Source of the DNA: Bacteriovoracia bacterium | GTDB lineage: Bacteria > Bdellovibrionota > UBA1018 > CAIPTA01 | Assembly: GCA_050246755.1 (NCBI GenBank) | Contig: JBFWVL010000001.1 | Coordinates: 608,001-672,000, forward strand | Reading direction: 5' to 3' | Length of the DNA stretch: 64,000 nt | In this document: in pieces, positions 1-64,000 of the stretch | Numbering within the stretch: the stretch's first letter is position 1 | How the letters are laid out: each line of letters begins with the position of its first letter | Notes under the pieces: generated by a model | The model's input: only the letters and a program-made list of their open reading frames with translations | The model's database searches: none | Told to the model about the DNA's origin: nothing | Program-made: the position numbers and the translations under genes

Positions 1-380
1 GCCGTTATAGCGGCCCCGGCACCTCGCTCATGCACCAAAGCGGAAATCGCCGCGACTGCCGCGAAATCTTCCTCAAGCTCCAGGGCGGAGAAAAAGCACT
101 GCGGATCCTCGAGGGCGGCTATATCTGCGGAGATATCCAGGCCAGCTTCGATCCCTTCACGCTGGAAATCCGCGAGGGAAAAATCTTCCTCGAAGGCCAG
201 AGCGTGGGCACGATTTCCGAAAACGATCTGGACCTTCTCTATAAAAGCGAAGAAGAAAACTTTACCTACCATTGGCACCTGCAGCAGGCCGGCGACGAAA
301 TCAACTACCTGGAAGAATGGGCTTCGGGTGGCGCCCCCAGCCTCACCGTGCAGGGTAAGCTGAAAAAAATATCCCCATGA
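1..380 (+). CDS. Hypothetical protein, 5'-truncated by the window edge
   Basis: The frame is open from the window start (RYSGPGTSL-MHQSG...) to TGA at 378-380, and the stop overlaps the next ATG (ATGA). Confidence 0.65.
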   Translation, partial: RYSGPGTSLMHQSGNRRDCREIFLKLQGGEKALRILEGGYICGDIQASFDPFTLEIREGKIFLEGQSVGTISENDLDLLYKSEEENFTYHWHLQQAGDEINYLEEWASGGAPSLTVQGKLKKISP

Positions 381-565
381 AGTTCGTTCGCCTCCTCATC
401 GCATTTTGCACCTGCGTTCCCGCCCTCGCGATGCCCTACCGCCTTCGCCTAACGTACATGCATACGCTCGCCTACCTAGTGCATGCGCCCTACCGCTTAT
501 TCGGAATCCTGGCCCGCAGCTTTTTGGCCCAGCTCGAAGAAAAAAATCCCTATGAACGCCCCTAG
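377..565 (+). CDS. Small hydrophobic protein (62 aa)
   Basis: ATGA overlap with the upstream gene and a 14-nt overlap with the downstream ATG at 552; hydrophobic N-terminus. Confidence 0.6.
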   Translation: MKFVRLLIAFCTCVPALAMPYRLRLTYMHTLAYLVHAPYRLFGILARSFLAQLEEKNPYERP

Positions 566-1373
566 CGCAAAGTGCGCCGTCCTTTTTTCCGGGGGCACGG
601 ATTCCACCTGCGTGGCGGCGCTCCTGGCGGCTAGCCACTCCGAGATTCACCTCCTCACCTTCTTTGAAGAAGGCACCAAAAATAGCCCCATCCCGAAAAA
701 TAATATCCTGCTCCTCGAAAAAAAATTTCCCGCGGTGAAATTCGTCCACCGCGTGCTCAGCACGGACTCGCTGGTAAAAAAAATTAGCTACGAAGGCTAC
801 TTAAAAAACCTCTGGCGCCATGGTTTCTTCCTGCTCGCCACGCCCGGATTTTCCACGCTGAGCTGGCACTCCACCATGATTGCGTATTGCCGCCGGGAAG
901 GTATCAGCGCGGTGGCCGACGGACTCACCCGCGAGCTGATGCATTTTCCTGGTCACATGGACGCCATCATTGGCTTGTTCAGGAAGTTTTACGCCGGCTT
1001 CGGGATCGAATACAAAAATCCGGTGCGGGAATGGGACATCCCCCCCGACCAGCAATTCCTGGATCGCCTCATCGTGGATCACCACGCTTTCTTCAGCGAC
1101 GCCTCCCTCCCCGAAAAGAAAGACGCCAAAACCACCGGCGCCTATTTGTTTTCCCTCGGGCTCACGCCCGCTCCCGACGTGAAAGGCACCGACTACGACC
1201 GGCGCATGCAGCACGATTGCTATCCCTTCGTGCTCTATAATATTTTTGCGTTCTGGATGTATCTCCCTTTTCGCCCCTACGCCCAATTTGAAAACCGCCT
1301 CGCGTCGCTGTTTCGCGAAAAAATAGCTCGCTGCGAAGCCTGGCTCCAAGACGGAAGTATTTCCTGCGAATGA
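552..1373 (+). CDS. PP-loop (adenine nucleotide alpha-hydrolase / N-type ATP pyrophosphatase) family protein
   Basis: CAVLFSGGTDSTCVAALL matches the SGGxDS PP-loop at the N-terminus. Start taken as ATG 552 within ORF 483..1373. Confidence 0.8.
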   Translation: MNAPSAKCAVLFSGGTDSTCVAALLAASHSEIHLLTFFEEGTKNSPIPKNNILLLEKKFPAVKFVHRVLSTDSLVKKISYEGYLKNLWRHGFFLLATPGFSTLSWHSTMIAYCRREGISAVADGLTRELMHFPGHMDAIIGLFRKFYAGFGIEYKNPVREWDIPPDQQFLDRLIVDHHAFFSDASLPEKKDAKTTGAYLFSLGLTPAPDVKGTDYDRRMQHDCYPFVLYNIFAFWMYLPFRPYAQFENRLASLFREKIARCEAWLQDGSISCE

Positions 1374-2458
1374 AATTTCTTTTGGTAAATATTTTTCTTT
1401 TCCTTTCCCTGGCTGGCGCGGGCGAGCTCGGCTCCCGCCTCTGGACGAAAAATTTCGGCAATCCCGTGGACAAAACCCTCGCGATCCTCCGGCCTGACCC
1501 CTCGCTGGGCTGGCGCGGGCGCCCGCACTTGAAGGAATTTTTTTTTGGCGGCGGCCTGGAAACCGATGGCGAAGGCTTCCGCATCCCGAATGAGTCGTCC
1601 TCCGCCCAAAAACAGCTCTGGACCTTCGGCCCTTCCTCCGCGTTTGGCTGGGGCGTAGAAAACGAAGGTACCTACACCCAGCGCGCCGCCAAAGGCCTCG
1701 GGTGGACGGCACGCAACCTCAGCCAAATCGGGTACTCGTCGGCACAAGGATTAAGCCTCGTGGCGCAATACCCTCCGCCCGAAAACTCCTCGGTGCTATT
1801 TTCCTACGGGATTAACGACCTAGATCGTTTTCGTTTCTTTTTTCCCTCGTTCCAAAGCGACGCGGAATTTTTTGCCCACCCTCTGTCCCCCGGCGAAATA
1901 TTCGTGGCTAATTTAGGCTCGCATTTTCACTTCCTGCGTTACCTCCTCCGCGGCGCGGGAAATATACGGGCAATGGTTCGCTGCCCCCTCCCCCCCACGC
2001 TTCCGCTCCGGGTGCCCATTCCCTCAACCATCGAAAATCTGGAAAAGTTTTCCGCGTCTCTCTCGGCTATCCACGCCACGCTCGTCGTAATCGATACCCC
2101 CTACCTTCCCGCTCGCATTCAGGATGGCCTGGCCAGCTCGGAGAAAATCTACCGCGCGGCCTACGAGGCTTCCGTGGCGGGCGCTTGTGGAAAATCCCAC
2201 GCGCTATTGGAAAAATTTCTGGCCTTAGAACCCACGCGCATCCACCAAGACGTAAATCTTCTCAATGCGGCCCTCGCGCAGTGGGCGGCGCGTAGCGGCA
2301 CCCTGATCGTAAAGGCTTCCCATTTACTTTCCGAACCCGCTGATTTTGTGGATCCAATCCACCCCTCCGCCCTCGGGCACGAAAAAATCGCGGCGGCCAT
2401 TACGCAGCTGCTGCAAAGTAGGAAATCCGCGAAAAATGTGGGAAAGTGGAAACCATGA
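1370..2458 (+). CDS. Exported SGNH/GDSL hydrolase family protein
   Basis: Signal-like N-terminus and the blocks FGPSSAFG, NLSQIGYSS, YGINDL and DPIHP (DxxH). Confidence 0.85.
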   Translation: MKFLLVNIFLFLSLAGAGELGSRLWTKNFGNPVDKTLAILRPDPSLGWRGRPHLKEFFFGGGLETDGEGFRIPNESSSAQKQLWTFGPSSAFGWGVENEGTYTQRAAKGLGWTARNLSQIGYSSAQGLSLVAQYPPPENSSVLFSYGINDLDRFRFFFPSFQSDAEFFAHPLSPGEIFVANLGSHFHFLRYLLRGAGNIRAMVRCPLPPTLPLRVPIPSTIENLEKFSASLSAIHATLVVIDTPYLPARIQDGLASSEKIYRAAYEASVAGACGKSHALLEKFLALEPTRIHQDVNLLNAALAQWAARSGTLIVKASHLLSEPADFVDPIHPSALGHEKIAAAITQLLQSRKSAKNVGKWKP

Positions 2459-2646
2459 GCCCCGAAGAGAAAAAAACGGAAGCCCCGCGAACGATCGGTG
2501 ATTTTTTAAAATTTACTTTTTGGAAAATGATCGAGAAAAAGAAGCTCTATCTTTTTCCCATGTGGATTCTTCTCGCGGCCATTGCCTTACTGCTCGTTCT
2601 CTCCGGAAACTCTCACCTGCTCCCCGCGATCTATATCGCATTCTAA
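2455..2646 (+). CDS. DUF5989-like (SxtK-like) small membrane protein
   Basis: Pattern KKKLYLFP-hydrophobic stretch-PAIYIAF; ATGA overlap with the SGNH gene. Confidence 0.75.
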   Translation: MSPEEKKTEAPRTIGDFLKFTFWKMIEKKKLYLFPMWILLAAIALLLVLSGNSHLLPAIYIAF

Positions 2647-3044
2647 GCCGCTACCCGCTCCCTCGATTCCGCCTCCAAGCAGGCCACAACCTGCGCAAGC
2701 AGTTCCCTGCACACGAACGGCTTGGGCAAAACTCCGTTTAAGCTCGGGTTATCCAGCGCGGCCCGTTGGGCCTCGGAACAGCCGGTCATGAGGATAAAGG
2801 GTAGAGAATATTCTTTCCGCAACCAGCGTAGAAAGTCGAATCCGCTCATGTCGGGCATATTGGCGTCGCAAAGCACCATATCTATTTCGCCGGATCGCAC
2901 CAGCGCCTGGGCATGCGTAGCGTTCTCCGCGAGTACCGGCGCGTACTGATTGCGCAACAGAATGAGCTCAATTACCGCCCTTAATTCCGGCTCGTCGTCG
3001 ATCACCAGGATTCTCTTTTTCGCGCCGGCCACTGAGTGCTTCAT
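2643..3044 (-). CDS. Single-domain response regulator (receiver)
   Basis: ILVIDDE, LCDANMPDMSG, LMTG and KPF receiver motifs. Confidence 0.9.
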   Translation of the reverse strand: MKHSVAGAKKRILVIDDEPELRAVIELILLRNQYAPVLAENATHAQALVRSGEIDMVLCDANMPDMSGFDFLRWLRKEYSLPFILMTGCSEAQRAALDNPSLNGVLPKPFVCRELLAQVVACLEAESRERVAA

Positions 3045-3173
3045 ACTACTAAGTATCGCCTGTACTTAGCGGATTGGTTTGAAGCCCATATTATGGATTG
3101 TATATAATTCTCGGCTTAGCCAGCGAAAATGGGCTGTTGCCGTGGAGAGACGGCTTGGATACCGGTGGCCTGG

Positions 3174-3677
3174 CTAAAATCCTAAATTTAGGGATGCCTT
3201 GGGGGTTAACCCCGTGGCGGGCAAAGCTTCCACACCCAAGCGCATGTCACTATTTTCGCTCGTCTTCAATTTAATGCCGGCCTCGGAGTCCCAGTGCTTG
3301 CGAACATCGAAGGTCACGCATTTATTCCGAAGCCCTTCCACGTACACCGAGGCAACGGTCGTCACTTTTGCTTCTGCCAACACAAGGGCGTCTTCCTCTT
3401 GGTAAGGCATATTTTTCATGCAGCGAAACGTACGATCTTTGCTTTCGGGTTCCGCGGGCTTGTCGGCCGCCTCTTTGGATTGCAAGCGCAGGTAAAAGCT
3501 CTCTGTCCCGTACTCGATCTTTTTGTATTTTGTAGTACCAATCACCAAAACAGATTCCGTAACCTGAACCTTAGACGGAGCCTTGGCTTCGATCTTTGGG
3601 GGAGCGAGATTTTTCAAGGGAATATCTTTCGCCATCAAGCTGGGAGAGAGGAATAAAGCGAAAAGAGGAAGGAACAT
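3174..3677 (-). CDS. Secreted hypothetical protein
   Basis: Signal-like MFLPLFALFLSPSLMA from ATG 3677; two Cys. Confidence 0.7.
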   Translation of the reverse strand: MFLPLFALFLSPSLMAKDIPLKNLAPPKIEAKAPSKVQVTESVLVIGTTKYKKIEYGTESFYLRLQSKEAADKPAEPESKDRTFRCMKNMPYQEEDALVLAEAKVTTVASVYVEGLRNKCVTFDVRKHWDSEAGIKLKTSENSDMRLGVEALPATGLTPKASLNLGF

Positions 3678-3745
3678 TCCCTGGTTATAGCAGAAAATGC
3701 CCTGTGCGCTTACCCGCAATAAAAAATTAGGACGCAGGGCATTCG

Positions 3746-6700
3746 CTATTGGCGCTCAAGGTACTTGATGTGCATGTGACGAATGCGCATGAAGAGAGAG
3801 GTATCGGGATCGGCGAGAAAGCTCACGGACCCCTGAAGAACGCCCGTGAAGCCGATGTATTCTGGAGCAGGCTGTGTGTCCACCAGTGCGGTGGCAAAGT
3901 AACCAGCCATACCGCCGGCGAGGCCATAAGCCGATCCCTGCGCCGCGTGCTCCTTCTCAAACTGCGCCAGCTGCTGACGGAGCTTCTCGCGGAGACTCAT
4001 TTTAGCAATGGCGCCTTTAGAGGCCGTAGGCTTCGCGGTCGCAAGAGTGGCAGGCCCATTGGCTTTGCCTAGCGTGCCTGCCTTCGAAGCACCACTACTA
4101 GATAATAATTGTTTTTCAGAAACGGAACCAGCGCCCGTTTCGCCCGCTTTCATCGAGGCCAATTTCATCCCACCAGTATCGGCGGCGGAATTTCCCGGAG
4201 CGCCGGAAATGTCCGATTCTGGCTTGGAAGCGATACCTTCCTTTCCCGCTACGTTAAGCTCGGGCGCCGTACCCCCAAAACCGAAACTTCCGCCGCCCCC
4301 TTTGGCGGCCGGCCCACCAGATATGCCGCTTGGAATGCTTCCTGGCGCACTGCCATTACCCGCAGGGCCTTCATTACCACTGAGTACGCTGGAGGGCGCC
4401 CGGGAGGGCGTAAGGCTCGAGACAGGCGAAGAAGTTGGCGGCCCCGGGAAGCTGGGCGGAATGCTCGCCAGGGCAGAAGAATCCGGGCGTACTATGCTTC
4501 CGGCAAGGGGGTCGCTCTTGATCGCCGGAGATGCCGCGACAAATTCACTCAATGGACTAGGTAAAGCTGCCGCCACCACGTCCCGGACACGAATAATACT
4601 ACTTGGAATCACTTCGTTGACCACTTTACCGACTCCCTTTATGGCCGCATTTATGCCATTGGAAGTGGTGCCAATGGCTCGCTGTATGAGAGACGGGGGC
4701 GCCTTTATTGGAGTACGCGTAATTGCTGCCTGGGCCCGTACGTTCGAGCTTCCGGCCGCCTCTAGCCGAGCTACGCTCGATTTACCTTCCTGTTTTAATC
4801 CTCGGCTATATTCTTTTTTTGCAAATTTCGCCGAGGCCGTTTCGGCTCTCTTCATGGCACTTTCAAAAATGCTCTCAGGGTTTGCCTTCACCAGAGATTT
4901 GCTAATCTTTTCCGAAATCGCGTTCGCTTCGCCTACGTCGCGAGCGATCGCCCCTCTCATTGATTCAATTTTCGCCATTACCTCGGTTCGTAAACCCTCC
5001 CTAGCGCCTAAACCGGTATCTGCCAGCATGGAAAGATCTTTTTCCGACCGAGAAACCACGATGGAAGCTTCGCCTATCTTGTTATTGTAGGCGTCCTTTG
5101 CGTCGAAGACCGCTTGTAGCTCCCCGTTCTCTCCCCTTCTCAGAGCGTAGGCTAATTCGCGTTCTTCCATTAGCCTATCTTGTATCGCGGCTAAGTGGGA
5201 TTCGGCCGCTGCGCTATGATCGCGATACTGCTTGAGCGCATCGAAATCTTTGGTGAGATTACCGTGCGGGCCGACGGAGTCGGGGCTAATACCATAAAAT
5301 TCTAATTTAGATTTTAATGCACTGGGAACCGGCGCGCCCGTTTTGCGCAATACCGCGAAATCGCGGGCCGCGGACAGGCCATCTTTGGCATTCATGCGGT
5401 AGGTTGGCAATTCCTGTAAGCTACTAAAATTTCGGTAGCCTTCCGGGCCAACTGGTAAAGCAGATGCTTCGGATTTAAAGTATCCGTCGTACGGCGAGCT
5501 TTTCCCCTTTTCAGCATTACTAACGGAACGGCCGTGAATTGCCTCGTGTAAAATAACCGGGTCGGCGCCGCGTTTAGAAAAATCGACGGACGCGCTTCGT
5601 ACGCTTACCACTTTATCAAAAGTATCTTCGAATCCGTGAGTGCCATAAACGATATTACGAACCGGATCAAAATCCACGGAATAACCCGGGGTTTGCTTTA
5701 AAAAAGTATCGTGCTGGGCAAATCCCGAAGGACGAGAGCTCCTGCTCGGCTGGGCTTTCATGGAGTACACATACCGCTCGGGCACGGAAGCTTTGCCGTA
5801 GGCATTGATGGCGTCTAGTTTAATAACCTCGCCGCCTTCCCTGCCCGTGATCTTTGCGATTTTTTCTATTTCCTTGGCGTGCTGGCGAGAATAATTTAGA
5901 ACGTCCCTCTTCACCTCTTTTGAGAGCGGAACATTGGAATTTACCGCCTCTTTCATTATTGCTTCGAGCTTAACCTCTTTGGAGGAGATGCTTTCTCTAA
6001 GGCTTTCTATCTGCGTTCTTTCGGCAGGAGAAAATTTAGCCAGGGCTGGCTCTTCACTGTACCCTTTCAGCACTTTCTGTTTTTGTGCTTCCAATTCAGC
6101 AGGATTCTCCCAGTAGGGCTCCGCTTTAATCGGAAGCTCGTCGTGATTGCGAAGCATGGCGCTTTCCACAGAATCTTCACCCGAGGTTTTTAGAGAAGCG
6201 ACGGGCTCGGAGACATGGGGAGGTTGATGGCCATTTTGCGCGGGAATTTCTTCATGCCTGCGTACGGCGAGCGACTCCGCGGAATCGTCCGCTGAGCTTT
6301 TGAAGGCATTGATTTCTGGGCTAGTGGCTCGCTCCGCAGAAATGGTCGATTTTTCCGCTAGTGACTCCGACACGCGGGGAGCAGAAACTTCCGGGATATA
6401 GTGGGCGGATGACTCGGGAAAAACCCGGGATACCGAAACTACCTCATCCGCATACCGCGCGGATAGCTTCTCCATCGAATTCGACAAACTCTCCTTCGCG
6501 AAGCCTCTCATTCCAATTTTTTCCAAAGCGCCTCCGGTGAAAGTTCCCGCCACTCCACCGGTTAAACCCGTGGCCATCAGGTTCACGGCCACCATTTTTG
6601 TATCTTTGCTCGCCTTAGCGGCGGTGTCATTTTTGGCTGTTTCAGCTATCGCGCTCTCTGGAAGCAAGCCACTCTGAATCGCAGTTCTATCGGCGGCCTT

Positions 6701-8680
6701 GTACGATTCGCCCGCTCTGACCATTGCTCCTCCGGGAGCCCACTCAAGCGTATCCAATACTTCGTTTCTCTCTTCCACTCCCCTAAACGCCGCGCCCAAC
6801 TCATCTTTGGTCTTCTGATCCGTAGTGGTGCCATTCAAAATTCCGGCGGCCACGCTATTGTCGGTAATAAGCCTCTGGCTTTCTACCCGGATAGCCTGTT
6901 CTCCTCCGGCGATTGGGTTAATCCCTCGTTCGGTGGTTTTTTGGTCCATGATGGTTTCATGCTCGCGTAAAGCCGCCATCCCTTCCGCCCGCCCTTGCTG
7001 CTCGACCGCGTCTTTCTCTAACCTCTCGATGTGGAGGTCTCTTCGCTTCGCGATTAAATCCGCTGCTTCAGAGCTATTTGCTTGGGCGAGCGCTTCATCG
7101 CTGCCGTCTTTCAATGAGTAACGCTCGCCGCGAAGAGCAGAGGCAATTGAAGCGTTGCGCTTATGTTCAAAATCTTCCGTGGATATTGTTCTTTTTTCGC
7201 CAAAATCCATCACGGCTTTACAAACGGCAGCGTTATCACAGGCCGCCTCTACGCTGGCGTTGCGTTCTTTGAGGGCCTCACTAAATATTTTTTCCTTTTC
7301 GGTCAGCGGACCGCTCTCATCCAGCTTCTTTAAGGTGCCGGTAGTTACGTCCTGGGCAAGCCCTTTTGAAAGCTCTTCAAGATTCTTCGATTTATCCTTT
7401 AAGTCTTGGGTAACCTCTTGAACTCTTTTTGCTACGCCCTCCGTACCGCCTAATTTTTCTTCATCTTCTTTCAGTTTAGCTACGGAGATTTGAGAAAGCT
7501 TATCGTTCACGTCGATAACTTGCTTTTCGGTATGTGCATCCGAATTGATATCTAACTCGCCCACTTTATCCGCGTGTAAAGCCCCCTCCTTTGCTAACTT
7601 ACTTTCCACCGTATCGGATTGGTATACATCATCAAAGATGTCTTCGGTAAGCTTGGCGGCACCGGAGCTTTTTTTCACCTGTGAAAGATCATCTCGCTTT
7701 TCTTCCTCAGAAATAGGTGGCGGCGCTTTGGCCTCGGAAACGGCGGCCGCCTTCAACTCGGAAAGCGCTTTATCTTCCCGCTTCGCAATATTCTCCGGCA
7801 CCGGATCCGAATGCGTGAGGCCGGTGAGTTTTTCCCATAGAGACTTTTTATCGGCTTCTACTTTCGGCGCCTTCTCACTAACAATCTTGGCGACTTCTTG
7901 ATTAGCTTCCTCGCTGCCGCTATCGAGCTTAATCGCCGCAAGTTTGGATTTTTTGGACTCCATGTCGGCTTTCTTCGCAAGATTTTCTTTCTCCGCCTGC
8001 CGCATCAGCTTTTCCATCGCCCGGCCCGAAGTGATTGCCTTGCCCTGCTCTTCTATAGCGCGGGGGTAGAGCTCGTCTTTTAGAACTTTATCGATGGGCT
8101 CCTTCTCTTTTTCGATTTTAGCAATCTGCCCCTGAGCCTCCTCGGCTCTCTTCTTGATTTGAGGATCGGAGTCGCTTTCCGAGCGCCTCACCAGATTTTT
8201 CATCCGCTGGAGGTATACCCGGCGCTCACGCTCGGCCTCGGTAACTTCGGAGAGGCGCTTCTTCATCGTGCCGATCGCTTTTTCGTTCTTCGCGTATTTT
8301 TCTTTCAGCGTGTCGGCGGATTTTTTTGCCACGCCGGCAGCCTTTTCATATTCTTTCGCGGCCGAATCGCAGACTTCCATCACCGACGCAATCATGGATT
8401 TAGTGTCGTTGCCGCTCTTTACGGCTTTCGAAGCCACTTCCGCTTCCTTCTCGCCGGCCTTCTTCATCAGCTTGGAATACTCTTCGTGCGCTACCTTAAT
8501 TCCCTCGCCGAGCTCCTTACAGGGCTGTTTCGAATCGGTGATTTTGTCGGTCCATTGCGAAGCGGGCACTTCGTGACGTGTGCAGGAAATCTTTACGCGT
8601 CCGATTTTAACGTCGGATTCCGCGGCGTGCGCCGGCAGCCAGAACAAGGCTGCGAAAATTATGAGTGCCGAATGAAACAT
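3746..8680 (-). CDS. Large secreted protein (1644 aa): coiled coil, Gly-rich hydrophobic segment, HExxH motif, S/G/P low-complexity tail
   Basis: Signal peptide ending AHA; K/E/A-rich helical N-half; ILHEAIHG with HEAIH at 5534-5548; low-complexity region near the C-terminus. Confidence 0.85.
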   Translation of the reverse strand: MFHSALIIFAALFWLPAHAAESDVKIGRVKISCTRHEVPASQWTDKITDSKQPCKELGEGIKVAHEEYSKLMKKAGEKEAEVASKAVKSGNDTKSMIASVMEVCDSAAKEYEKAAGVAKKSADTLKEKYAKNEKAIGTMKKRLSEVTEAERERRVYLQRMKNLVRRSESDSDPQIKKRAEEAQGQIAKIEKEKEPIDKVLKDELYPRAIEEQGKAITSGRAMEKLMRQAEKENLAKKADMESKKSKLAAIKLDSGSEEANQEVAKIVSEKAPKVEADKKSLWEKLTGLTHSDPVPENIAKREDKALSELKAAAVSEAKAPPPISEEEKRDDLSQVKKSSGAAKLTEDIFDDVYQSDTVESKLAKEGALHADKVGELDINSDAHTEKQVIDVNDKLSQISVAKLKEDEEKLGGTEGVAKRVQEVTQDLKDKSKNLEELSKGLAQDVTTGTLKKLDESGPLTEKEKIFSEALKERNASVEAACDNAAVCKAVMDFGEKRTISTEDFEHKRNASIASALRGERYSLKDGSDEALAQANSSEAADLIAKRRDLHIERLEKDAVEQQGRAEGMAALREHETIMDQKTTERGINPIAGGEQAIRVESQRLITDNSVAAGILNGTTTDQKTKDELGAAFRGVEERNEVLDTLEWAPGGAMVRAGESYKAADRTAIQSGLLPESAIAETAKNDTAAKASKDTKMVAVNLMATGLTGGVAGTFTGGALEKIGMRGFAKESLSNSMEKLSARYADEVVSVSRVFPESSAHYIPEVSAPRVSESLAEKSTISAERATSPEINAFKSSADDSAESLAVRRHEEIPAQNGHQPPHVSEPVASLKTSGEDSVESAMLRNHDELPIKAEPYWENPAELEAQKQKVLKGYSEEPALAKFSPAERTQIESLRESISSKEVKLEAIMKEAVNSNVPLSKEVKRDVLNYSRQHAKEIEKIAKITGREGGEVIKLDAINAYGKASVPERYVYSMKAQPSRSSRPSGFAQHDTFLKQTPGYSVDFDPVRNIVYGTHGFEDTFDKVVSVRSASVDFSKRGADPVILHEAIHGRSVSNAEKGKSSPYDGYFKSEASALPVGPEGYRNFSSLQELPTYRMNAKDGLSAARDFAVLRKTGAPVPSALKSKLEFYGISPDSVGPHGNLTKDFDALKQYRDHSAAAESHLAAIQDRLMEERELAYALRRGENGELQAVFDAKDAYNNKIGEASIVVSRSEKDLSMLADTGLGAREGLRTEVMAKIESMRGAIARDVGEANAISEKISKSLVKANPESIFESAMKRAETASAKFAKKEYSRGLKQEGKSSVARLEAAGSSNVRAQAAITRTPIKAPPSLIQRAIGTTSNGINAAIKGVGKVVNEVIPSSIIRVRDVVAAALPSPLSEFVAASPAIKSDPLAGSIVRPDSSALASIPPSFPGPPTSSPVSSLTPSRAPSSVLSGNEGPAGNGSAPGSIPSGISGGPAAKGGGGSFGFGGTAPELNVAGKEGIASKPESDISGAPGNSAADTGGMKLASMKAGETGAGSVSEKQLLSSSGASKAGTLGKANGPATLATAKPTASKGAIAKMSLREKLRQQLAQFEKEHAAQGSAYGLAGGMAGYFATALVDTQPAPEYIGFTGVLQGSVSFLADPDTSLFMRIRHMHIKYLERQ

Positions 8681-8939
8681 GTAACCTTAGCAAATTTACT
8701 AAATTTAGATGCAGATAGCTATATTTCGGCATTCCGAGAAATCCCCCTTACCGCTAAGTTTACTTTTAAAGATTTTCCGGAGATCGACGGTAATTTGAGC
8801 CTTTAAACTACTTTAAGTAGGTCTATCGACGAGGAATGGGAATGGCGCTCCTGTTTCCGCGCGGATACGGGAGATCGTTACCAGGTAAAGCGGCCAAGGA
8901 TCGACGACAAAAGCCGGGCCTGCTCAAAGATATCGTCGA

Positions 8940-9725
8940 TCATTGCTTCTGCACGCAGCGAATGAGCCCCTTCACGCTGCGATAGTGATCGTGAATCTTT
9001 CCGTGCACGTCAAAAACGTAGAAGCTGTGAAGATTCGGGTCCTCTTCGAGATGGTGGCCCACTGCCTCCGACGAAGACCAATAGAACAAGAAGCCCTCTG
9101 GATCGACGCCGCTATCCACGACAGTAATTTTTGATTCCTCGCTATGCATGCCCACTAAATTAAATTTTCCGATCTGAAAATGTAGCGGCTCCCGGTAGCC
9201 GGAAGAATCGTAATAGAATTCGTCCACTCCGCCACCGGGCACTAAGGCTTTTACTTGTTCGTAGGCATCCGCATCCCGGCCCACCAGCTCGTGCGGTTCG
9301 ACGATGCCTTTCGCTCCCCGCGTCTGCCCAAGAAGGGCGAGCTCCCGGATGGTCGGCAGCTGCATTCCTCGTTTAGCGCAGGCTTTAATCGCTTCGTCCT
9401 TACCCAAGAAGGGATAGTTGCCTTGTGAGTCTCGAAGCACCACGTCTTGGAGGGGTGGCGCCTTCGGTGCAATCTGGGCGGGACCGGCTGTCAGCGCGGG
9501 TGGTGTAACGTTCGGTACGGGAACGAAAGTATCCCGCCCAGATTTTTGGCTAGCGGCGATCGGGGCCGGGATGGATTTTTCTGCTGGCTCTAAAGTTCCG
9601 GGCTCTTTCAAAGAATTCTCTATAATAACCGGCGCGGGCATCTCTTGCGGCGCACCGCGAGGCAGAAAGAAAAGAAGTAAGATTCCTACCAATACCAAGG
9701 CGCCAATCCAGCCGAATATTTTCAC
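8940..9725 (-). CDS. Membrane-anchored protein with Pro-rich stalk and DUF1566/Lcl-like C-terminal domain
   Basis: GAGGAG RBS before GTG 9725; N-terminal TM; motifs AIKAC..GMQLPTIREL, YWSSS and IRCV. Confidence 0.7.
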   Translation of the reverse strand: MKIFGWIGALVLVGILLLFFLPRGAPQEMPAPVIIENSLKEPGTLEPAEKSIPAPIAASQKSGRDTFVPVPNVTPPALTAGPAQIAPKAPPLQDVVLRDSQGNYPFLGKDEAIKACAKRGMQLPTIRELALLGQTRGAKGIVEPHELVGRDADAYEQVKALVPGGGVDEFYYDSSGYREPLHFQIGKFNLVGMHSEESKITVVDSGVDPEGFLFYWSSSEAVGHHLEEDPNLHSFYVFDVHGKIHDHYRSVKGLIRCVQKQ

Positions 9726-9820
9726 GCTTTTCTCCTCTATTTCCGCTGAGGCAGAAATGCCGCCCGCCGCCAGGAACAAAACCTATTTTCGCTGATGCAC
9801 CGGTATGTTACCAAAGTTAA

Positions 9821-11317
9821 GTGAATATCTCCCCTTTACCCGAGAAGCCCTACCGAGCCGGGCTCAGCGTGCTGATGGATTTGCCCATTTTAGTGGCCGT
9901 AATCCTCGGCCTCTATCTGGTGGCCCGCACCAATTATCTCCTTTTCCACTCGCTGGTGGAGGCCGCCATCATCGGCGTCACTTTTTGCACCTTTGCTTTT
10001 GCCTGGAACTCTCGTTACTTCGAGCAAGGGTACCTGCTCATCATCGGCCTTTGTTGCCTGCCCGTAGCGATCTGCGAAGTGCTGCATACCCTCGCCTACC
10101 AAGGCATGAGGGTTTTTGCGGATGAAGACGGCGCGAATCTCGCACCCCAGCTTTGGCTCGCAGGGCGATTTATTTTGGCCGGCACGCTCGTGATCGCGCC
10201 GGTCTTCTGGCAACGCAAAGTTTCGGTCCCGATCGCGAGCCTGGTATTCACGCTCATTTGCTCCGCGCTCCTTTTCTCGATTTTTACCGGACATTTTCCG
10301 AGGGCCTACGTGATGGGCGAGGGCCTCACCACCTTCAAGATCTATAGCGAGTATTGCTTCGTGGGCATGATGCTGGTGGCGCTAGGCACGATGCTCTACT
10401 ACCGAAAGCGCTTCTCTCCGTCCACCGTGCGACTGCTCTGCGCTTACTATCTCTTCGAGTGCGCCACGAGCCTCACCTTCACCTCGTACTTCAAGATGTA
10501 CGATTGGTCGAACATGATGGGACACTTCTTCCTCCTGATCGCCAGCTACTTTTTCTATAAAGCGGTGGTGGAGGCCGGGGTGAGCCGCCCCTTCGACTTT
10601 CTTTTCCGTGAGCTCACGCAATCCATCCGTGCGCGCGACGAATTTCTCTCGATCGCCTCCCACGAGCTAAAAACCCCGCTCACCCCGCTGAAGATCCAGT
10701 TGCAAACCCTGCAGCGCGATTTGGGAAAAGACGGCGCGATCAGCGCGGAACGTCTCCGGAAATCCTTGGACGTTTGCAATCGCCAGATCGGGCGCCTCAC
10801 GAAACTCGTGGACAGCCTGCTCGATGTTTCTCGCATCTCCACGGGGCGCCTGGAACTGCATCCGGAATCATTCGACGTGGCCGAGCTCATCGCGGAAATC
10901 GTGGAGCGCCATGCAGACGAACAGAAGGCTTCGGGATCCAGCGTGCGCAGCGTGCTCAAGGAGGCACCGCTATTGATGCAAGCGGACCCCCTACGCGTAG
11001 ACCAAGTGATCACGAATCTCTATACCAACGCCCTAAAATACGCTCCGCATAGTCAAGTAGAGCTGGGCGCGCGCCGCGATGCCAACGCCACCGTTATCTG
11101 GGTAAGCGATTCGGGCCCGGGCGTTCCCAAAAACCAGCACCACACGATCTTTGATCGCTATGAGCGGGTGGCAGGGAATAGCGTGAGCGGAATGGGCTTG
11201 GGTCTTTATATCAGCCGGCAGATTGCCGAAGCCCACGGCGGAAAGATCAGTGTGCACAGCGAGCCAGGCGCCGGCAGCCGCTTTGAAATTCGGCTGCCGG
11301 ATTTAAAGATAATTTAA
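9821..11317 (+). CDS. MASE3-domain sensor histidine kinase
   Basis: NYLLFHSLVE MASE3 start with multiple TMs; H-box SHELKTPLT; N, G1 and G2 boxes. Confidence 0.9.
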   Translation: MNISPLPEKPYRAGLSVLMDLPILVAVILGLYLVARTNYLLFHSLVEAAIIGVTFCTFAFAWNSRYFEQGYLLIIGLCCLPVAICEVLHTLAYQGMRVFADEDGANLAPQLWLAGRFILAGTLVIAPVFWQRKVSVPIASLVFTLICSALLFSIFTGHFPRAYVMGEGLTTFKIYSEYCFVGMMLVALGTMLYYRKRFSPSTVRLLCAYYLFECATSLTFTSYFKMYDWSNMMGHFFLLIASYFFYKAVVEAGVSRPFDFLFRELTQSIRARDEFLSIASHELKTPLTPLKIQLQTLQRDLGKDGAISAERLRKSLDVCNRQIGRLTKLVDSLLDVSRISTGRLELHPESFDVAELIAEIVERHADEQKASGSSVRSVLKEAPLLMQADPLRVDQVITNLYTNALKYAPHSQVELGARRDANATVIWVSDSGPGVPKNQHHTIFDRYERVAGNSVSGMGLGLYISRQIAEAHGGKISVHSEPGAGSRFEIRLPDLKII

Positions 11318-11336
11318 TACTTTTCTCTACGAGAAA

Positions 11337-12308
11337 TTATTTGCGGTAGTCCACGCACTGTACTTCGCCGACGTCGGCCCAGCTGTCATCCCCGTAGAGC
11401 GAGCCGACTTGGCCGAATTTGGGAACATAGCTTTTATCTTTATTTACGCAAAAAGCCTGTAACCAATACTGCGGAATACCGAGATCGGCGAAGCCAGGAT
11501 GAGCCAGCTCCCCCTCCGGGCATTTCATGTTCATGCCAGGTTGAGGTCTTACCGTCATTTCCGCGCCGGCCGGGAAAGCACTCGCGCGAATACGCGTAAA
11601 CACAAGCTTCGTGAGAGGCTCACCATTTTCTTTGAAGTCGAAGAGGAAAAAATCCAGCTTCGCGTTCGTGCAACGCCTTACTCCCAGTGCGGGCAAAACA
11701 TCTTCCGCGCGCTGGATAGGTTGATTACCGAACAGCTTGCCTACGAGCTTTCTCGTGGCGATCGAATCCGTTTGCCCCGGGAGATCGCGCAAGGTTTTGT
11801 AGATCGCTTCGTGCATCATCGCCGCGGCTTTATCGGTGGGAGTGCTAAGACGTGAGTACACCGTGGCATCCACGTAGAGCTTATTCGTTCGATCATCGAA
11901 CTGCATCATGCCTTCTAACGGACAGCCTGGCTTTTGGAATGCAGGCAAGGCATCGCGCGGCGGCGTGAGCGAGACTCCCGATTGGAGCGAGATCATATTC
12001 TGAAGCACGATCTCGAGATTTTTTTGCACTTGCTCCGCAAACGCGCCATGCACCATATGCAGGCGGCCCATGGCCTTCGTTATTTGCTCGAGGTAAGAGT
12101 CCTGCGAATACACCACTTGCTCGCCATACACATGATTCGCTTCCCAGAGGTCCACCAGCTCCGCGCTCTGGATTTCTCTTTGTCCATCCCGGCAGACAAA
12201 GGCTCCGCCTCCGCCGCTACCCGCAGTGCCTTCCGCGTTTGCGGACTGCGCGCCGAAAAGCGCTAAAACCAAAAGCAGTGCCATATTTCTTCTTAGGTTC
12301 GTCTTCAT
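11337..12308 (-). CDS. Secreted protein with post-signal GxxGxGGG motif and HEAIY motif
   Basis: GAGG RBS; signal peptide ending ANA; EGTAGSGGGGAFVC, LVDLWEA and MMHEAIY; six Cys. Confidence 0.85.
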   Translation of the reverse strand: MKTNLRRNMALLLVLALFGAQSANAEGTAGSGGGGAFVCRDGQREIQSAELVDLWEANHVYGEQVVYSQDSYLEQITKAMGRLHMVHGAFAEQVQKNLEIVLQNMISLQSGVSLTPPRDALPAFQKPGCPLEGMMQFDDRTNKLYVDATVYSRLSTPTDKAAAMMHEAIYKTLRDLPGQTDSIATRKLVGKLFGNQPIQRAEDVLPALGVRRCTNAKLDFFLFDFKENGEPLTKLVFTRIRASAFPAGAEMTVRPQPGMNMKCPEGELAHPGFADLGIPQYWLQAFCVNKDKSYVPKFGQVGSLYGDDSWADVGEVQCVDYRK

Positions 12309-12416
12309 GATTGCCCCTCGTTATTGTTGGTATAGCAACCTTCCCCCTAAGTCGAGCAGGGACCAATATAAAATATCTTTACTTATTAAGTTTAAGTTAA
12401 TAATTTTATTAACATA

Positions 12417-13208
12417 ATGACGATCTATTCCCACCTAGACTACAAAGCCTTCCTCAAAGCCCATCTAGCCCGAGGCGAACAGAAACGTTTCGCGGATCAC
12501 CTCCGCTGCCAGCCGGCTTTTCTATCCCAAGTACTGCGCGGTAAACCCAATCTTTCCCTCGAGCAAGGCATCTTAGCCACTGACTATTTTCGCCTGAACC
12601 GGGCCGAGACCGAATATTTCATGGCTAGCCTGCAATACGCCCGCGCCGGCTCCGAAAAGCTTCGGGATTTTTTCCGAAAAAAAATGGATTCGCTTGCCGG
12701 CGCGAGCAAAAAAGTGGAAGCGAAGATCGGCCCATTTTCGCAGGTAGGCTCCGAAGTCAAAGCCCAGTTCTATTCTTCGTGGAAATATACGTTGCTGCAC
12801 GTTCTGCTCTCGCTTCCAGAGAAAGATCAGCTCCGTACCATCGAAAAATACACCGGCCTCTCTCGTTCGGAAATCCAGACCACGCTCACGGCCCTAGTGA
12901 AAAGCGGCGTGGCCGAAAAAAAGGGCGATTTCCTGCGCCCCACCGCCAACCGCATTCACCTCGATCGCGAAGATCCTCTGATTGGCCTGCACCACCGCAA
13001 CTTTCGCTCGCTCGCCACGCACGAGCTGGAAGACATCAAATCGGAATCCCTGCACTACTCCGCCGCCATCGCCCTCTCGCGGGCCGATGCCGAACGCATC
13101 CGCGCCCTATTCCTGGAAGCCGTATCTCAGGCCGAAAGTATTTTACGCCCTTCGCCCGAAGAAACCGTGCGGGTACTTTGCGTGGATTTTTTCGAGCCGG
13201 GGCGCTAG
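12417..13208 (+). CDS. TIGR02147-like protein (HTH + DUF4423-like domain)
   Basis: DYKAFLK, HTH FADHLRCQPAFLSQVLRGK, FYSSW, HHRNFR and C-terminal LCVDFF. Confidence 0.85.
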   Translation: MTIYSHLDYKAFLKAHLARGEQKRFADHLRCQPAFLSQVLRGKPNLSLEQGILATDYFRLNRAETEYFMASLQYARAGSEKLRDFFRKKMDSLAGASKKVEAKIGPFSQVGSEVKAQFYSSWKYTLLHVLLSLPEKDQLRTIEKYTGLSRSEIQTTLTALVKSGVAEKKGDFLRPTANRIHLDREDPLIGLHHRNFRSLATHELEDIKSESLHYSAAIALSRADAERIRALFLEAVSQAESILRPSPEETVRVLCVDFFEPGR

Positions 13209-13230
13209 GCGGCATCAACGCTTTCGGTAT

Positions 13231-13512
13231 TTAATTCGGCCGCGAGAGCGGAAGCCGGAGCACAAAGCTGGTATGCCCCTGATCAAGCTCATAACTCAGC
13301 GAGCCGCCATGTGCCTCGGCGATGCCTCGGGAGATGCTAAGCCCTAGACCGGTGCCGCGGCCAACCGGCTTTGTGGTGAAAAAAGGCTGAAACATTTTTT
13401 CATTCACCAAACTAGATACCCCGGTTCCGCTATCGGTAACGCGAATGCGTATCGCTCCCCCATCGCGGTTTAATTCCACCCTCACCCACCGTTCCGGCAG
13501 TTCATGAATCAC
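13231..13512 (-). pseudogene. Orphan C-terminal fragment of a histidine kinase ATPase domain
   Basis: Contains DSGTG, PFFTTK and GTGLGL but no H-box or N-box; an in-frame TAG lies 10 codons upstream of the GTG. Confidence 0.7.
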
Positions 13513-13557
13513 AAAGTAAATAGTGTGTGGATTTGGTGGCTACTCCATGAGCATCAA

Positions 13558-15378
13558 CTAAGGAAGCGGTACCTTCTTGAGAAGGGGGATGATCGCACCG
13601 GCGTCGTGCCAGAGATCGGTCATGGTTTCGTCGTCGTAAGCATTTTGCTGTGCCCCGATAGTCGTTACCCCTCCCGCCACGTCGGTCACGAAAGCGCCGT
13701 AGTTCTGAAGCGCGCGAAACACCTTTTGCCCGAGTGGCGAAAGCCCGGAAGGCATCGTAGTCTCATAAGGAATAGCGTAGCGTTGGCCTTCCTGAAGTAT
13801 GCCGCCAACGGCGCTGCCGTCGCTCGCGATAGCCTCACCCACGGCGCCTGCCGCCACGAGGGTGGAATCACCCCGGATATTGAGCGCGTGTTGGATTTCT
13901 CCAGCATTGGTCTCCTCCTCCACGAGAATTCCGGCTAGCTGATTAGATCCCGAGGCGGTGATACCCGCGCCCAAAAATGGCGAGGAGGTGCCCCATCCCG
14001 TGCCCGTAAATAGGTCCGAGCTTCCATACGATGAAGCGGTGGCCGTAGTCAGGCTCGTGCGCTCGAAGATCCAGAAATTGTGCACGGTGGTTCCATCGAT
14101 CACCAATAATTCACCGTCGGTGCCTGGTGCTCCATCGGCTTCGGCGGGCATACGAACGTTCAGCGTGCCGCCCGGATATCCCCAGCCTGATGGATAAGTA
14201 ACCGTCACGATAGGATCGGTGGGAGAGGAGACATAAATTGCCGCCGAATAGCTATCCCAGCTCACGCTGTAATTGTAGCCGGTGGAGGTTGGCCAGCTCA
14301 CGTTCGTATAAGTGGTATTGGCCGCGATAGGCGTGTTCCATGAGGAAGAAACGGCGAACGGTTTCTGCCCCAGGGTGAACGCGGACGAAGGAGTGAGCGT
14401 TGCATAAAAAGACCAATGCGAAGCGGTGGTCGACGGAGAGGTAGAAAACGTGGCGGGCAAGGCCCCGAAACTTCGTGAGTAGTATACTCCGCTCGAAGAG
14501 CCTCCGGTGCCGCCCGCGGTATAGAAACTATCGCTGCTCGGTAAATAGGCGATCCAGTACGTTCCCGCCTGCAGAAGCACGGGACTGATCACATTCGCCA
14601 TATTCCAGCCGGAAGTTGGCGCAAAGGAACTCGTAGTGGCCAATAATTGCCCAGGACCTCCGCTAGGCCCGGAAGCATCGTAAACTCCGAGGTAAACATT
14701 TCCGGCGGCCTGCATGGCGTAGATGGAAAGGCTGTCTAGCATAGCCGATTGCGAAAGCGTTACCGACTGGGCGATCAGTACGTTGGAGTTGTTGGTGTCT
14801 TCGTTCAGCAAAACATTCGTGTCGCCCATGGTGGCCGGCTGCGGAGTGAGAGTAGCGTAGAGCGACCAATGGTAACTAGAAGTGGATGGAGAATTAGAAA
14901 ACGTACTTGGCAAAGTTCCGAAGGACCGCGAGTAATAAACACCGCTCGAGGATCCACCGATCGTGCCGGCCGAATAGAAACCATCGTTGCTCGGAAGATA
15001 GGCGAGCCAGTACGTTCCCGCCTGAAGTAGCGTGGGCGTGGATACGTTTGCGGTATTCCAGCCTGCCACGGGAGTAAAGGATGCCGTAGTGGCCAGCAAG
15101 GCGCCGGGGCCGCCACTAGGTCCAGTAGCGTCGTAGATTCCTAGGTAGAGATTTCCTGCAGCCTCCATAGAATAAATAGAAATACTGGTGATGGTACCCG
15201 CTTGCGATAAAACTGCAGATTGCGCGATCAGCACGTTTGAATTACCGGTGTCTTCCGAGGGAAGCACTTCGGCCTCCCCTAGGAGGAAGGGCGTAGCAAA
15301 CGCTGGTTCAGACCAGCTCGTAAATGAGCCCAATATCGTGATGCCAAAAAAAAGCAGAGACAACAATTTTTGTTTCAT
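13558..15378 (-). CDS. Secreted protein with two tandem 147-aa beta-rich domains and a C-terminal domain of unknown function
   Basis: GAGG RBS and signal peptide from ATG 15378; S/T/G/aromatic-rich; internal duplication. Confidence 0.85.
   Translation of the reverse strand: MKQKLLSLLFFGITILGSFTSWSEPAFATPFLLGEAEVLPSEDTGNSNVLIAQSAVLSQAGTITSISIYSMEAAGNLYLGIYDATGPSGGPGALLATTASFTPVAGWNTANVSTPTLLQAGTYWLAYLPSNDGFYSAGTIGGSSSGVYYSRSFGTLPSTFSNSPSTSSYHWSLYATLTPQPATMGDTNVLLNEDTNNSNVLIAQSVTLSQSAMLDSLSIYAMQAAGNVYLGVYDASGPSGGPGQLLATTSSFAPTSGWNMANVISPVLLQAGTYWIAYLPSSDSFYTAGGTGGSSSGVYYSRSFGALPATFSTSPSTTASHWSFYATLTPSSAFTLGQKPFAVSSSWNTPIAANTTYTNVSWPTSTGYNYSVSWDSYSAAIYVSSPTDPIVTVTYPSGWGYPGGTLNVRMPAEADGAPGTDGELLVIDGTTVHNFWIFERTSLTTATASSYGSSDLFTGTGWGTSSPFLGAGITASGSNQLAGILVEEETNAGEIQHALNIRGDSTLVAAGAVGEAIASDGSAVGGILQEGQRYAIPYETTMPSGLSPLGQKVFRALQNYGAFVTDVAGGVTTIGAQQNAYDDETMTDLWHDAGAIIPLLKKVPLP
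14389..15282 (-). repeat. Intragenic tandem duplication, two 441-bp units (14842-15282 and 14389-14829)
   Basis: Both units contain SNVLIAQS, GNxYLGxYDAxGPSGGPG, LLQAGTYW, GGSSSGVYYSRSFG and HWSxYATLTP. Confidence 0.95.
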
Positions 15379-15632
15379 CTTTCCTCGTTGATTAAATGCC
15401 AGTTTTCCAAATGAACAAAATACTACTCCGCAGAAACGCTGGAAAGGAACAGAAAACGAGAATGCCGGTTGTTTTGCGAACTCCACTCGCCATTAATGAC
15501 TATAATTAGCCTGAGAAGAAATGCCGCCGTAGATCCCAAGTTGCTGGATTCGCTCGGCCACTTGGTAGCTGGCTACGCGGACCCGACGAGCACACGCCAC
15601 CGGGTTTCGGGGTGCGGCGCGAAGCACCGACC

Positions 15633-15986
15633 CTATTTGCTACTCAGCTTCTCGATTACTTCCTGAATTCGAAGCTTCGCTACCGGCGTCAGTTGTTTAA
15701 AGGTGCCGCTATCCCCGATCGCGCTGGTCACCGAAATACGAATATCGTCGAGACGTTTGTCTTTCAGCGGAATCTCCATCTTATCGTTAACCCAGTCCTG
15801 AGGAGCACGATCCCAATTCTCAATGGGGCGGTCTCCCTGACTCAGCATAGCCTCCAAGCGCTTTTTGAGGTGATCGCTCGTGATGCGCGAACGAACTAAA
15901 TATTTTCCATTCAGAAAATTAGCGTCGACAAACATCGCGATAAAAAATACCGCGAGGACAGCAATGGGAAGAATGATGAACCACAT
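15633..15986 (-). CDS. Small membrane-anchored hypothetical protein
   Basis: N-terminal TM and charged tail; TTGACA about 35 bp upstream. Confidence 0.7.
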   Translation of the reverse strand: MWFIILPIAVLAVFFIAMFVDANFLNGKYLVRSRITSDHLKKRLEAMLSQGDRPIENWDRAPQDWVNDKMEIPLKDKRLDDIRISVTSAIGDSGTFKQLTPVAKLRIQEVIEKLSSK

Positions 15987-16034
15987 GCGGAGAGACTATC
16001 GTTTCACCCCGCGTATTGTCAAAACGCTCTGAAT

Positions 16035-16091
16035 TAAGGAACGACCGCGCAGTTCTTGAAGGCCCCTTCTTCGGCGAACCCGGCGAAGCGA
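16035..16091. repeat. Left copy of a direct repeat: non-coding duplicate of the 3' end of gene 48284..50299
   Basis: taaggaacgaccgcgcagttcttgaa---ggccccttcttcggcgaacccggcgaagcga aligns with 48285-48348 at 55 of 57 positions plus one 7-nt gap. Confidence 0.95.
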
Positions 16092-16136
16092 ACCGGTTGC
16101 CGGACCTGGAAGCCCCTTAGGGGCTCAGAAAAAAAT

Positions 16137-16544
16137 CTAGGCTTCGGCCTTTTCTGTCGCCGTTTCAACGAGAACTTTCTCCACTACCTGCAATAGGTCC
16201 GTCACGCCGAAAGGCTTGCGCAGAATCCCGCAGGCACCCTGCCTAGCGGCTTCGCTGGCGGAGAAATCGAAATAAGCCGAGATGAACAGCAAGGGTGGCG
16301 GATTGGGCAGAGCCAGCCTCATTTGCTTCAGCAGCGTGGGCCCATCGCCCCCGGGCATGCGGATATCGCTCACCACGAGATCAAACCGGCTCGCTAAAAC
16401 CATTGCGAGGGCCTCTGTGCCGTTCTTCACGCCCACCACTTCAGCGCCTTCTTCCGAAAGTATCTCATAAACGGCCATGCGGATCTCGGGCTCGTCTTCC
16501 GCCACGAGCACGCGCTTGCCTAGCATTTTTTTCGCGGGCTTCAT
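16137..16544 (-). CDS. Single-domain response regulator
   Basis: VLVAEDE, VSDIRMPGGDG and KPF; ATGA overlap with the kinase. Confidence 0.9.
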   Translation of the reverse strand: MKPAKKMLGKRVLVAEDEPEIRMAVYEILSEEGAEVVGVKNGTEALAMVLASRFDLVVSDIRMPGGDGPTLLKQMRLALPNPPPLLFISAYFDFSASEAARQGACGILRKPFGVTDLLQVVEKVLVETATEKAEA

Positions 16545-18070
16545 GACTTCTTCGGCTCCTTGGGCAGGGAAACTACGAACCTAGTATGCGGGGAATCCTC
16601 ATCGAGGAATAATTTTCCGCCATGGGCTTCCACGATGCCCCGGCTGATACTCAAGCCAAGGCCCGTGCCTTTGCCGATTTCTTTGGTGGTAAAGAACGGA
16701 TGCATGATCTTGGAGCGCAGACTTTTTTCCACGCCGGGGCCCGAGTCAGTGATGGAAATCTCAAAGCTCACTTTATCCTCGCGCGCCTCGATCCTCACCC
16801 AGGGCCGGGAGGATTCTTGCACGGCATCGAATGCGTTATTGAGGAGATTGAGAAAAACCTGCGCGAGCTGTACCGAGCGGCATTCAAGCTGAAGTGCCGT
16901 CTTAGGTACCTTCACGCTCAGATCGATATTGTGGCTCATGAAACGGGCGGAGCAGAGGGAGAGCGTGTCTTCGATCACGGCACGGAGATCGCAGGAATCC
17001 ATGGGATCGAAGCGGGAATCCCGGGCGAAGCTCTTCAGGCCCTTAATGATTTTGGCGATACGGTCCACGGTTTGGTCTACTACTTTGATTTTTTCCATCA
17101 GCCAGGCGGGATCGATGCTCTTCTCGCGTTCGAGCTTGAGGGTGATTTGCTCGGCCTTGGTTTTGATGATGGTGAGCGGATTATTGATTTCGTGGGCAAG
17201 GCCGCCCGCCATCTCCCCTAAGCTTGCAAGCTTGGAGGACTGGGTGATACGGGCCTGAGATTCACGCTGCTCGGTAAGATCGTGCCAGGTCATCAGACTG
17301 AGATCATGGCCGTTGATGGTCACGCGGTTGAGCGTCACTTCCACCGGGAATTCGGTGCCATCGGTTTTTTTATACGTCCACTCGAAGCGGTGAAAGCCTT
17401 TCGCGCGCGCAATGGCCTCCATCTCCGGAAATTTCTCCTCGGATTTTCTTCCATCGGGCTGCAGCTCAGAAGAGTGGAAAAGGAGAGGCCGCCGCATCAC
17501 CTCATCTTTCTGCCGGTACCCGAGCATATGCAGGGTGGCCGCATTGCAATCGATCATCTCGGTATCGTCGAAGAGGAGGTAGGCATCGGAGGAGCGCTCG
17601 AAGATCATCCGGAAATTATCTTCTTCAACGATCTTTTGCCGACGGATATTGGTCTGAGTTCCTACCACGCGGCGGGCCTGGCCGCTGGAATCACGTTCCA
17701 CCACTTTGCCGCGCGTGGAGACCCAGATCCAGTCGCCGTTCTTATTTTTTACTCTCGTATCCGCGTGAAAATAAGGACTCTCCCCCCGGAGATGGCGGCG
17801 GAGCAGCTTAAGGGCCGTAGTTTTGTCGTCGGGATGAATGATGGATTCCCAGAAGAAAAGACCGCCGGGGATTTCATCCGGCTTTAGGCCGAGCTTTTGG
17901 CACCAGGGCGCGCTCACATAGAAAGTATCCCGCTGTAGATCCCAATCCCAGATGCCATCGCTGCTGCTTTCGAGCGCAAGCCGGAGCCGCTCAGGGCTCT
18001 CGAGTGAAGGATCCAGTCCGTTGCGGCTGGAAGAAGATATCGGCAAATCGGTGCTTTCGTGGGCGTTCAT
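16541..18070 (-). CDS. Cytoplasmic PAS-PAS sensor histidine kinase (NtrB-like)
   Basis: DGIWDW and IIHPDD PAS motifs; H-box AHEINNPL; NLLNNA, PFFTTK and GTGLGL. Confidence 0.92.
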   Translation of the reverse strand: MNAHESTDLPISSSSRNGLDPSLESPERLRLALESSSDGIWDWDLQRDTFYVSAPWCQKLGLKPDEIPGGLFFWESIIHPDDKTTALKLLRRHLRGESPYFHADTRVKNKNGDWIWVSTRGKVVERDSSGQARRVVGTQTNIRRQKIVEEDNFRMIFERSSDAYLLFDDTEMIDCNAATLHMLGYRQKDEVMRRPLLFHSSELQPDGRKSEEKFPEMEAIARAKGFHRFEWTYKKTDGTEFPVEVTLNRVTINGHDLSLMTWHDLTEQRESQARITQSSKLASLGEMAGGLAHEINNPLTIIKTKAEQITLKLEREKSIDPAWLMEKIKVVDQTVDRIAKIIKGLKSFARDSRFDPMDSCDLRAVIEDTLSLCSARFMSHNIDLSVKVPKTALQLECRSVQLAQVFLNLLNNAFDAVQESSRPWVRIEAREDKVSFEISITDSGPGVEKSLRSKIMHPFFTTKEIGKGTGLGLSISRGIVEAHGGKLFLDEDSPHTRFVVSLPKEPKKS

Positions 18071-18170
18071 AGCAGTCAGATAGTAACAGCGAGTTCTCTA
18101 TAGCAGGTACTTTTTCGCATTATGCCCATAGTCGAAAAAAACGAATTCTAGTTATTCCGCGAAGGTTGCT

Positions 18171-19337
18171 TTACCTTTGCGGAAACTTTTCTGACCATTC
18201 CCGGGCACTCTCGAGCATCGCCATACTAGCCTCGTACTCATTTTCCATGAATTGAAATAGGCGCTGCAGCAATTCCGGGGAAACGCGCCGCCGGCCATCG
18301 GCTGCGGTTTCCTCATCGTAGATCCGCTGAAGCGCTTCGGCCGGCGAAATTTCGGTGCCCGTTTCGGCCCCCGAAATCAAGCCCTCGAAATAATTGGCGA
18401 GAATGAGGAGCTGAGAAGTTTCATCGATCTCGTTGCCGCGCAGGCTATTGGGGAAACCGGAACCATCGTAGCATTCGTGATGCTGGGCGATCATCCGGTA
18501 TACCCGCGGATGGAAGCCCAGGCCGCTCTCTTTGATCAATGCGAGGCTCTTGTCCACATGCCCGTGGAAGACCTCTAATTCTTCCGAGGTCCGGGCCGAG
18601 TTCGGCTTGGCGGCCACTTCGGCCATATCGATTTTTCCGACATCGTGGAAAACCGCGGCTACCACCATATCGGCAAGAATCACTTCGTCGGCGTGGCCCA
18701 GGCACATCGCGAACATCACGCTAAGCGTGCCCACGCCGGCGGTATGATAGATGGCCTCCTGAGACGCCCAAATCTTCAGCACCTCTGAATAGACGTCGCT
18801 CTCCTGCGAGGCCACCAGCAAGATTTTATCCACCACTTCTTTGCTGCGCTTAAAGCCCTCTTCGCGGGCCTTCTCTCCCCTAGCGGTGATCTGATTGATC
18901 ACGCGCAGCGCATCTTGGCTCACTTCGGAAAGAATCTCGGCCTTTTCTTTCGCATCAAGCTGCTCGTCCTGCAGCACGTCCTCCACGAGCGAAGGATAGT
19001 CCTCGAGGTCTTTAGGCTGGAGCAGAGGCCCGGCGGCTGCGGCCTTCTTTGTTGTCTCGGCAGTATGCGTGGAAGCGGCTAGCTGATCGGTAACGGCGCC
19101 CGCTACTCCTTCACCTTTCTCGATGAATTCCTTCAGCTCCTTTTTTGTCCAAAGGCTAAAGTGCGCCTTCTCTTTCAAAAAAGAATATTTATTCAAACCG
19201 ATCGGATCGCCCGCGTGCCGGAGCGGGATAAATTTCTCATTCCGAGGAAAGTGCAGAAAAATAGGGAATGGCAGCCCAACCAAAGGATCTATTTCGTTGA
19301 TGGAAATAGAAATCATGTCTTCCAGTTTCGCTTTCAT
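18171..19337 (-). CDS. HD-GYP domain protein (variant motif)
   Basis: FHDVGK and HHECYDGSGFP; the downstream motif reads LANYFEGL instead of xADxxDAx. Confidence 0.88.
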   Translation of the reverse strand: MKAKLEDMISISINEIDPLVGLPFPIFLHFPRNEKFIPLRHAGDPIGLNKYSFLKEKAHFSLWTKKELKEFIEKGEGVAGAVTDQLAASTHTAETTKKAAAAGPLLQPKDLEDYPSLVEDVLQDEQLDAKEKAEILSEVSQDALRVINQITARGEKAREEGFKRSKEVVDKILLVASQESDVYSEVLKIWASQEAIYHTAGVGTLSVMFAMCLGHADEVILADMVVAAVFHDVGKIDMAEVAAKPNSARTSEELEVFHGHVDKSLALIKESGLGFHPRVYRMIAQHHECYDGSGFPNSLRGNEIDETSQLLILANYFEGLISGAETGTEISPAEALQRIYDEETAADGRRRVSPELLQRLFQFMENEYEASMAMLESAREWSEKFPQR

Positions 19338-19393
19338 CCGTGAAAGCCCTCACATGCAACGATCATTACTAAGGAGCGCGTCCTACGCTCAAT

Positions 19394-19409
19394 TGTTATG
19401 ATATTGTTG
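19394..19409. promoter_or_regulatory. Putative OmpR-family direct-repeat box TGTTA-tgatat-TGTTG upstream of the HD-GYP gene
   Basis: 11-bp-periodic half-sites; differs from the box at 20407 by one base. Confidence 0.6.
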
Positions 19410-19431
19410 TGAGGCTACTTAATCAAGTTGG

Positions 19432-20133
19432 CTATTTAAGGAAACTAAGCCGCTTGGTCTTTGGCCGAAGGATATACCCTTCTCCATACATGGAAAGGAT
19501 CTCGTGGTCGCAATCCGCAATGCGCTTTCTAACCGATACCAGGTGGGCGTCTACGGTGCGGGTTGAGATTTCCTCTCCCTTCCAGACTTCCTCGACAATC
19601 TCCTCGCGCTTCACGATGCGGTTCGCGTTCTCGATGAAAAACTTTAGGAGCCGAAACTCCAGGGAGCTGAACTTTACCTCTTTGCGGTCGATCTCCACGG
19701 ACATAGCCTTGTTCGAGAGCTGAAGATTGCCGCAGCGCACGAGTTCAGCGCCTTGGCTGGCCTTTTTCCGCAGCTTGGCCGCTACCCGGGCCTTAAGCTC
19801 CTCGATGCGGAACGGCTTTTCGATATAGTCGTCGGCGCCATACTCAAAGGCGCTCAGAATCGTGTCTAGCTCGGTGCGGGCGCTAAGGAACAATACCGGC
19901 ACATCGCGGGTACGTACCGAGGATTTGATCTTCTTACAGAGATCGATCCCGCTCATGCCGGGCATGGAAACGTCCAGCAGCACTAGGTCCGGTAGGGCCT
20001 TTTCCATCGCGCTCCATGCCTTAGTGCCCGTAGAGGCCGAGCTCACGGAATAGCGCAGGGAAAATTCTTCCACCAAAAACTCTACGATCTGCTCCTCATC
20101 GTCGACAACGAGGAGGGATAAATTCTCGCCCAT
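19432..20133 (-). CDS. OmpR/PhoB-family response regulator
   Basis: Receiver (VVDDE, LLDVSMP, KPF) plus winged helix (EFRLL, VW, RTVDAHL, YGEGY). Confidence 0.93.
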   Translation of the reverse strand: MGENLSLLVVDDEEQIVEFLVEEFSLRYSVSSASTGTKAWSAMEKALPDLVLLDVSMPGMSGIDLCKKIKSSVRTRDVPVLFLSARTELDTILSAFEYGADDYIEKPFRIEELKARVAAKLRKKASQGAELVRCGNLQLSNKAMSVEIDRKEVKFSSLEFRLLKFFIENANRIVKREEIVEEVWKGEEISTRTVDAHLVSVRKRIADCDHEILSMYGEGYILRPKTKRLSFLK

Positions 20134-20156
20134 ATGAAATATAGTTTATGATAGCT

Positions 20157-20172
20157 AAACAAAATAGCAACA
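20157..20172. promoter_or_regulatory. Possible reverse-orientation box (AAACA-aaatag-CAACA) upstream of the OmpR-family gene
   Basis: Same half-sites and 11-bp period, but the spacer does not match the other boxes. Confidence 0.35.
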
Positions 20173-20406
20173 TTCACCCATTCTTTTTCCATTTTTATTT
20201 TCCAGGCAAGGCCATTTTCTCGTCGAGAGTCTCTTTTTTCCGATTTTCTCCCGCCATCCGCGGCATTTCACCCCGTATATTTTTATTTTTGTCAATACTC
20301 CGGGAAAACGGCCCTTCGCCAGCCTAACGTCAACAGGTAGGTTTGAGATTTTCCTGTGCCCCAGCCTTCGGTAGGGGCAAATTGCGCGACAAGCCCCGGG
20401 CGCATT

Positions 20407-20422
20407 TGTTACGATATTGTTG
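20407..20422. promoter_or_regulatory. Putative box TGTTA-cgatat-TGTTG between the OmpR-family gene and the glycosyltransferase operon
   Basis: 15/16 identical to 19394-19409. Confidence 0.6.
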
Positions 20423-20466
20423 AGGTGAAGAAGATGCCTGATCGTATGAAAAATGGCCGCCCTCTC

Positions 20467-21759
20467 ATGGACGAGAGACGGACCAAGCAGAAGCGTATTC
20501 GCGTGGCCCACCTGTGGTGGGACTATGTTCCCGAAAGCTTCGTCGAGCCCCACTCCTACTTTCGCTTCGACCCCCAATTCTCCTCCCGCAATCTGGTTTG
20601 CCAGCTCTGGGAGAACGGAAAGAAGGCCGATGCGGCTACCTCGTTTCTTTACCGCGCAGCCGCCCAAAAGCTCGTGAATCCGGGCGTGGTATTCCGTATA
20701 TTCATGCGCCTAAGCCGGCCGTGGCGCTGGACGCGCTTCCGGAGATTCGTGCGGCGCAGCTTCCAGGCCAATTCTCCCGCCCTAGTCCATTCGCATTTCG
20801 GTACCACCGCCTGCGAGATGACTCATTTAGAAAAACCCCAAGTGGTCACCTTCTATGGTTACGACGGCAGCGCCGCCCTTTTCCAGCCCGCCACGGTGAA
20901 AAAATACCAAGAGATGTTTCCCCGCATAAATAAAATCATCGTGCTCTGCGAAGCGGTGAAACAGCGCTTAGTGGAGCTCGGTTGTGAGCGCAATAAAATC
21001 GCGGTCTGGAACATGCCGGCCGGGGTTGAGCGCTATCCTTATTTCAAGCGTAAGCCCGGCTCCATTTTTCGAATCGTGATGGCCGCTCGCTTTGCCGAAG
21101 CAAAAGGACATGAATACCTACTCGAAGCCGTGCACCGGCTCGTGCAGGACGGACGCTCCCTCCACCTCACGCTACTCGGTTATGGCAACCGAGCAGCGCA
21201 AATCAAAAACCGAATTGACGAGCTAGGCCTTAGCTCTCACGTGACCCTCACCGACAATCACCTAACCGGAGATTTTCACGCCGCCTATCGCTCCGTGCTT
21301 GAACAGAGCGACCTCTTCGTTCTTCCTTCGATTCGCGATAGCCGCGGCACCGATGAAGCTGGGCCGGCTCTCACCATGGTTTGCGCGCAGGCCTCCGGCA
21401 TCCCCGTGGTGTGCACTCCTTTTCCGGGCGCAGAAATTTCATTGATCCCCGGGGAAACCGGTCTTTTTTGCGCCGAGAAAGATCCCACCTCTTTGGCCGA
21501 TTGCATCGATTTCTTCCTCCAGAACCCCGAGCAGCGGGAAACCATGGGCCGACGGGCAAGCGAGCTCGCGAACCGGGAATTTTCCGAATGGACGCAGATG
21601 GATGAGCTGACACGCATCTACGAAGAAGTGCTGGGAATTTTTTCACCCCTGCCCAGTACCGGCACTTCCACCCTGGCGCAAAGCCCCGAAGGAAAAGAAC
21701 CTCAACTGCAGCGCCCGCCAACGCCCTTACCGCCGCAAAGGCAACCGGAGTTTTTTTAA
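20467..21759 (+). CDS. Glycosyltransferase family 4 (WcaL-like)
   Basis: VHSHFG, TFYGYD, ARFAEAKG and DLFVLPS. The start is uncertain (ATGs at 20434 and 20467; ORF from 20356). Confidence 0.88.
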   Translation: MDERRTKQKRIRVAHLWWDYVPESFVEPHSYFRFDPQFSSRNLVCQLWENGKKADAATSFLYRAAAQKLVNPGVVFRIFMRLSRPWRWTRFRRFVRRSFQANSPALVHSHFGTTACEMTHLEKPQVVTFYGYDGSAALFQPATVKKYQEMFPRINKIIVLCEAVKQRLVELGCERNKIAVWNMPAGVERYPYFKRKPGSIFRIVMAARFAEAKGHEYLLEAVHRLVQDGRSLHLTLLGYGNRAAQIKNRIDELGLSSHVTLTDNHLTGDFHAAYRSVLEQSDLFVLPSIRDSRGTDEAGPALTMVCAQASGIPVVCTPFPGAEISLIPGETGLFCAEKDPTSLADCIDFFLQNPEQRETMGRRASELANREFSEWTQMDELTRIYEEVLGIFSPLPSTGTSTLAQSPEGKEPQLQRPPTPLPPQRQPEFF

Positions 21760-22701
21760 ATGCAGGCCCTAATCCAGCAGCATCGGAAGCAATTTCCTTG
21801 CGACAGCATCGCTGGATTCACGCTGATCGACTGGCATTGCCCCACGTGCGGCCCCACCAGCCAAGAAAAAGTTTTAGGGTATCGATCCACGGGTCAGGAG
21901 CGTAATGTGCTTACCACTCGCTTGGTGCAATGCACGAACTGCACGCTGATCTACGCGAATCCCTTTCCCGTGGCTAATTATCCGGCCGGTCTCTATGAAA
22001 ATCCGGAAAGTTACTTTGCCGGGCACGAGTCGGCGCAGAAGATCACGGCTAACCGCGAGATCCTGAAAAAAATGAAGACACTCATCGGCGCTACCCCCCG
22101 CGTGCTCGACGTGGGCAGCGGTTGCGGCGAGCTCTTAGTGGCCGCATTGCAGGAAAATATCGAAGCGGTGGGAATCGAGATTTCTGATGGCATGGTAACC
22201 GCGGCCGCCGCGCGCCACTCCGTGTCCGTGTTCAAACAAACGGTGGAAGAAAGCGCCGAAGCCTGGCCAAGCGCCTTCAATGGTATCGTCCTCAACGCCG
22301 TGCTCGAGCATGCCTACGATCCGGACCGAATGATCGCGTCCGCCAAAAAACTGCTTCTCCCCGGCGGCATACTGTATATCGACGTGCCCAATGAGCCCAA
22401 TATTCTAACTAGGGCGGCGCACGTGGTGAACCGCCTCGTGGGCGGCAACAAAACGTTTTGCCTCTCTCCCACCTGGGAGCCTTACCATGTCTACGGATTC
22501 AACCCTCGCGCCCTGGAAGCTTTGCTCACCAAGCACGGCTTTCGCGTAGAGGAACTCAGCGTGTTCGCCAGCTGCGGAATGGCGGCCCAATCCGGCTTAA
22601 AACGTAAAGCCCAGGCATGGCTGGCCAACCACCTTAATACGATTGGAAATCTCACGGGCACCTCGGGAAATTTATCCCTCTGGGCGCGTTTGGAAAAATA
22701 A
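21760..22701 (+). CDS. Class I SAM methyltransferase with N-terminal Zn ribbon
   Basis: CPTC...CTNC, VLDVGSGCG, VLEH and VPN. Confidence 0.9.
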   Translation: MQALIQQHRKQFPCDSIAGFTLIDWHCPTCGPTSQEKVLGYRSTGQERNVLTTRLVQCTNCTLIYANPFPVANYPAGLYENPESYFAGHESAQKITANREILKKMKTLIGATPRVLDVGSGCGELLVAALQENIEAVGIEISDGMVTAAAARHSVSVFKQTVEESAEAWPSAFNGIVLNAVLEHAYDPDRMIASAKKLLLPGGILYIDVPNEPNILTRAAHVVNRLVGGNKTFCLSPTWEPYHVYGFNPRALEALLTKHGFRVEELSVFASCGMAAQSGLKRKAQAWLANHLNTIGNLTGTSGNLSLWARLEK

Positions 22702-22712
22702 AGGAGGGCAAC

Positions 22713-23708
22713 TTGGCAAATATCAGTTCCTTCCACGGAAAAAAAATCCTGATCACGGGTGGACTCGGCTTTGTGGGCAGTAATCTCGCCCTCGCCCTAG
22801 TGCGCGCGGGCGCCGAGGTAACGATCATCGATAACCTTTCTCCCGGCTGCGGCGGGAATATCTTCAACGTGCATCCGGTCCGCCGCTCGCTGAAAATCCA
22901 CCAAATAGATCTTTGCGACCAGGAAAAACTGCTAGCTTCGGGAATTTTCAATCGCAATTTAGATTTTGTGTTCAGCCTGGCCGCCCGGGTGAGCCACATC
23001 GACAGCATGCAATTCCCTCTGGAAGACCTTCGCACGAATGCCACCGCCGAGCTTACCCTGCTCGAGTGCCTGCGTCATCACTCACCGCAAGCCCGAGTCG
23101 TGCACACCGGCACGCGCCAAGTATTCGGGCGCCCCGCGTATTTTCCGGTGAATGAGAATCACCCGATCCAGCCGGTAGACATCAACGGCATTCACAAATA
23201 CTGCGCCGAGCAATATCATCGCACCTACCACGAAGCCTTCGGCCTTCGCACCACCGTGTTGCGCCTGACGAATACCTACGGGCCTCGACAGCTAATCCGG
23301 CCTTCTACGCAAGGAGTAGCGGGTAATTTCATCGGGCGCGCTTTACGCCGGGAGGAGATCGAGCTCTTCGGGGATGGCGAACAAACCCGTGACTTCAACT
23401 TCGTGTCTGACGTGGTGGAAGCCCTCCTCCTCGCGGTTACGACCGACGCATGCTCCGGTGGTACGTATAATCTCGCTGGCTTCAATCATTCGGTGGCCAG
23501 CTTCCTCCGGCTCCTCGCCCAGGAAGTGCCGATCTCGGTACGCAGCATAGAATTTCCTGCCGATCATAAAAAAATCGAGATCGGGAACTTCGCCGCCTCG
23601 GCCGAAAAATTCGCGCAAGCCACGGGATGGAAACCCGCCGTGGACCTCAGCCAAGGCATTGGTGAAACTCTTCGTTTTTTCCGGGACAATGCCGCATGTT
23701 ACCTGTGA
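22713..23708 (+). CDS. NAD-dependent epimerase/dehydratase
   Basis: ITGGLGFVG, NGIHK in place of YxxxK, NTYGPR and RDFNFV; GGAGG RBS before TTG. Confidence 0.92.
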   Translation: MANISSFHGKKILITGGLGFVGSNLALALVRAGAEVTIIDNLSPGCGGNIFNVHPVRRSLKIHQIDLCDQEKLLASGIFNRNLDFVFSLAARVSHIDSMQFPLEDLRTNATAELTLLECLRHHSPQARVVHTGTRQVFGRPAYFPVNENHPIQPVDINGIHKYCAEQYHRTYHEAFGLRTTVLRLTNTYGPRQLIRPSTQGVAGNFIGRALRREEIELFGDGEQTRDFNFVSDVVEALLLAVTTDACSGGTYNLAGFNHSVASFLRLLAQEVPISVRSIEFPADHKKIEIGNFAASAEKFAQATGWKPAVDLSQGIGETLRFFRDNAACYL

Positions 23709-24823
23709 AAGTTCCCTTCCTTGATTTGAAGCGGGACACTCTGGCCGAGCAAACGGATATACGTGAAATTCTTGCCGCGGTGGCGGCGAGCGGGCAATAT
23801 CTCTTTGGCCCGAGACTGGCGCAATTCGAATCCGATCTTGCCGAGCATCTCTCCCTAAGCCGAGAGCTCGTAAAAGTTTGCCACTCCGGCACCGATGCCC
23901 TGACTCTCGCCCTGCTCGCGGCCGGGGTGGGCACGGGGCACGAAGTGATTACGCCGGCCAATACCGCCGTGGCCACCGCGGCCGCCATCGTAGCCACCGG
24001 CGCCCGGCCGATTTTCTGCGATGTAAATCCTGCAAGCGGGCTTCTAAATATCGAAGACTGCCTAACCCGCATCACGAGAAAAACCCGCGCCATTATTCCG
24101 GTTCACCTTTATGGAAATGCTTTTGACCTGGAAGAGCTGCGTGACGCCCTCAACCGGGGCGGGCACGCTGATATCTGCCTGATCGAGGACGCGGCTCAAG
24201 CTCAAGGGGCCACGTTCAAGGGAAAAATGGTGGGTACCATGGGAGACTACGGGGCCTTTAGCTTTTTCCCCACCAAGAATCTCGGCGCCATGGGCGATGG
24301 GGGCGCGGTGGCTTGCAAGCGCGAAGAAAGCGCGCGCCGAATTGGCGCGTTACGGTTCTACGGGCAAACCGAGCGAAATCTGGCTTCCATTCCGTACGGG
24401 ATCAATAGCCGAATGGACGAATTTCAAGCCGCCATTCTCTCGTACCGCCTCGGCAGATTTCACCTCGCACAGAAAAAAAAGATAGCGTTGATGGAAATCT
24501 ACCGGGAAGGCCTGCGCTCGCTTCCCCTCCGGCTCCCGGCCGTCTCCCCGTATTGTGTTCCAGCATGGCACCTTTGCGTGGCCATTACCGATAGAGAGGA
24601 AGACCGGGATCCTCTCCGTAAATTCCTTGCGGAAAAGGGGGTGGAAACTTTGGTCCACTACCCCACTCCCCTGCACCAGCATCCAGCTTTTCTAACCGAC
24701 GTATCCTTGCCGGGAGCGGAGAAATTGGCCAAACAAGTGCTTTCCCTGCCCTTCAGCGGATTTCATTCGCTCAAAGAAATCGAGACGGTGATCGAGGCGG
24801 TGCGGGGTTATTTTAGGTCTTGA
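23696..24823 (+). CDS. DegT/DnrJ/EryC1/StrS PLP-dependent sugar aminotransferase
   Basis: SGTDAL, PVHLYG, EDAAQA and FSFFPTKNLGAMGDGG. Confidence 0.95.
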   Translation: MLPVKVPFLDLKRDTLAEQTDIREILAAVAASGQYLFGPRLAQFESDLAEHLSLSRELVKVCHSGTDALTLALLAAGVGTGHEVITPANTAVATAAAIVATGARPIFCDVNPASGLLNIEDCLTRITRKTRAIIPVHLYGNAFDLEELRDALNRGGHADICLIEDAAQAQGATFKGKMVGTMGDYGAFSFFPTKNLGAMGDGGAVACKREESARRIGALRFYGQTERNLASIPYGINSRMDEFQAAILSYRLGRFHLAQKKKIALMEIYREGLRSLPLRLPAVSPYCVPAWHLCVAITDREEDRDPLRKFLAEKGVETLVHYPTPLHQHPAFLTDVSLPGAEKLAKQVLSLPFSGFHSLKEIETVIEAVRGYFRS

Positions 24824-26832
24824 ACTTCTCGTGCCGGGAGCGAGACCTTACTCTTCACCAGTGGAACGGCGCTTCCCGCCTCTTCTTGCCGGCGCAGCCA
24901 CGACTGAAACATGAGAATATTCCACAACAGGTACTGCGTGCGCTCTTTTCCCGCAACGTAGCGCTCCCAGGTGCGCCTCACCTCGGCGACATTAAAGTAA
25001 CCTTGCCGCTTCATTTCAGCCGGATCCAGCAAATCTTCGGCCCACGGTCGCAAAGGACCCCTTAGCCATTCGTTGATCGGCACGGCAAAACCAGATTTCG
25101 GGCGGTCGAGCAGCTCCCGCGGCATATGATGTTCGGCCAACGCGCGAAGCATCCATTTGCCTTTGCCCTTGCGAACCCTCTGCTCGGGTGGAAGCGTCCA
25201 GGCAAACTCCACTAGGCGATGGTCCAGAAACGGCGCGCGCACCTCGAGGCCGACCGCCATGCTCGCGCGGTCTACTTTGGCGAGGATATCATCGGGGAGA
25301 TAAAAAATTGAATCGAGGTATTGCATCACGTAAAGGGGAACCTCGCCGAGCGTGGGTACGCCGGTGAGGAAGTCGGCCGGGATTTCTGGCGCTAGGAGAA
25401 AGCGCTGGGGATTCTCTTCAAGCGTCAGCAAGCCCAGATACATCTCACGGTAGTCGGCGGCGGCCAGGCAAACCACTAGCTTATCGAGCTTATCGATGAA
25501 GTGTCCCTGCAGGCCAAATCTGCCGCCCAGAACGCCGAGAGTCCTTGCTAGCAGCTGTTTAACGGAAAGGGGACAACTGGCCCAGCCGGCGGCGAGTTTG
25601 CGCCGGATCGGCAGCGGTAGATCTTTGATCTTGGCCCAAAAAGTAGAACCGATGAAGTGCCGGTTATAGCCAGCAAATACTTCGTCGCCCCCGTCACCAG
25701 AAAGACAAACCGTTACCTGCTTGCGTGCCCACTCCGAAACTAAAAAAGTAGGAATCTGCGAGGAGTCCCCGAACGGTTCGTCATAAATCACAGGGAGCCG
25801 TTCCGCTACTCGCAGCGCCTCCGCCGGTCCCACGTAGAGCTCATGATGCTCGGTGCCCAGCTTCTCGGCCACCGCGCGCGCGAAGGGAGCTTCATCGAAA
25901 GCCGCCTGCTCGAATCCAATCGTGAACGTTTTTAATTTTTTCCCCTGGTCCGCCATTTCCAGTGCGGCCAAGGCGGTGACCAAGGAGGAATCGATTCCCC
26001 CGGAAAGGAAGGTACCTACCTCCACATCCGCCGAGCATTGCTCGGAGACTACGGTGCTAAGAATCCCTTCCAGTTCGGCGAGCGCACGGGCATCGCCGGC
26101 GGAATGCTGCGCCAGCGCGACGCCTTTTTCCGCCACTTCCGCCAGCCGCCAATAGGGAACGATGCGCTCACTTCCGCGCGCGGCAAGGGGCGTGAGCGAG
26201 AGTAAATGCCCCGGCTGAAGCTTATAGATATTCTCGTAGATCGACTGAGGTCCCGGTATGCAGCCATAACGGAGAAAATTTCCCAGCACCGCGCTTTGTA
26301 CCGGATTGCGGAACCCGGGAAAAGCCGTCAGAGACTTTAGCTCCGAGCCGAATAGGAAGGTATCCTCGCTCCACCCATAAAAAAGCGGCTTTTCACCAAG
26401 ACGATCGCGCGCCAGCCAAAGGCGCTGCTGATCGGAATCCACAAAAGCGATCGCGAACATTCCCGCCATGCGCAAAACGGCTTCTTTAAAACCCCATTGC
26501 TGAATCGCCTTAAATACCACTTCCGTATCGCCGCTGCCGCGAAACGAATGACCGTGCGCACCTAACTGTTTGGCCAAAGAACGGTAGTTATAAATTTCTC
26601 CGTTGAATACCAGCACCTGGCGGCCATCGGCCGAGCGAAAGGGTTGCGCGCCCATGGGCGACAAATCTAAAATCGAAAGCCGGCGATGGCCAAGGGCGAG
26701 TCCGTTTTCTCCCACCCAAATGCCGGCGGCATCGGGGCCTCGGTGGGTGAGAGAAGCGGTCATGCCCTCTATGGCCGCGGTTCTCGTTTCGAGGGAAAGA
26801 CCCGGGGCGATAAATCCGGTGATCCCACACAT
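24808..26832 (-). CDS. asnB: Asparagine synthase (glutamine-hydrolyzing)-type amidotransferase of a polysaccharide locus
   Basis: MCGI, HRGPD, HRRLSILD, NGEIYN, LSGGIDSS, SGDGGDE and KVDRASM. Confidence 0.95.
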   Translation of the reverse strand: MCGITGFIAPGLSLETRTAAIEGMTASLTHRGPDAAGIWVGENGLALGHRRLSILDLSPMGAQPFRSADGRQVLVFNGEIYNYRSLAKQLGAHGHSFRGSGDTEVVFKAIQQWGFKEAVLRMAGMFAIAFVDSDQQRLWLARDRLGEKPLFYGWSEDTFLFGSELKSLTAFPGFRNPVQSAVLGNFLRYGCIPGPQSIYENIYKLQPGHLLSLTPLAARGSERIVPYWRLAEVAEKGVALAQHSAGDARALAELEGILSTVVSEQCSADVEVGTFLSGGIDSSLVTALAALEMADQGKKLKTFTIGFEQAAFDEAPFARAVAEKLGTEHHELYVGPAEALRVAERLPVIYDEPFGDSSQIPTFLVSEWARKQVTVCLSGDGGDEVFAGYNRHFIGSTFWAKIKDLPLPIRRKLAAGWASCPLSVKQLLARTLGVLGGRFGLQGHFIDKLDKLVVCLAAADYREMYLGLLTLEENPQRFLLAPEIPADFLTGVPTLGEVPLYVMQYLDSIFYLPDDILAKVDRASMAVGLEVRAPFLDHRLVEFAWTLPPEQRVRKGKGKWMLRALAEHHMPRELLDRPKSGFAVPINEWLRGPLRPWAEDLLDPAEMKRQGYFNVAEVRRTWERYVAGKERTQYLLWNILMFQSWLRRQEEAGSAVPLVKSKVSLPAREVQDLK

Positions 26833-26834
26833 GG

Positions 26835-27731
26835 CTAATGCGCTCCTCGCGCCGCTTTCCGGCGCTGGAGAATACGATTACCGATCGAAAGAACATATTT
26901 TAGCTCGCGGGGAGACCACCACAAACCAAGCAAAAGGTGGCGCAGGCTCGCGGAAAAATCACGCGACTGAAAAAAAGCGCCGCTGAGGGAAACGTGCGCG
27001 CGGCCTAAACACGCGGCACGGAGGGCAAGCAGTTCTGAAGCATCAGGATCACTGAACATTTTTTCGAGCGCGCGCAAGTAATCACGAGCGAACGCATCGG
27101 AGCGGCGGGAGGCGCTATTGGGATGCTGCCGATAGAACACCAGCGGCTCCGCCACGGCTTCCACCTCGAAATATTGGCAAATGCGGCGATAAAAATCGAA
27201 ACCAGCGGAAATCGAAAGTTTTTCATCGAATCCCCCCACTTGCTCCAGCACCGCGCGACGAATCAGCACACTACTTTCGCCCGCCGGAATCACGGCCGCC
27301 GATCCCTCCGCGAAGAGCGGGAGCACCCGGCCACGGTTTTTCGCCTTCACCTGCCGCATGGGGCGCAGATCCTGGTCGCAGAGATAGTATCCCGTATAGA
27401 CTAGCCCCACCGAAGGGCGATCGAAACGCGCGAGCTGTTCTTCCAGCTTAGTGGGTGACCAGCAGTCGTCGGCGTCACAGAACGCCACCCAGTCGCCGCG
27501 GCTCTCCGAGATCCCGCGGTTTCTTGCGCCGGCCTGGCCCCGGTTCTCTTGCGGAATAACGCGGATGCGATCGCCGAAGCGGCGAAGCCGCTGCAAAGAA
27601 TCATCGGTGGATCCATTGTCGACGACGATAACCTCGATATTTTGGTGCGTTTGGCTGAGTACGCTATCCACTGCCGCGCAAACGTAGCGGCCATAATTAT
27701 AATTGGGAATCACCACCGAAACGAGGCTCAT
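26835..27731 (-). CDS. Glycosyltransferase family 2
   Basis: VSVVIPNYN, VDNGSTD, ARNRG and DADD. Confidence 0.95.
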   Translation of the reverse strand: MSLVSVVIPNYNYGRYVCAAVDSVLSQTHQNIEVIVVDNGSTDDSLQRLRRFGDRIRVIPQENRGQAGARNRGISESRGDWVAFCDADDCWSPTKLEEQLARFDRPSVGLVYTGYYLCDQDLRPMRQVKAKNRGRVLPLFAEGSAAVIPAGESSVLIRRAVLEQVGGFDEKLSISAGFDFYRRICQYFEVEAVAEPLVFYRQHPNSASRRSDAFARDYLRALEKMFSDPDASELLALRAACLGRAHVSLSGAFFQSRDFSASLRHLLLGLWWSPRELKYVLSIGNRILQRRKAARGAH

Positions 27732-28405
27732 ACCGCCGACTCGCTAAAGTGCCGGAGCTGCTCGAAAGTATCGATGGATATCCATTTATCGGGGTACACG
27801 TCCGACACATGCAGCATCCCCTGAGAAATAAGCTGGGCCCAAACGGAATAGAAATCGTCGCAAGCCTCCGTAAGCTCCGCGATCCGGCGCGGATTCAAGA
27901 TCTGCACGCCAGAACAGTAAATATCCGAGCGCAACTGACGATCGAGGCGGGTCACCTGCGAGCCGTTCCGAAAAATAAAGTCGCCTTCGAGGCCGGTCAC
28001 GGGGCGCACCGGCACGAGCATGCATGGCGGAGCCCCGAGGGAAAAATAGTTTTTTTCGAGCAGATCGAAATCGAGGCTCACCACGTTGTCGCAGGTGAGA
28101 ACGTAGATCGGCTCGTCGAGATTCGCCAGCAAGGTATGGTAGATCCACCAGGCATTGCCTTGCCCCTCGGTATTGAGCACCGTAGCCGCGCCGAGCTCGA
28201 TCACGTGCTGGGCCAGCATTGCTTTCTTGTAACCGACGGTGATGTGCACGCGCGGTACCTGATCAAGCAAGCCGCCGATGCCGCGCGCGATCAGGGTTGA
28301 CCCCTGGAACTGCACCATAGGTTTCGGCACGGTATCGGTAAGCGGCGCGAGACGCATGCCCCGCCCCGCCGCCATGATCAGCGCGTTGCGAATTTTCCTG
28401 CTCAC
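27728..28405 (-). CDS. Sugar-phosphate nucleotidyltransferase family protein
   Basis: MAAGRGMRLAPLTDTVPKPM signature. Confidence 0.9.
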   Translation of the reverse strand: MSRKIRNALIMAAGRGMRLAPLTDTVPKPMVQFQGSTLIARGIGGLLDQVPRVHITVGYKKAMLAQHVIELGAATVLNTEGQGNAWWIYHTLLANLDEPIYVLTCDNVVSLDFDLLEKNYFSLGAPPCMLVPVRPVTGLEGDFIFRNGSQVTRLDRQLRSDIYCSGVQILNPRRIAELTEACDDFYSVWAQLISQGMLHVSDVYPDKWISIDTFEQLRHFSESAV

Positions 28406-29355
28406 AGAGCCTCGGGCGGAATCGCGCGCAGAAGCGCGGAAATCTCATTCTCGGTCAAACGCAAGGCTGAGTCGGAGGAGACTACGGCCGCGGGAGGATT
28501 CTTCGCCTTGTCGTTGAACGAAATGCTGTAGTGAACTACGCCGCCGAGCTCGAACTGTTCGGTATACTCGAGCTCCTGCTCGCCGATCAGGCATTCATAC
28601 GTTCGGTCCCCGGGGCGGCCTTCCATCTTTTCCCAGCGCCCCCCTTTTTCGTTCACCCAGTTATTCAGAATACTCTCCACTTTGGCCGCTTTCATCTCAC
28701 GGGAAAGCACGCGGCCACGAAAACGCTGGGCATTATCGAGCGCGGTGACCACGAGCTGCACCGCCTCTTCGATGGTAAAAAAGAATCTCGTCATTTCCGG
28801 GCCGGTGGAACGAAGCACGCCGTTTTCTTCGTGCATTTTTTTCCAGATCGGCAGCACGGAGCCCGTGCTCCAGGCCACGTTGCCGTAGCGCACACAGAGA
28901 AAGCGCGTGGCGCCCTTGCTGTCGAGCGCGCAGAACATTCGCTCCATGGTGGCCTTCGACATGCCATAAATATTGCGGATCGGGGGCGCAGCCTTATCCG
29001 TGGAGATCCCGATCACCGTTTCGATCCCATAGTCCATCGCGGCGCGGGCCACGTTCTGGGAGCCGAGCACGTTGATATCGACGCACTCCATGGGTTGCTT
29101 CTCGGATAAATCAACAAATTTTGTTGCAGCGGCGTGGATCACGGCCTGCGGGCGCGCCTCACGAAATGCATCTCGCACCGATTCGATGTTCGCCACGTCC
29201 ATCGGGATGCAGCGGGCCCCGGTGGCTTTTTCGGCTAACTGTCCTAGTTTATTGTTGCGGCCACAAATGGTTACTTCCCAGTTCGGCGCCAGCACTTTGG
29301 CCAGCCGCTGCCCCAGAAACCCCGTGCCACCGGTAATCAGAATCCTTCTTTTCAT
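28402..29355 (-). CDS. Polysaccharide biosynthesis dehydratase (CapD/PseB/FnlA-like)
   Basis: ITGGTG, HAAATK, ISTDKA, YGMSK, RYGNV and MTRFF. Confidence 0.92.
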   Translation of the reverse strand: MKRRILITGGTGFLGQRLAKVLAPNWEVTICGRNNKLGQLAEKATGARCIPMDVANIESVRDAFREARPQAVIHAAATKFVDLSEKQPMECVDINVLGSQNVARAAMDYGIETVIGISTDKAAPPIRNIYGMSKATMERMFCALDSKGATRFLCVRYGNVAWSTGSVLPIWKKMHEENGVLRSTGPEMTRFFFTIEEAVQLVVTALDNAQRFRGRVLSREMKAAKVESILNNWVNEKGGRWEKMEGRPGDRTYECLIGEQELEYTEQFELGGVVHYSISFNDKAKNPPAAVVSSDSALRLTENEISALLRAIPPEAL

Positions 29356-29381
29356 CTTCACTCTCAATCCTTGGGAGGAAA

Positions 29382-29397
29382 TGTTGCGCTATTGTTA
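29382..29397. promoter_or_regulatory. Putative box TGTTG-cgctat-TGTTA upstream of the dehydratase-asnB operon
   Basis: Same half-sites, period and spacer pattern (nGmwAT) as the boxes at 19394 and 20407. Confidence 0.55.
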
Positions 29398-29446
29398 TAA
29401 AGGATAAGGCTTCGCGCCTAGACGGGTCAAACAAATTTGCGCTCGT

Positions 29447-30175
29447 TCAGCTGGCGTGGGGACGCTTGGCTACCAGCAAAAGCGCGGTGTCGAAAACACG
29501 GGGATTACGCTCGGAAGCGCCTCGCTCTAACAGGTAGATAACTCGCACGCAGAAAAACCAGGCCTTCCGCGCCAGCTGCCATATTCCGCGTTTTATCCCC
29601 TTACGGGGAAGCTCTACGCTGCCTAAATGCTCTATCTCAAATCCGGAGAGCCGGCATAAATCCCGGAGAGCCACGTCGGTGAAAAAGCTTTTCATGAAAG
29701 GGTCCTGCACGTAATCGGTGAGGCCGCAGAATCCCGCCGCGTTGGGAACCGTGAGCAGCAGAGTACCGCCGGGCTTCAGTGTTTTCCGTAAAGCGGAAAA
29801 CCAATCGAGCATGCGCTCCCGTTCGAAATACACGGCCACGGTTAAGCAAGCAACAAAATCAAAACAATCGTGCTGCCGCGCCAAGAACAAAAAAGGGTCT
29901 TCGTCTCCACTCACCGGCGCGCCGGACTGCGCTTGGGCAAATGCCGCGCAACGTGAATCAGGATCGAATCCGCGACAATCCGAAAATTCACGTTTCCGCA
30001 GATAACGCAGGAAAGTCCCGTATCCACAGCCGAAATCCAGAATGCGGGCGCTATGCGTAGACGGCAACCACCGGGAAAAATTTTTTTGATAAACCGGAAA
30101 CATCAAGGATTCGTCATGCGCGAGCAGAGCCGCGTCCGGAGGCTGACCCACGAAAAACAACGTTTCTTTTGCCAT
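29447..30175 (-). CDS. Class I SAM methyltransferase
   Basis: ILDFGCGYG and LKPGGTLLLTVPN. Confidence 0.9.
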   Translation of the reverse strand: MAKETLFFVGQPPDAALLAHDESLMFPVYQKNFSRWLPSTHSARILDFGCGYGTFLRYLRKREFSDCRGFDPDSRCAAFAQAQSGAPVSGDEDPFLFLARQHDCFDFVACLTVAVYFERERMLDWFSALRKTLKPGGTLLLTVPNAAGFCGLTDYVQDPFMKSFFTDVALRDLCRLSGFEIEHLGSVELPRKGIKRGIWQLARKAWFFCVRVIYLLERGASERNPRVFDTALLLVAKRPHAS

Positions 30176-30240
30176 CGAGAAAGTCTAACGCCGCGAGAGC
30201 AAGGTTGTATAGAAGGGAGGCGGGGATTATTCTAACAAGA

Positions 30241-31707
30241 GTGAAACAAAAAATCCGGCCACTCCTGGTATTAGAGATCAACGAGCTTCCTTGGCGCATG
30301 ATCGATCACTTCTGTGACCGGCCGGAATTTCCCCATCTGCGTAAGTTTTTTTCCGGGTCGAGATCCTTTACCACCATGGCCGAAGAAGAAGGCGAGCTCT
30401 CTCCGTGGATTACGTGGCCGAGCCTGCATCGCGGGATGAATGGCGGCGAGCACCAAGTGCGGTTTCTCGGGCAAGATCCCAAAACTTTCATGGGCACGCC
30501 GATTTGGGAAGAATACCGCCGTCGTGGAGAATCCATTGGCATTTGTGGTTCACTGCAGAGCTGGCCACCGCTCGATCCAGGCCCCGGAGGATTTTATATC
30601 CCCGACACTTTCGCCCGCGATCCGCGCTGCGTCCCGACCAGCGTCAGCGGATTTCAGGCCATCAATCTTCGGCTCACCGGAGAGAATGGCCGGGTGGTGC
30701 GCTCGTCCCTCCCTCTGCGGGAAATTTTTCGTGCGGCGCTCGCGGCGCCTTTATGGGGAATCCGCCCGGCCACCGTGCTGGCTGTGTTTCACCAGCTCAT
30801 CCTGGAAAGATTGGATTCCGCGCGGATCGCCCGCCGCCCGGTATTTCAAGCGCGTCTCCAGTGGGATATCTTCAAAAAGCTCTACCGCGGAAAGAATCCT
30901 CCTCCTTACGCGGCCTTCTTCACCAACCACTCGGCCAATATCATGCATCGCTACTGGAGCCATGTTTTCCCTGAAGATTTTCCGGAAAATAACCGGCCCC
31001 AAGACCATGCGCACGCCGCCACGATGGACTACGCCATGGCCACCATCGACGGTATCCTGGCCGAGGCGATGGCACTGCAGGAAAAAAATCCTGAGTTGAT
31101 TTTAGCTTTCGCCACCAGCATGGGCCAGCAGGCGGTGCTCTGGAAAGGTTACGAGGGAATTTCCACGATTGTAACCGATGCCGCCCGGCTAATCGGCGCG
31201 CTTTGCCCCGAAATCGCTCCCTCACTATTTTCCCAGTCCCTGGCGATGGTTCCCCAGATCACCGTGGATATTTCTGATTCGATTCAACGCGCGCGTTTGA
31301 AATCAGCCCTGGAAACCGCCCAAACCGCTTCGGGTGCGCGCCTGTTTTTCTTCGAGGAAAAAGGCACGCAACTCAGCATCTCCATCCGCACGCCGGCATC
31401 GCTCGACGTTCAGGCCGGTGGCTTTCATGCCGGGACGGAGAAAAAATTCTTAAGCTGGTCTCACGCGGGCATCGAGGTAGCTAGGCCCGGTCCCGCCTCG
31501 GCCTATCATATCCCGGAGGGAGTATTGGCCCTATATGGCGCCGGTATAACCAGTGACAATGACCGGGCCCGGCTGCCGCTGCGTCAGGTAAAAAGTTTGC
31601 TGCTGGAAATTTCGGGCTTAGGCACGCAGATCACATCGCAATGCAGCCCGGGAGAAATACAATCAGGCGTAAGCGCACGCCCGGTGGAAGCTTCCGTCAC
31701 CTCGTAG
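30241..31707 (+). CDS. Alkaline-phosphatase-superfamily-like protein of polysaccharide loci
   Basis: LEINE, PWITWPSLHRG, FTNH..MHRYW, TSMGQ and YHIPEG. The fold assignment is inferred. Confidence 0.65.
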   Translation: MKQKIRPLLVLEINELPWRMIDHFCDRPEFPHLRKFFSGSRSFTTMAEEEGELSPWITWPSLHRGMNGGEHQVRFLGQDPKTFMGTPIWEEYRRRGESIGICGSLQSWPPLDPGPGGFYIPDTFARDPRCVPTSVSGFQAINLRLTGENGRVVRSSLPLREIFRAALAAPLWGIRPATVLAVFHQLILERLDSARIARRPVFQARLQWDIFKKLYRGKNPPPYAAFFTNHSANIMHRYWSHVFPEDFPENNRPQDHAHAATMDYAMATIDGILAEAMALQEKNPELILAFATSMGQQAVLWKGYEGISTIVTDAARLIGALCPEIAPSLFSQSLAMVPQITVDISDSIQRARLKSALETAQTASGARLFFFEEKGTQLSISIRTPASLDVQAGGFHAGTEKKFLSWSHAGIEVARPGPASAYHIPEGVLALYGAGITSDNDRARLPLRQVKSLLLEISGLGTQITSQCSPGEIQSGVSARPVEASVTS

Positions 31708-33947
31708 TTCCACTCATGAAATAAATTAAGCAATGCCTGCGAAGAGCTGCCCTGCGCACGCAAGTTGGCCTCACTGAGCTCCACGAATAATCTCGGCCGC
31801 TGCCGCAGGATGAAAGCCTCGCCACCCCTTAAAACTTTTTCCTCAAAGCCTTCCACATCGATCTTCACCAGTTTCACGCCTTCGAGTCCCGTACGGCCTA
31901 CGTATTCGTCCAATCGAAGGGCTTCCACTTCCACCGACGGAAAATCCAGCGCCGGCTCGGTCAGGATACGGTTCCCCGCGGGATTACGCTCGCTTACCCG
32001 GTGCAAAAGATATTTTCGGGACTCATCCGAGAGGGCATAGGGCTCTAAGTGCACATTGGCCGCGCCATTGAGCTCCACATTGCGGCGGCACTTTTCTCGC
32101 ATGCGCGGATCCGGCTCAAAGGCCACCACGCGGCCGCCGCTTCCCACGCGCCTTGCTAGGTGGAGAGATGTCTCACCGATATTTGCGCCCACGTCGATCA
32201 CGGCGTCGCCCCGTGCGGCCAAGCGATATAGCTGATTCTTAGCGCCTTCCATTTTTCCGTAGTATATGTGCCAGTCCAGAAAATCACCGAGGTCGAGTTC
32301 GTAGGAAAAGCCCTCGCGGCGTACCGAGCGGCGGCATAAGTTCGGGTATTGATAATGATTGGGCGCGGCCTTCACCACCCAGTTTGGCACCCAAGGGAGC
32401 GCGCAGAAACGAGCGAGCAGAGAATCCAACCCGGTGAGCAAAATTAGGGCGCGGCCGGCATTCAATATTTTCGTTTTTCGGCCCTCACCATAAGAGTATT
32501 TCCTATCGGAAGCCACTCCTTCGCTTGCCCGCGCGAAGAATAGCCACACGCCCACGCTTCCACAAACCACGCAGAGCAGGGCCTGGCTCCAGCCGTACGC
32601 CGGGGCCGATAAATAGAAGATCGCCGGCAGGAGCGCTAGCGCCGCGAAACAGGCCAGCAGTGGCCAAAAAAATTCCGGCAACGCTGGGCGCCGCACCACA
32701 AAAATTCCCAGCGAATAGACGGCTAAAAAAATACTGAGCGCGCAGTAGGTGACCGTAACCGCCACCGCACCGAGCACCGGAAACAGCAGAAGCGGCAGGA
32801 CCACGGAAAGCCCGTAAAAAAAACACCAGGCCAGAGCGTAGGGCCTAAACCGCCCAGACCCCAACAGTACTGCGAGCCCCGGTTGCGCCAGGAGAAAGAA
32901 AAAATCTCCGAGCAGCTGCCAGCCTAGAAAACTTCCCGCATGCAAAAAATCGCGGCTGAAGAAAATCATCAGCACCAGAGAGGGCGCAAAAAGAATTCCC
33001 GCTTGAAATAGCACCGCCAACCCAGCAGTTACGGTAAGCGACTCCGCCCAGGCCGCATGGAGTTCTTTGGGTTCGGTGTCCTTTCCCGCTAAAGGATAAA
33101 GGCCGGCCCAAATGCCATTCATGATTAACTGAGAATAGAGGCCCGAGATCACGCACGCCGCTTGGTAGGCGCCATTCATATCGGCGCCGAAATGGGCCAG
33201 CAGCTTCATCCTAATCAGCATTCCCGCCAAATACGCGAATGTGCTGGTGGCGCTCGTGGCCACGCTGGAAGAGGCCAGCTCCCGGACTACCGCGTGCGAC
33301 CAACCGAAGGAAAGCATGTTCCGCGCAGTTTCCACTTTCAGGCACTGCCGAAATACGCAAATCGCCCAGATAAAAGTAGCGAAACCCGTGGCCCAAAAGG
33401 CCCCGGCCACTCCCCAGAAATAAATTCCCGCCGCGAAGACCACCACTTCCACCAAGGCACCCGCGGCATTCGCACGCGACCAATCGTCGTAGTGTCCGTG
33501 CGCGAAGAGAATTCCTTGGAAGTAGGCTCCGATCATTACCTGAAAAGGTACGGCTAGCAGCGCGGCGATCACCAAGCGCGGCTCCGATTCACCAAAAATT
33601 TGGAACCCTAGCCAGTGCCGGAAAGCAATTACCACGACGGCCAATAGGAGATTGGCGCCACAAAGCAAAGTAAAAGAAGTGGCCAATACTTCCTTCCTTC
33701 TCGATGAGCCTAAGGCGAGGCCATAGCTTCGGATGAAACCGGCGCTGATGGACAAAGATCCCCAGGTGAGCCCGAGCAGCTGCAACTGGCCGCCTATACC
33801 GATAAGCCCTACGCCCGAGGCGCCCAAAAAAAGAGCGGCCATTTTTGTTTTGGCAAAACCAGAAAAAATCCTCGCCACCGTCCCGAATCCCATTACGAGA
33901 TTGGCGCGCAGCGAAGGGAACGATCCTAAGAGTTTACGAAAATTCAT
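31584..33947 (-). CDS. Wzx-type flippase fused to an FkbM-family methyltransferase
   Basis: About 480 aa of multi-TM sequence (KTKMAALFLGASGVG, LLGDFF) followed in frame by IDVGANIG, AFEP and KIDVEGFE. Confidence 0.85.
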   Translation of the reverse strand: MNFRKLLGSFPSLRANLVMGFGTVARIFSGFAKTKMAALFLGASGVGLIGIGGQLQLLGLTWGSLSISAGFIRSYGLALGSSRRKEVLATSFTLLCGANLLLAVVVIAFRHWLGFQIFGESEPRLVIAALLAVPFQVMIGAYFQGILFAHGHYDDWSRANAAGALVEVVVFAAGIYFWGVAGAFWATGFATFIWAICVFRQCLKVETARNMLSFGWSHAVVRELASSSVATSATSTFAYLAGMLIRMKLLAHFGADMNGAYQAACVISGLYSQLIMNGIWAGLYPLAGKDTEPKELHAAWAESLTVTAGLAVLFQAGILFAPSLVLMIFFSRDFLHAGSFLGWQLLGDFFFLLAQPGLAVLLGSGRFRPYALAWCFFYGLSVVLPLLLFPVLGAVAVTVTYCALSIFLAVYSLGIFVVRRPALPEFFWPLLACFAALALLPAIFYLSAPAYGWSQALLCVVCGSVGVWLFFARASEGVASDRKYSYGEGRKTKILNAGRALILLTGLDSLLARFCALPWVPNWVVKAAPNHYQYPNLCRRSVRREGFSYELDLGDFLDWHIYYGKMEGAKNQLYRLAARGDAVIDVGANIGETSLHLARRVGSGGRVVAFEPDPRMREKCRRNVELNGAANVHLEPYALSDESRKYLLHRVSERNPAGNRILTEPALDFPSVEVEALRLDEYVGRTGLEGVKLVKIDVEGFEEKVLRGGEAFILRQRPRLFVELSEANLRAQGSSSQALLNLFHEWNYEVTEASTGRALTPDCISPGLHCDVICVPKPEISSSKLFT

Positions 33948-35059
33948 CGGTAGAGCTCCCGCAATCCGTCCACCATTTTTTCCATGGAAAAAAGACTACG
34001 TGCCTCAACCGCGCCGGCAGCGGCTAAGCGCCTGGCCTCTTCTGGACTCCGCAGCAAGCGTAGTATCCCCGCCCCGATGGCCGCGGCATCGCGAAATGGA
34101 ACGGTGAGCGTATTTTCCCGGTCGCGCAGAACCTCCGGCGCCACTCCCGAAAGCGTGGTCACCGAGGGTACCGAGCTGAGCAGAGCTTCGATGTATACCT
34201 GCCCGAATGCTTCGCTCACGCGATCGACCGGCACGTGCACGAAAACATCAAAGCTTCGCATCAGGGCCGGAGAGTCGCTTTCGAAGGCGATTTCACGGTA
34301 AGCATACGGCGGTAATTTCCGCAATGCGTGCTGGATCTCCGCGCGCCCAGCCCCCTGGCCGGCATTCGCCAGAACTAGGCAAGCTTCGGGGAATTCCCGC
34401 AATACTTCCGCAAAAGCCTCGATCACGTAGGGCACGCCTTTAATGGGAACATAGCGGGAGATCACCCCCACCACCGGGGCCTTCGCGGCGTAGCCATATT
34501 TATTTTTTACGGCCGAAATGCGCGCGGCGCTTACGCCGGCGAACTCGCTCGGCTCGAATCCTAAGTGCACAACCTTGATTTTCTGCTTCTCTACTTTTTC
34601 TTTCTGGATCAAATACTCTTCCACATTGCGGCACGTAGCCACGATCTTGGTGGAAAGGCCGTTGGCCAAAAAATCATATCCTTTGGCGTACCATGGTCCT
34701 AGCTCATGCGGATTGGAATGATGGCGGGTATAGATCCGGTTCGGCACCCGCATTACCCATGCAGCAACTAAACCCGCCAGATTCGCCGCCAGCAAATGCG
34801 TATGCACGGTGCCCGGCCGAAGCTGCCGAAATATTTTCAGCAGCGAAAAAAAAGCGGAAAAAATATCGGCACGTCCGGCATAGGGAACTATCCGCACTTC
34901 CGCCCCTAGGCCGCGCAGCTGCTCTTCGAGCTTGCCAGGACCGGAATTCATCAGCACGAACACGATTCGCCAGCTTTCCCCTGTGGCCTTGGCCGCCAGC
35001 CAGGCGAATCCCGGCGCGTCTTGCACTTCCGAAATAACGTAGACCACCGTAGTACTCAC
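33944..35059 (-). CDS. Glycosyltransferase family 4
   Basis: VHTHL, SRYVPIKG and EAFGQVYIEAL. Confidence 0.92.
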   Translation of the reverse strand: MSTTVVYVISEVQDAPGFAWLAAKATGESWRIVFVLMNSGPGKLEEQLRGLGAEVRIVPYAGRADIFSAFFSLLKIFRQLRPGTVHTHLLAANLAGLVAAWVMRVPNRIYTRHHSNPHELGPWYAKGYDFLANGLSTKIVATCRNVEEYLIQKEKVEKQKIKVVHLGFEPSEFAGVSAARISAVKNKYGYAAKAPVVGVISRYVPIKGVPYVIEAFAEVLREFPEACLVLANAGQGAGRAEIQHALRKLPPYAYREIAFESDSPALMRSFDVFVHVPVDRVSEAFGQVYIEALLSSVPSVTTLSGVAPEVLRDRENTLTVPFRDAAAIGAGILRLLRSPEEARRLAAAGAVEARSLFSMEKMVDGLRELYR

Positions 35060-36168
35060 GGCCGCTCCTCCATCCGGAATACGCGCTCGAACACGGAAAG
35101 ATAAATAGGCTGGTTCGCCTGCACCGAATAAAGCTGTTCCACCCGGCTCCTGGCTTCCTCCCCCAGGCGCTTCCGCAGGGGCGCGTTGCGCAGCAGTTCC
35201 CTAAGTGTCGCGAGCCATTCTTCCTCGGTCTTTACTAGAAAACCCGAGCGTCCGTTTTCGATCACCCGGAAATTGGCGCCGATCGCGGTAGCGACCGTGG
35301 GAATTCCGAGGGCCATGTATTGCAGAGCCTTGAGACCACTCTTTCCCAATACCCATTCTTCCTCGGGTAACGGATAGACTCCGATATCGATTTCCTGAAG
35401 CTCGCTCACCTCGGACGCTTCCGTCCACTTCCGGCACTTCACCTCTACTCCGGGAATCACGAACTCCTCGGTGCCGATCACCTTAACTACGAATCGGTCG
35501 GTCAAGGCCAGCTTCTGAAAAACTCCCTCGAGCAGCTTAAGGTAGGGAACCGTACTGTGGCTCCCGCTCCAGCCGATCACCAAGGGGTGATCGTTCAGAT
35601 AGCGATTCACCGGACGATAGGCGTCGGTGCGGATGGTAGACGAAATATCCGTGGTGCGATCGTTGAACATCCGCACGTGGGCATCTAGGTAAGGGGTGCA
35701 GGTGATCACGTGATCAGCTTTTTCCATTAAGAAGGAATATTTGCGGGGATTTTTCCAGCGCGCGGCCACTCTATTCACCTGCGAGCTCGGGCCGAGGTAT
35801 ACTAGATCGTCGATATCATAGATCAAGCGCCGGGAAAGGCGGCGGAAAAGGCTTTCGAGCCCGGCGCCGCCAAACGGAGCGGCGTGCAGAAAAATATAAG
35901 TTCCGTCGAAAAATGGCGTGCGGAAAAGGTCAAAAATGCGGCGAAGGTAACCGCCGAGCACGCCAGCGGCCTTACGCACATAGTTCCCGCGCTGGTAGAG
36001 AATCTTCCAGGTGCCCTGCGAAAAAAATGGGGATACGGTGATCGAATATCCTTGTGCCCGCAGAAAATCGAAGTACTGCTCGTATTTCAGCCGCTGCCCC
36101 GGGGCTACGCCTTCGGGGTAAGGACAAAGCAATAGAATTTGTTTTTTCTTTCGCTTCAGGGAAAGCAA
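35056..36168 (-). CDS. Glycosyltransferase family 4
   Basis: IYDIDD, IGWSGS, DIGVYPL and GKSGLKALQYMA. Confidence 0.92.
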   Translation of the reverse strand: MLSLKRKKKQILLLCPYPEGVAPGQRLKYEQYFDFLRAQGYSITVSPFFSQGTWKILYQRGNYVRKAAGVLGGYLRRIFDLFRTPFFDGTYIFLHAAPFGGAGLESLFRRLSRRLIYDIDDLVYLGPSSQVNRVAARWKNPRKYSFLMEKADHVITCTPYLDAHVRMFNDRTTDISSTIRTDAYRPVNRYLNDHPLVIGWSGSHSTVPYLKLLEGVFQKLALTDRFVVKVIGTEEFVIPGVEVKCRKWTEASEVSELQEIDIGVYPLPEEEWVLGKSGLKALQYMALGIPTVATAIGANFRVIENGRSGFLVKTEEEWLATLRELLRNAPLRKRLGEEARSRVEQLYSVQANQPIYLSVFERVFRMEERP

Positions 36169-37877
36169 GCAAGGACCTCGGCTTTCAGTAAATTGGCATC
36201 GGGCAAAAATAGGTGCAACGGATCAAAAAGAAGAGGCTGGACTGTACCGCCACGCCCAAGCACGTTCCAAATCTCATCGTCCGTGAGGCCGACCTCTCGC
36301 GCCACGAAGCGCATTGCGGCCAGCAGGCTTTCGTGGCTTCCCTTCTCGTAAAGCGCCCTATGTTTCAGCGGCACCACCGCGCCGTTTTTTACGGTATAGT
36401 CGAAACCTTCTTGCTGGTTGAAACCAATTGCGCCCGATAAACGGAGCGCGCCGGCCGCTTTTCGGGCCGCGCCTTTCCAGGAAGGCGGCAATCGGCGTAA
36501 GCGGTTTAATCGGTAGGGCCGATCCTTGCTCCATAGCGCGTAAGTAACGGAAAGCGCCGAAGGATAGAAAACCAGATGCGGCACCTGCGAATCCACGAAC
36601 TCGATTTTCCCTAACTCGTTCGTATAGATCTGGCTGATCTTCAGCCCCCGCTCCTCCCGATCAAAAAGAATCGACTCGTACCCCGGGCCATAAGCCGCCA
36701 GCGAGGTGAGCAGCAGGTTTCCATGGTGGTGGATGCTTTGATGAGAAATATCGGTGCGCCCATCGGGCCGGGGGATCCAAATATTCGCCACCAAGGTGAA
36801 AGCCGGATCCTCGATCATCGGAATCGCCACCACTGGGTTGATGCGTTCGCCCCGGCGAAATTCCGCCGAAAGCACGAACTTTTTCAGCAAGCCGCGTAAT
36901 ACGCTGGCGTCCGCGCCGAGCTGGGCTAATACCGGCCTCGCCAACACGTGCGCCCGTCGGTAGTCGGGTCCAGAAAATATTTTCCGCAGAGCGCTTCGTG
37001 CTTCATCTAATTTTTTTTCTAGGTCCGACCCGGCGGACCCGGAAAAAATCCGGGAGGTAAATTCGCCCAAGCGGTTCTCGTGGATCAAAATATAATTCCC
37101 GTCCCGGTAATCCGCGCCTCGCTGCTCCACCAAAAGTTTTTTGTCGGTATCGTAGGAGAAAGTACGGTAGCCCAGATCCGCGATCAGCCCGTGCAGGCTC
37201 TCGGGCGTGATTTTAAATCCCGCAAGAAAAAGCGGGCATATCTCCATCAGCACCACCGGCTGATCCCTGCCCAGCAAAGCTGCCATGCCCTTCAGCGCAA
37301 AATACTCGGCCCCTTCAATATCAATCTTTATGAAGGCCACGCGTGCGATCCGCTCACGCCATTCCGCGCTGTCCAGCGCCGCCACCTGACACCTCACCTT
37401 CACGCTTTTTTTGAAGCTGTAGTGAGAATCCATGCCCGAGTTATCGCGGCCGGAAATATGCGCCTGTCCCGCGCTCGGAGTGCCTACGTCTTGGAGGGGC
37501 AGCTCGAATTCCACGATTCCATTTCGCTCGCCTACTCCCACAGAGTGTAGCTCCACGTTCTTCAGCCGGAGCTTGTGCACGATCGCCGCCAAATCGGCGG
37601 CGGTGCTAGGAATCGGCTCAAAGGCATGCACTTTACCGGAACCACAAAGGGCCGATAAACGGCTGGTGTAGTATCCGAAATTTGCGCCGATATCGAGCAC
37701 GTGATCTCCGCTGCGCACGAACCATGGCAAAATCGCCATCTCGGGCTCTTCCACTAGGCGGTACCTGATATCTCGTAGCTTGGCACGCCGGTGAAACCAA
37801 CTGTAGCCGCGGCCGCCGAGCATTTTTTTTATGACCGGTTTCAGTACCCGGCGCGTAACAGAATTTACCGAGGCCAT
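36156..37877 (-). CDS. FkbM-family methyltransferase fused to a His-rich, cupin-like C-terminal domain
   Basis: LDIGANFG, AFEP and KIDIEGAE, then about 290 extra aa with HQSIHHHG and a later PH. Confidence 0.85.
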   Translation of the reverse strand: MASVNSVTRRVLKPVIKKMLGGRGYSWFHRRAKLRDIRYRLVEEPEMAILPWFVRSGDHVLDIGANFGYYTSRLSALCGSGKVHAFEPIPSTAADLAAIVHKLRLKNVELHSVGVGERNGIVEFELPLQDVGTPSAGQAHISGRDNSGMDSHYSFKKSVKVRCQVAALDSAEWRERIARVAFIKIDIEGAEYFALKGMAALLGRDQPVVLMEICPLFLAGFKITPESLHGLIADLGYRTFSYDTDKKLLVEQRGADYRDGNYILIHENRLGEFTSRIFSGSAGSDLEKKLDEARSALRKIFSGPDYRRAHVLARPVLAQLGADASVLRGLLKKFVLSAEFRRGERINPVVAIPMIEDPAFTLVANIWIPRPDGRTDISHQSIHHHGNLLLTSLAAYGPGYESILFDREERGLKISQIYTNELGKIEFVDSQVPHLVFYPSALSVTYALWSKDRPYRLNRLRRLPPSWKGAARKAAGALRLSGAIGFNQQEGFDYTVKNGAVVPLKHRALYEKGSHESLLAAMRFVAREVGLTDDEIWNVLGRGGTVQPLLFDPLHLFLPDANLLKAEVLACFP

Positions 37878-39115
37878 CGGCTTTCCCCTTTCTGGCCCTT
37901 ACCGGGCGATAAAAAATCGTAGATTTCCGCATAGCCGGCCAAGGCGCGGCCCAGCGAGAATTCCTTTTCGGCCACCGCCCGTATCGCCGCACCGTCGATG
38001 GCTAGCAAATCCGGGATTCTTTCTGCGGCACGCTGAAGTTCCGAAGCGGAAAAATCTTTCACTAGGTGGCCTAAATCGTGATCAGCAAAAATGCGAGATT
38101 GGTCGCCGATTCCGTGATTCGCGATCACCGGAACTCCGGCCGCCATGAATTCCCCTAGCTTGGTGGCCGAAGAAGATATTTTCGAATAGCAGGGACGAAT
38201 AAAAAATATTCCCACATCCACCATCGATAGCAGCCCGGGCACCTCCCGTCGGTCGGCCGCCACCACGACGATAGCGGAGGCCGCTACTTCGCACTTGGCC
38301 GCGGCCGCCAGGATCAGCTTGGGAGCATCCGGGGTAATAAGGAGAAATTTCGCCGTCGGAGTCCGAGCTTGAATTTTCTGGAAGAGGCTCATCATTTCTT
38401 CAATGCAATACCAGGTGCCCACGGAACCCAAGTACCCGCAAACTAAACCACTATCCTTCAATGCAACCTTTACCTGCGGCGCGCCGGAAGAATTTTCCGT
38501 TTTTGCAAACAACCCGATCTCCACGCAACAGGGAATCACCCAGAGGCGCTCTTCGAGACGGGATTCCCTAATTCCCCTCCAAGAAAGCATTTCTTCGCGC
38601 GCGGCCTCGGTGAGACAAACGACGGCGTCGGCCCGCAGGAGAAGATTTCTCTCTAGCCGCTTAAAGAGCCGAAAAATAAATCGGTAGGCGGGTTTCCGCA
38701 TATTCCAGAGGCCCCCGTCTACGCGCTCGTCCGCCCAAAATCCGCGCATATCGAAAATCAACTTGGTGCGGCTGATTCGCTTCAAGGCCAGCCCTACCAC
38801 GGCCGGCACATAGCTACGCACGTGCACGGCCTCAAAACTCCCGGCCCGCCATGCGCAAAAGGCCATCCGCCAGATATCCCATACGGTGGAGAGAACCGGC
38901 GGGCGCTTATGATACCAGAGACGCTGCCAAGCGATTCCCTTCGAGGCGAGCTCCGCGTTCACCGCTGCTCCTCGCTTCGAAAAATTTTCCCGCTTTTCGC
39001 AGCTCAATACGGTAATGCGATGCCCGGCCGCAGCCAACCCGTAGATATAGGGAAGAATCTGGGAAGCCCCTAGGTTATCCGTTAACCCATCGTAGGTAAT
39101 ATATAGGCATTTCAT
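37865..39115 (-). CDS. Glycosyltransferase family 4
   Basis: HVRSY, FDMRGFWADE, YLGSVGTWY and TKLGEFMAAG. Confidence 0.92.
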   Translation of the reverse strand: MKCLYITYDGLTDNLGASQILPYIYGLAAAGHRITVLSCEKRENFSKRGAAVNAELASKGIAWQRLWYHKRPPVLSTVWDIWRMAFCAWRAGSFEAVHVRSYVPAVVGLALKRISRTKLIFDMRGFWADERVDGGLWNMRKPAYRFIFRLFKRLERNLLLRADAVVCLTEAAREEMLSWRGIRESRLEERLWVIPCCVEIGLFAKTENSSGAPQVKVALKDSGLVCGYLGSVGTWYCIEEMMSLFQKIQARTPTAKFLLITPDAPKLILAAAAKCEVAASAIVVVAADRREVPGLLSMVDVGIFFIRPCYSKISSSATKLGEFMAAGVPVIANHGIGDQSRIFADHDLGHLVKDFSASELQRAAERIPDLLAIDGAAIRAVAEKEFSLGRALAGYAEIYDFLSPGKGQKGESRWPR

Positions 39116-39948
39116 CGCGCTGTTTTTCTTGCGGTAAGCGTCCAGTGAGGCTGGGCGTCGGAAAATCTAACGTCTTCAAAGCCGGCGGCCTTCATCATGC
39201 GGATGATTTGTTGCCGGGAAAATCGCTGCTCGAGCTTCGTGCCGAAGCGATCAAGCGCGTCGGTACGCATTACGTAAAAAGATTTATCGCCGTAGTAGCG
39301 CAATGGCCAATGCGGGATGGCGCCGCCTTTTATTCTTTCCGCCAAGGCACCGCCGCGGGCCATAGGCCAGTAGACCACCGCCGCTAAAAACTCGCAGGCG
39401 GCGAATCTCGATCGGCGCGGCAGGCGGCAAATAAGCCGTCGCAAAAGATCCGTGATGCGCCAAACAGCGCGGAAATACCAAGGGCGATTTTCAAAGTTAT
39501 AATAAAGGTAAAGCAGTACCGGTGCCCGGTCGCGCATTTTCCTCGCTAGCTCTACGAGCGCCGCCTGGGTATCAGGAACGTGATGCAGAACTCCCAGCGA
39601 ATACGCAAAATCTAGCGACTCATCGGCAAGGGGCAGGCGCCCGGCATCTCCCTGAATAATTTGCACATTAGAATGCGCCCGCAAATTTCTCTCCGCTACT
39701 TGGAGGGCGCCGGCGCTCGCATCGATCGCCCACAGCGCGCCCACCTTCGGCGCCACGCAGGCCGCCCAGCGCCCGGATCCGCAGCCAATATCTGCCCCAA
39801 TGGCTTCCTTATGCAGTACTTCGCTTGGCAGCAGAGAGAAATAGTCATGGAAAATCGCGCACCGTTCTTCCGGAACTAAATGCGATTGATTGAACCTAAT
39901 CCACTCTTCCCCAAAGCCTTGTACGGTGCGTTCGTCGATATTGCTCAT
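39112..39948 (-). CDS. Class I SAM methyltransferase
   Basis: DIGCGSGRW and YSLGVLHH. Confidence 0.92.
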   Translation of the reverse strand: MSNIDERTVQGFGEEWIRFNQSHLVPEERCAIFHDYFSLLPSEVLHKEAIGADIGCGSGRWAACVAPKVGALWAIDASAGALQVAERNLRAHSNVQIIQGDAGRLPLADESLDFAYSLGVLHHVPDTQAALVELARKMRDRAPVLLYLYYNFENRPWYFRAVWRITDLLRRLICRLPRRSRFAACEFLAAVVYWPMARGGALAERIKGGAIPHWPLRYYGDKSFYVMRTDALDRFGTKLEQRFSRQQIIRMMKAAGFEDVRFSDAQPHWTLTARKTAR

Positions 39949-42059
39949 ACTGTTCGCACCGCTTCCCGGCTTTCCGGACTAATTTTTACCAGTGCAGGAT
40001 AGCCGTGGCGTCCGTAACCGCCGTAGCCGTAGTGCTGGCTGGGCGGAACTTTATTCAATACGGCATAGAGCTCGCGGCCGTGCGCAGTCCACAGACCTTC
40101 CACCGAATCGTGCAGTACGCGCAGCCGGGTTTCGTTCAGCGCCACGATCACGATCGGGATCTCCGCGGCTTTGGCGATCAGGCTTGAATCCCCCGAAACT
40201 CCGATTGGCGCCGAATCGATCACGATAAAATCGTAGAGCGCGCGGAAATCGTCGAGTAGCTGACTGAAGTCGCGCGAGGCCAAAATGGCGGTCGGATTAG
40301 ATCGGCGGAGGCCCGCCGGTAAAAAATCCAGGCCTTCGGCGACTTTAGCGATACGGGCATTACCGAAATTTTCCCGGTGTCCCACCACTTCGCATAAGCC
40401 TTCTTTGCCTAGCGCATTCTGGTTCTGGCTCAGGGCCGGTGCCCGCAAGTCGGCATCCACCAATAGCACCCGGTTTTCGCAGCTGGCTAGGGCACGGGCG
40501 ATCCGCTCGGAGGTAAACGTCTTGCCTTCGCTCGGTTCAGAGCTGGTTACCGCCACTACCTGGCCGCGACCAGCCCCGGTTCGATCGCGGATTTCCATGA
40601 TACGCGCCGAAATCTGCATGGCCGAAGAATTGATCTTCTGCGCCATCGCCAGCGAAATGGGCCGACGGAGCTGACTCTCCCGCCGCGAGAAAAACCTCCA
40701 GAAACCTCCTTTAACGTGGCCGTAAGGCAAACTGCCAAGCAGCGAAAGGCCTGCTTCCTCGATATCGATCTTAGACGCCGCCAAGGGATTCACCGTCTCC
40801 ACCGCGAAAGCCACGAAACTCGAGAGAATCATGGCCACCACAAAGCTCACCAGCAACTTGGAAGGCAGGCTCTCGCTCGGCTGCACTACTTCGGGACGTG
40901 AAGGCTCGAGAAGATGAAATTTGCTCCGCGCCGAGATCCGGCGCATTTCCATCTGAAAATCGTGCTTCTTTAATTCTTGGTGGAGCGAGGTTTCCAGCTC
41001 TAAGTTCTTTTTTAGCTCCATGAGCTGCTGCTCGGCGTGTTCATCGAAATTCGTCTGTAAGGATCTTAGCTGCCGCTGCAAGCTGGCGTTGCGCGCGCGC
41101 AGGGATTCATCGAACTTACGGAGCGAAGCGAGCTTACGGCGGACGCCGAACTTATAGTCAAAAGGCTCTGCACTGGAGGCGGGGCCCGCCTCGCCGATCC
41201 TATCGATCTCGTTTTTATTTTGGTCGATCTGTAACTGATTTTCCGCGAGGGCCCGTTTCAGCTCTACGGAGCGGATGGTGGCCTCATCGAAGTTTTGGCT
41301 CATCGTGAGCAAGCTCTTTCCTCTTTTGAAATCGGCGATGGCCTGCTCGGTCTTGCGGATAGCTTCCTGAGACTTATTCGCTTGAATCCGGAGATAGACT
41401 TCGGAGTCTTGCAGATCCTGCACCTCGAATTCGATCAGGGCATTCACCGCGGACCGGGCTAAAAGGTTCGTCAGCCGCGACACGATCTCGGCGGAACTCG
41501 ACTGCACGTGAATTGAGAACGCATCGATACCGTCTTTTGAAAATGCGATCATGCTCTGCAGACTTTCCGCCAGCCGATCCACCGGAATATCCTTCACCAC
41601 CCGGCCGAGGTCCGTCTCCGCGTGAGATTGCGAAAAAAAGCTCACCCGCTTCGACGGACCGAAATCCCCGAAGGGCAGCACGCTGAGCTCGGGATCGGCT
41701 TGCACGTCGCGCGCCGCCCGCTCGTAGAAAGCGTGGATCCGTAGCTGGTTGAGGTAACGGTCTACTTCGCGTCCGTCCACGTCGAATCCGGAAAATCCGC
41801 CGAGCCGGGCGGAGAGAGACTGGAGGGGATTATTGATGGCGGCCTGGAGCATCAGCGTTGCTTTGGTGCGATACGAAGGGCTGAGAAAATGCAGTACCGT
41901 GGAAGTACCGGCACAAAAGAAAATCACGACCAAGTAAAGACGAAGATGCCGGCTCACTAGCTGAAGAACTTTTTCGACCGGATTCTGAGCGAGCGAAGAC
42001 GCCGACGATTTTGCCGTCCCGATCGTTCTTCCTGAATGATCCTGGCGCCGATTACTCAC
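39945..42059 (-). CDS. wzc: Wzc-type polysaccharide co-polymerase / tyrosine autokinase
   Basis: Two TMs flanking a coiled coil; Walker A SEGKT, A' VDADLR, B IVIDSAP; C-terminal Tyr cluster YGYGGYGRHGY. Confidence 0.9.
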   Translation of the reverse strand: MSNRRQDHSGRTIGTAKSSASSLAQNPVEKVLQLVSRHLRLYLVVIFFCAGTSTVLHFLSPSYRTKATLMLQAAINNPLQSLSARLGGFSGFDVDGREVDRYLNQLRIHAFYERAARDVQADPELSVLPFGDFGPSKRVSFFSQSHAETDLGRVVKDIPVDRLAESLQSMIAFSKDGIDAFSIHVQSSSAEIVSRLTNLLARSAVNALIEFEVQDLQDSEVYLRIQANKSQEAIRKTEQAIADFKRGKSLLTMSQNFDEATIRSVELKRALAENQLQIDQNKNEIDRIGEAGPASSAEPFDYKFGVRRKLASLRKFDESLRARNASLQRQLRSLQTNFDEHAEQQLMELKKNLELETSLHQELKKHDFQMEMRRISARSKFHLLEPSRPEVVQPSESLPSKLLVSFVVAMILSSFVAFAVETVNPLAASKIDIEEAGLSLLGSLPYGHVKGGFWRFFSRRESQLRRPISLAMAQKINSSAMQISARIMEIRDRTGAGRGQVVAVTSSEPSEGKTFTSERIARALASCENRVLLVDADLRAPALSQNQNALGKEGLCEVVGHRENFGNARIAKVAEGLDFLPAGLRRSNPTAILASRDFSQLLDDFRALYDFIVIDSAPIGVSGDSSLIAKAAEIPIVIVALNETRLRVLHDSVEGLWTAHGRELYAVLNKVPPSQHYGYGGYGRHGYPALVKISPESREAVRTV

Positions 42060-42123
42060 GGGTTGATTCTACTCCTTGAATCAATTTGCTAGCCCATATT
42101 CCAATAGGATAAATTGAATAGAA

Positions 42124-43317
42124 ATGATTGTTAAGCAAAAGTTGCGTACACGCCCGCCCGGTGGGCCGGCCCAAACCATCATCCTCGCGGCGAATACCGC
42201 CTGGTACCTTGCGAATTTTCGCCTTAATCTCGCGCGTGCGCTCCGGGCCGCCGGTTACCGCGTATTGCTCATTGCCCCTCGCGATGAGTTCGCGGAAAAA
42301 TTATCCGCCGAAGGCTTCGAGTACGTGGGCTGGAACCTATCCCGCACCGGTCTCGGAGTGCGTGAAACAGCACGCGCTTTCTGGAGCCTCTATATCGTGT
42401 ACCGGCGGGAGCGCCCAATCGCGGTGCATCACTTCACGCTAAAATGTATTTTACTCGGGAGCGCGGCGGCGGCGCTGGCCCGGGTGCCAAATGTCTTCCA
42501 TTCGGTCACGGGGCTTGGGCATCTTTTCATTCATAGATCTTTGCGCATTCGTTCTCTTCGCTCCATCACGGTTTTGCTCCTGCGTGTATTTTTTTTCTTC
42601 ACGAAACCACGGATGATTTTTCAAAATCACCAAGACTGCGCCCGCTTCCGCTCCCTACGCCTCGCTCCTCCCGCACGCAGCCACCTTATTCCTACTTCCG
42701 GCATCGATGTCGCCTTCTACCGTCGCGAAGCGCCGCCCAGAATTCCCTCCGGCGAACGGCCGATCGTGCTCTACGCGGGCCGCATATTGGCGGAAAAAGG
42801 AGTGAGGGAATTCGTGGCCGCCGCCTCGCGGCTTCGCGCCGAAGGAATAGAGGCGCGCTTTCTGCTCGCAGGCGCGACGGACGCCGGCAACCCTTCTTCC
42901 ATCGCCCCCTCGCAACTCGCCAGCTGGAAACGAGACGGAAACGTAGAATTGCTGGGCCATGTTTCCGATCTGCGCCCGCTCATGGCCGAGTCCGCCGTGT
43001 TCGTATTACCCTCCTATCGCGAGGGCGGATCCCGCGTAATCCTCGAGGCGGCCGCGATGGAACTGCCGATAATCACCACCGACGTGCCGGGTTGCGAGAA
43101 TCTCGTCGATCACGGAAAAACCGGCTTAGTGGTACCCGTTCGCGATGCCGCCAGCCTCGCCGGAGCGATTCGCGATCTGATTGCCAACCGGGAAACTGCG
43201 GCTCGCATGGGCGCCGCCGGGCGGGCAAAGGTAATCCGCGAATTCTCCGATGAGATAGTCGTCCGCGCCACGCTCAGTGCCTATTCCTCGGCCGGCATCT
43301 CCGGCTCTTGCCTCTGA
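42124..43317 (+). CDS. Glycosyltransferase family 4 (CapM-like)
   Basis: NFRLNL, HHFTLK, TGLG, FQN, SGID, GRILAEKG, LPSYREG and TDVPGC. Confidence 0.93.
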   Translation: MIVKQKLRTRPPGGPAQTIILAANTAWYLANFRLNLARALRAAGYRVLLIAPRDEFAEKLSAEGFEYVGWNLSRTGLGVRETARAFWSLYIVYRRERPIAVHHFTLKCILLGSAAAALARVPNVFHSVTGLGHLFIHRSLRIRSLRSITVLLLRVFFFFTKPRMIFQNHQDCARFRSLRLAPPARSHLIPTSGIDVAFYRREAPPRIPSGERPIVLYAGRILAEKGVREFVAAASRLRAEGIEARFLLAGATDAGNPSSIAPSQLASWKRDGNVELLGHVSDLRPLMAESAVFVLPSYREGGSRVILEAAAMELPIITTDVPGCENLVDHGKTGLVVPVRDAASLAGAIRDLIANRETAARMGAAGRAKVIREFSDEIVVRATLSAYSSAGISGSCL

Positions 43318-44570
43318 GCTAAGTAAGCCAGCAGCAGCAATAGCAGCGGAAGCACCTGCAGACGGAAACGAAAAGCCGAGCCGAGATTTTGGTAAGACAC
43401 GTAGCTATAGATAAAGCTCCACGAAAAAAGCAGGCTAATCGCCCACACCGCCGCCGGGTCGAAAAGCCGTCGCCAGGTGAAACGGCGGATCGAAAGATAA
43501 ATCAGGAATAGCAGGAATAAATTCTCGATTCCGGCCAGCGTCCCAAAGAGGTTGCGCACTTCTCCTGGTAAAGGACGCAGAAGCGCCGTGAACATTCCCG
43601 CCGGCGCAAACGCGATCATTTCCCCGATTGACTGGAACTCCGGAACCTCTTGCCGCGAGCCACCGACGCTCCAAGAGCGCGAGATAATATTAGTTTTCCG
43701 CACCAAATCATCCACGCTCTTAAAAGTGAAGTGCTCCACGAAAATCTGTGCTGAAAGAAATAGCAGCGCCACGGAAAATAGCGCGTACCCGACCCGGTAG
43801 AAGGCGCCGCGCACGTAAAAGAACCCGAGTGGCAGCATGGGCAGAGCGAGGATGAAGGCCGTCCAGGGGCGAATGCTCGAGGCTAACACCGCCCCCGCGA
43901 ACGCGGGAAGAATCCAAATGAGGTTTCTGGTGGCCATCCAGTAGAGAACTCCCGCGGCGTAAACCGATATACCGAGCAGCATAATCGGATCTTTTCCTAA
44001 AATCGAAGACCAAAAGACGACCGAAGGGAACGCACCTAAAAAAAGCAATAACCGAGGATTCCTCCGCCCCGAATACCGAATCGCCGCCGAATAAATTAAA
44101 TATATCGATAATAGACCGATCAACGAAAAAATAACTTTTAGCGCGTGGTAGGAATTCGAGCTCGGCAGCCACTTATTAATATACCAAATTAGCCAGCCGA
44201 TATTGCCGGTGCCTTTTCCGAATCCCGTGAGGCTGGTATCGAAATTAATTTCTTTCGCTTCGAGGTAGTAGGTATAGGCATCGAGACCGTAGTTATTTTC
44301 GTATAGCAGCATGAAGCCCAAGGTAGTGAGGCAGCGGAGGATCCAGAGCACCGCCAAAATCCGACGGTCCTCTCGAGACAACGGCGAGATCCAGAGCGCC
44401 AGTCCGATGCCGAACGCCAGCACCAGCGCGGTGGCATAGTCTGTGGCTACGTTTGCCGAAGGAATGAAGTGCCCCCACTCCGTGACGCAGGCGAGAAACA
44501 CGCAGGCCGCAATACCCCCCAATATTCCCATCACGGCGCCGGTACTTGTTTGTGAGAAAAACCTACTCAT
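43281..44570 (-). CDS. Multi-TM protein, probable Wzy-type polymerase
   Basis: About 11 hydrophobic segments with DAYTY, WSSILGKD, LRPLPGE and NLGSAFRFR; ATG 44570 overlaps the upstream stop. Confidence 0.72.
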   Translation of the reverse strand: MSRFFSQTSTGAVMGILGGIAACVFLACVTEWGHFIPSANVATDYATALVLAFGIGLALWISPLSREDRRILAVLWILRCLTTLGFMLLYENNYGLDAYTYYLEAKEINFDTSLTGFGKGTGNIGWLIWYINKWLPSSNSYHALKVIFSLIGLLSIYLIYSAAIRYSGRRNPRLLLFLGAFPSVVFWSSILGKDPIMLLGISVYAAGVLYWMATRNLIWILPAFAGAVLASSIRPWTAFILALPMLPLGFFYVRGAFYRVGYALFSVALLFLSAQIFVEHFTFKSVDDLVRKTNIISRSWSVGGSRQEVPEFQSIGEMIAFAPAGMFTALLRPLPGEVRNLFGTLAGIENLFLLFLIYLSIRRFTWRRLFDPAAVWAISLLFSWSFIYSYVSYQNLGSAFRFRLQVLPLLLLLLAYLAQRQEPEMPAEE

Positions 44571-46102
44571 ACCGCAGTTTGATTTGTATTCGCACCGTGG
44601 GCGTCGGCGTGGGCCAGCTGGAAGAGATAATTTGACTCCGTGCCAGCTTCTCCTTCCGCGAGCACTTCTTGCACTTCCCAATCTACATTGAGGTAGCTAT
44701 TCGAATATTGAAGCGCAAATAAATTTTGAAAGTCCTGGAGTTTTCCCATGAGCAAAGCCTTCGTAGCGATGCGTTCTCTGGCATGCACTCGGCCCTCGAA
44801 AAAAATATGCATCTCGGAATTCTTTATGAAGTAGTTATCACCTTTCGTCAAAATCGATTCGACAACCAAGTTGAGACTGCGCATGATCTCAACGATCCTT
44901 CCCTTTTCCTCCCATAATCCGCACTGAAAGAGCGGCTCGAGGTTCACCTTCGCCACCAAGCAGGGTTGAAAGCCGAGCTTCAGGGATGCTGGTCGCGAGG
45001 AGTTGTCGCCAAAAGAAGCCGCCAAACTCCCAGTACGGCTCATCTCGAGCAGCTTCAAAAAATAAACCGGCACGCAGATTCCCGCCGCCACGATCACCAA
45101 CAGCAGCGTCACGGCGATGGGAAGAGAGAAACCTACACGGAAGCTCTCGCTGCGCGCCAACTCGATCACGAGGAAAGCGCTCGTCTGCAGGTAGAGCGTA
45201 AGCCCTAAAATAAGCGTCACCACCCGCGCCGGGGGTAGATTCATCCGCAGCAAGCGGTGGTGCAAATGGCCACGGTCGGCTTTAAAGATTGGATTTCTCG
45301 AGCGCAGCCGCCGTAAAGTGCATAAGCCCATGTCGAGGATCGGGTAGCCAAGCATCATCAGAAGCCCAAAAACCTCCGAGAAAGAGGCCGTAGACACCGG
45401 CCCCGCCAATGAAGTAAGTCCGATGAGAAAGCCAATCGGCAAACTGCCGTTATCGCCAAAAAAGACGGAAGCCGGGCTCCAGTTCTTCGCGAGGAATGCT
45501 AATACCGCGGGCAGCAGCAGGGCGCTCACAAGCAGGCTCAAGATTCCCTGATTCGCCCCGACCGCCAAAATCGCAATACTCGCCAGAATGAAGGCCGAGA
45601 TCCCGCCGGCCAGGCCGTCGAGCCCGTCCACCAGATTCATCGCGTTGCTTACGCCCACCAACCAGACACCCGCGAGAGGCCAGGCAAGCCAGCCAATTCT
45701 CGCCTGCCAGCCCAGACAGAATTCTCTTATTTCCGGCACCGCCGCGATCACCACCGCCGCCACGAGGAACTCTACCGGCAATTTCACTCGCGGCGAGAGG
45801 CCGCGCAAATCGTCGTAAAGGCCAAGCGCGCATAGCACGCCCGCGCCTCCCGCGATCCACGAAAAAGACCAAGCGAGGTTGGTCCACAGCTGAGGGTGTA
45901 GAGAAAAATAAATGGCGCAGGATAGATACCAGGCGGCCATCACCGAGATCCCGCCCACCATCGGCATCGGATGCAGGTGACGCCGGCGCGAGCTCGGGTG
46001 GTCCACCCAGCCCACCTTCTTAGCGAAGGGAATACTCGCTCGCAAAATGGCGTGCGCCAAAAGAAATGACAGAAAAGGAAACCACAAATCGCGAATGTTC
46101 AT
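44567..46102 (-). CDS. wecA: MraY/WecA-family undecaprenyl-phosphate HexNAc-1-P transferase with C-terminal extension
   Basis: GLYDD, NAMNLVDGLDGL, FFGDNGS and DRGHLHHRL; GAGG RBS. Confidence 0.88.
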   Translation of the reverse strand: MNIRDLWFPFLSFLLAHAILRASIPFAKKVGWVDHPSSRRRHLHPMPMVGGISVMAAWYLSCAIYFSLHPQLWTNLAWSFSWIAGGAGVLCALGLYDDLRGLSPRVKLPVEFLVAAVVIAAVPEIREFCLGWQARIGWLAWPLAGVWLVGVSNAMNLVDGLDGLAGGISAFILASIAILAVGANQGILSLLVSALLLPAVLAFLAKNWSPASVFFGDNGSLPIGFLIGLTSLAGPVSTASFSEVFGLLMMLGYPILDMGLCTLRRLRSRNPIFKADRGHLHHRLLRMNLPPARVVTLILGLTLYLQTSAFLVIELARSESFRVGFSLPIAVTLLLVIVAAGICVPVYFLKLLEMSRTGSLAASFGDNSSRPASLKLGFQPCLVAKVNLEPLFQCGLWEEKGRIVEIMRSLNLVVESILTKGDNYFIKNSEMHIFFEGRVHARERIATKALLMGKLQDFQNLFALQYSNSYLNVDWEVQEVLAEGEAGTESNYLFQLAHADAHGANTNQTAV

Positions 46103-46151
46103 CCATGAACCTCGTTAAGCTTCATCCTGAAGCGAAAACATTTAAAAAACT

Positions 46152-46658
46152 TTAGAGCTCCTTCTTAATCAAAATTCCCGTTAGTGCCGCCGTCAGCAAG
46201 GTGGCCACCACGGTAATCGTAAGCATCGTATTATTGGAGACCGCCGGCTTTTCGGTGGGAATAAATACGGTATCTTCCCCTCTCAGAATCGGCGATTTCC
46301 CGCTGCTAGCTAGAAGATCGTGAAAATCTACCTTGTCAATCCTGCCCGCACGCTCGTTCTTGATCGTGATATCGTCCATCGCGGAGTTATCGCCGGTTCC
46401 GCCGGCGATCGAGAGCAAGGTAGTTAGGCTCGTATTCTGCGGCACGTGGTAGATTCCGGGGCGGTGCACATTCCCCAGCAAAAAAACCGGCATGAGCTTT
46501 TGCTCGAGCTCATCGCCATAAATATATTCGGAAAGCTGCTGAATATTCTGCTTTTCCCGCTCGAAGGTTCCGGCCCTTTCCGCCGCCACGGCGCTGCGAG
46601 AGAACGAAAGAATGAGGATCCACACGAACGCTTCTCTGCTTTGTTTCCACACAGTCAT
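46152..46658 (-). CDS. SLBB-domain polysaccharide export protein (short Wza-like)
   Basis: VFLLGNVHRPGIY, LSIAGG, LRGEDTVFIP and a C-terminal hydrophobic helix. Confidence 0.8.
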   Translation of the reverse strand: MTVWKQSREAFVWILILSFSRSAVAAERAGTFEREKQNIQQLSEYIYGDELEQKLMPVFLLGNVHRPGIYHVPQNTSLTTLLSIAGGTGDNSAMDDITIKNERAGRIDKVDFHDLLASSGKSPILRGEDTVFIPTEKPAVSNNTMLTITVVATLLTAALTGILIKKEL

Positions 46659-46698
46659 GCCTAAATAATACCAGCTATTGGCGAGGGGTCGAAAAAAT

Positions 46699-46714
46699 AA
46701 TTGTGCAATTGTTG
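46699..46714. promoter_or_regulatory. Degenerate box AATTG-tgcaat-TGTTG upstream of the wza-like/wecA/wzy unit
   Basis: Second half-site and spacer pattern conserved; shares gcaattgttg with 48160-48169. Confidence 0.45.
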
Positions 46715-46726
46715 CGATCGCTTGGC

Positions 46727-47614
46727 TCACGCCACCGGATGCGATGAGAATTCACAAATGATTTCGGTCTTGCAATCCGTCAACACGGTGCCCGCATGGA
46801 TTGGCAACCCGGTATCCGCCAAATAAATCATTGCGCCCTTCGATTCCAAGTAACCCACTAAAGCTGCAGCCGAAGATCCATGTTCACGTAAATTCTGGTC
46901 GGAAAGCTCGAGGAAAATTTTGGGACGGAAACGATCGATCGTCTGTGCTGCCCCTTGGAGAACCTGTAGCTCGAAACCCTCCACGTCGATCTTGATCGCG
47001 TCCACATTTTCGATTTTCGATTCCTCTATGTAATCGTCCATACGCACCACCGGCACTTGGGTATAGTCTTTTCCGGCCGGACTTTCCGGCAGAATCCGGT
47101 TCATGCCTGGGTTGCGCTCACATACGCGATAAAGATTTAGCCGCGCGTTTCTGGCACCGAGGGCGCATGGTTCGAGCACCACATTCGCCAGACCGTTGAT
47201 CTCTACGTTTTTCTTGCAACGGGCAAAGTTCATCCCGTCGGGCTCAAATCCAATCACCCGTCCTCCGCTCCCCACCGCCCGCGCGAAACGCATCACAGTA
47301 GATCCAATATTGGCCCCCACGTCGAGCACCGTGCCATCGCGCCTCACCATGGAGAAATATTTGTCCTGCTCTTTCTCTCGGAGCTCAAAGTACACCGCCC
47401 AATCCACGAGGTCGGAAATATCGAGCTCGAACTCCAGGCCAAATCGCGAAACCCGGCGCCAGCTCGGCTTAGGATATTGGTAATGATTCGGAATCACCTT
47501 CGTCCACCGCGATTCCAGCGGCGCGCCCTGCACGAAACGAAGTAATATCTTTTCGGTCGCGGGAAAAATAAATATCCGGCGCAACTGATTAAGAACGGTC
47601 GTTTTTATTTTCAC
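46727..47614 (-). CDS. FkbM-family methyltransferase
   Basis: LDVGANIG, GFEP and KIDVEGFE; clear paralog of the Wzx-fused domain (shared PNHYQYP). Confidence 0.92.
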   Translation of the reverse strand: MKIKTTVLNQLRRIFIFPATEKILLRFVQGAPLESRWTKVIPNHYQYPKPSWRRVSRFGLEFELDISDLVDWAVYFELREKEQDKYFSMVRRDGTVLDVGANIGSTVMRFARAVGSGGRVIGFEPDGMNFARCKKNVEINGLANVVLEPCALGARNARLNLYRVCERNPGMNRILPESPAGKDYTQVPVVRMDDYIEESKIENVDAIKIDVEGFELQVLQGAAQTIDRFRPKIFLELSDQNLREHGSSAAALVGYLESKGAMIYLADTGLPIHAGTVLTDCKTEIICEFSSHPVA

Positions 47615-48147
47615 TTTATTTCCACGCTAACGATTCCGGCCTTCGCCGCGAGTTTGATCGCCGCCAAAGCAACCGTCTCGCTCAGCGAGGATTCCTGCAG
47701 CTGAAACTCTACGGCGGCTCCGTCCTTATTCTCGTGCAGCCATGCTTCCCCGCTAAACGTTTGACCTAACGGCGATTTGGCCCTCACCTTCCATGGCCCA
47801 GCCGGCCGGCTCCGTCTTCCTCTCACCCATACCTCTACCGATTTTTCCTCCGGCAACAAGGCCGTGAGGAAACTGGATTTCGTGTCCAGGCGAAAATACA
47901 CTTCATCCGCACCGGTACTTTTTTCCGTAATCTTAAAAAACTCTTCCAGCCTGGAAGACGATTTCCCCTTACCCACCGCTTGCGGGACTCCCGGGGTGAA
48001 CAGCGCGGCCACGATCTCCGAAGGCGCGGCATAAACTTGACGCGACACTACGGGAACTTTCAGGTCGGCGGCGCCGGCCGGCCCAAACTTGAGCAGGAGA
48101 AAAATAAATGAAAAGGACCACGGAAGTCGCGTCGTAATGGTGATCAT
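47611..48147 (-). CDS. Exported hypothetical protein
   Basis: Signal-like N-terminus; 4-nt overlap with the FkbM gene. Confidence 0.65.
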   Translation of the reverse strand: MITITTRLPWSFSFIFLLLKFGPAGAADLKVPVVSRQVYAAPSEIVAALFTPGVPQAVGKGKSSSRLEEFFKITEKSTGADEVYFRLDTKSSFLTALLPEEKSVEVWVRGRRSRPAGPWKVRAKSPLGQTFSGEAWLHENKDGAAVEFQLQESSLSETVALAAIKLAAKAGIVSVEIK

Positions 48148-48153
48148 TACAAT

Positions 48154-48169
48154 AGTTTAGCAATTGTTG
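48154..48169. promoter_or_regulatory. Degenerate box AGTTT-agcaat-TGTTG upstream of the first gene of the polysaccharide locus
   Basis: Same period and spacer pattern as the other boxes. Confidence 0.45.
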
Positions 48170-48283
48170 TGCATGCAGCAGTAATAAAATAATGCGACGG
48201 CAGGATACTCTAGCTACACACGGCGGCAGGTAGCGCGAAGGCCGGACTTAGTCGTCGCAAAAATTATCTTTCGCTTTTAAACA

Positions 48284-50299
48284 CTAAGGAACGATCGCGC
48301 AGTTCTTGAAAGCCCAAGGCCCCTTCTTCGGCGAACCCGGCGAAACGAGCTTGTTCAGGAAATCGACCGCGAGCTGCGCGGACCATCGGCCCTGGAACTG
48401 CTCGTAGTAGGGAAGCATCGCGGTGGCGGGAATCACCATCTCCGGCGAAAGTAGCGCGGCGGCCCCTACCTTCACCGTCATCTGCTTTTCGCCCTTCGCT
48501 TTCTGTACCATGATGCTGGTAATCTGCTGCTTGGCCGGCTTGCCGAGCTTATAGAAATCGCAGCTGATCTTGGCGTCGCGCAGCTGAATTTCCTGAGCCC
48601 AAGTGATCGCGGCGATATCGAGCTTGAAATTCACGTCCACCGGAAACTTCTGCAACGCTTCATCGTCGGAACCCGAGAAGCCTTGGAGCTTCAGCGTCAC
48701 GTTCAGCGTGCCCTCGCTCGATTTCGCGAGCTTTCCGGCGCGCACGAGGAGCTGAAGAGCGAGCGGAGCAGTGCTGAGGGCAGGCACGGTGAGATCACGG
48801 ATCTCCGCCGGCGAGGCGAGATTAAATACTCTTCCATCGGCAAGCTGCACGTATACCTCGGAGCCGGGAACGGTCTTCGAAGACCAGTCCAGCGCCACTT
48901 CGAAGCGCTGGGTGCCGCGGGGGCCTAGGTCCTGCCTGCCCGAGTTCTTCAGCGTGAAGCTCAGCTGCTGGGCCACCGAAAAATTCCCGCTCACCTTTTT
49001 TACGCTACCAGAGAGCGCGATCGGCCAACCGATGACTAAGCCGGATTCGAGCTCACCGCCGATGCGGATATTATTGATTCCGATTTGCAACCCCACGGCG
49101 GCGTTATCGCCGATCAGGGAATTACGGTTCGGAACCTGCATCATGAGCTGGCCCTTGCGGAAACGGAGCACATCGCTCTGGGTGCCGGCGGCAATCACCG
49201 GGAAGGAAGTCACCATTGGCCCAGGGGCAACAAGTGTGGAACTCGGAAACATCGAAACCTGAATAGTCTGCGCCGCGGGCGAAGGCATCGGGCCTGTATT
49301 TTTCAATTGCACGGCCACGAGGTGCGCCCGTTCGCCCGGCTCGAGGATTCCATCCTCATCGTCGTCGATGAAACTGGCGGAGGCCACTTCGAGGCGGAAG
49401 GGGGCGTCGAAGCTCTGGGTAGTGCCGTCCGCCGAAACTAATTGAAAGCTGCGGGTACCGGTGCGGCCATCGCTGCCGCCGTAACCACTCGAACCGCTAC
49501 GGCCATTGCTGCCGCTGCGGCCGTCACTGCCATTACGACCGTCGCTGCCATTCCAGCCGGAGGAACCATCGGCGCCGCCAATAAATTCGCCTTTATCATT
49601 CTTGCAGGTATTTCTTCCGCCCGATCCGCCGCGGCCACCCGATCCGCCTCGACCACCGTAGCCACCTCGGCCGCCCGAGCCACCGTAGCCACCCGAACCG
49701 CCGGCCCCTCCTTCACCCCGGCGCACGTCCACTTGCACGAGCAGCATCAGCTCACTCTGGTCGGGAGCCGTCGAGACTACCACGGAGCCGCCGCTTCCGC
49801 CGTTCCCGCCATTTCCACCGTCGCCGCCGTCTTCGCCGTCCGTTCCGTTGGTGCCGTCACTGCCGTCGGTTCCGTTCGATCCGTTTCCGCCGCTGCCGGG
49901 AGGACAACCATCGGAACCGTTCGATCCGTCGGAACCATCGCGGCCGCTCCATCCGTCCGAGCCATTGCGCCCATCGCTGCCATTGGAACCCGAAGATCCG
50001 TTGGCGCCGTCGCCACCGCGCGCACGTGCCACGATGCCGCGCAAATCCTTGAGCGCAATTTGCTGCGAGATCTCGGTCGTCTTGCCGCCTCGCGTGCGGG
50101 TGCCGGTAAGGGAAACCACCGTCTTCGCGGCGTCGGCGTAAGCGAGGTGAAGAACAATACTGCCGCCCTTGGTGCCGTCATAGCCGCTGTAAGATCCGTC
50201 CGAGCCAGAGGCGTCGATAACAATGGTGTCACTGTCGGCGTGGGCAGAGGCGGCGAGCAGGCTCGCGAAGAGTACGAAAGCACCGAATACTTTTTTCAT
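48284..50299 (-). CDS. Secreted protein with Gly-X-X repeat region and C-terminal beta-rich (Ig-like) domains
   Basis: GGAG RBS; signal peptide ending AHA; long GSNGSDGRNGSDG/GGxGGx runs; DDDEDGILEPGE. Confidence 0.88.
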   Translation of the reverse strand: MKKVFGAFVLFASLLAASAHADSDTIVIDASGSDGSYSGYDGTKGGSIVLHLAYADAAKTVVSLTGTRTRGGKTTEISQQIALKDLRGIVARARGGDGANGSSGSNGSDGRNGSDGWSGRDGSDGSNGSDGCPPGSGGNGSNGTDGSDGTNGTDGEDGGDGGNGGNGGSGGSVVVSTAPDQSELMLLVQVDVRRGEGGAGGSGGYGGSGGRGGYGGRGGSGGRGGSGGRNTCKNDKGEFIGGADGSSGWNGSDGRNGSDGRSGSNGRSGSSGYGGSDGRTGTRSFQLVSADGTTQSFDAPFRLEVASASFIDDDEDGILEPGERAHLVAVQLKNTGPMPSPAAQTIQVSMFPSSTLVAPGPMVTSFPVIAAGTQSDVLRFRKGQLMMQVPNRNSLIGDNAAVGLQIGINNIRIGGELESGLVIGWPIALSGSVKKVSGNFSVAQQLSFTLKNSGRQDLGPRGTQRFEVALDWSSKTVPGSEVYVQLADGRVFNLASPAEIRDLTVPALSTAPLALQLLVRAGKLAKSSEGTLNVTLKLQGFSGSDDEALQKFPVDVNFKLDIAAITWAQEIQLRDAKISCDFYKLGKPAKQQITSIMVQKAKGEKQMTVKVGAAALLSPEMVIPATAMLPYYEQFQGRWSAQLAVDFLNKLVSPGSPKKGPWAFKNCAIVP
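48285..48348. repeat. Right copy of the direct repeat: last ~21 codons of the Gly-rich gene
   Basis: Aligns with 16035-16091; similarity ends at the stop codon (TAG here, TAA in the left copy). Confidence 0.95.
49455..50025 (-). repeat. Two blocks of Gly-X-X triplet repeats
   Basis: 9-bp periodicity in the DNA (ccgtcgctg/ccattgctg variants); Gly at every third residue. Confidence 0.9.
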
Positions 50300-50433
50300 A
50301 GGATCTCCAAAGTTCAGGGCCATTACGGCTCCGCTTTTATTCCCGTTCCTCGCTTTTCACCAAGGAGAAAAAGCGCGTAGTGCCTGAAAACTTAATTTAC
50401 AGGCGAATTTCACCGTGAAGGGGAATGCGATAG

Positions 50434-50450
50434 AGCAAGTTCGGGGCCAA
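50434..50450 (-). promoter_or_regulatory. Sigma-54 (-24/-12) promoter for the Gly-rich gene
   Basis: Minus strand TTGGCCCCGAACTTGCT has exact GG-N10-GC spacing with TGGC and TTGCT. Confidence 0.65.
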
Positions 50451-50564
50451 CGTAAAATTCAAAATTTAGAGCTGTGCACAATAGGAAATTTGTTTGCTTC
50501 AGCGATCTTTATCTTTTAGTTTCCCGGCGAACCGTTGGCCTTTTTCTACGAGATAGGAACTTTT

Positions 50565-51593
50565 ATGCGAATGATCTCTCTTACGATTCTTGGTTTCTCC
50601 CTCCTCGCTTCGGCCGCATACGCCGAACCTTCCACCCTCGCCGTGAGCATCGGTTCGAGCGCTCCGAAGGAATCTGCCTTCAAGCTCAAAGCCGGCCCTA
50701 GCCGCAACGAAGGCGGAGAACATCTGGTGCTGCGCCTCAGCTCGGTGAAGACGGTTACCGGAATCAAAATTTCTGGTTTCTCGGCAGGCCGCAAAGGCAA
50801 GACGGTGATCCGCAATGCGGTGGCCTTCAACGGCACCACGCAGACCGTGCTCGAGGGACTCACCAAGTTCGCGAAAGTAACGGCGGGTAATCCCACCAAC
50901 TACAAAAACTTAGTGCAGGTAGCGGACGGCCAGTTCGTGGAAGTGGCTCCGAACGCCGCGATGGGAAAACTTGACCTCACCGTGGAAGGCATGACCTCCT
51001 CCGACTCTTCCCTCCTCCTCGAAGTAACCTTCGCCGACTCGGTAACCGCCGATCACTTCCTGCTCACCCGCTCGGGCGACAAGGAAACGGCCGGCAATTA
51101 CCTGAACGAATCCAGCTACGCTAAGTTCACGGCCGCCCAGCTCGCCACCGTGATGAAAGTAGCCGCCGAACCCACCGCCGCAGAACTGGCCGGGAATACC
51201 TTCCTCTGCACCAGCTACTCGAAGCTCGATCCCATTCGCCTGGATTTCAAAACCCGCACCTACTACAGCGGCCCCGCCGGCGAGCTCCTCTCCAAGAGCG
51301 ACGCCGAAGGCCTCGATGATCGCTGGAACCACGCCGAGGACGGCCTCACGAAAGTGATCGAAAAGAAAAATGGCTGCGGCACTTTCAATACGCTGCACGT
51401 AGTTCGTCGCACCGGCGAAGGAAACCTCATCGCCGAAGTGGTGCTCGACCTCGATAACTACATCGATCTCTGCACCAAAGCCGGATACGATACTTCCGCC
51501 ACGCGGGAACTTCAGATGTACTCTAACTTTGCCTCAGTGCTGAATGCGAAATACGTGGCTGGTAATTACGAGTTCTGCAAGCCGAAGCAGTAG
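50565..51593 (+). CDS. Secreted hypothetical protein (beta-rich N-domain, four Cys in the C-domain)
   Basis: AGGA RBS; signal peptide ending AYA; followed by a terminator. Confidence 0.82.
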   Translation: MRMISLTILGFSLLASAAYAEPSTLAVSIGSSAPKESAFKLKAGPSRNEGGEHLVLRLSSVKTVTGIKISGFSAGRKGKTVIRNAVAFNGTTQTVLEGLTKFAKVTAGNPTNYKNLVQVADGQFVEVAPNAAMGKLDLTVEGMTSSDSSLLLEVTFADSVTADHFLLTRSGDKETAGNYLNESSYAKFTAAQLATVMKVAAEPTAAELAGNTFLCTSYSKLDPIRLDFKTRTYYSGPAGELLSKSDAEGLDDRWNHAEDGLTKVIEKKNGCGTFNTLHVVRRTGEGNLIAEVVLDLDNYIDLCTKAGYDTSATRELQMYSNFASVLNAKYVAGNYEFCKPKQ

Positions 51594-51615
51594 ACCTGAT
51601 TTTTCCGAAAATGAG

Positions 51616-51650
51616 AAAGCCTTCCAGCGCGAGCTAGAAGGCTTTTTATT
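51616..51650. terminator. Rho-independent terminator, probably bidirectional
   Basis: aaagccttccagc-gcga-gctagaaggcttt followed by a T-rich tail. Confidence 0.85.
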
Positions 51651-51678
51651 TGGTTGGGGGCGGATGATGCTCGAACTT
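51651..51678 (-). repeat. Degenerate copy of the tRNA-Gln 3' end (att-like scar)
   Basis: tggttgggg...tcgaac compared with tRNA tggttgggg...ttcgaac at 52598; only 9 bp are exact. Confidence 0.4.
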
Positions 51679-51696
51679 TCGTTCAGCGTGGATGCC

Positions 51697-51957
51697 TTAG
51701 TTACAGCGCAGGTGGCTTGGAACAGGATACATGCAAGCGCTTGCATCTTCATCGTAGGGGCCAGGCAGGCAGGCCGCTATAATACAGAAGCCACCGTCGC
51801 TACTTCGAGCCGGGCCTGGATCGGCAGATATACACTCATAGGCGTGAGGATGTTTAGCGCAGTAACGCGCATTGGGATTCTGAGACTTCGATGAAGCTGT
51901 TGCTTGGGCTACCCCTGCAAATCCGAATACCAATAAACAATAAAATAACTTCGCCAT
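51697..51957 (-). CDS. Small secreted Cys-rich protein (86 aa)
   Basis: GAGG RBS; signal peptide ending AQA; six Cys in the mature part. Confidence 0.7.
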   Translation of the reverse strand: MAKLFYCLLVFGFAGVAQATASSKSQNPNARYCAKHPHAYECISADPGPARSSDGGFCIIAACLPGPYDEDASACMYPVPSHLRCN

Positions 51958-52132
51958 AGAAGCCTCGTGGTGGTTTTAAAACATACCTAATCCGAACGGT
52001 TTAAGCGCAGAGATATATCGCTACGCGTCAAGACGGTCAATAGTAAACTTCACCAAGGTCTTTACGTTGCTGGCAGATCAATGCCTTCGTTTCAACAAGA
52101 TCCTCTGCCCTAAGAAACCACCAAAAATAGCG

Positions 52133-52402
52133 TCATTGGGACAGCATGAGTGCCGCCGAACCATGAGCCACACACCCCCAAAAGAAACCCATTATGAAGA
52201 GCTGGACAATCGAAAAGGGAGTCAAAAATCTTATCCATTGCTTGAGAAAAGCCAACAGCGTGAATAAGACTCCGCCCAGTAGTCCCGAAAGCGGAATGAG
52301 GATCTGCAAGTACGAGAGCGTTGGCCCGACAGAAGTGCACGCTAGGAGCACTCCCAACAAAATCCCCAATACCGCAAGAATCGCAAAATGAAAGGGCTTC
52401 AA
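52133..52402 (-). CDS. Small hydrophobic membrane protein, possibly decayed
   Basis: Three hydrophobic segments; weak TTG start; competing frames. Confidence 0.4.
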   Translation of the reverse strand: MKPFHFAILAVLGILLGVLLACTSVGPTLSYLQILIPLSGLLGGVLFTLLAFLKQWIRFLTPFSIVQLFIMGFFWGCVAHGSAALMLSQ

Positions 52403-52556
52403 TATTACTCATCTTTTAGTGGGCCTACATAGTAAAAGCAAATCAGATCTTAGATTCTAAACAGAATGTACTTAGTAATTCCCTGGCTTTTGGAACAGGC
52501 CTGTATTCCAAATACAGACTGAATCCAGCAAACGGTTAGCCGTCTTCAGTATTCCG

Positions 52557-52592
52557 AAAAAAAAGCTTTCGAACGGAGGTTCGAAAGCTTTT
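52557..52592 (-). terminator. Rho-independent terminator after tRNA-Gln
   Basis: Perfect 14-bp stem aaaagctttcgaac-ggag-gttcgaaagctttt with an A8 tract on the + strand. Confidence 0.9.
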
Positions 52593-52597
52593 AAAAA

Positions 52598-52672
52598 TGG
52601 TTGGGGTGCTAGGATTCGAACCTAGGAATGACGGAATCAAAATCCGTTAACTTACCACTTGTCGACACCCCA
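52598..52672 (-). tRNA. trnQ: tRNA-Gln (anticodon UUG)
   Basis: TGGGGTG/CACCCCA acceptor stem, ACGGA-TTTTGAT-TCCGT anticodon arm, GGTTCGAATCC T-arm, encoded CCA; 75 nt. Confidence 0.97.
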
Positions 52673-52685
52673 ACTCTGCAGATTG

Positions 52686-52713
52686 GTTATGCCATAACCT
52701 CGCTTAGATGCAA
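52686..52713 (-). promoter_or_regulatory. Candidate sigma-70 promoter of the tRNA
   Basis: TTGCAT-N16-CATAAC with an extended -10 TG. Confidence 0.45.
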
Positions 52714-52768
52714 TAGTTCCGGTCAGGTACACGGGATTTCTGCTCTGAGTCATTTCGGGTTTTTCGCG

Positions 52769-53281
52769 TCAATCCCAGCTAATGGTACCGCTGGTGCCAC
52801 CACTCGACTGTTTCTTCAGCCAAGCGTGCACCCGATGGGTGCGGCCCTCGAAGTACGTGTCTTCGGTGAACTCGAGGTCGTTGCCCACCTTCGTCCACGT
52901 CACGATCACTTTCCTCGCGGGGTACGGGAAGCGATTATCCAGGTAAGGATCATTGAGCTCGAAGCTAACGGAGCCTCTTTCGCTCGCGCGGCCCACCACG
53001 CGGTTGTCTTTCCAGAGCTGATCACCGTGTACGTCGAAGGAGACCGCATCCCAGGTGGTTACCACTTGGGCGCAGTTGCTCTCGATTTTGTGCACGGTCA
53101 CGGTTTCTTCGTTATGGGTGAGATTCAGCTCTACGCTGCAGGAAGAATGACCATAGAGAGTGTCGGAAACGGTAGCGGTGCCGCGCCAGCTTCCGCTGTC
53201 GGGGGCGAGGTCGCAACCGGTGAGGCCGAGGACGAACGATCCGGGGATGAGGGCGATGAGGAATTTCTTGTAGGTTTTCAT
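52769..53281 (-). CDS. Hypothetical lipoprotein
   Basis: AAGGAG RBS; lipobox LTGC; beta-rich. Confidence 0.82.
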   Translation of the reverse strand: MKTYKKFLIALIPGSFVLGLTGCDLAPDSGSWRGTATVSDTLYGHSSCSVELNLTHNEETVTVHKIESNCAQVVTTWDAVSFDVHGDQLWKDNRVVGRASERGSVSFELNDPYLDNRFPYPARKVIVTWTKVGNDLEFTEDTYFEGRTHRVHAWLKKQSSGGTSGTISWD

Positions 53282-53455
53282 GCAGGCTCCTTCTTTTTCG
53301 TAGATTCGGCCAGAGGCGGAATTTTTGACACAGAAGAGCGGGCTTTCGAGGGTGAGGTGGCTCTTTGGCCGCACGTACCGTGCGGGATCTTGTTTGGCGA
53401 TTGCGGGCGCGGATGCTATTTTTAGAGGGAATATTCGACTTTAAGGGAGACCTCC

Positions 53456-56400
53456 ATGGCCGCCAATCGTTTCGTGAAATTCACGTTTTTCCTTTTCACC
53501 TTCACGGCGTTTTTGCTCACCGGATGCGGAAGCTCAAACGAGAATAATTCGTTGGGCCAAGCCCAGGCGGAAAGCTGCACGCTTTCCCGCGCCGCGAATG
53601 GAGTGACGGACCCCAGCCGATGCGTGACGGACCAGTTCCAGCAGCCCACGCCACCCGCCACGAAAAAAGTGGATGTGCTCTTCGTGATGGATAATTCGGA
53701 AAGCATGAACCGCCACTGGCAACTGATGGCGCAAAAAATCGATCGCCTCATCCGCGAATTGCCGGCCGGCCAGGATATCCGCTTCGCCGTGATCATGGGC
53801 ACGATCCAGAAAAATACCGGCGTGCTTTTCTCGGCGCCCTCGGTGCCCAAAGTTTTGGACGGCACCAAGATGAGCTCGGCCCAGATTTCGGCTGCCCTCT
53901 CGAAAACCTTCGCCGAAGCACTCAAAGATAAAAACGTGGACTGGATCGGTGCGGGCGAAGCACTGATGTATAGCACCTACTACGCGGCCACCACGCACGC
54001 CAAAGAGATTCAGGCCCAAGGATTTTTCCGGGCCGATGCGGCCCTCGACGTGATTTTCATGAGCGACGATGCCGACGAAAGTTTCCCCTATCCCAGCAAG
54101 CAATTCTGGGATCTTCCGCCGAAATGCAACTGGTCGCACCACGAGAAGATGAGAAGGAGCTACCACCTCCCGCGCGGGATCAACGTGGATTCCACCTTCG
54201 CGGCCCTGCACAGCCTCAAGGGTGATCAGCCGGTGATCGCGAACGCCTTCGTGAACATCACCCGCGCCGATATCTTGGTAGACAATAAGCTTTCGGACAA
54301 ATGCATCTTCGATTCCCCCGGCCTCGGCTATTTCCAGATGGTGCAAAAAACGAACGGGGTGCTCTACAGCATCCACGGTGATAAAGGTGCCGGCCTCTCC
54401 CTTTGTGGTAAGGCGCTTAATACTCGCCTGGCCTTGATCCACGATTTCACTCTTTCCAAACCTTCGGATCTGGTGGACCCCGCTTCCATCGAAGCCAGCG
54501 TGGACGGCGAGAAGGTGGCCCATACCTACAACGCCGCCTCCAACGTGGTTCACCTGGAAAATTCCGGCCGCGCCGGCAGCACCGTGGCGATCCATCACTG
54601 CGAACCCGCGCCGCAGAACGAGTGGGCAATCAGCGCTTTCACGGGCAGCGCGGCCCAAACCACCGCGGCCCTGAGTTGGGAAACCGGGGAAACCGAGTCC
54701 AACAGCAAAGTGCTCTACGGAACGGATCCGAACGCGCTGAACGATTCCGTGAGCGATGCCTCGATGAGCCGGTCCCATGCTCTGCAGGTTTCCGGCCTTA
54801 GCCCAAACACCGTTTACTATTTCCAAGCCGTTTCAAAAGATAAAGATGGGCTCGAAAGAACTAGTGACGTGATTTCTCTGCGCACGAAACCCGACTGGGC
54901 CATCTCCCAGGTTTCAGCCCAAGCCTCGAGAAATACCGCCAGCGTCTCGTGGAATACCGCCGCGTATCCCACCTTCGGCCGCATCGTGTGGGGAACCTCG
55001 GCAAATCAGTTGGTAAATGCCAGCGCCGAAACTGCGCAGACGAACGCGCATACTGTGATGGTTGCGGATCTTTCTCCGAATACCGTTTACTACTTCCAGG
55101 CGATTTCCCGGGATGAATTCGGCCTCGAGAAGAGAAGCGCCGTGGTGAGCGCACGCACGGTAACCGATTGGTCAATCGTGGGCTTCGGCGGCAGTGCTTC
55201 GCGCACCGGCGCCACGCTCAGCTGGCAAACTCCCGAGTACGCTACTTCCGGCGTTGTGAAATATGGGCTTTCTGCGAATGCGCTCACGAACTCAGTGAAT
55301 GCCGAAGGCGAATCCACTTCTCACAGCGTTTCGCTAGCGAACCTGAATTCCGGCACTACTTACTACTTCCAGGCCTTCGCCGCCGACGATCTCGGCGCGG
55401 AGAAGAAGAGCGCGATCATTTCGCTCACCACCGTGGCCGACTGGGCGCTGGGAGACCTGACCCTAGGAGTTACGGAGAAGAGCTTCACCGCCAGCTTCTC
55501 CACGCCCGGCTATCCCACCACTGCCCGCATTCTCTGGGGCAGCTCGCCTTCGCTTGGTAACGAGGCCGACGCCGGCGACGGAATCGATCATCTCGCCACG
55601 GTAGAGGGCCTCAATCCCGATACCGATTACTATGTGCAAGCGGTAGCCAAGGATAACCTGGGCGTGGAACGCCAAGGCCTCGTGAAGGTGGTGCACACCA
55701 ATCCGATTCCTCTTCCCCAATGGTCCATCACGGATATCGCGGGAACGGCCACGGTGAATTCCGTTTCGCTTTCGTGGAATACAAGCGAGTACGCCACGAT
55801 CGGTACCGTGCGCTTTGGAAAATCTCCTGATGCCCTCTCGGGGTCGGTGGCCGAATGCGGATCGGGCATCACGCACTCCGTTACCGCGGCGGGCCTCGAT
55901 CCGGATACCACCTACTACTTCCAGATCGTAGCCCGCGATGATCGCGGCCAGGAGCAAACCAGCACCACGATCGCGATCCGCACCCAGACCCTCCCGCTGC
56001 CGAACTGGGAGATCACGGATTTCAATGGAACTCCCAGCATCCACTCCGTGAGTCTCCTCTGGAACACGAGTGCCTATGCCACCAAGGGTAAAGTGCGCTG
56101 GGGCCTGAGCCGCTCCGCACTTGATCAAGAAACCGCCGCGGAAACCAATGCCGCTACGGTTCACGGCACCCAGGTTACCGGCCTCAACGCAAATACCACG
56201 TACTATTTCCAAGTAGTGGCTTCCGACGATCGCGGCCAGGAAAAATCGAGTGAGGTGATCAGCGTAAGAACCGCCGTCGGTGTTCCGAATTGGAAAATCA
56301 CGGGCTTCGATGCCTCTACCAACGCGAATTCCGCCACCGTTATCTGGCAGACCGACGTTCCCACGAAAAGCACCCTGAGCGTGGGACTAAGCGAGACCGA

Positions 56401-56866
56401 TCTCACCTTCAAAACGATCGAGCTAAACGCCTTCAACGAATCCCACCTGGTGACCGTTACCGGGCTGAGCCCGAATACGCGCTACTACTTCCGCGTATTG
56501 GCCACCGACGGGGACGGAGGATCCGTAACGAGCACGGTGCTCACGAAAACGACGAAGCCGGCGGGCAAATCGAAGTTGACCGAGCCCAGCTGGAAGATCA
56601 CGGGATTCGACGGATCCACTAACTCCAATAGCGCCACGCTCATCTGGCAAACGGACGACGTGCCCACCAAGGCCGTAGTGCGGGTGGGACTGACGCCCAC
56701 GAATCTCACTTACCGTGAAGTGGACGTTCCGGATTTCGATCCCGTCCACCTCGTGACGGTTTCGAATCTTCCACCGCGCACGAAGTTCTACTTCCGGGTT
56801 TGGGCCACGGACCAAAACGGTCTTGAGTCCACCAGCACGGTGCTCTCGAAAACCACTAAGCCCTAA
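53456..56866 (+). CDS. Lipoprotein with vWA domain and eight FN3-like repeats
   Basis: Lipobox LTGC; MIDAS DNSES; IFMSDD; eight W..SW.T..H..L.P.T.YYF units. Confidence 0.92.
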   Translation: MAANRFVKFTFFLFTFTAFLLTGCGSSNENNSLGQAQAESCTLSRAANGVTDPSRCVTDQFQQPTPPATKKVDVLFVMDNSESMNRHWQLMAQKIDRLIRELPAGQDIRFAVIMGTIQKNTGVLFSAPSVPKVLDGTKMSSAQISAALSKTFAEALKDKNVDWIGAGEALMYSTYYAATTHAKEIQAQGFFRADAALDVIFMSDDADESFPYPSKQFWDLPPKCNWSHHEKMRRSYHLPRGINVDSTFAALHSLKGDQPVIANAFVNITRADILVDNKLSDKCIFDSPGLGYFQMVQKTNGVLYSIHGDKGAGLSLCGKALNTRLALIHDFTLSKPSDLVDPASIEASVDGEKVAHTYNAASNVVHLENSGRAGSTVAIHHCEPAPQNEWAISAFTGSAAQTTAALSWETGETESNSKVLYGTDPNALNDSVSDASMSRSHALQVSGLSPNTVYYFQAVSKDKDGLERTSDVISLRTKPDWAISQVSAQASRNTASVSWNTAAYPTFGRIVWGTSANQLVNASAETAQTNAHTVMVADLSPNTVYYFQAISRDEFGLEKRSAVVSARTVTDWSIVGFGGSASRTGATLSWQTPEYATSGVVKYGLSANALTNSVNAEGESTSHSVSLANLNSGTTYYFQAFAADDLGAEKKSAIISLTTVADWALGDLTLGVTEKSFTASFSTPGYPTTARILWGSSPSLGNEADAGDGIDHLATVEGLNPDTDYYVQAVAKDNLGVERQGLVKVVHTNPIPLPQWSITDIAGTATVNSVSLSWNTSEYATIGTVRFGKSPDALSGSVAECGSGITHSVTAAGLDPDTTYYFQIVARDDRGQEQTSTTIAIRTQTLPLPNWEITDFNGTPSIHSVSLLWNTSAYATKGKVRWGLSRSALDQETAAETNAATVHGTQVTGLNANTTYYFQVVASDDRGQEKSSEVISVRTAVGVPNWKITGFDASTNANSATVIWQTDVPTKSTLSVGLSETDLTFKTIELNAFNESHLVTVTGLSPNTRYYFRVLATDGDGGSVTSTVLTKTTKPAGKSKLTEPSWKITGFDGSTNSNSATLIWQTDDVPTKAVVRVGLTPTNLTYREVDVPDFDPVHLVTVSNLPPRTKFYFRVWATDQNGLESTSTVLSKTTKP
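54623..56863 (+). repeat. Eight tandem ~90-100-aa fibronectin type III-like repeats
   Basis: Counted in the translation; units 7 and 8 are also similar at the DNA level. Confidence 0.9.
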
Positions 56867-56871
56867 AATAG

Positions 56872-56904
56872 AAAAGAGGCGGAGTCCGCTAGGACCTCCG
56901 CCTC
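56872..56904 (-). terminator. Terminator hairpin between the convergent vWA-FN3 gene and clpB
   Basis: gaggcggagtcc-gcta-ggacctccgcctc with an A-tract on the left. Confidence 0.75.
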
Positions 56905-56917
56905 CAGTGGAGGGAAT

Positions 56918-59074
56918 CTAGGCCGGCAGGATCTTCAATCCGCCTTCGGCCTTCACTACCTTAAAGCTCGAGCCCGCTTTGTACGCACCCGCAAGCACGG
57001 TTTGCGCCAGCGGGTTCTGAAGCTCGCGCTGGATCGCGCGGCGCACGGGGCGCCCGCCGAACTCTGGATCCCAGCCGGCTTCGGCGAGGTAGTCGATCGC
57101 GGCGGGTTCTACGTCGAGGGTAATGCCCTTCGCGTTCACGAGTCGCTTCACTTCGCCGATCTGGATTTCCACGATGCGGTGGATCTGGTCTTTGCCGAGG
57201 TTCTCAAATACCACCACGTCGTCCACGCGGTTGAGGAATTCGGGCTTCACGGTTTGGCGCAAGGTTTCTTGCACGGCTTCTTTTCGTTTCTCACGCGAAA
57301 GCGAAGCATCGAGGAAAAAACGAGCGCCGATATTCGAGGTGAGGATGATCACGGTATTAGAGAAGTCCACCACGCGGCCCTGGCCGTCGGTGAGGCGGCC
57401 GTCGTCGAATACTTGTAGGAAAATATTCTGCACATCGGGATGGGCTTTCTCGAACTCGTCGAAGAGGAGCACGGAATATGGGCGGCGGCGCACGCTCTCG
57501 GTGAGCTGGCCACCCTCTTCGTAGCCCACGTAGCCCGGAGGGGCGCCGATGAGGCGGGCCACGGAGTGCTTCTCCATGTACTCACTCATATCGATGCGCA
57601 CCATGGCGGCTTCGTCGTCGAAGAGGAACTGCGCGAGGGCTTTGGCGGTTTCGGTTTTTCCCACGCCGGTGGGGCCGAGGAAGATGAAGGAACCAATGGG
57701 ACGATTCTCGCCCTGCAATCCGGCACGCGAGCGGCGGATGGCGTTGGCCACGGCCTCGAGGGCTTCGTCTTGCCCGACCACACGCTGGCGCAAACGCTCT
57801 TCCATCTTGAGTAATTTTTCCTGTTCACCCTCGAGCATTTTGCTCACGGGGATGCCGGTCCACTTGGAAACCACCTGGGCGATGTCTTCTTCGTCCACTT
57901 CTTGGCGCACGAGCTGAGCGCCCTCGGCGGAGAGATCAGCGCTCTGTTTAGCCAATTCTTTTTCGAGGTTGGGTAATTTTCCGTAGCGAAGCTCGGCGGC
58001 TTTTTCGAGATTGCCCTGGGCCTGGGCCACTTCGGCCTCCCCGCGCAGGCGCTCGATCTCTTCTTTGGTGCGGGTGATGCCGGTGATCACGTCTTTTTCT
58101 TTGCGCCAAATGGTCTTGAGCTTGGTGGTTTTTTCTTTAAGTCCAGAGATCTCGCCTTCGAGCACGCCGAGTCTATCTTTGGAAGCCCGGTCGGTTTCCT
58201 TTCTCAGCGCCTGGCGCTCAATTTCGAGCTGCAGCAGGCGGCGATCGAGTTGGTCGATCTCTTCGGGCATGGAATCGATTTCCATCCGCGTTTTGGCGGC
58301 GGCTTCGTCCATGAGGTCGATGGCCTTATCGGGCAGGAAGCGGTCGGTAATGTAGCGGTGGGAAAGCGTGGCCGCGGCTACCAACGCGGAATCCTTGATC
58401 GTTACCCCATGATGCACTTCGTATTTTTCTTTGAGGCCGCGCAAGATGGAAATCGTGTCTTGCACGCTGGGCTCAAGCACGAGGCACTGCTGGAAGCGGC
58501 GCTCGAGGGCCGGATCTTTCTCGATGTACTTTTTGTATTCGTTGAGGGTGGTGGCGCCCACGCAGCGAATCTCGCCGCGCGCGAGAGCGGGTTTGAGCAA
58601 GTTTGAGGCGTCCATCGCGCCTTCAGCGGCACCAGCGCCCACGAGGGTGTGGATCTCGTCGATGAAAAGCACGATCGCGCCTTCTTTTTTCTCCTGCGAA
58701 TCCTGCACGCCCTTCAGCAAAGCTTTCAGGCGCTCTTCGAATTCCCCGCGGAACTTGGCGCCGGCGATGAGCGCGCCCATATCGAGAGATAGTAAGCGGT
58801 TATTTTTTAGGCTCTCCGGTACGTCACCGCTGGCGATGCGCTGGGCGAGGCCTTCCACCACGGCAGTTTTCCCCACTCCGGGCTCGCCGATGAGCACGGG
58901 ATTATTTTTCGTGCGGCGGGAAAGGATCTGCATCACGCGGCGGATCTCATCGTCGCGGCCGATCACGGGGTCTAGTTTTCGCTCCTTGGCGAGTTTAGTA
59001 AGATCGCGGGTATAGGCGGTGAGCGGATCTTTTTCTTGCCCGTTCGGTACGTTGTATCCTTGGTTATTTGCCAT
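56918..59074 (-). CDS. clpB: ClpB disaggregase lacking the N-terminal Clp-repeat domain (718 aa)
   Basis: GGAGG RBS before ATG 59074; GEPGVGKT and GPTGVGKT Walker A motifs; full M-domain (AAELRYG). Confidence 0.93.
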
Positions 59075-59255
59075 AGAATTTCCTCCTGAGGTGGCCGGCG
59101 CAATGGCGCTCTCTTCCCTCAAAGAAAAGATGGTCATTATTTTACGTATGTCCAGATATCCATAAGTAACTGAAATTACTGTGCTTATACGACGCAATGC
59201 TTTGCCGGTGAAAGGCTTGAGTTCTCCGGGGGAGAAACTTAAGATCCATTGGCCG

Positions 59256-60665
59256 ATGCCACAGACCACTCTCAGCTTAGCCACCGCCGCTCTCGGGGCC
59301 GGTTTTTACCCCATAGAAAAATCGGAACAGTCCGAATGGGTTTGGTCGCAAGCGGGCACAGCCTCGATTCGCGGCACTGCTCCTGGCCGGCTGGAATATA
59401 AGTTTACGGCTCCCTGCATGGGCACCGAGGTCCGCTTGGAGCTCAATGGCAACCTCGCCGGCGTCTATACCTCCAACCATGATTGGCAGGATTTTTCTGG
59501 CAGCCTTTCTCTTCCGGAGCAATGGTCGCTCACGTTTGTGACGAATCGCTGGAACGGCAATGGCGCGGCGTTCGCGAAAGATGATTCCCGGGAAATCGCG
59601 CTTTTATTTAGCACGCTGGCGGTAAACCAAAATCCGGCGAATGCAAAACACAAAAACCTGAAAGGTAGAATTTGCCCGCTTCCCTTCGCGCGCCAGGAAT
59701 CTTTGCGTCCCTACACCCCTTGCTGCCGCTGGTTTCTCGAAGAGGAAATTCATTCGCAGGCTCACGAAGCGGATCCCTGGAATGGGGAAACCGCGCGGAA
59801 GCTGCGGGAAAGTATCTACGATGGATCCTACCGCTTCTGCAAAAGAGATCTCTGCCAAGTTCCCTTGCTGGGAATGGATGAGCTCGAGCAAGCGGAAATT
59901 CCCATCCACGCGGACAATATAAAGGCGATCCGCGCCGGCCAGGCTTATATGCCGAAAGGGCCCACCTCCCTCGCCATCTCCGCCGATCCGCGCTGCAATC
60001 TGGCTTGCTCTACCTGCCGCTCCCAACTGATCACCCAGCTCTCGAGCGAGGATCAAAAGGAAATGGATGCGCTCGATACGCTGCTGACCGAAAAACGCGA
60101 CTCCCTGCAAACGATCACCTTCGCGGTGAATGGCGACGTATTTTTCAGCCCCTACCTCAGAGGCCATCTCCAAAAGACCACCCGTGAAAAATTTCCCTGC
60201 CTAAAATCCATCGAGATTCTCTCGAACGGATTATTGTTCGACCAAAAAGCCCTTGATCAACTTCGTCCCGGATCGGATTTTATCAAGCGCGTGTGCATCA
60301 CCGTGGACGCCGGCGATGCGGAAACCTACCAAAGGGTCAGGGGCGGCAACTGGGAGCGGCTGGTGAAAAACCTCGAGTGGATGGCGGAACTGCGACGTTC
60401 CGGCCGGTTCGAGTGGCTCCGCCTTATTTTCGTGGTGCGGAAAGCTAATTACCGCTCCCTGCCCGATTTTTTTGCCCTGGCCGCGCGCCTGCAGGCCGAC
60501 GACGTACTGCTTTCCAAGCTGCAAAACTGGACGGAGATGAAGGACGATTTTCTTACCGAAGCGGTATGCGATCCTAGGCATGAAGAGCACGCCGGCCTGA
60601 AGGGGATTCTGTCTTCCCTGGAATCGCGGCCACAAAGCTTTCGCATTCAATCAAATTTAGTTTAA
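59256..60665 (+). CDS. Radical SAM protein with an N-terminal beta domain and a SPASM/twitch-like module preceding the SAM core
   Basis: CPLPF..PCC..WNG..FC....C, then CNLACSTC (CxxxCxxC), LSNG and VDAG..ETY..VR. Confidence 0.85.
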
Positions 60666-60675
60666 GATCGGCATC

Positions 60676-61806
60676 ATGTTAGGCTTGTTCAAAAAAATCG
60701 CCCCCTTTTTCACCGGCCCGGCGCCCTATTTATTTTTGAGCGCCTCCCGCAAAATCGGCCCGAATGATACCTGCCTCTTTTCTATCTATGATCCCTCCCT
60801 CGACGAAGTGAGCAACGTGGAAATACCCCTGCACCTCGCCCACTCCGTGGTAGGCAATGCCCAAAGCCGCCGCCGGGCGATCGCGGTCGAGCAATACGGC
60901 TCGAAAATGTGCGAGGTAGATCTAGTGGATAAGCGGGTTTCGCGCTTGATCGAGGCCGGAAAAGGCCGCGCTTTTTACGGACACGGAACTTTTTCCGCCG
61001 ACGCCAAATTATTTTTCTCCACGGAAATTTCGACCGACGAAAAAGAAGAAGGCTTTCTCGTGGTGCGCGACGGCGCGACTCTCGCCGAGCTCGACATATT
61101 ACCCACTTACGGCCGCCGCCCCCACGATATTGCGCTGGTGGAAAATGGCACCATGCTCTTCGTGGCCAATCAAGGGGCCGCCCATACCGAGCCGAACGGC
61201 GAGCTCACCAGCCTAGTATTCATCGATCTCGCTTCCGGAAAACTCGTGCGCAAGATGGAAGATTCCCGGGCCGGCTTTCTTTTCAGCCACCTCGCCACCA
61301 ATAAGCTCGGCCATATGGCGGCCGCCCTTTTTCACCCTCAGCCCAAGCAGGATCCGGAATCGATAAAAATCCGCAAACTGCTGGATAATCCCGAAACCCG
61401 GGCGGAGGGCGTGAAACGAACCATAGAAACGATCGAATACCGTTCGGCTCCCCTATTCTTCGTGGGCGCTGATTTGCGGGAACACGCTCCCGAATCGGCC
61501 TACGCCGAAATGAGAATGACCCTGAGCCTCTGCATGCATTCCGAAAAACCCGTGCTCGGCGCCATTCACGTGATGAGCGGCTTGGTCACTTTTTCGGACG
61601 CGAGCACGAATACCTTGCTCCATGCTGAAAAAATCGACGAAGTCCCGCAAGGAATCGCCCTCACCGAAGACGGAAAGGCCTTCGTAGTTTCTACGATGAG
61701 CGATTCGCTTTTTTATTTCGACGCCGGGAACTTCCGGTTAATGAAAAGAATCCGGCCGCGGGGATTCCAGTTCGGACACCACCTACTCGCCTGGAAAACC
61801 GCTTAG
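60676..61806 (+). CDS. DUF1513-like beta-propeller protein
   Basis: FYGHGTFSAD, STE, RPHDI, VANQG, SLVFID and SHL motifs. Confidence 0.78.
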   Translation: MLGLFKKIAPFFTGPAPYLFLSASRKIGPNDTCLFSIYDPSLDEVSNVEIPLHLAHSVVGNAQSRRRAIAVEQYGSKMCEVDLVDKRVSRLIEAGKGRAFYGHGTFSADAKLFFSTEISTDEKEEGFLVVRDGATLAELDILPTYGRRPHDIALVENGTMLFVANQGAAHTEPNGELTSLVFIDLASGKLVRKMEDSRAGFLFSHLATNKLGHMAAALFHPQPKQDPESIKIRKLLDNPETRAEGVKRTIETIEYRSAPLFFVGADLREHAPESAYAEMRMTLSLCMHSEKPVLGAIHVMSGLVTFSDASTNTLLHAEKIDEVPQGIALTEDGKAFVVSTMSDSLFYFDAGNFRLMKRIRPRGFQFGHHLLAWKTA

Positions 61807-61809
61807 GCC

Positions 61810-63345
61810 TTATTCTTCTTCGGGCGCCTTGCCGGCTTTTTTACTTAGGTCGAGCGAAGTAATCGCCAAGCCTTCGTCACGGCGGAAACGCAGCAGGTAC
61901 ACGCGCGGCTCCTTGAACAGGGCATAGAAGGATTTCAAGTTCGTCACCGGTTTTTGGTCCACTTCCACGATCAAGTCTTTTTGCTCGAGGCCGGCTTCGT
62001 CGGCTGGGCCGTCGGGGGTAACGCGCGAAACTACCACGCCTTTGGCGCTGGGGGGCAGGCCGAGCTCCCGGCGGGTTTCGGTATCGAGGTCTTCCACGTT
62101 CATCCCGAGATTGAGGGCGGGCTTGGCCGTCTTGGATTTGGGCGCGGTGCCTTGGCCAATGATATTCTCGCGGCTGGGCCGCTTGCCTACCATCACCTTG
62201 AAATCTTTTTCCTTCTCGGAGCGTAGCACGCGCACGTCGATAGCCTTGCCGGGCTCGAGGGAAGAAACCGTATTCACCAGCTGGCGGCCGTCGAGAATTC
62301 GTTTGCCGTTGATGCTGAGAATAACGTCGTAGGGCTGAATACCGGCCTTAGCGGCGGGCTCTCCGTCGTAAACTTCGCTCACGATCACGCCACGCGTATT
62401 TTTGGGAAGCTTCAAGTTCTTCGCGATCTGTGGGCTGATCTCGGTGATGTTCACGCCGATGAAGCCACGAGTTACGGTGCCTTTCGAACGAAGCTCCGGC
62501 AGGATGCGCTTCACGTAATTTATGGGAATGGCGAAGCCGATCCCCTGGGCCGCGGCATTGATCAAAGTATTGATCCCGATCACTTCGCCCGCGGTGTTGA
62601 TGAGGGGGCCGCCGGAATTCCCCGGGTTAATCGGCGTGTCGGTTTGCAGGTAATTCGCGAACTGCGAAATCGGGAGCACCACGCGTTCCTTGGCCGAAAT
62701 GATTCCCTTGGTGACGGTATGCCCGTGACCGAAAGGATTACCCACCGCCATCACCCACTCGCCTACCTGAAGGGCGTCGGAATCGCCGAGCGGAGCAGCC
62801 TTAAGCTTGCGCGATGTTTTGATTTTGAGCAGAGCCACGTCGGCGTCGGCGTCGCCGCCCACTACCTTCGCGTCGATGCCCTCGCGGTCGGCGTCTTCTT
62901 CGGTGAGGATGATCTTGATTTCGTCGGCATCGGCGATCACGTGGTAGTTCGTTACGATCAAGCCTTCTTTTTCGTCGATGATAAAACCCGAGCCGAGACT
63001 AGTGGATTTACGGGTCTGCGGATTCTGCTGTTGGGGCATGTTCGGCACGAACTCTTCGCCGAAAAACTGCTCGAAGAAACGCTTATACATTTCCGCCTGG
63101 GGCCCGCTGCCGTAAGGATTAGCCACGGTCTGGGTGGTATAGATATTCACCACGGAAGGCACCAGACGCTTCGAAAGATCCACGAAAAGATCTTTGAGGT
63201 TATCGGTTACGGCGGCGTGGGCCTGCTCGCCCCGCATTTCGGTACTGGCTAATTTGGAAATCCAGTTTCCGAGGCTGGTAGCACTGTAGCCGAAGCCTAA
63301 AACAACCACGGCGAGAACGAGAACGGAGTATTTGCTTAGTTTCAT
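61810..63345 (-). CDS. degP: DegP/HtrA serine endoprotease with two PDZ domains
   Basis: GSGFII, TNYHV, DVALLK and INPGNSGGPL; two PDZ units. Confidence 0.95.
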   Translation of the reverse strand: MKLSKYSVLVLAVVVLGFGYSATSLGNWISKLASTEMRGEQAHAAVTDNLKDLFVDLSKRLVPSVVNIYTTQTVANPYGSGPQAEMYKRFFEQFFGEEFVPNMPQQQNPQTRKSTSLGSGFIIDEKEGLIVTNYHVIADADEIKIILTEEDADREGIDAKVVGGDADADVALLKIKTSRKLKAAPLGDSDALQVGEWVMAVGNPFGHGHTVTKGIISAKERVVLPISQFANYLQTDTPINPGNSGGPLINTAGEVIGINTLINAAAQGIGFAIPINYVKRILPELRSKGTVTRGFIGVNITEISPQIAKNLKLPKNTRGVIVSEVYDGEPAAKAGIQPYDVILSINGKRILDGRQLVNTVSSLEPGKAIDVRVLRSEKEKDFKVMVGKRPSRENIIGQGTAPKSKTAKPALNLGMNVEDLDTETRRELGLPPSAKGVVVSRVTPDGPADEAGLEQKDLIVEVDQKPVTNLKSFYALFKEPRVYLLRFRRDEGLAITSLDLSKKAGKAPEEE

Positions 63346-63590
63346 TTTTTACTCACTTCCAGGAACTTCATCTGCACTTCGTACAGCACCCGTTCCAGTA
63401 ATTTGTCTTCGTCGGGGGTTAGGTTATTAAGAGTTTTTTGTTTAATCATTTGCAGCAGATCAATATTCTGCCGCGCCATTTCGAGGTCGAGCTCCTGCTT
63501 ATTCGAATCAGGGCGTGGGGCTAGGCCGAGGCCCATCATTGCGGCCGAAGCCACGGAAAGTACGAAAGTCGGAAAATCGATAGCGCTCAT
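63342..63590 (-). CDS. DUF1844-like protein
   Basis: FPTFVLS..AMMGLG..ARQNIDLL..KTLNNL; ATGA overlap with degP. Confidence 0.85.
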   Translation of the reverse strand: MSAIDFPTFVLSVASAAMMGLGLAPRPDSNKQELDLEMARQNIDLLQMIKQKTLNNLTPDEDKLLERVLYEVQMKFLEVSKK

Positions 63591-63614
63591 AGGGGAATGT
63601 TATGGCAAAGACGC

Positions 63615-64000
63615 TCAGCTTTCGCAAGCGCCGGGGCCGAGAAGACTCGCCCGGCGATCCTGAACGGAGGGCTGCAAAAAATAGAAATGAAATGGTTGAG
63701 ATTCTAGGGCCAGCGGAGAAACCAGGAAAAGCGAATCCATCGCAAGATTCCAGCGTTCGAGCGGAATCTTCCTCGCGAGCACGGAAACCTTTTGCAGCAT
63801 CGCAGCAATTCTAAACCGGTCCACTTGCTGCGCTGCGAGTAAGTCCGCGTTCAATACTTTTTTCGGGCTAGCCGCCAATCGGAGGCAGAAAGTGAGAGGG
63901 GGGGAAAAAAGAAACTGAAAAACAAAGGGATAGGCTTGGAGAAACTGAGCAAAGGGAAAAAGCGCCAGAGCCACAATCGTGTGCCGAGAGCGCCCGCGGG
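63615..64000 (-). CDS. Possible hypothetical protein, open to the window edge
   Basis: Open frame only; no recognisable motif. Confidence 0.3.
   Translation of the reverse strand, partial: RGRSRHTIVALALFPFAQFLQAYPFVFQFLFSPPLTFCLRLAASPKKVLNADLLAAQQVDRFRIAAMLQKVSVLARKIPLERWNLAMDSLFLVSPLALESQPFHFYFLQPSVQDRRASLLGPGACES

Follow-up and report, generated by a model that had tools for sequence, protein, structure and literature searches.

Within the 64-kb window (the whole stretch of DNA that was analysed), some 32 kb of regulatory and surface-polysaccharide genes lie between two copies of the 3′ end of a protein gene. This arrangement raises the question of whether the repeat delimits a cassette that can still be exchanged, as a sequence-only reading had proposed, or is what remains of a past event.

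A duplicated gene end

The features concerned are as follows, with positions numbered from the first base of the window.

13558..15486, minus strand: 642-aa DUF4082 repeat protein, an orphan of the left flank (0 of 126 other genomes of the class)
15633..15986, minus strand: 117-aa membrane-anchored orphan gene (0 of 8 family genomes, 0 of 126 other class genomes)
16035..16091, minus strand: left copy of the repeat, about 19 decayed codons plus the stop of a collagen-like gene (from the alignment and the family alignment)
16092..48283, no strand: the bracketed block of 32.2 kb, made up of regulators, a Wzc-type locus and a 178-aa protein, as in the next six lines
16137-16544: response regulator
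16541-18070: PAS histidine kinase
18171-19337: HD-GYP-type protein
19432-20133: OmpR-type regulator
20356-47614: Wzc-type surface-polysaccharide locus
47611-48147: 178-aa protein of unknown kind
48285..48348, minus strand: right copy of the repeat, native 3′ end of the 679-aa gene (encoded residues ...VSPGSPKKGPWAFKNCAIVP, then the stop)
48284..50323, minus strand: host gene, a secreted collagen-like, Gly-rich 679-aa protein (DUF7932, PF25560)
50535..51593, plus strand: 352-aa secreted protein without a known family, divergent partner of the host gene (from neighbour conservation)
52598..52672, minus strand: tRNA-Gln, where rightward synteny with the congeners starts

The direct repeat (16035-16091 against 48285-48348) aligns with 55 of 57 bases identical and one 7-nt gap, the sequence agcccaa being found in the right copy and missing from the left. 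The two stop codons, TAA at 16034-16036 on the minus strand and TAG at 48284-48286, share a single alignment position, and the right copy comprises the stop and the last 20 codons of the 679-aa open reading frame. On all of these points, namely a stop-bounded repeat with both stops kept and a right copy that is the 3′ end of a Gly-rich secreted gene, the alignment agrees with the sequence-only reading. The edges of the repeat are sharp, one of them lying exactly at the stop codon. Homology past the stop is not significant, the observed score being reached by 1,337 of 2,000 shuffles, and the same is true beyond the inner edge (267 of 2,000).

That reading had asked for a self-alignment and had named a dispersed, multicopy motif as evidence against it. 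A search of the whole 3,546,152-base genome with a 71-nt query returned 14 matches at E ≤ 10, of which two were meaningful, the self-match at 3.7e-31 and the left copy at 8.9e-16; the next-best match was 23 nt long (E 0.22). Comparison of the genome with itself gave four direct pairs on the same contig (40 to 150 nt, at least 85% identical, 3 to 200 kb apart), and the pair described here had the best E-value among them. Thus, the repeat has a single meaningful partner in the 3.55-Mb genome, and further copies are absent.

The host protein matches Pfam family PF25560 (DUF7932) at 2.6e-10; a full-text search of the literature for "DUF7932" found no paper. Its C-terminal region weakly resembles Ig folds of the CARDB/DUF11 type, its matches to collagen adhesins are weak and below cut-off, and its structure neighbours in the Atlas (TM 0.33-0.46) can be taken as a lead only. 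A C-terminal GPW.F..C pattern is kept in all six aligned family members, with W670, F672 and C675 invariant. To judge from this conservation, the right copy is the ancestral, native C-terminus of the protein. The left copy is a dead relic, since the 7 nt that it lacks include the invariant Trp codon. It sits in a 150-nt spacer that separates the stop of the response-regulator gene (16137) from the 117-aa gene's ATG (15986), with a promoter-like site (16022-15995) between relic and ATG. Nothing of the downstream spacer, the remainder of the host gene or the partner gene was detected near it.

The bracketed block and the loci of relatives

Profile scans bore out the earlier description of the block as signalling and glycan biosynthesis. 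Its locus encodes glycosyltransferases (several GT4, GT2), methyltransferases and sugar-nucleotide enzymes, together with a Wzc-type tyrosine kinase (TIGR01007, 111.4 bits; cut-off 108.05), an SLBB export protein and a WecA-type initiating transferase, which matches PF00953 and matches TIGR02380 under its cut-off. From these profiles, the predicted products supply an initiator, an autokinase co-polymerase, an exporter and glycosyltransferases, as expected of the core of a Wzc/Wza-type (Wzx/Wzy-dependent) locus. At E ≤ 1e-20, the genome contains no Wzc gene besides this one. The two large open reading frames tested for Wzx/Wzy (30169-31707 and 43281-44681) gave zero Pfam matches even at E ≤ 1; their homologues occur in the polysaccharide loci of relatives.

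Absence of an integrase, which had been noted from the letters alone, held up in the profile searches. A Pfam scan of the 47 open reading frames of the window found zero recombinase families, and none of the genome's six-frame matches to PF00589 (11) and PF00239 (4) falls inside the window, the nearest recombinase match lying 15 kb beyond its end. Transfer genes are likewise absent from the 64-kb window. The suggestion that further copies of the repeat might lie near recombinases did not succeed anywhere in the genome, and without another copy in the genome, no resident element shares the site. The repeat core was also absent from viral contigs (searched as an exact 29-mer), plasmids and phages.

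Comparison of the inside of the block with the outside showed no difference. Its tetranucleotide distances rank at 0.08-0.72 among 1,404 windows and are thus typical of the genome, GC content is flat across the window, and contig depth in run X1 is 21.1 within the block and 21.6 beyond it, and in run X3 it is 12 throughout. Given this native composition, any acquisition of the block must have happened long in the past, or have drawn on a similar genome or on another part of this one.

The relatives available for comparison are fragmented, metagenome-assembled genomes. Against five congeners, positions 1-20000 and 20001-40000 of the window gave short domain-level DNA matches only, and the congener contigs bearing them showed paralog-level similarity only. 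To the left of the tRNA-Gln gene, the sequence is different in every relative examined. Because the nonsyntenic stretch runs from the start of the window to that gene and is much larger than the bracketed block, the repeats are not the edges of a lineage-specific region. An island at the tRNA-Gln gene was considered and rejected, as a partial copy of the tRNA is absent from the genome and an integrase is absent nearby.

The earlier reading had further suggested that relatives be inspected for an empty site or for other cargo at the same site. None was found in eight family genomes, at six loci with a homologue of the host gene or, among the contigs listed, in four sequencing runs. The 642-aa, 117-aa, 679-aa and 352-aa genes each occur in 0 of 126 other genomes of the class. 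The C-terminal domain of the host protein and the 117-aa, 352-aa and 642-aa genes were found in none of the genomes searched for them (the 8 of the family, the 126 of the class, or both), so that an empty site is impossible in those genomes. The immediate flanks of the block have homologues in zero relatives.

The six homologues of the host gene have neighbours that differ from those in the window. Among 28 open reading frames beside them, there were no integrases and no polysaccharide enzymes; the polysaccharide proteins of the window were unmatched at the five loci with some 10 kb of sequence downstream, and a second copy of the gene end was found within 10 kb at none of the six. At one of them (L014), the gene that follows shows no homology to the 117-aa gene (E 0.10) or to the 178-aa gene. 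The 352-aa partner adjoins the host-gene homologue at four of the six loci, and this two-gene module is found in unrelated contexts in other genomes. Its DNA homology with L014 covers exactly positions 48283-51604 of the window, and its proteins are 76-80% identical to those of L014, compared with at most 62% for other genes matched on that contig, which suggests that the module itself has been transferred.

Homologues of Wzc (24-27% identity) are present in seven of the eight family genomes. The polysaccharide loci of these relatives adjoin lon in two genomes (G006 and G007) and NAD kinase/RecN in a third (G004), and those of G005 and G008 lie on still other backbones; the lon and RecN sites of the query genome hold ordinary genes. 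Genes of the G006 locus are 24-62% identical to genes of the block. As judged by these placements, polysaccharide loci change position within the family. Flanking repeats were not detected at E ≤ 1e-3 at the loci of G004, G006 and G008, and because neither such repeats at these loci nor a second gene end within 10 kb of the other host-gene homologues was found, no recurrent mechanism is apparent.

Strain comparison and possible origins of the arrangement

The genome is a 10-contig assembly, apparently derived from a metagenome, and it could be supposed that its contig had been misjoined at the repeat. Against this supposition, a 62,467-nt X3 contig from a different study has the two copies likewise 32,250 nt apart, the left one with the identical 7-nt gap. 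This contig is about 2.5% diverged (347 differences in 13.7 kb); across the block and both copies of the repeat, it is collinear with the window, and its net length change is zero. The right junction is also bridged by a 23,302-nt contig of X1 and by contigs of X2 and X4. We therefore regard the chance of a misjoin, which the sequence-only reading had named as a possible refutation, as vanishingly small. In the junction survey as a whole (X1 to X4, four runs from three studies, with partial cover in X4), no empty site appeared at the right junction among the contigs listed, all of which were occupied, and the only loose end at the right copy, among those listed, was the X3 contig's own left copy. 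The presence in X3 of both copies, the gap and the spacing marks the arrangement as old and as fixed among the strains sampled.

We consider it slightly better than an even chance that the repeat is a fossil recombination joint that was left by an insertion and shows no sign of working as a device today. The end of the collagen-like gene would at first have lain directly beside the 117-aa gene, which on this account used to follow the host gene. The regulators and polysaccharide genes, 32 kb in all, would then have been inserted between the stop codon and this neighbour by one recombination within the last ~60 nt of the gene, through either site-specific integration of an element bearing a copy of the gene end or a Campbell-type single crossover of circular DNA that contained the segment. 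Selection would have maintained the intact gene end, and the displaced end on the far side would later have lost 7 nt via slippage between short AAG repeats and changed at two bases. The catalyst of the event may have been lost or may never have been carried on the block. The geometric argument of the earlier reading, a restored gene on the near side and its decaying old 3′ end displaced to the far side, is sound. Because no empty site was found, we infer the insertion rather than see it. Circumstantial support for a secondary arrival of the block comes from the homologues of the host gene that are not linked to such loci, from the other sites used in relatives and from the four orphan genes in the flanks; these flanking genes share a phyletic pattern (0 of 126), unlike the block.

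The same geometry would be expected if the block were an integrase-less but mobilisable, CIME-like cassette, its two copies serving as functional attL and attR for a recombinase acting in trans, with gain, loss or exchange of the coat as the outcome. The recombinase matches elsewhere in the genome (11 tyrosine and 4 serine) would allow such action in principle, and within the family, polysaccharide loci do not keep a stable position. We nevertheless hold this account to be improbable, given that the left copy has a 7-nt deletion within the putative site, that the repeat is missing from the rest of the genome and from the viral contigs, plasmids and phages, and that no second gene end accompanies the six homologues; an occupied right junction in every contig listed from the three studies, equal depth in X1 and X3 and native composition argue in the same direction. 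Nor were there recombinase or transfer genes in the window to support the earlier proposal of an exchangeable cassette mobilised in trans. The chance that the copies remain usable at present, as ends of a 32-kb cassette that sits at an adhesin gene end, holds the genome's only Wzc-type coat locus with its two-component and HD-GYP regulators, and is excised or swapped by an outside recombinase or by RecA, seems to us smaller still. If it were so, excision would shut down the coat and could also, according to where the crossover fell, remodel the conserved C-terminus of the adhesin; coat and adhesin of a Bdellovibrionota-type organism would then be switched together. Under the fossil-joint reading, the most that may remain is rare homologous deletion across the 29-nt identical tract and across shorter ones. 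The computed outcomes of such deletions bear out the expectation that the C-terminus would change with the crossover point: a crossover in the 29-nt tract replaces the last 10 conserved residues with a 46-residue read-through tail, and one on the other side of the gap changes one residue.

It is also conceivable, if rather unlikely, that the block never moved and that the left copy is the remnant of a second copy, or of an earlier position, of the gene or module. The occurrence of the module in unrelated contexts fits such a duplication and deletion, as does its closer identity to L014 than that of other genes. However, this route needs an endpoint exactly at the stop codon, no spacer, gene remainder or partner gene was traced near the left copy, and the absence of polysaccharide genes beside the module everywhere else would be left unexplained. 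A functional element in cis, or a chance match, is very improbable. The two copies do precede the next minus-strand gene, by 49 nt for the 117-aa gene and 137 nt for the 178-aa gene, and a 7-pair imperfect hairpin can be drawn by eye in the shared tract, as for a DNA or RNA motif upstream of both. Chance is excluded by the E-value of the left copy in the genome search. As for an element in cis, the segment is coding sequence that is conserved at the protein level in the family and ends at a stop codon, there are just two copies, the downstream genes look unrelated by eye and have no common family, and an Rfam scan found only the tRNA in the window.

Comparison with known elements

Genomic islands, ICEs and IMEs integrate at the 3′ ends of tRNA or protein genes by means of tyrosine recombinases. 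The present locus resembles them in its direct-repeat geometry, in a repeat length within the usual range and in the coincidence of repeat end and gene end. It differs from them in that a recombinase is absent beside the repeats and throughout the 64-kb window, as are mobility genes, in that there is no shift in composition, and in that presence/absence polymorphism is absent from the available samples. Capsule and O-antigen loci, for their part, are exchanged by homologous recombination in conserved flanks, as between dexB and aliA for the pneumococcal cps locus. Like them, the present locus specifies a surface polysaccharide and varies in both content and position from one related genome to another. 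Their flanks, though, are conserved genes that every strain shares and that do not form a direct repeat, whereas the present block is flanked by orphan genes and bracketed by a gene end in two copies. CIMEs are exemplified by those at the 3′ end of fda in Streptococcus thermophilus.

As described in PMC5704250, a CIME is an element that is without integration and transfer genes and has kept its flanking att repeats. By that description, the block would be CIME-like, resembling a decayed island without an integrase: direct repeats bound it and take in the 3′ end of a target protein gene, that gene is restored with its old end displaced, and integrase and transfer genes are missing. The assignment concerns the geometry of the sequence, and the copies are putative att sites. 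Unlike a CIME, the block has no related integrase-bearing element with the same site in the genome or among the viral contigs, plasmids and phages; one of its repeats has a 7-nt deletion, and its cargo, native in composition, is made up solely of regulators and polysaccharide genes of chromosomal type. We know of no related integrase-bearing element that uses this site.

At present, the locus does not reveal a new mobility mechanism. If the insertion is real, a whole polysaccharide locus with its regulators would be relocatable as one block in a poorly studied lineage, and, judged by the scar, the event would predate the separation of the two strains, which are ~2.5% diverged. In practice, the repeat offers a marker for strain comparison and a caution against calling islands from a direct repeat alone. 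The collagen-like gene and its secreted partner are flagged in their own right as a small surface module that turns up in unrelated genomic contexts.

The repeat pair and the gene end it copies

The direct repeat noted in the sequence-only reading was borne out by alignment: 55 of 57 bases are identical between 16035-16091 and 48285-48348, apart from one 7-nt gap whose letters (agcccaa) are found only in the right copy. Both copies keep a minus-strand stop codon, completed by the base preceding each (TAA, 16034-16036; TAG, 48284-48286), and the right copy consists of its stop together with the final 20 codons of a 679-amino-acid (aa) open reading frame (ORF), here called the host gene.

13558-15486 (-), 642-aa DUF4082 gene
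15633-15986 (-), 117-aa gene
16035-16091 (-), left copy
16092-48283, block between the copies (32.2 kb)
16137-20133, response regulator, PAS histidine kinase, HD-GYP-type protein and OmpR-type regulator (Pfam/NCBIfam)
20356-47614, surface-polysaccharide locus (Pfam/NCBIfam)
48285-48348 (-), right copy
48284-50323 (-), host gene, collagen-like, 679 aa
50535-51593 (+), 352-aa gene, forming a two-gene module with the host gene
52598-52672 (-), tRNA-Gln, the only tRNA in the window

The pair also proved to be unique, and it is not a dispersed repeat. A 71-nt right-copy query against the whole 3,546,152-base genome returned itself (E 3.7e-31) and the left copy (E 8.9e-16), and the next best of the 14 listed matches was 23 nt long, at E 0.22, with the others at least as high, so that the further copies near recombinases for which a search had been proposed were not among them. 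Four direct pairs emerged from a genome self-comparison limited to one contig, 40-150 nt, at least 85% identity and 3-200 kb spacing, and this pair had the best E-value; it alone accounts for the long-range repeats above 90% identity in the window (families D9 and D10 of 15). Homology is sharply bounded at both ends, the observed local score being reached by 1337 of 2000 shuffles past the stop codon and by 267 of 2000 past the inner end.

Two other repeats were seen. The 642-aa gene contains an internal direct repeat of 300 nt (14390-14689 and 14843-15142, 71% identical), a two-fold domain duplication, which is visible in the protein sequence too. Outside the window, genome self-comparison found a 256-nt direct repeat (96% identity) at 36968-37222 and 156921-157176 of contig G000:C1, the copies lying 120 kb apart on that one contig.

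The 679-aa product carries a signal peptide, extended Gly-rich tracts like those of collagen and a DUF7932 domain (PF25560, 2.6e-10), and its C-terminal half matched no Pfam or NCBIfam family. The nearest structural neighbours of its Atlas model are CARDB/DUF11-type Ig proteins (TM 0.33-0.46), a likeness that offers only a lead. A search of 5.8 billion proteins gave five homologues (45-75% identity), and aligning the six sequences shows a conserved C-terminus (...DFLNK.VSP.SPK.GPW.F..C...) in which W670, F672 and C675 are invariant, which marks the right copy as the native end of the gene, maintained by selection. The 7 nt absent from the left copy carry the invariant Trp codon. That copy sits in the 150 nt that separate the response-regulator stop from the 117-aa gene, and the sole ORF across it (44 aa) is implausible and overlaps the regulator; the copy is a dead relic. 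The 7-nt deletion may have arisen by slippage, as the short AAG repeats flanking it would suggest.

Content and composition of the block

Pfam and NCBIfam confirmed the signalling and glycan genes first read between the copies. The gene-dense block includes a polysaccharide locus encoding GT4 and GT2 glycosyltransferases, a DegT aminotransferase, dehydratases/epimerases, a nucleotidyltransferase, FkbM and other methyltransferases, an AsnB-type amidotransferase, a Wzc-type tyrosine autokinase (TIGR01007, above cut-off), a WecA-type initiating transferase and an SLBB export protein. No family was matched by two large membrane-size ORFs and a 178-aa protein. There is no recombinase in the block, and the reported lack of an integrase holds for the whole window: of the 15 six-frame recombinase matches in the genome (11 tyrosine, 4 serine), none lies inside it, the nearest being ~15 kb beyond its right end.

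Composition gives no sign of a foreign or mobile block. GC is flat, and the k-mer shift considered earlier is absent, the 5-kb windows of the block ranking 0.08-0.72 in tetranucleotide distance among 1404 genome windows. The repeat core had no exact 29-mer match in viral contigs and was not found in plasmids or phages. At the six loci elsewhere that encode a host-gene homologue, we found no second copy of the gene end within the available flanks and no polysaccharide genes or integrase alongside (28 neighbour ORFs scanned; tblastn with all window proteins); the gene end thus shows no sign of being a recurrent docking site.

Comparison with other strains and family genomes

Window DNA is present in sequencing runs of three studies, whose contigs we compared over 38000-57999. 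A 62,467-nt contig from run X3, of another study, is collinear with the window at 347 differences in 13.7 kb and has its left copy exactly 32,250 nt ahead of its right copy, and it shares both the 7-nt gap and the difference count; the 30 nt preceding that left copy are identical to window 16005-16034. Contigs from X1 (probably the source run; 23,302 nt), X2 (2,926 nt) and X4 (289 nt) also bridge the right junction. The structure is therefore no misassembly, a possibility raised earlier, and the repeat-bracketed arrangement is older than the split of two strains ~2.5% apart. Contig depth did not differ between the block and the DNA beyond tRNA-Gln (X1, 21.1 versus 21.6; X3, 12 throughout). No empty-site form occurred among the listed contig pieces of this region; because contigs drop rare variants, rare excision may have escaped notice.

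The X3 contig diverges from the window by only 2.5% over the block end and two-gene module (347 in 13.7 kb; 38000-51662) but by 5.9% right of tRNA-Gln (295 in 5.0 kb; 52583-57595), a step that could reflect a fast-evolving repeat protein or a more recent common history of the left side. Where the window has 920 nt separating the 352-aa gene from tRNA-Gln (51662-52583), X3 has 1,402 different letters instead.

Three indirect lines of evidence point the same way, to secondary arrival of the block. At four of the six loci, the host-gene homologue is paired with a homologue of its divergent 352-aa neighbour; at the closest (L014), the DNA is homologous over exactly 48283-51604 (74%, 3,329 nt), starting at the stop of one gene and ending a little beyond that of the other, and polysaccharide genes are never downstream of the module. 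Polysaccharide loci change place within the family. Wzc homologues (24-27% identity) occur in seven of eight family genomes, the query genome having one only, and the polysaccharide locus adjoins lon in G006 and G007, NAD kinase/RecN in G004 and other backbones in G005 and G008. Ordinary genes occupy the lon and RecN sites of the query genome, apart from a single DegT gene next to RecN. Since the G006 locus genes are 24-62% identical to those of the block, the block is family-typical in content. Finally, none of the four flanking genes (642 and 117 aa, left; 679 and 352 aa, right) was found in any of the 126 other class genomes, which fits flanks that were formerly one accessory segment, split by the block.

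The lone DegT-type sugar aminotransferase gene (locus L047, 5581-6780; G000:C1:1219581-1220780) directly follows NAD kinase and RecN, the position that holds a whole polysaccharide locus in the congener G004, and it could be what is left of an ancestral locus there.

As a caution to the reading of secondary arrival, all DNA left of tRNA-Gln is nonsyntenic with five congeners, so the repeats mark no limits of the lineage-specific region. To the right, synteny is good through ClpB, HtrA and onward (70-78% DNA identity; protein identity up to ~85%). The tRNA-Gln is the breakpoint with all five, two congener contigs ending at or within ~130 nt of it, and neither an integrase nor a tRNA fragment repeat was found for it. 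Within the conserved part, 53456-56866 and 59181-61806 hold extra query genes: one, placed between tRNA-Gln and the ClpB-like gene, encodes 1136 aa with seven purple-acid-phosphatase-N/FN3 repeats (50% identical copy on a different contig in G004), and radical-SAM and DUF1513 genes lie between the ClpB-like gene and HtrA, a gap of ~2.9 kb versus ~230 nt in G002.

Origin of the pair and possible deletion

A sharp direct repeat ending at a stop codon has two known sources: an integrating element, which would have brought a copy of the target-gene end, or a Campbell-type single crossover with a circle bearing a gene-end segment. Such an origin is the most economical, and we lean modestly towards it. 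The catalyst is absent today. The insertion geometry proposed earlier was reasonable. The main rival, which we think unlikely, sees the left copy as all that survives of a second copy, or of a former position, of the two-gene module. The module seems to have moved horizontally: its proteins share 76-80% identity with the two of L014, and none of the other genes matched on the L014 contig exceeds 62%. A remnant requires an endpoint falling by coincidence exactly at the stop codon. The module (48283-51604; L014, L015, L016 and L018) lies in unrelated genomic contexts in metagenomes.

The exchangeable, mobilizable cassette of the sequence-only reading was unsupported in every test run (composition, depth, recombinases, empty site and further copies), and a live, trans-mobilized form is improbable. 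For a unique pair bounded at a stop codon, we give a cis-regulatory motif or chance very little credence, and with both copies on the X3 contig at the same spacing, an assembly artefact is scarcely credible. Returning to insertion, the pair is a fresh example of a known scar type. We do not file it as a CIME (a decayed island keeping its flanking att repeats without an integrase), because a related functional element with the same site was sought and not found.

RecA-dependent exchange needs a minimum of roughly 20-30 bp. The identical tracts (29 nt inboard of the gap; 11 and 10 nt outboard) could support rare homologous deletion, and scripted crossovers bore out the expectation that the outcome depends on the side of the gap. 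A crossover in the 29-nt tract would exchange the last 10 conserved residues for a 46-residue tail that runs on into the beginning of the 117-aa gene, making a protein of 715 aa, and one outboard would give a 679-aa protein with one residue changed. Both modelled crossovers delete the genome's only Wzc-type locus and the four regulators.
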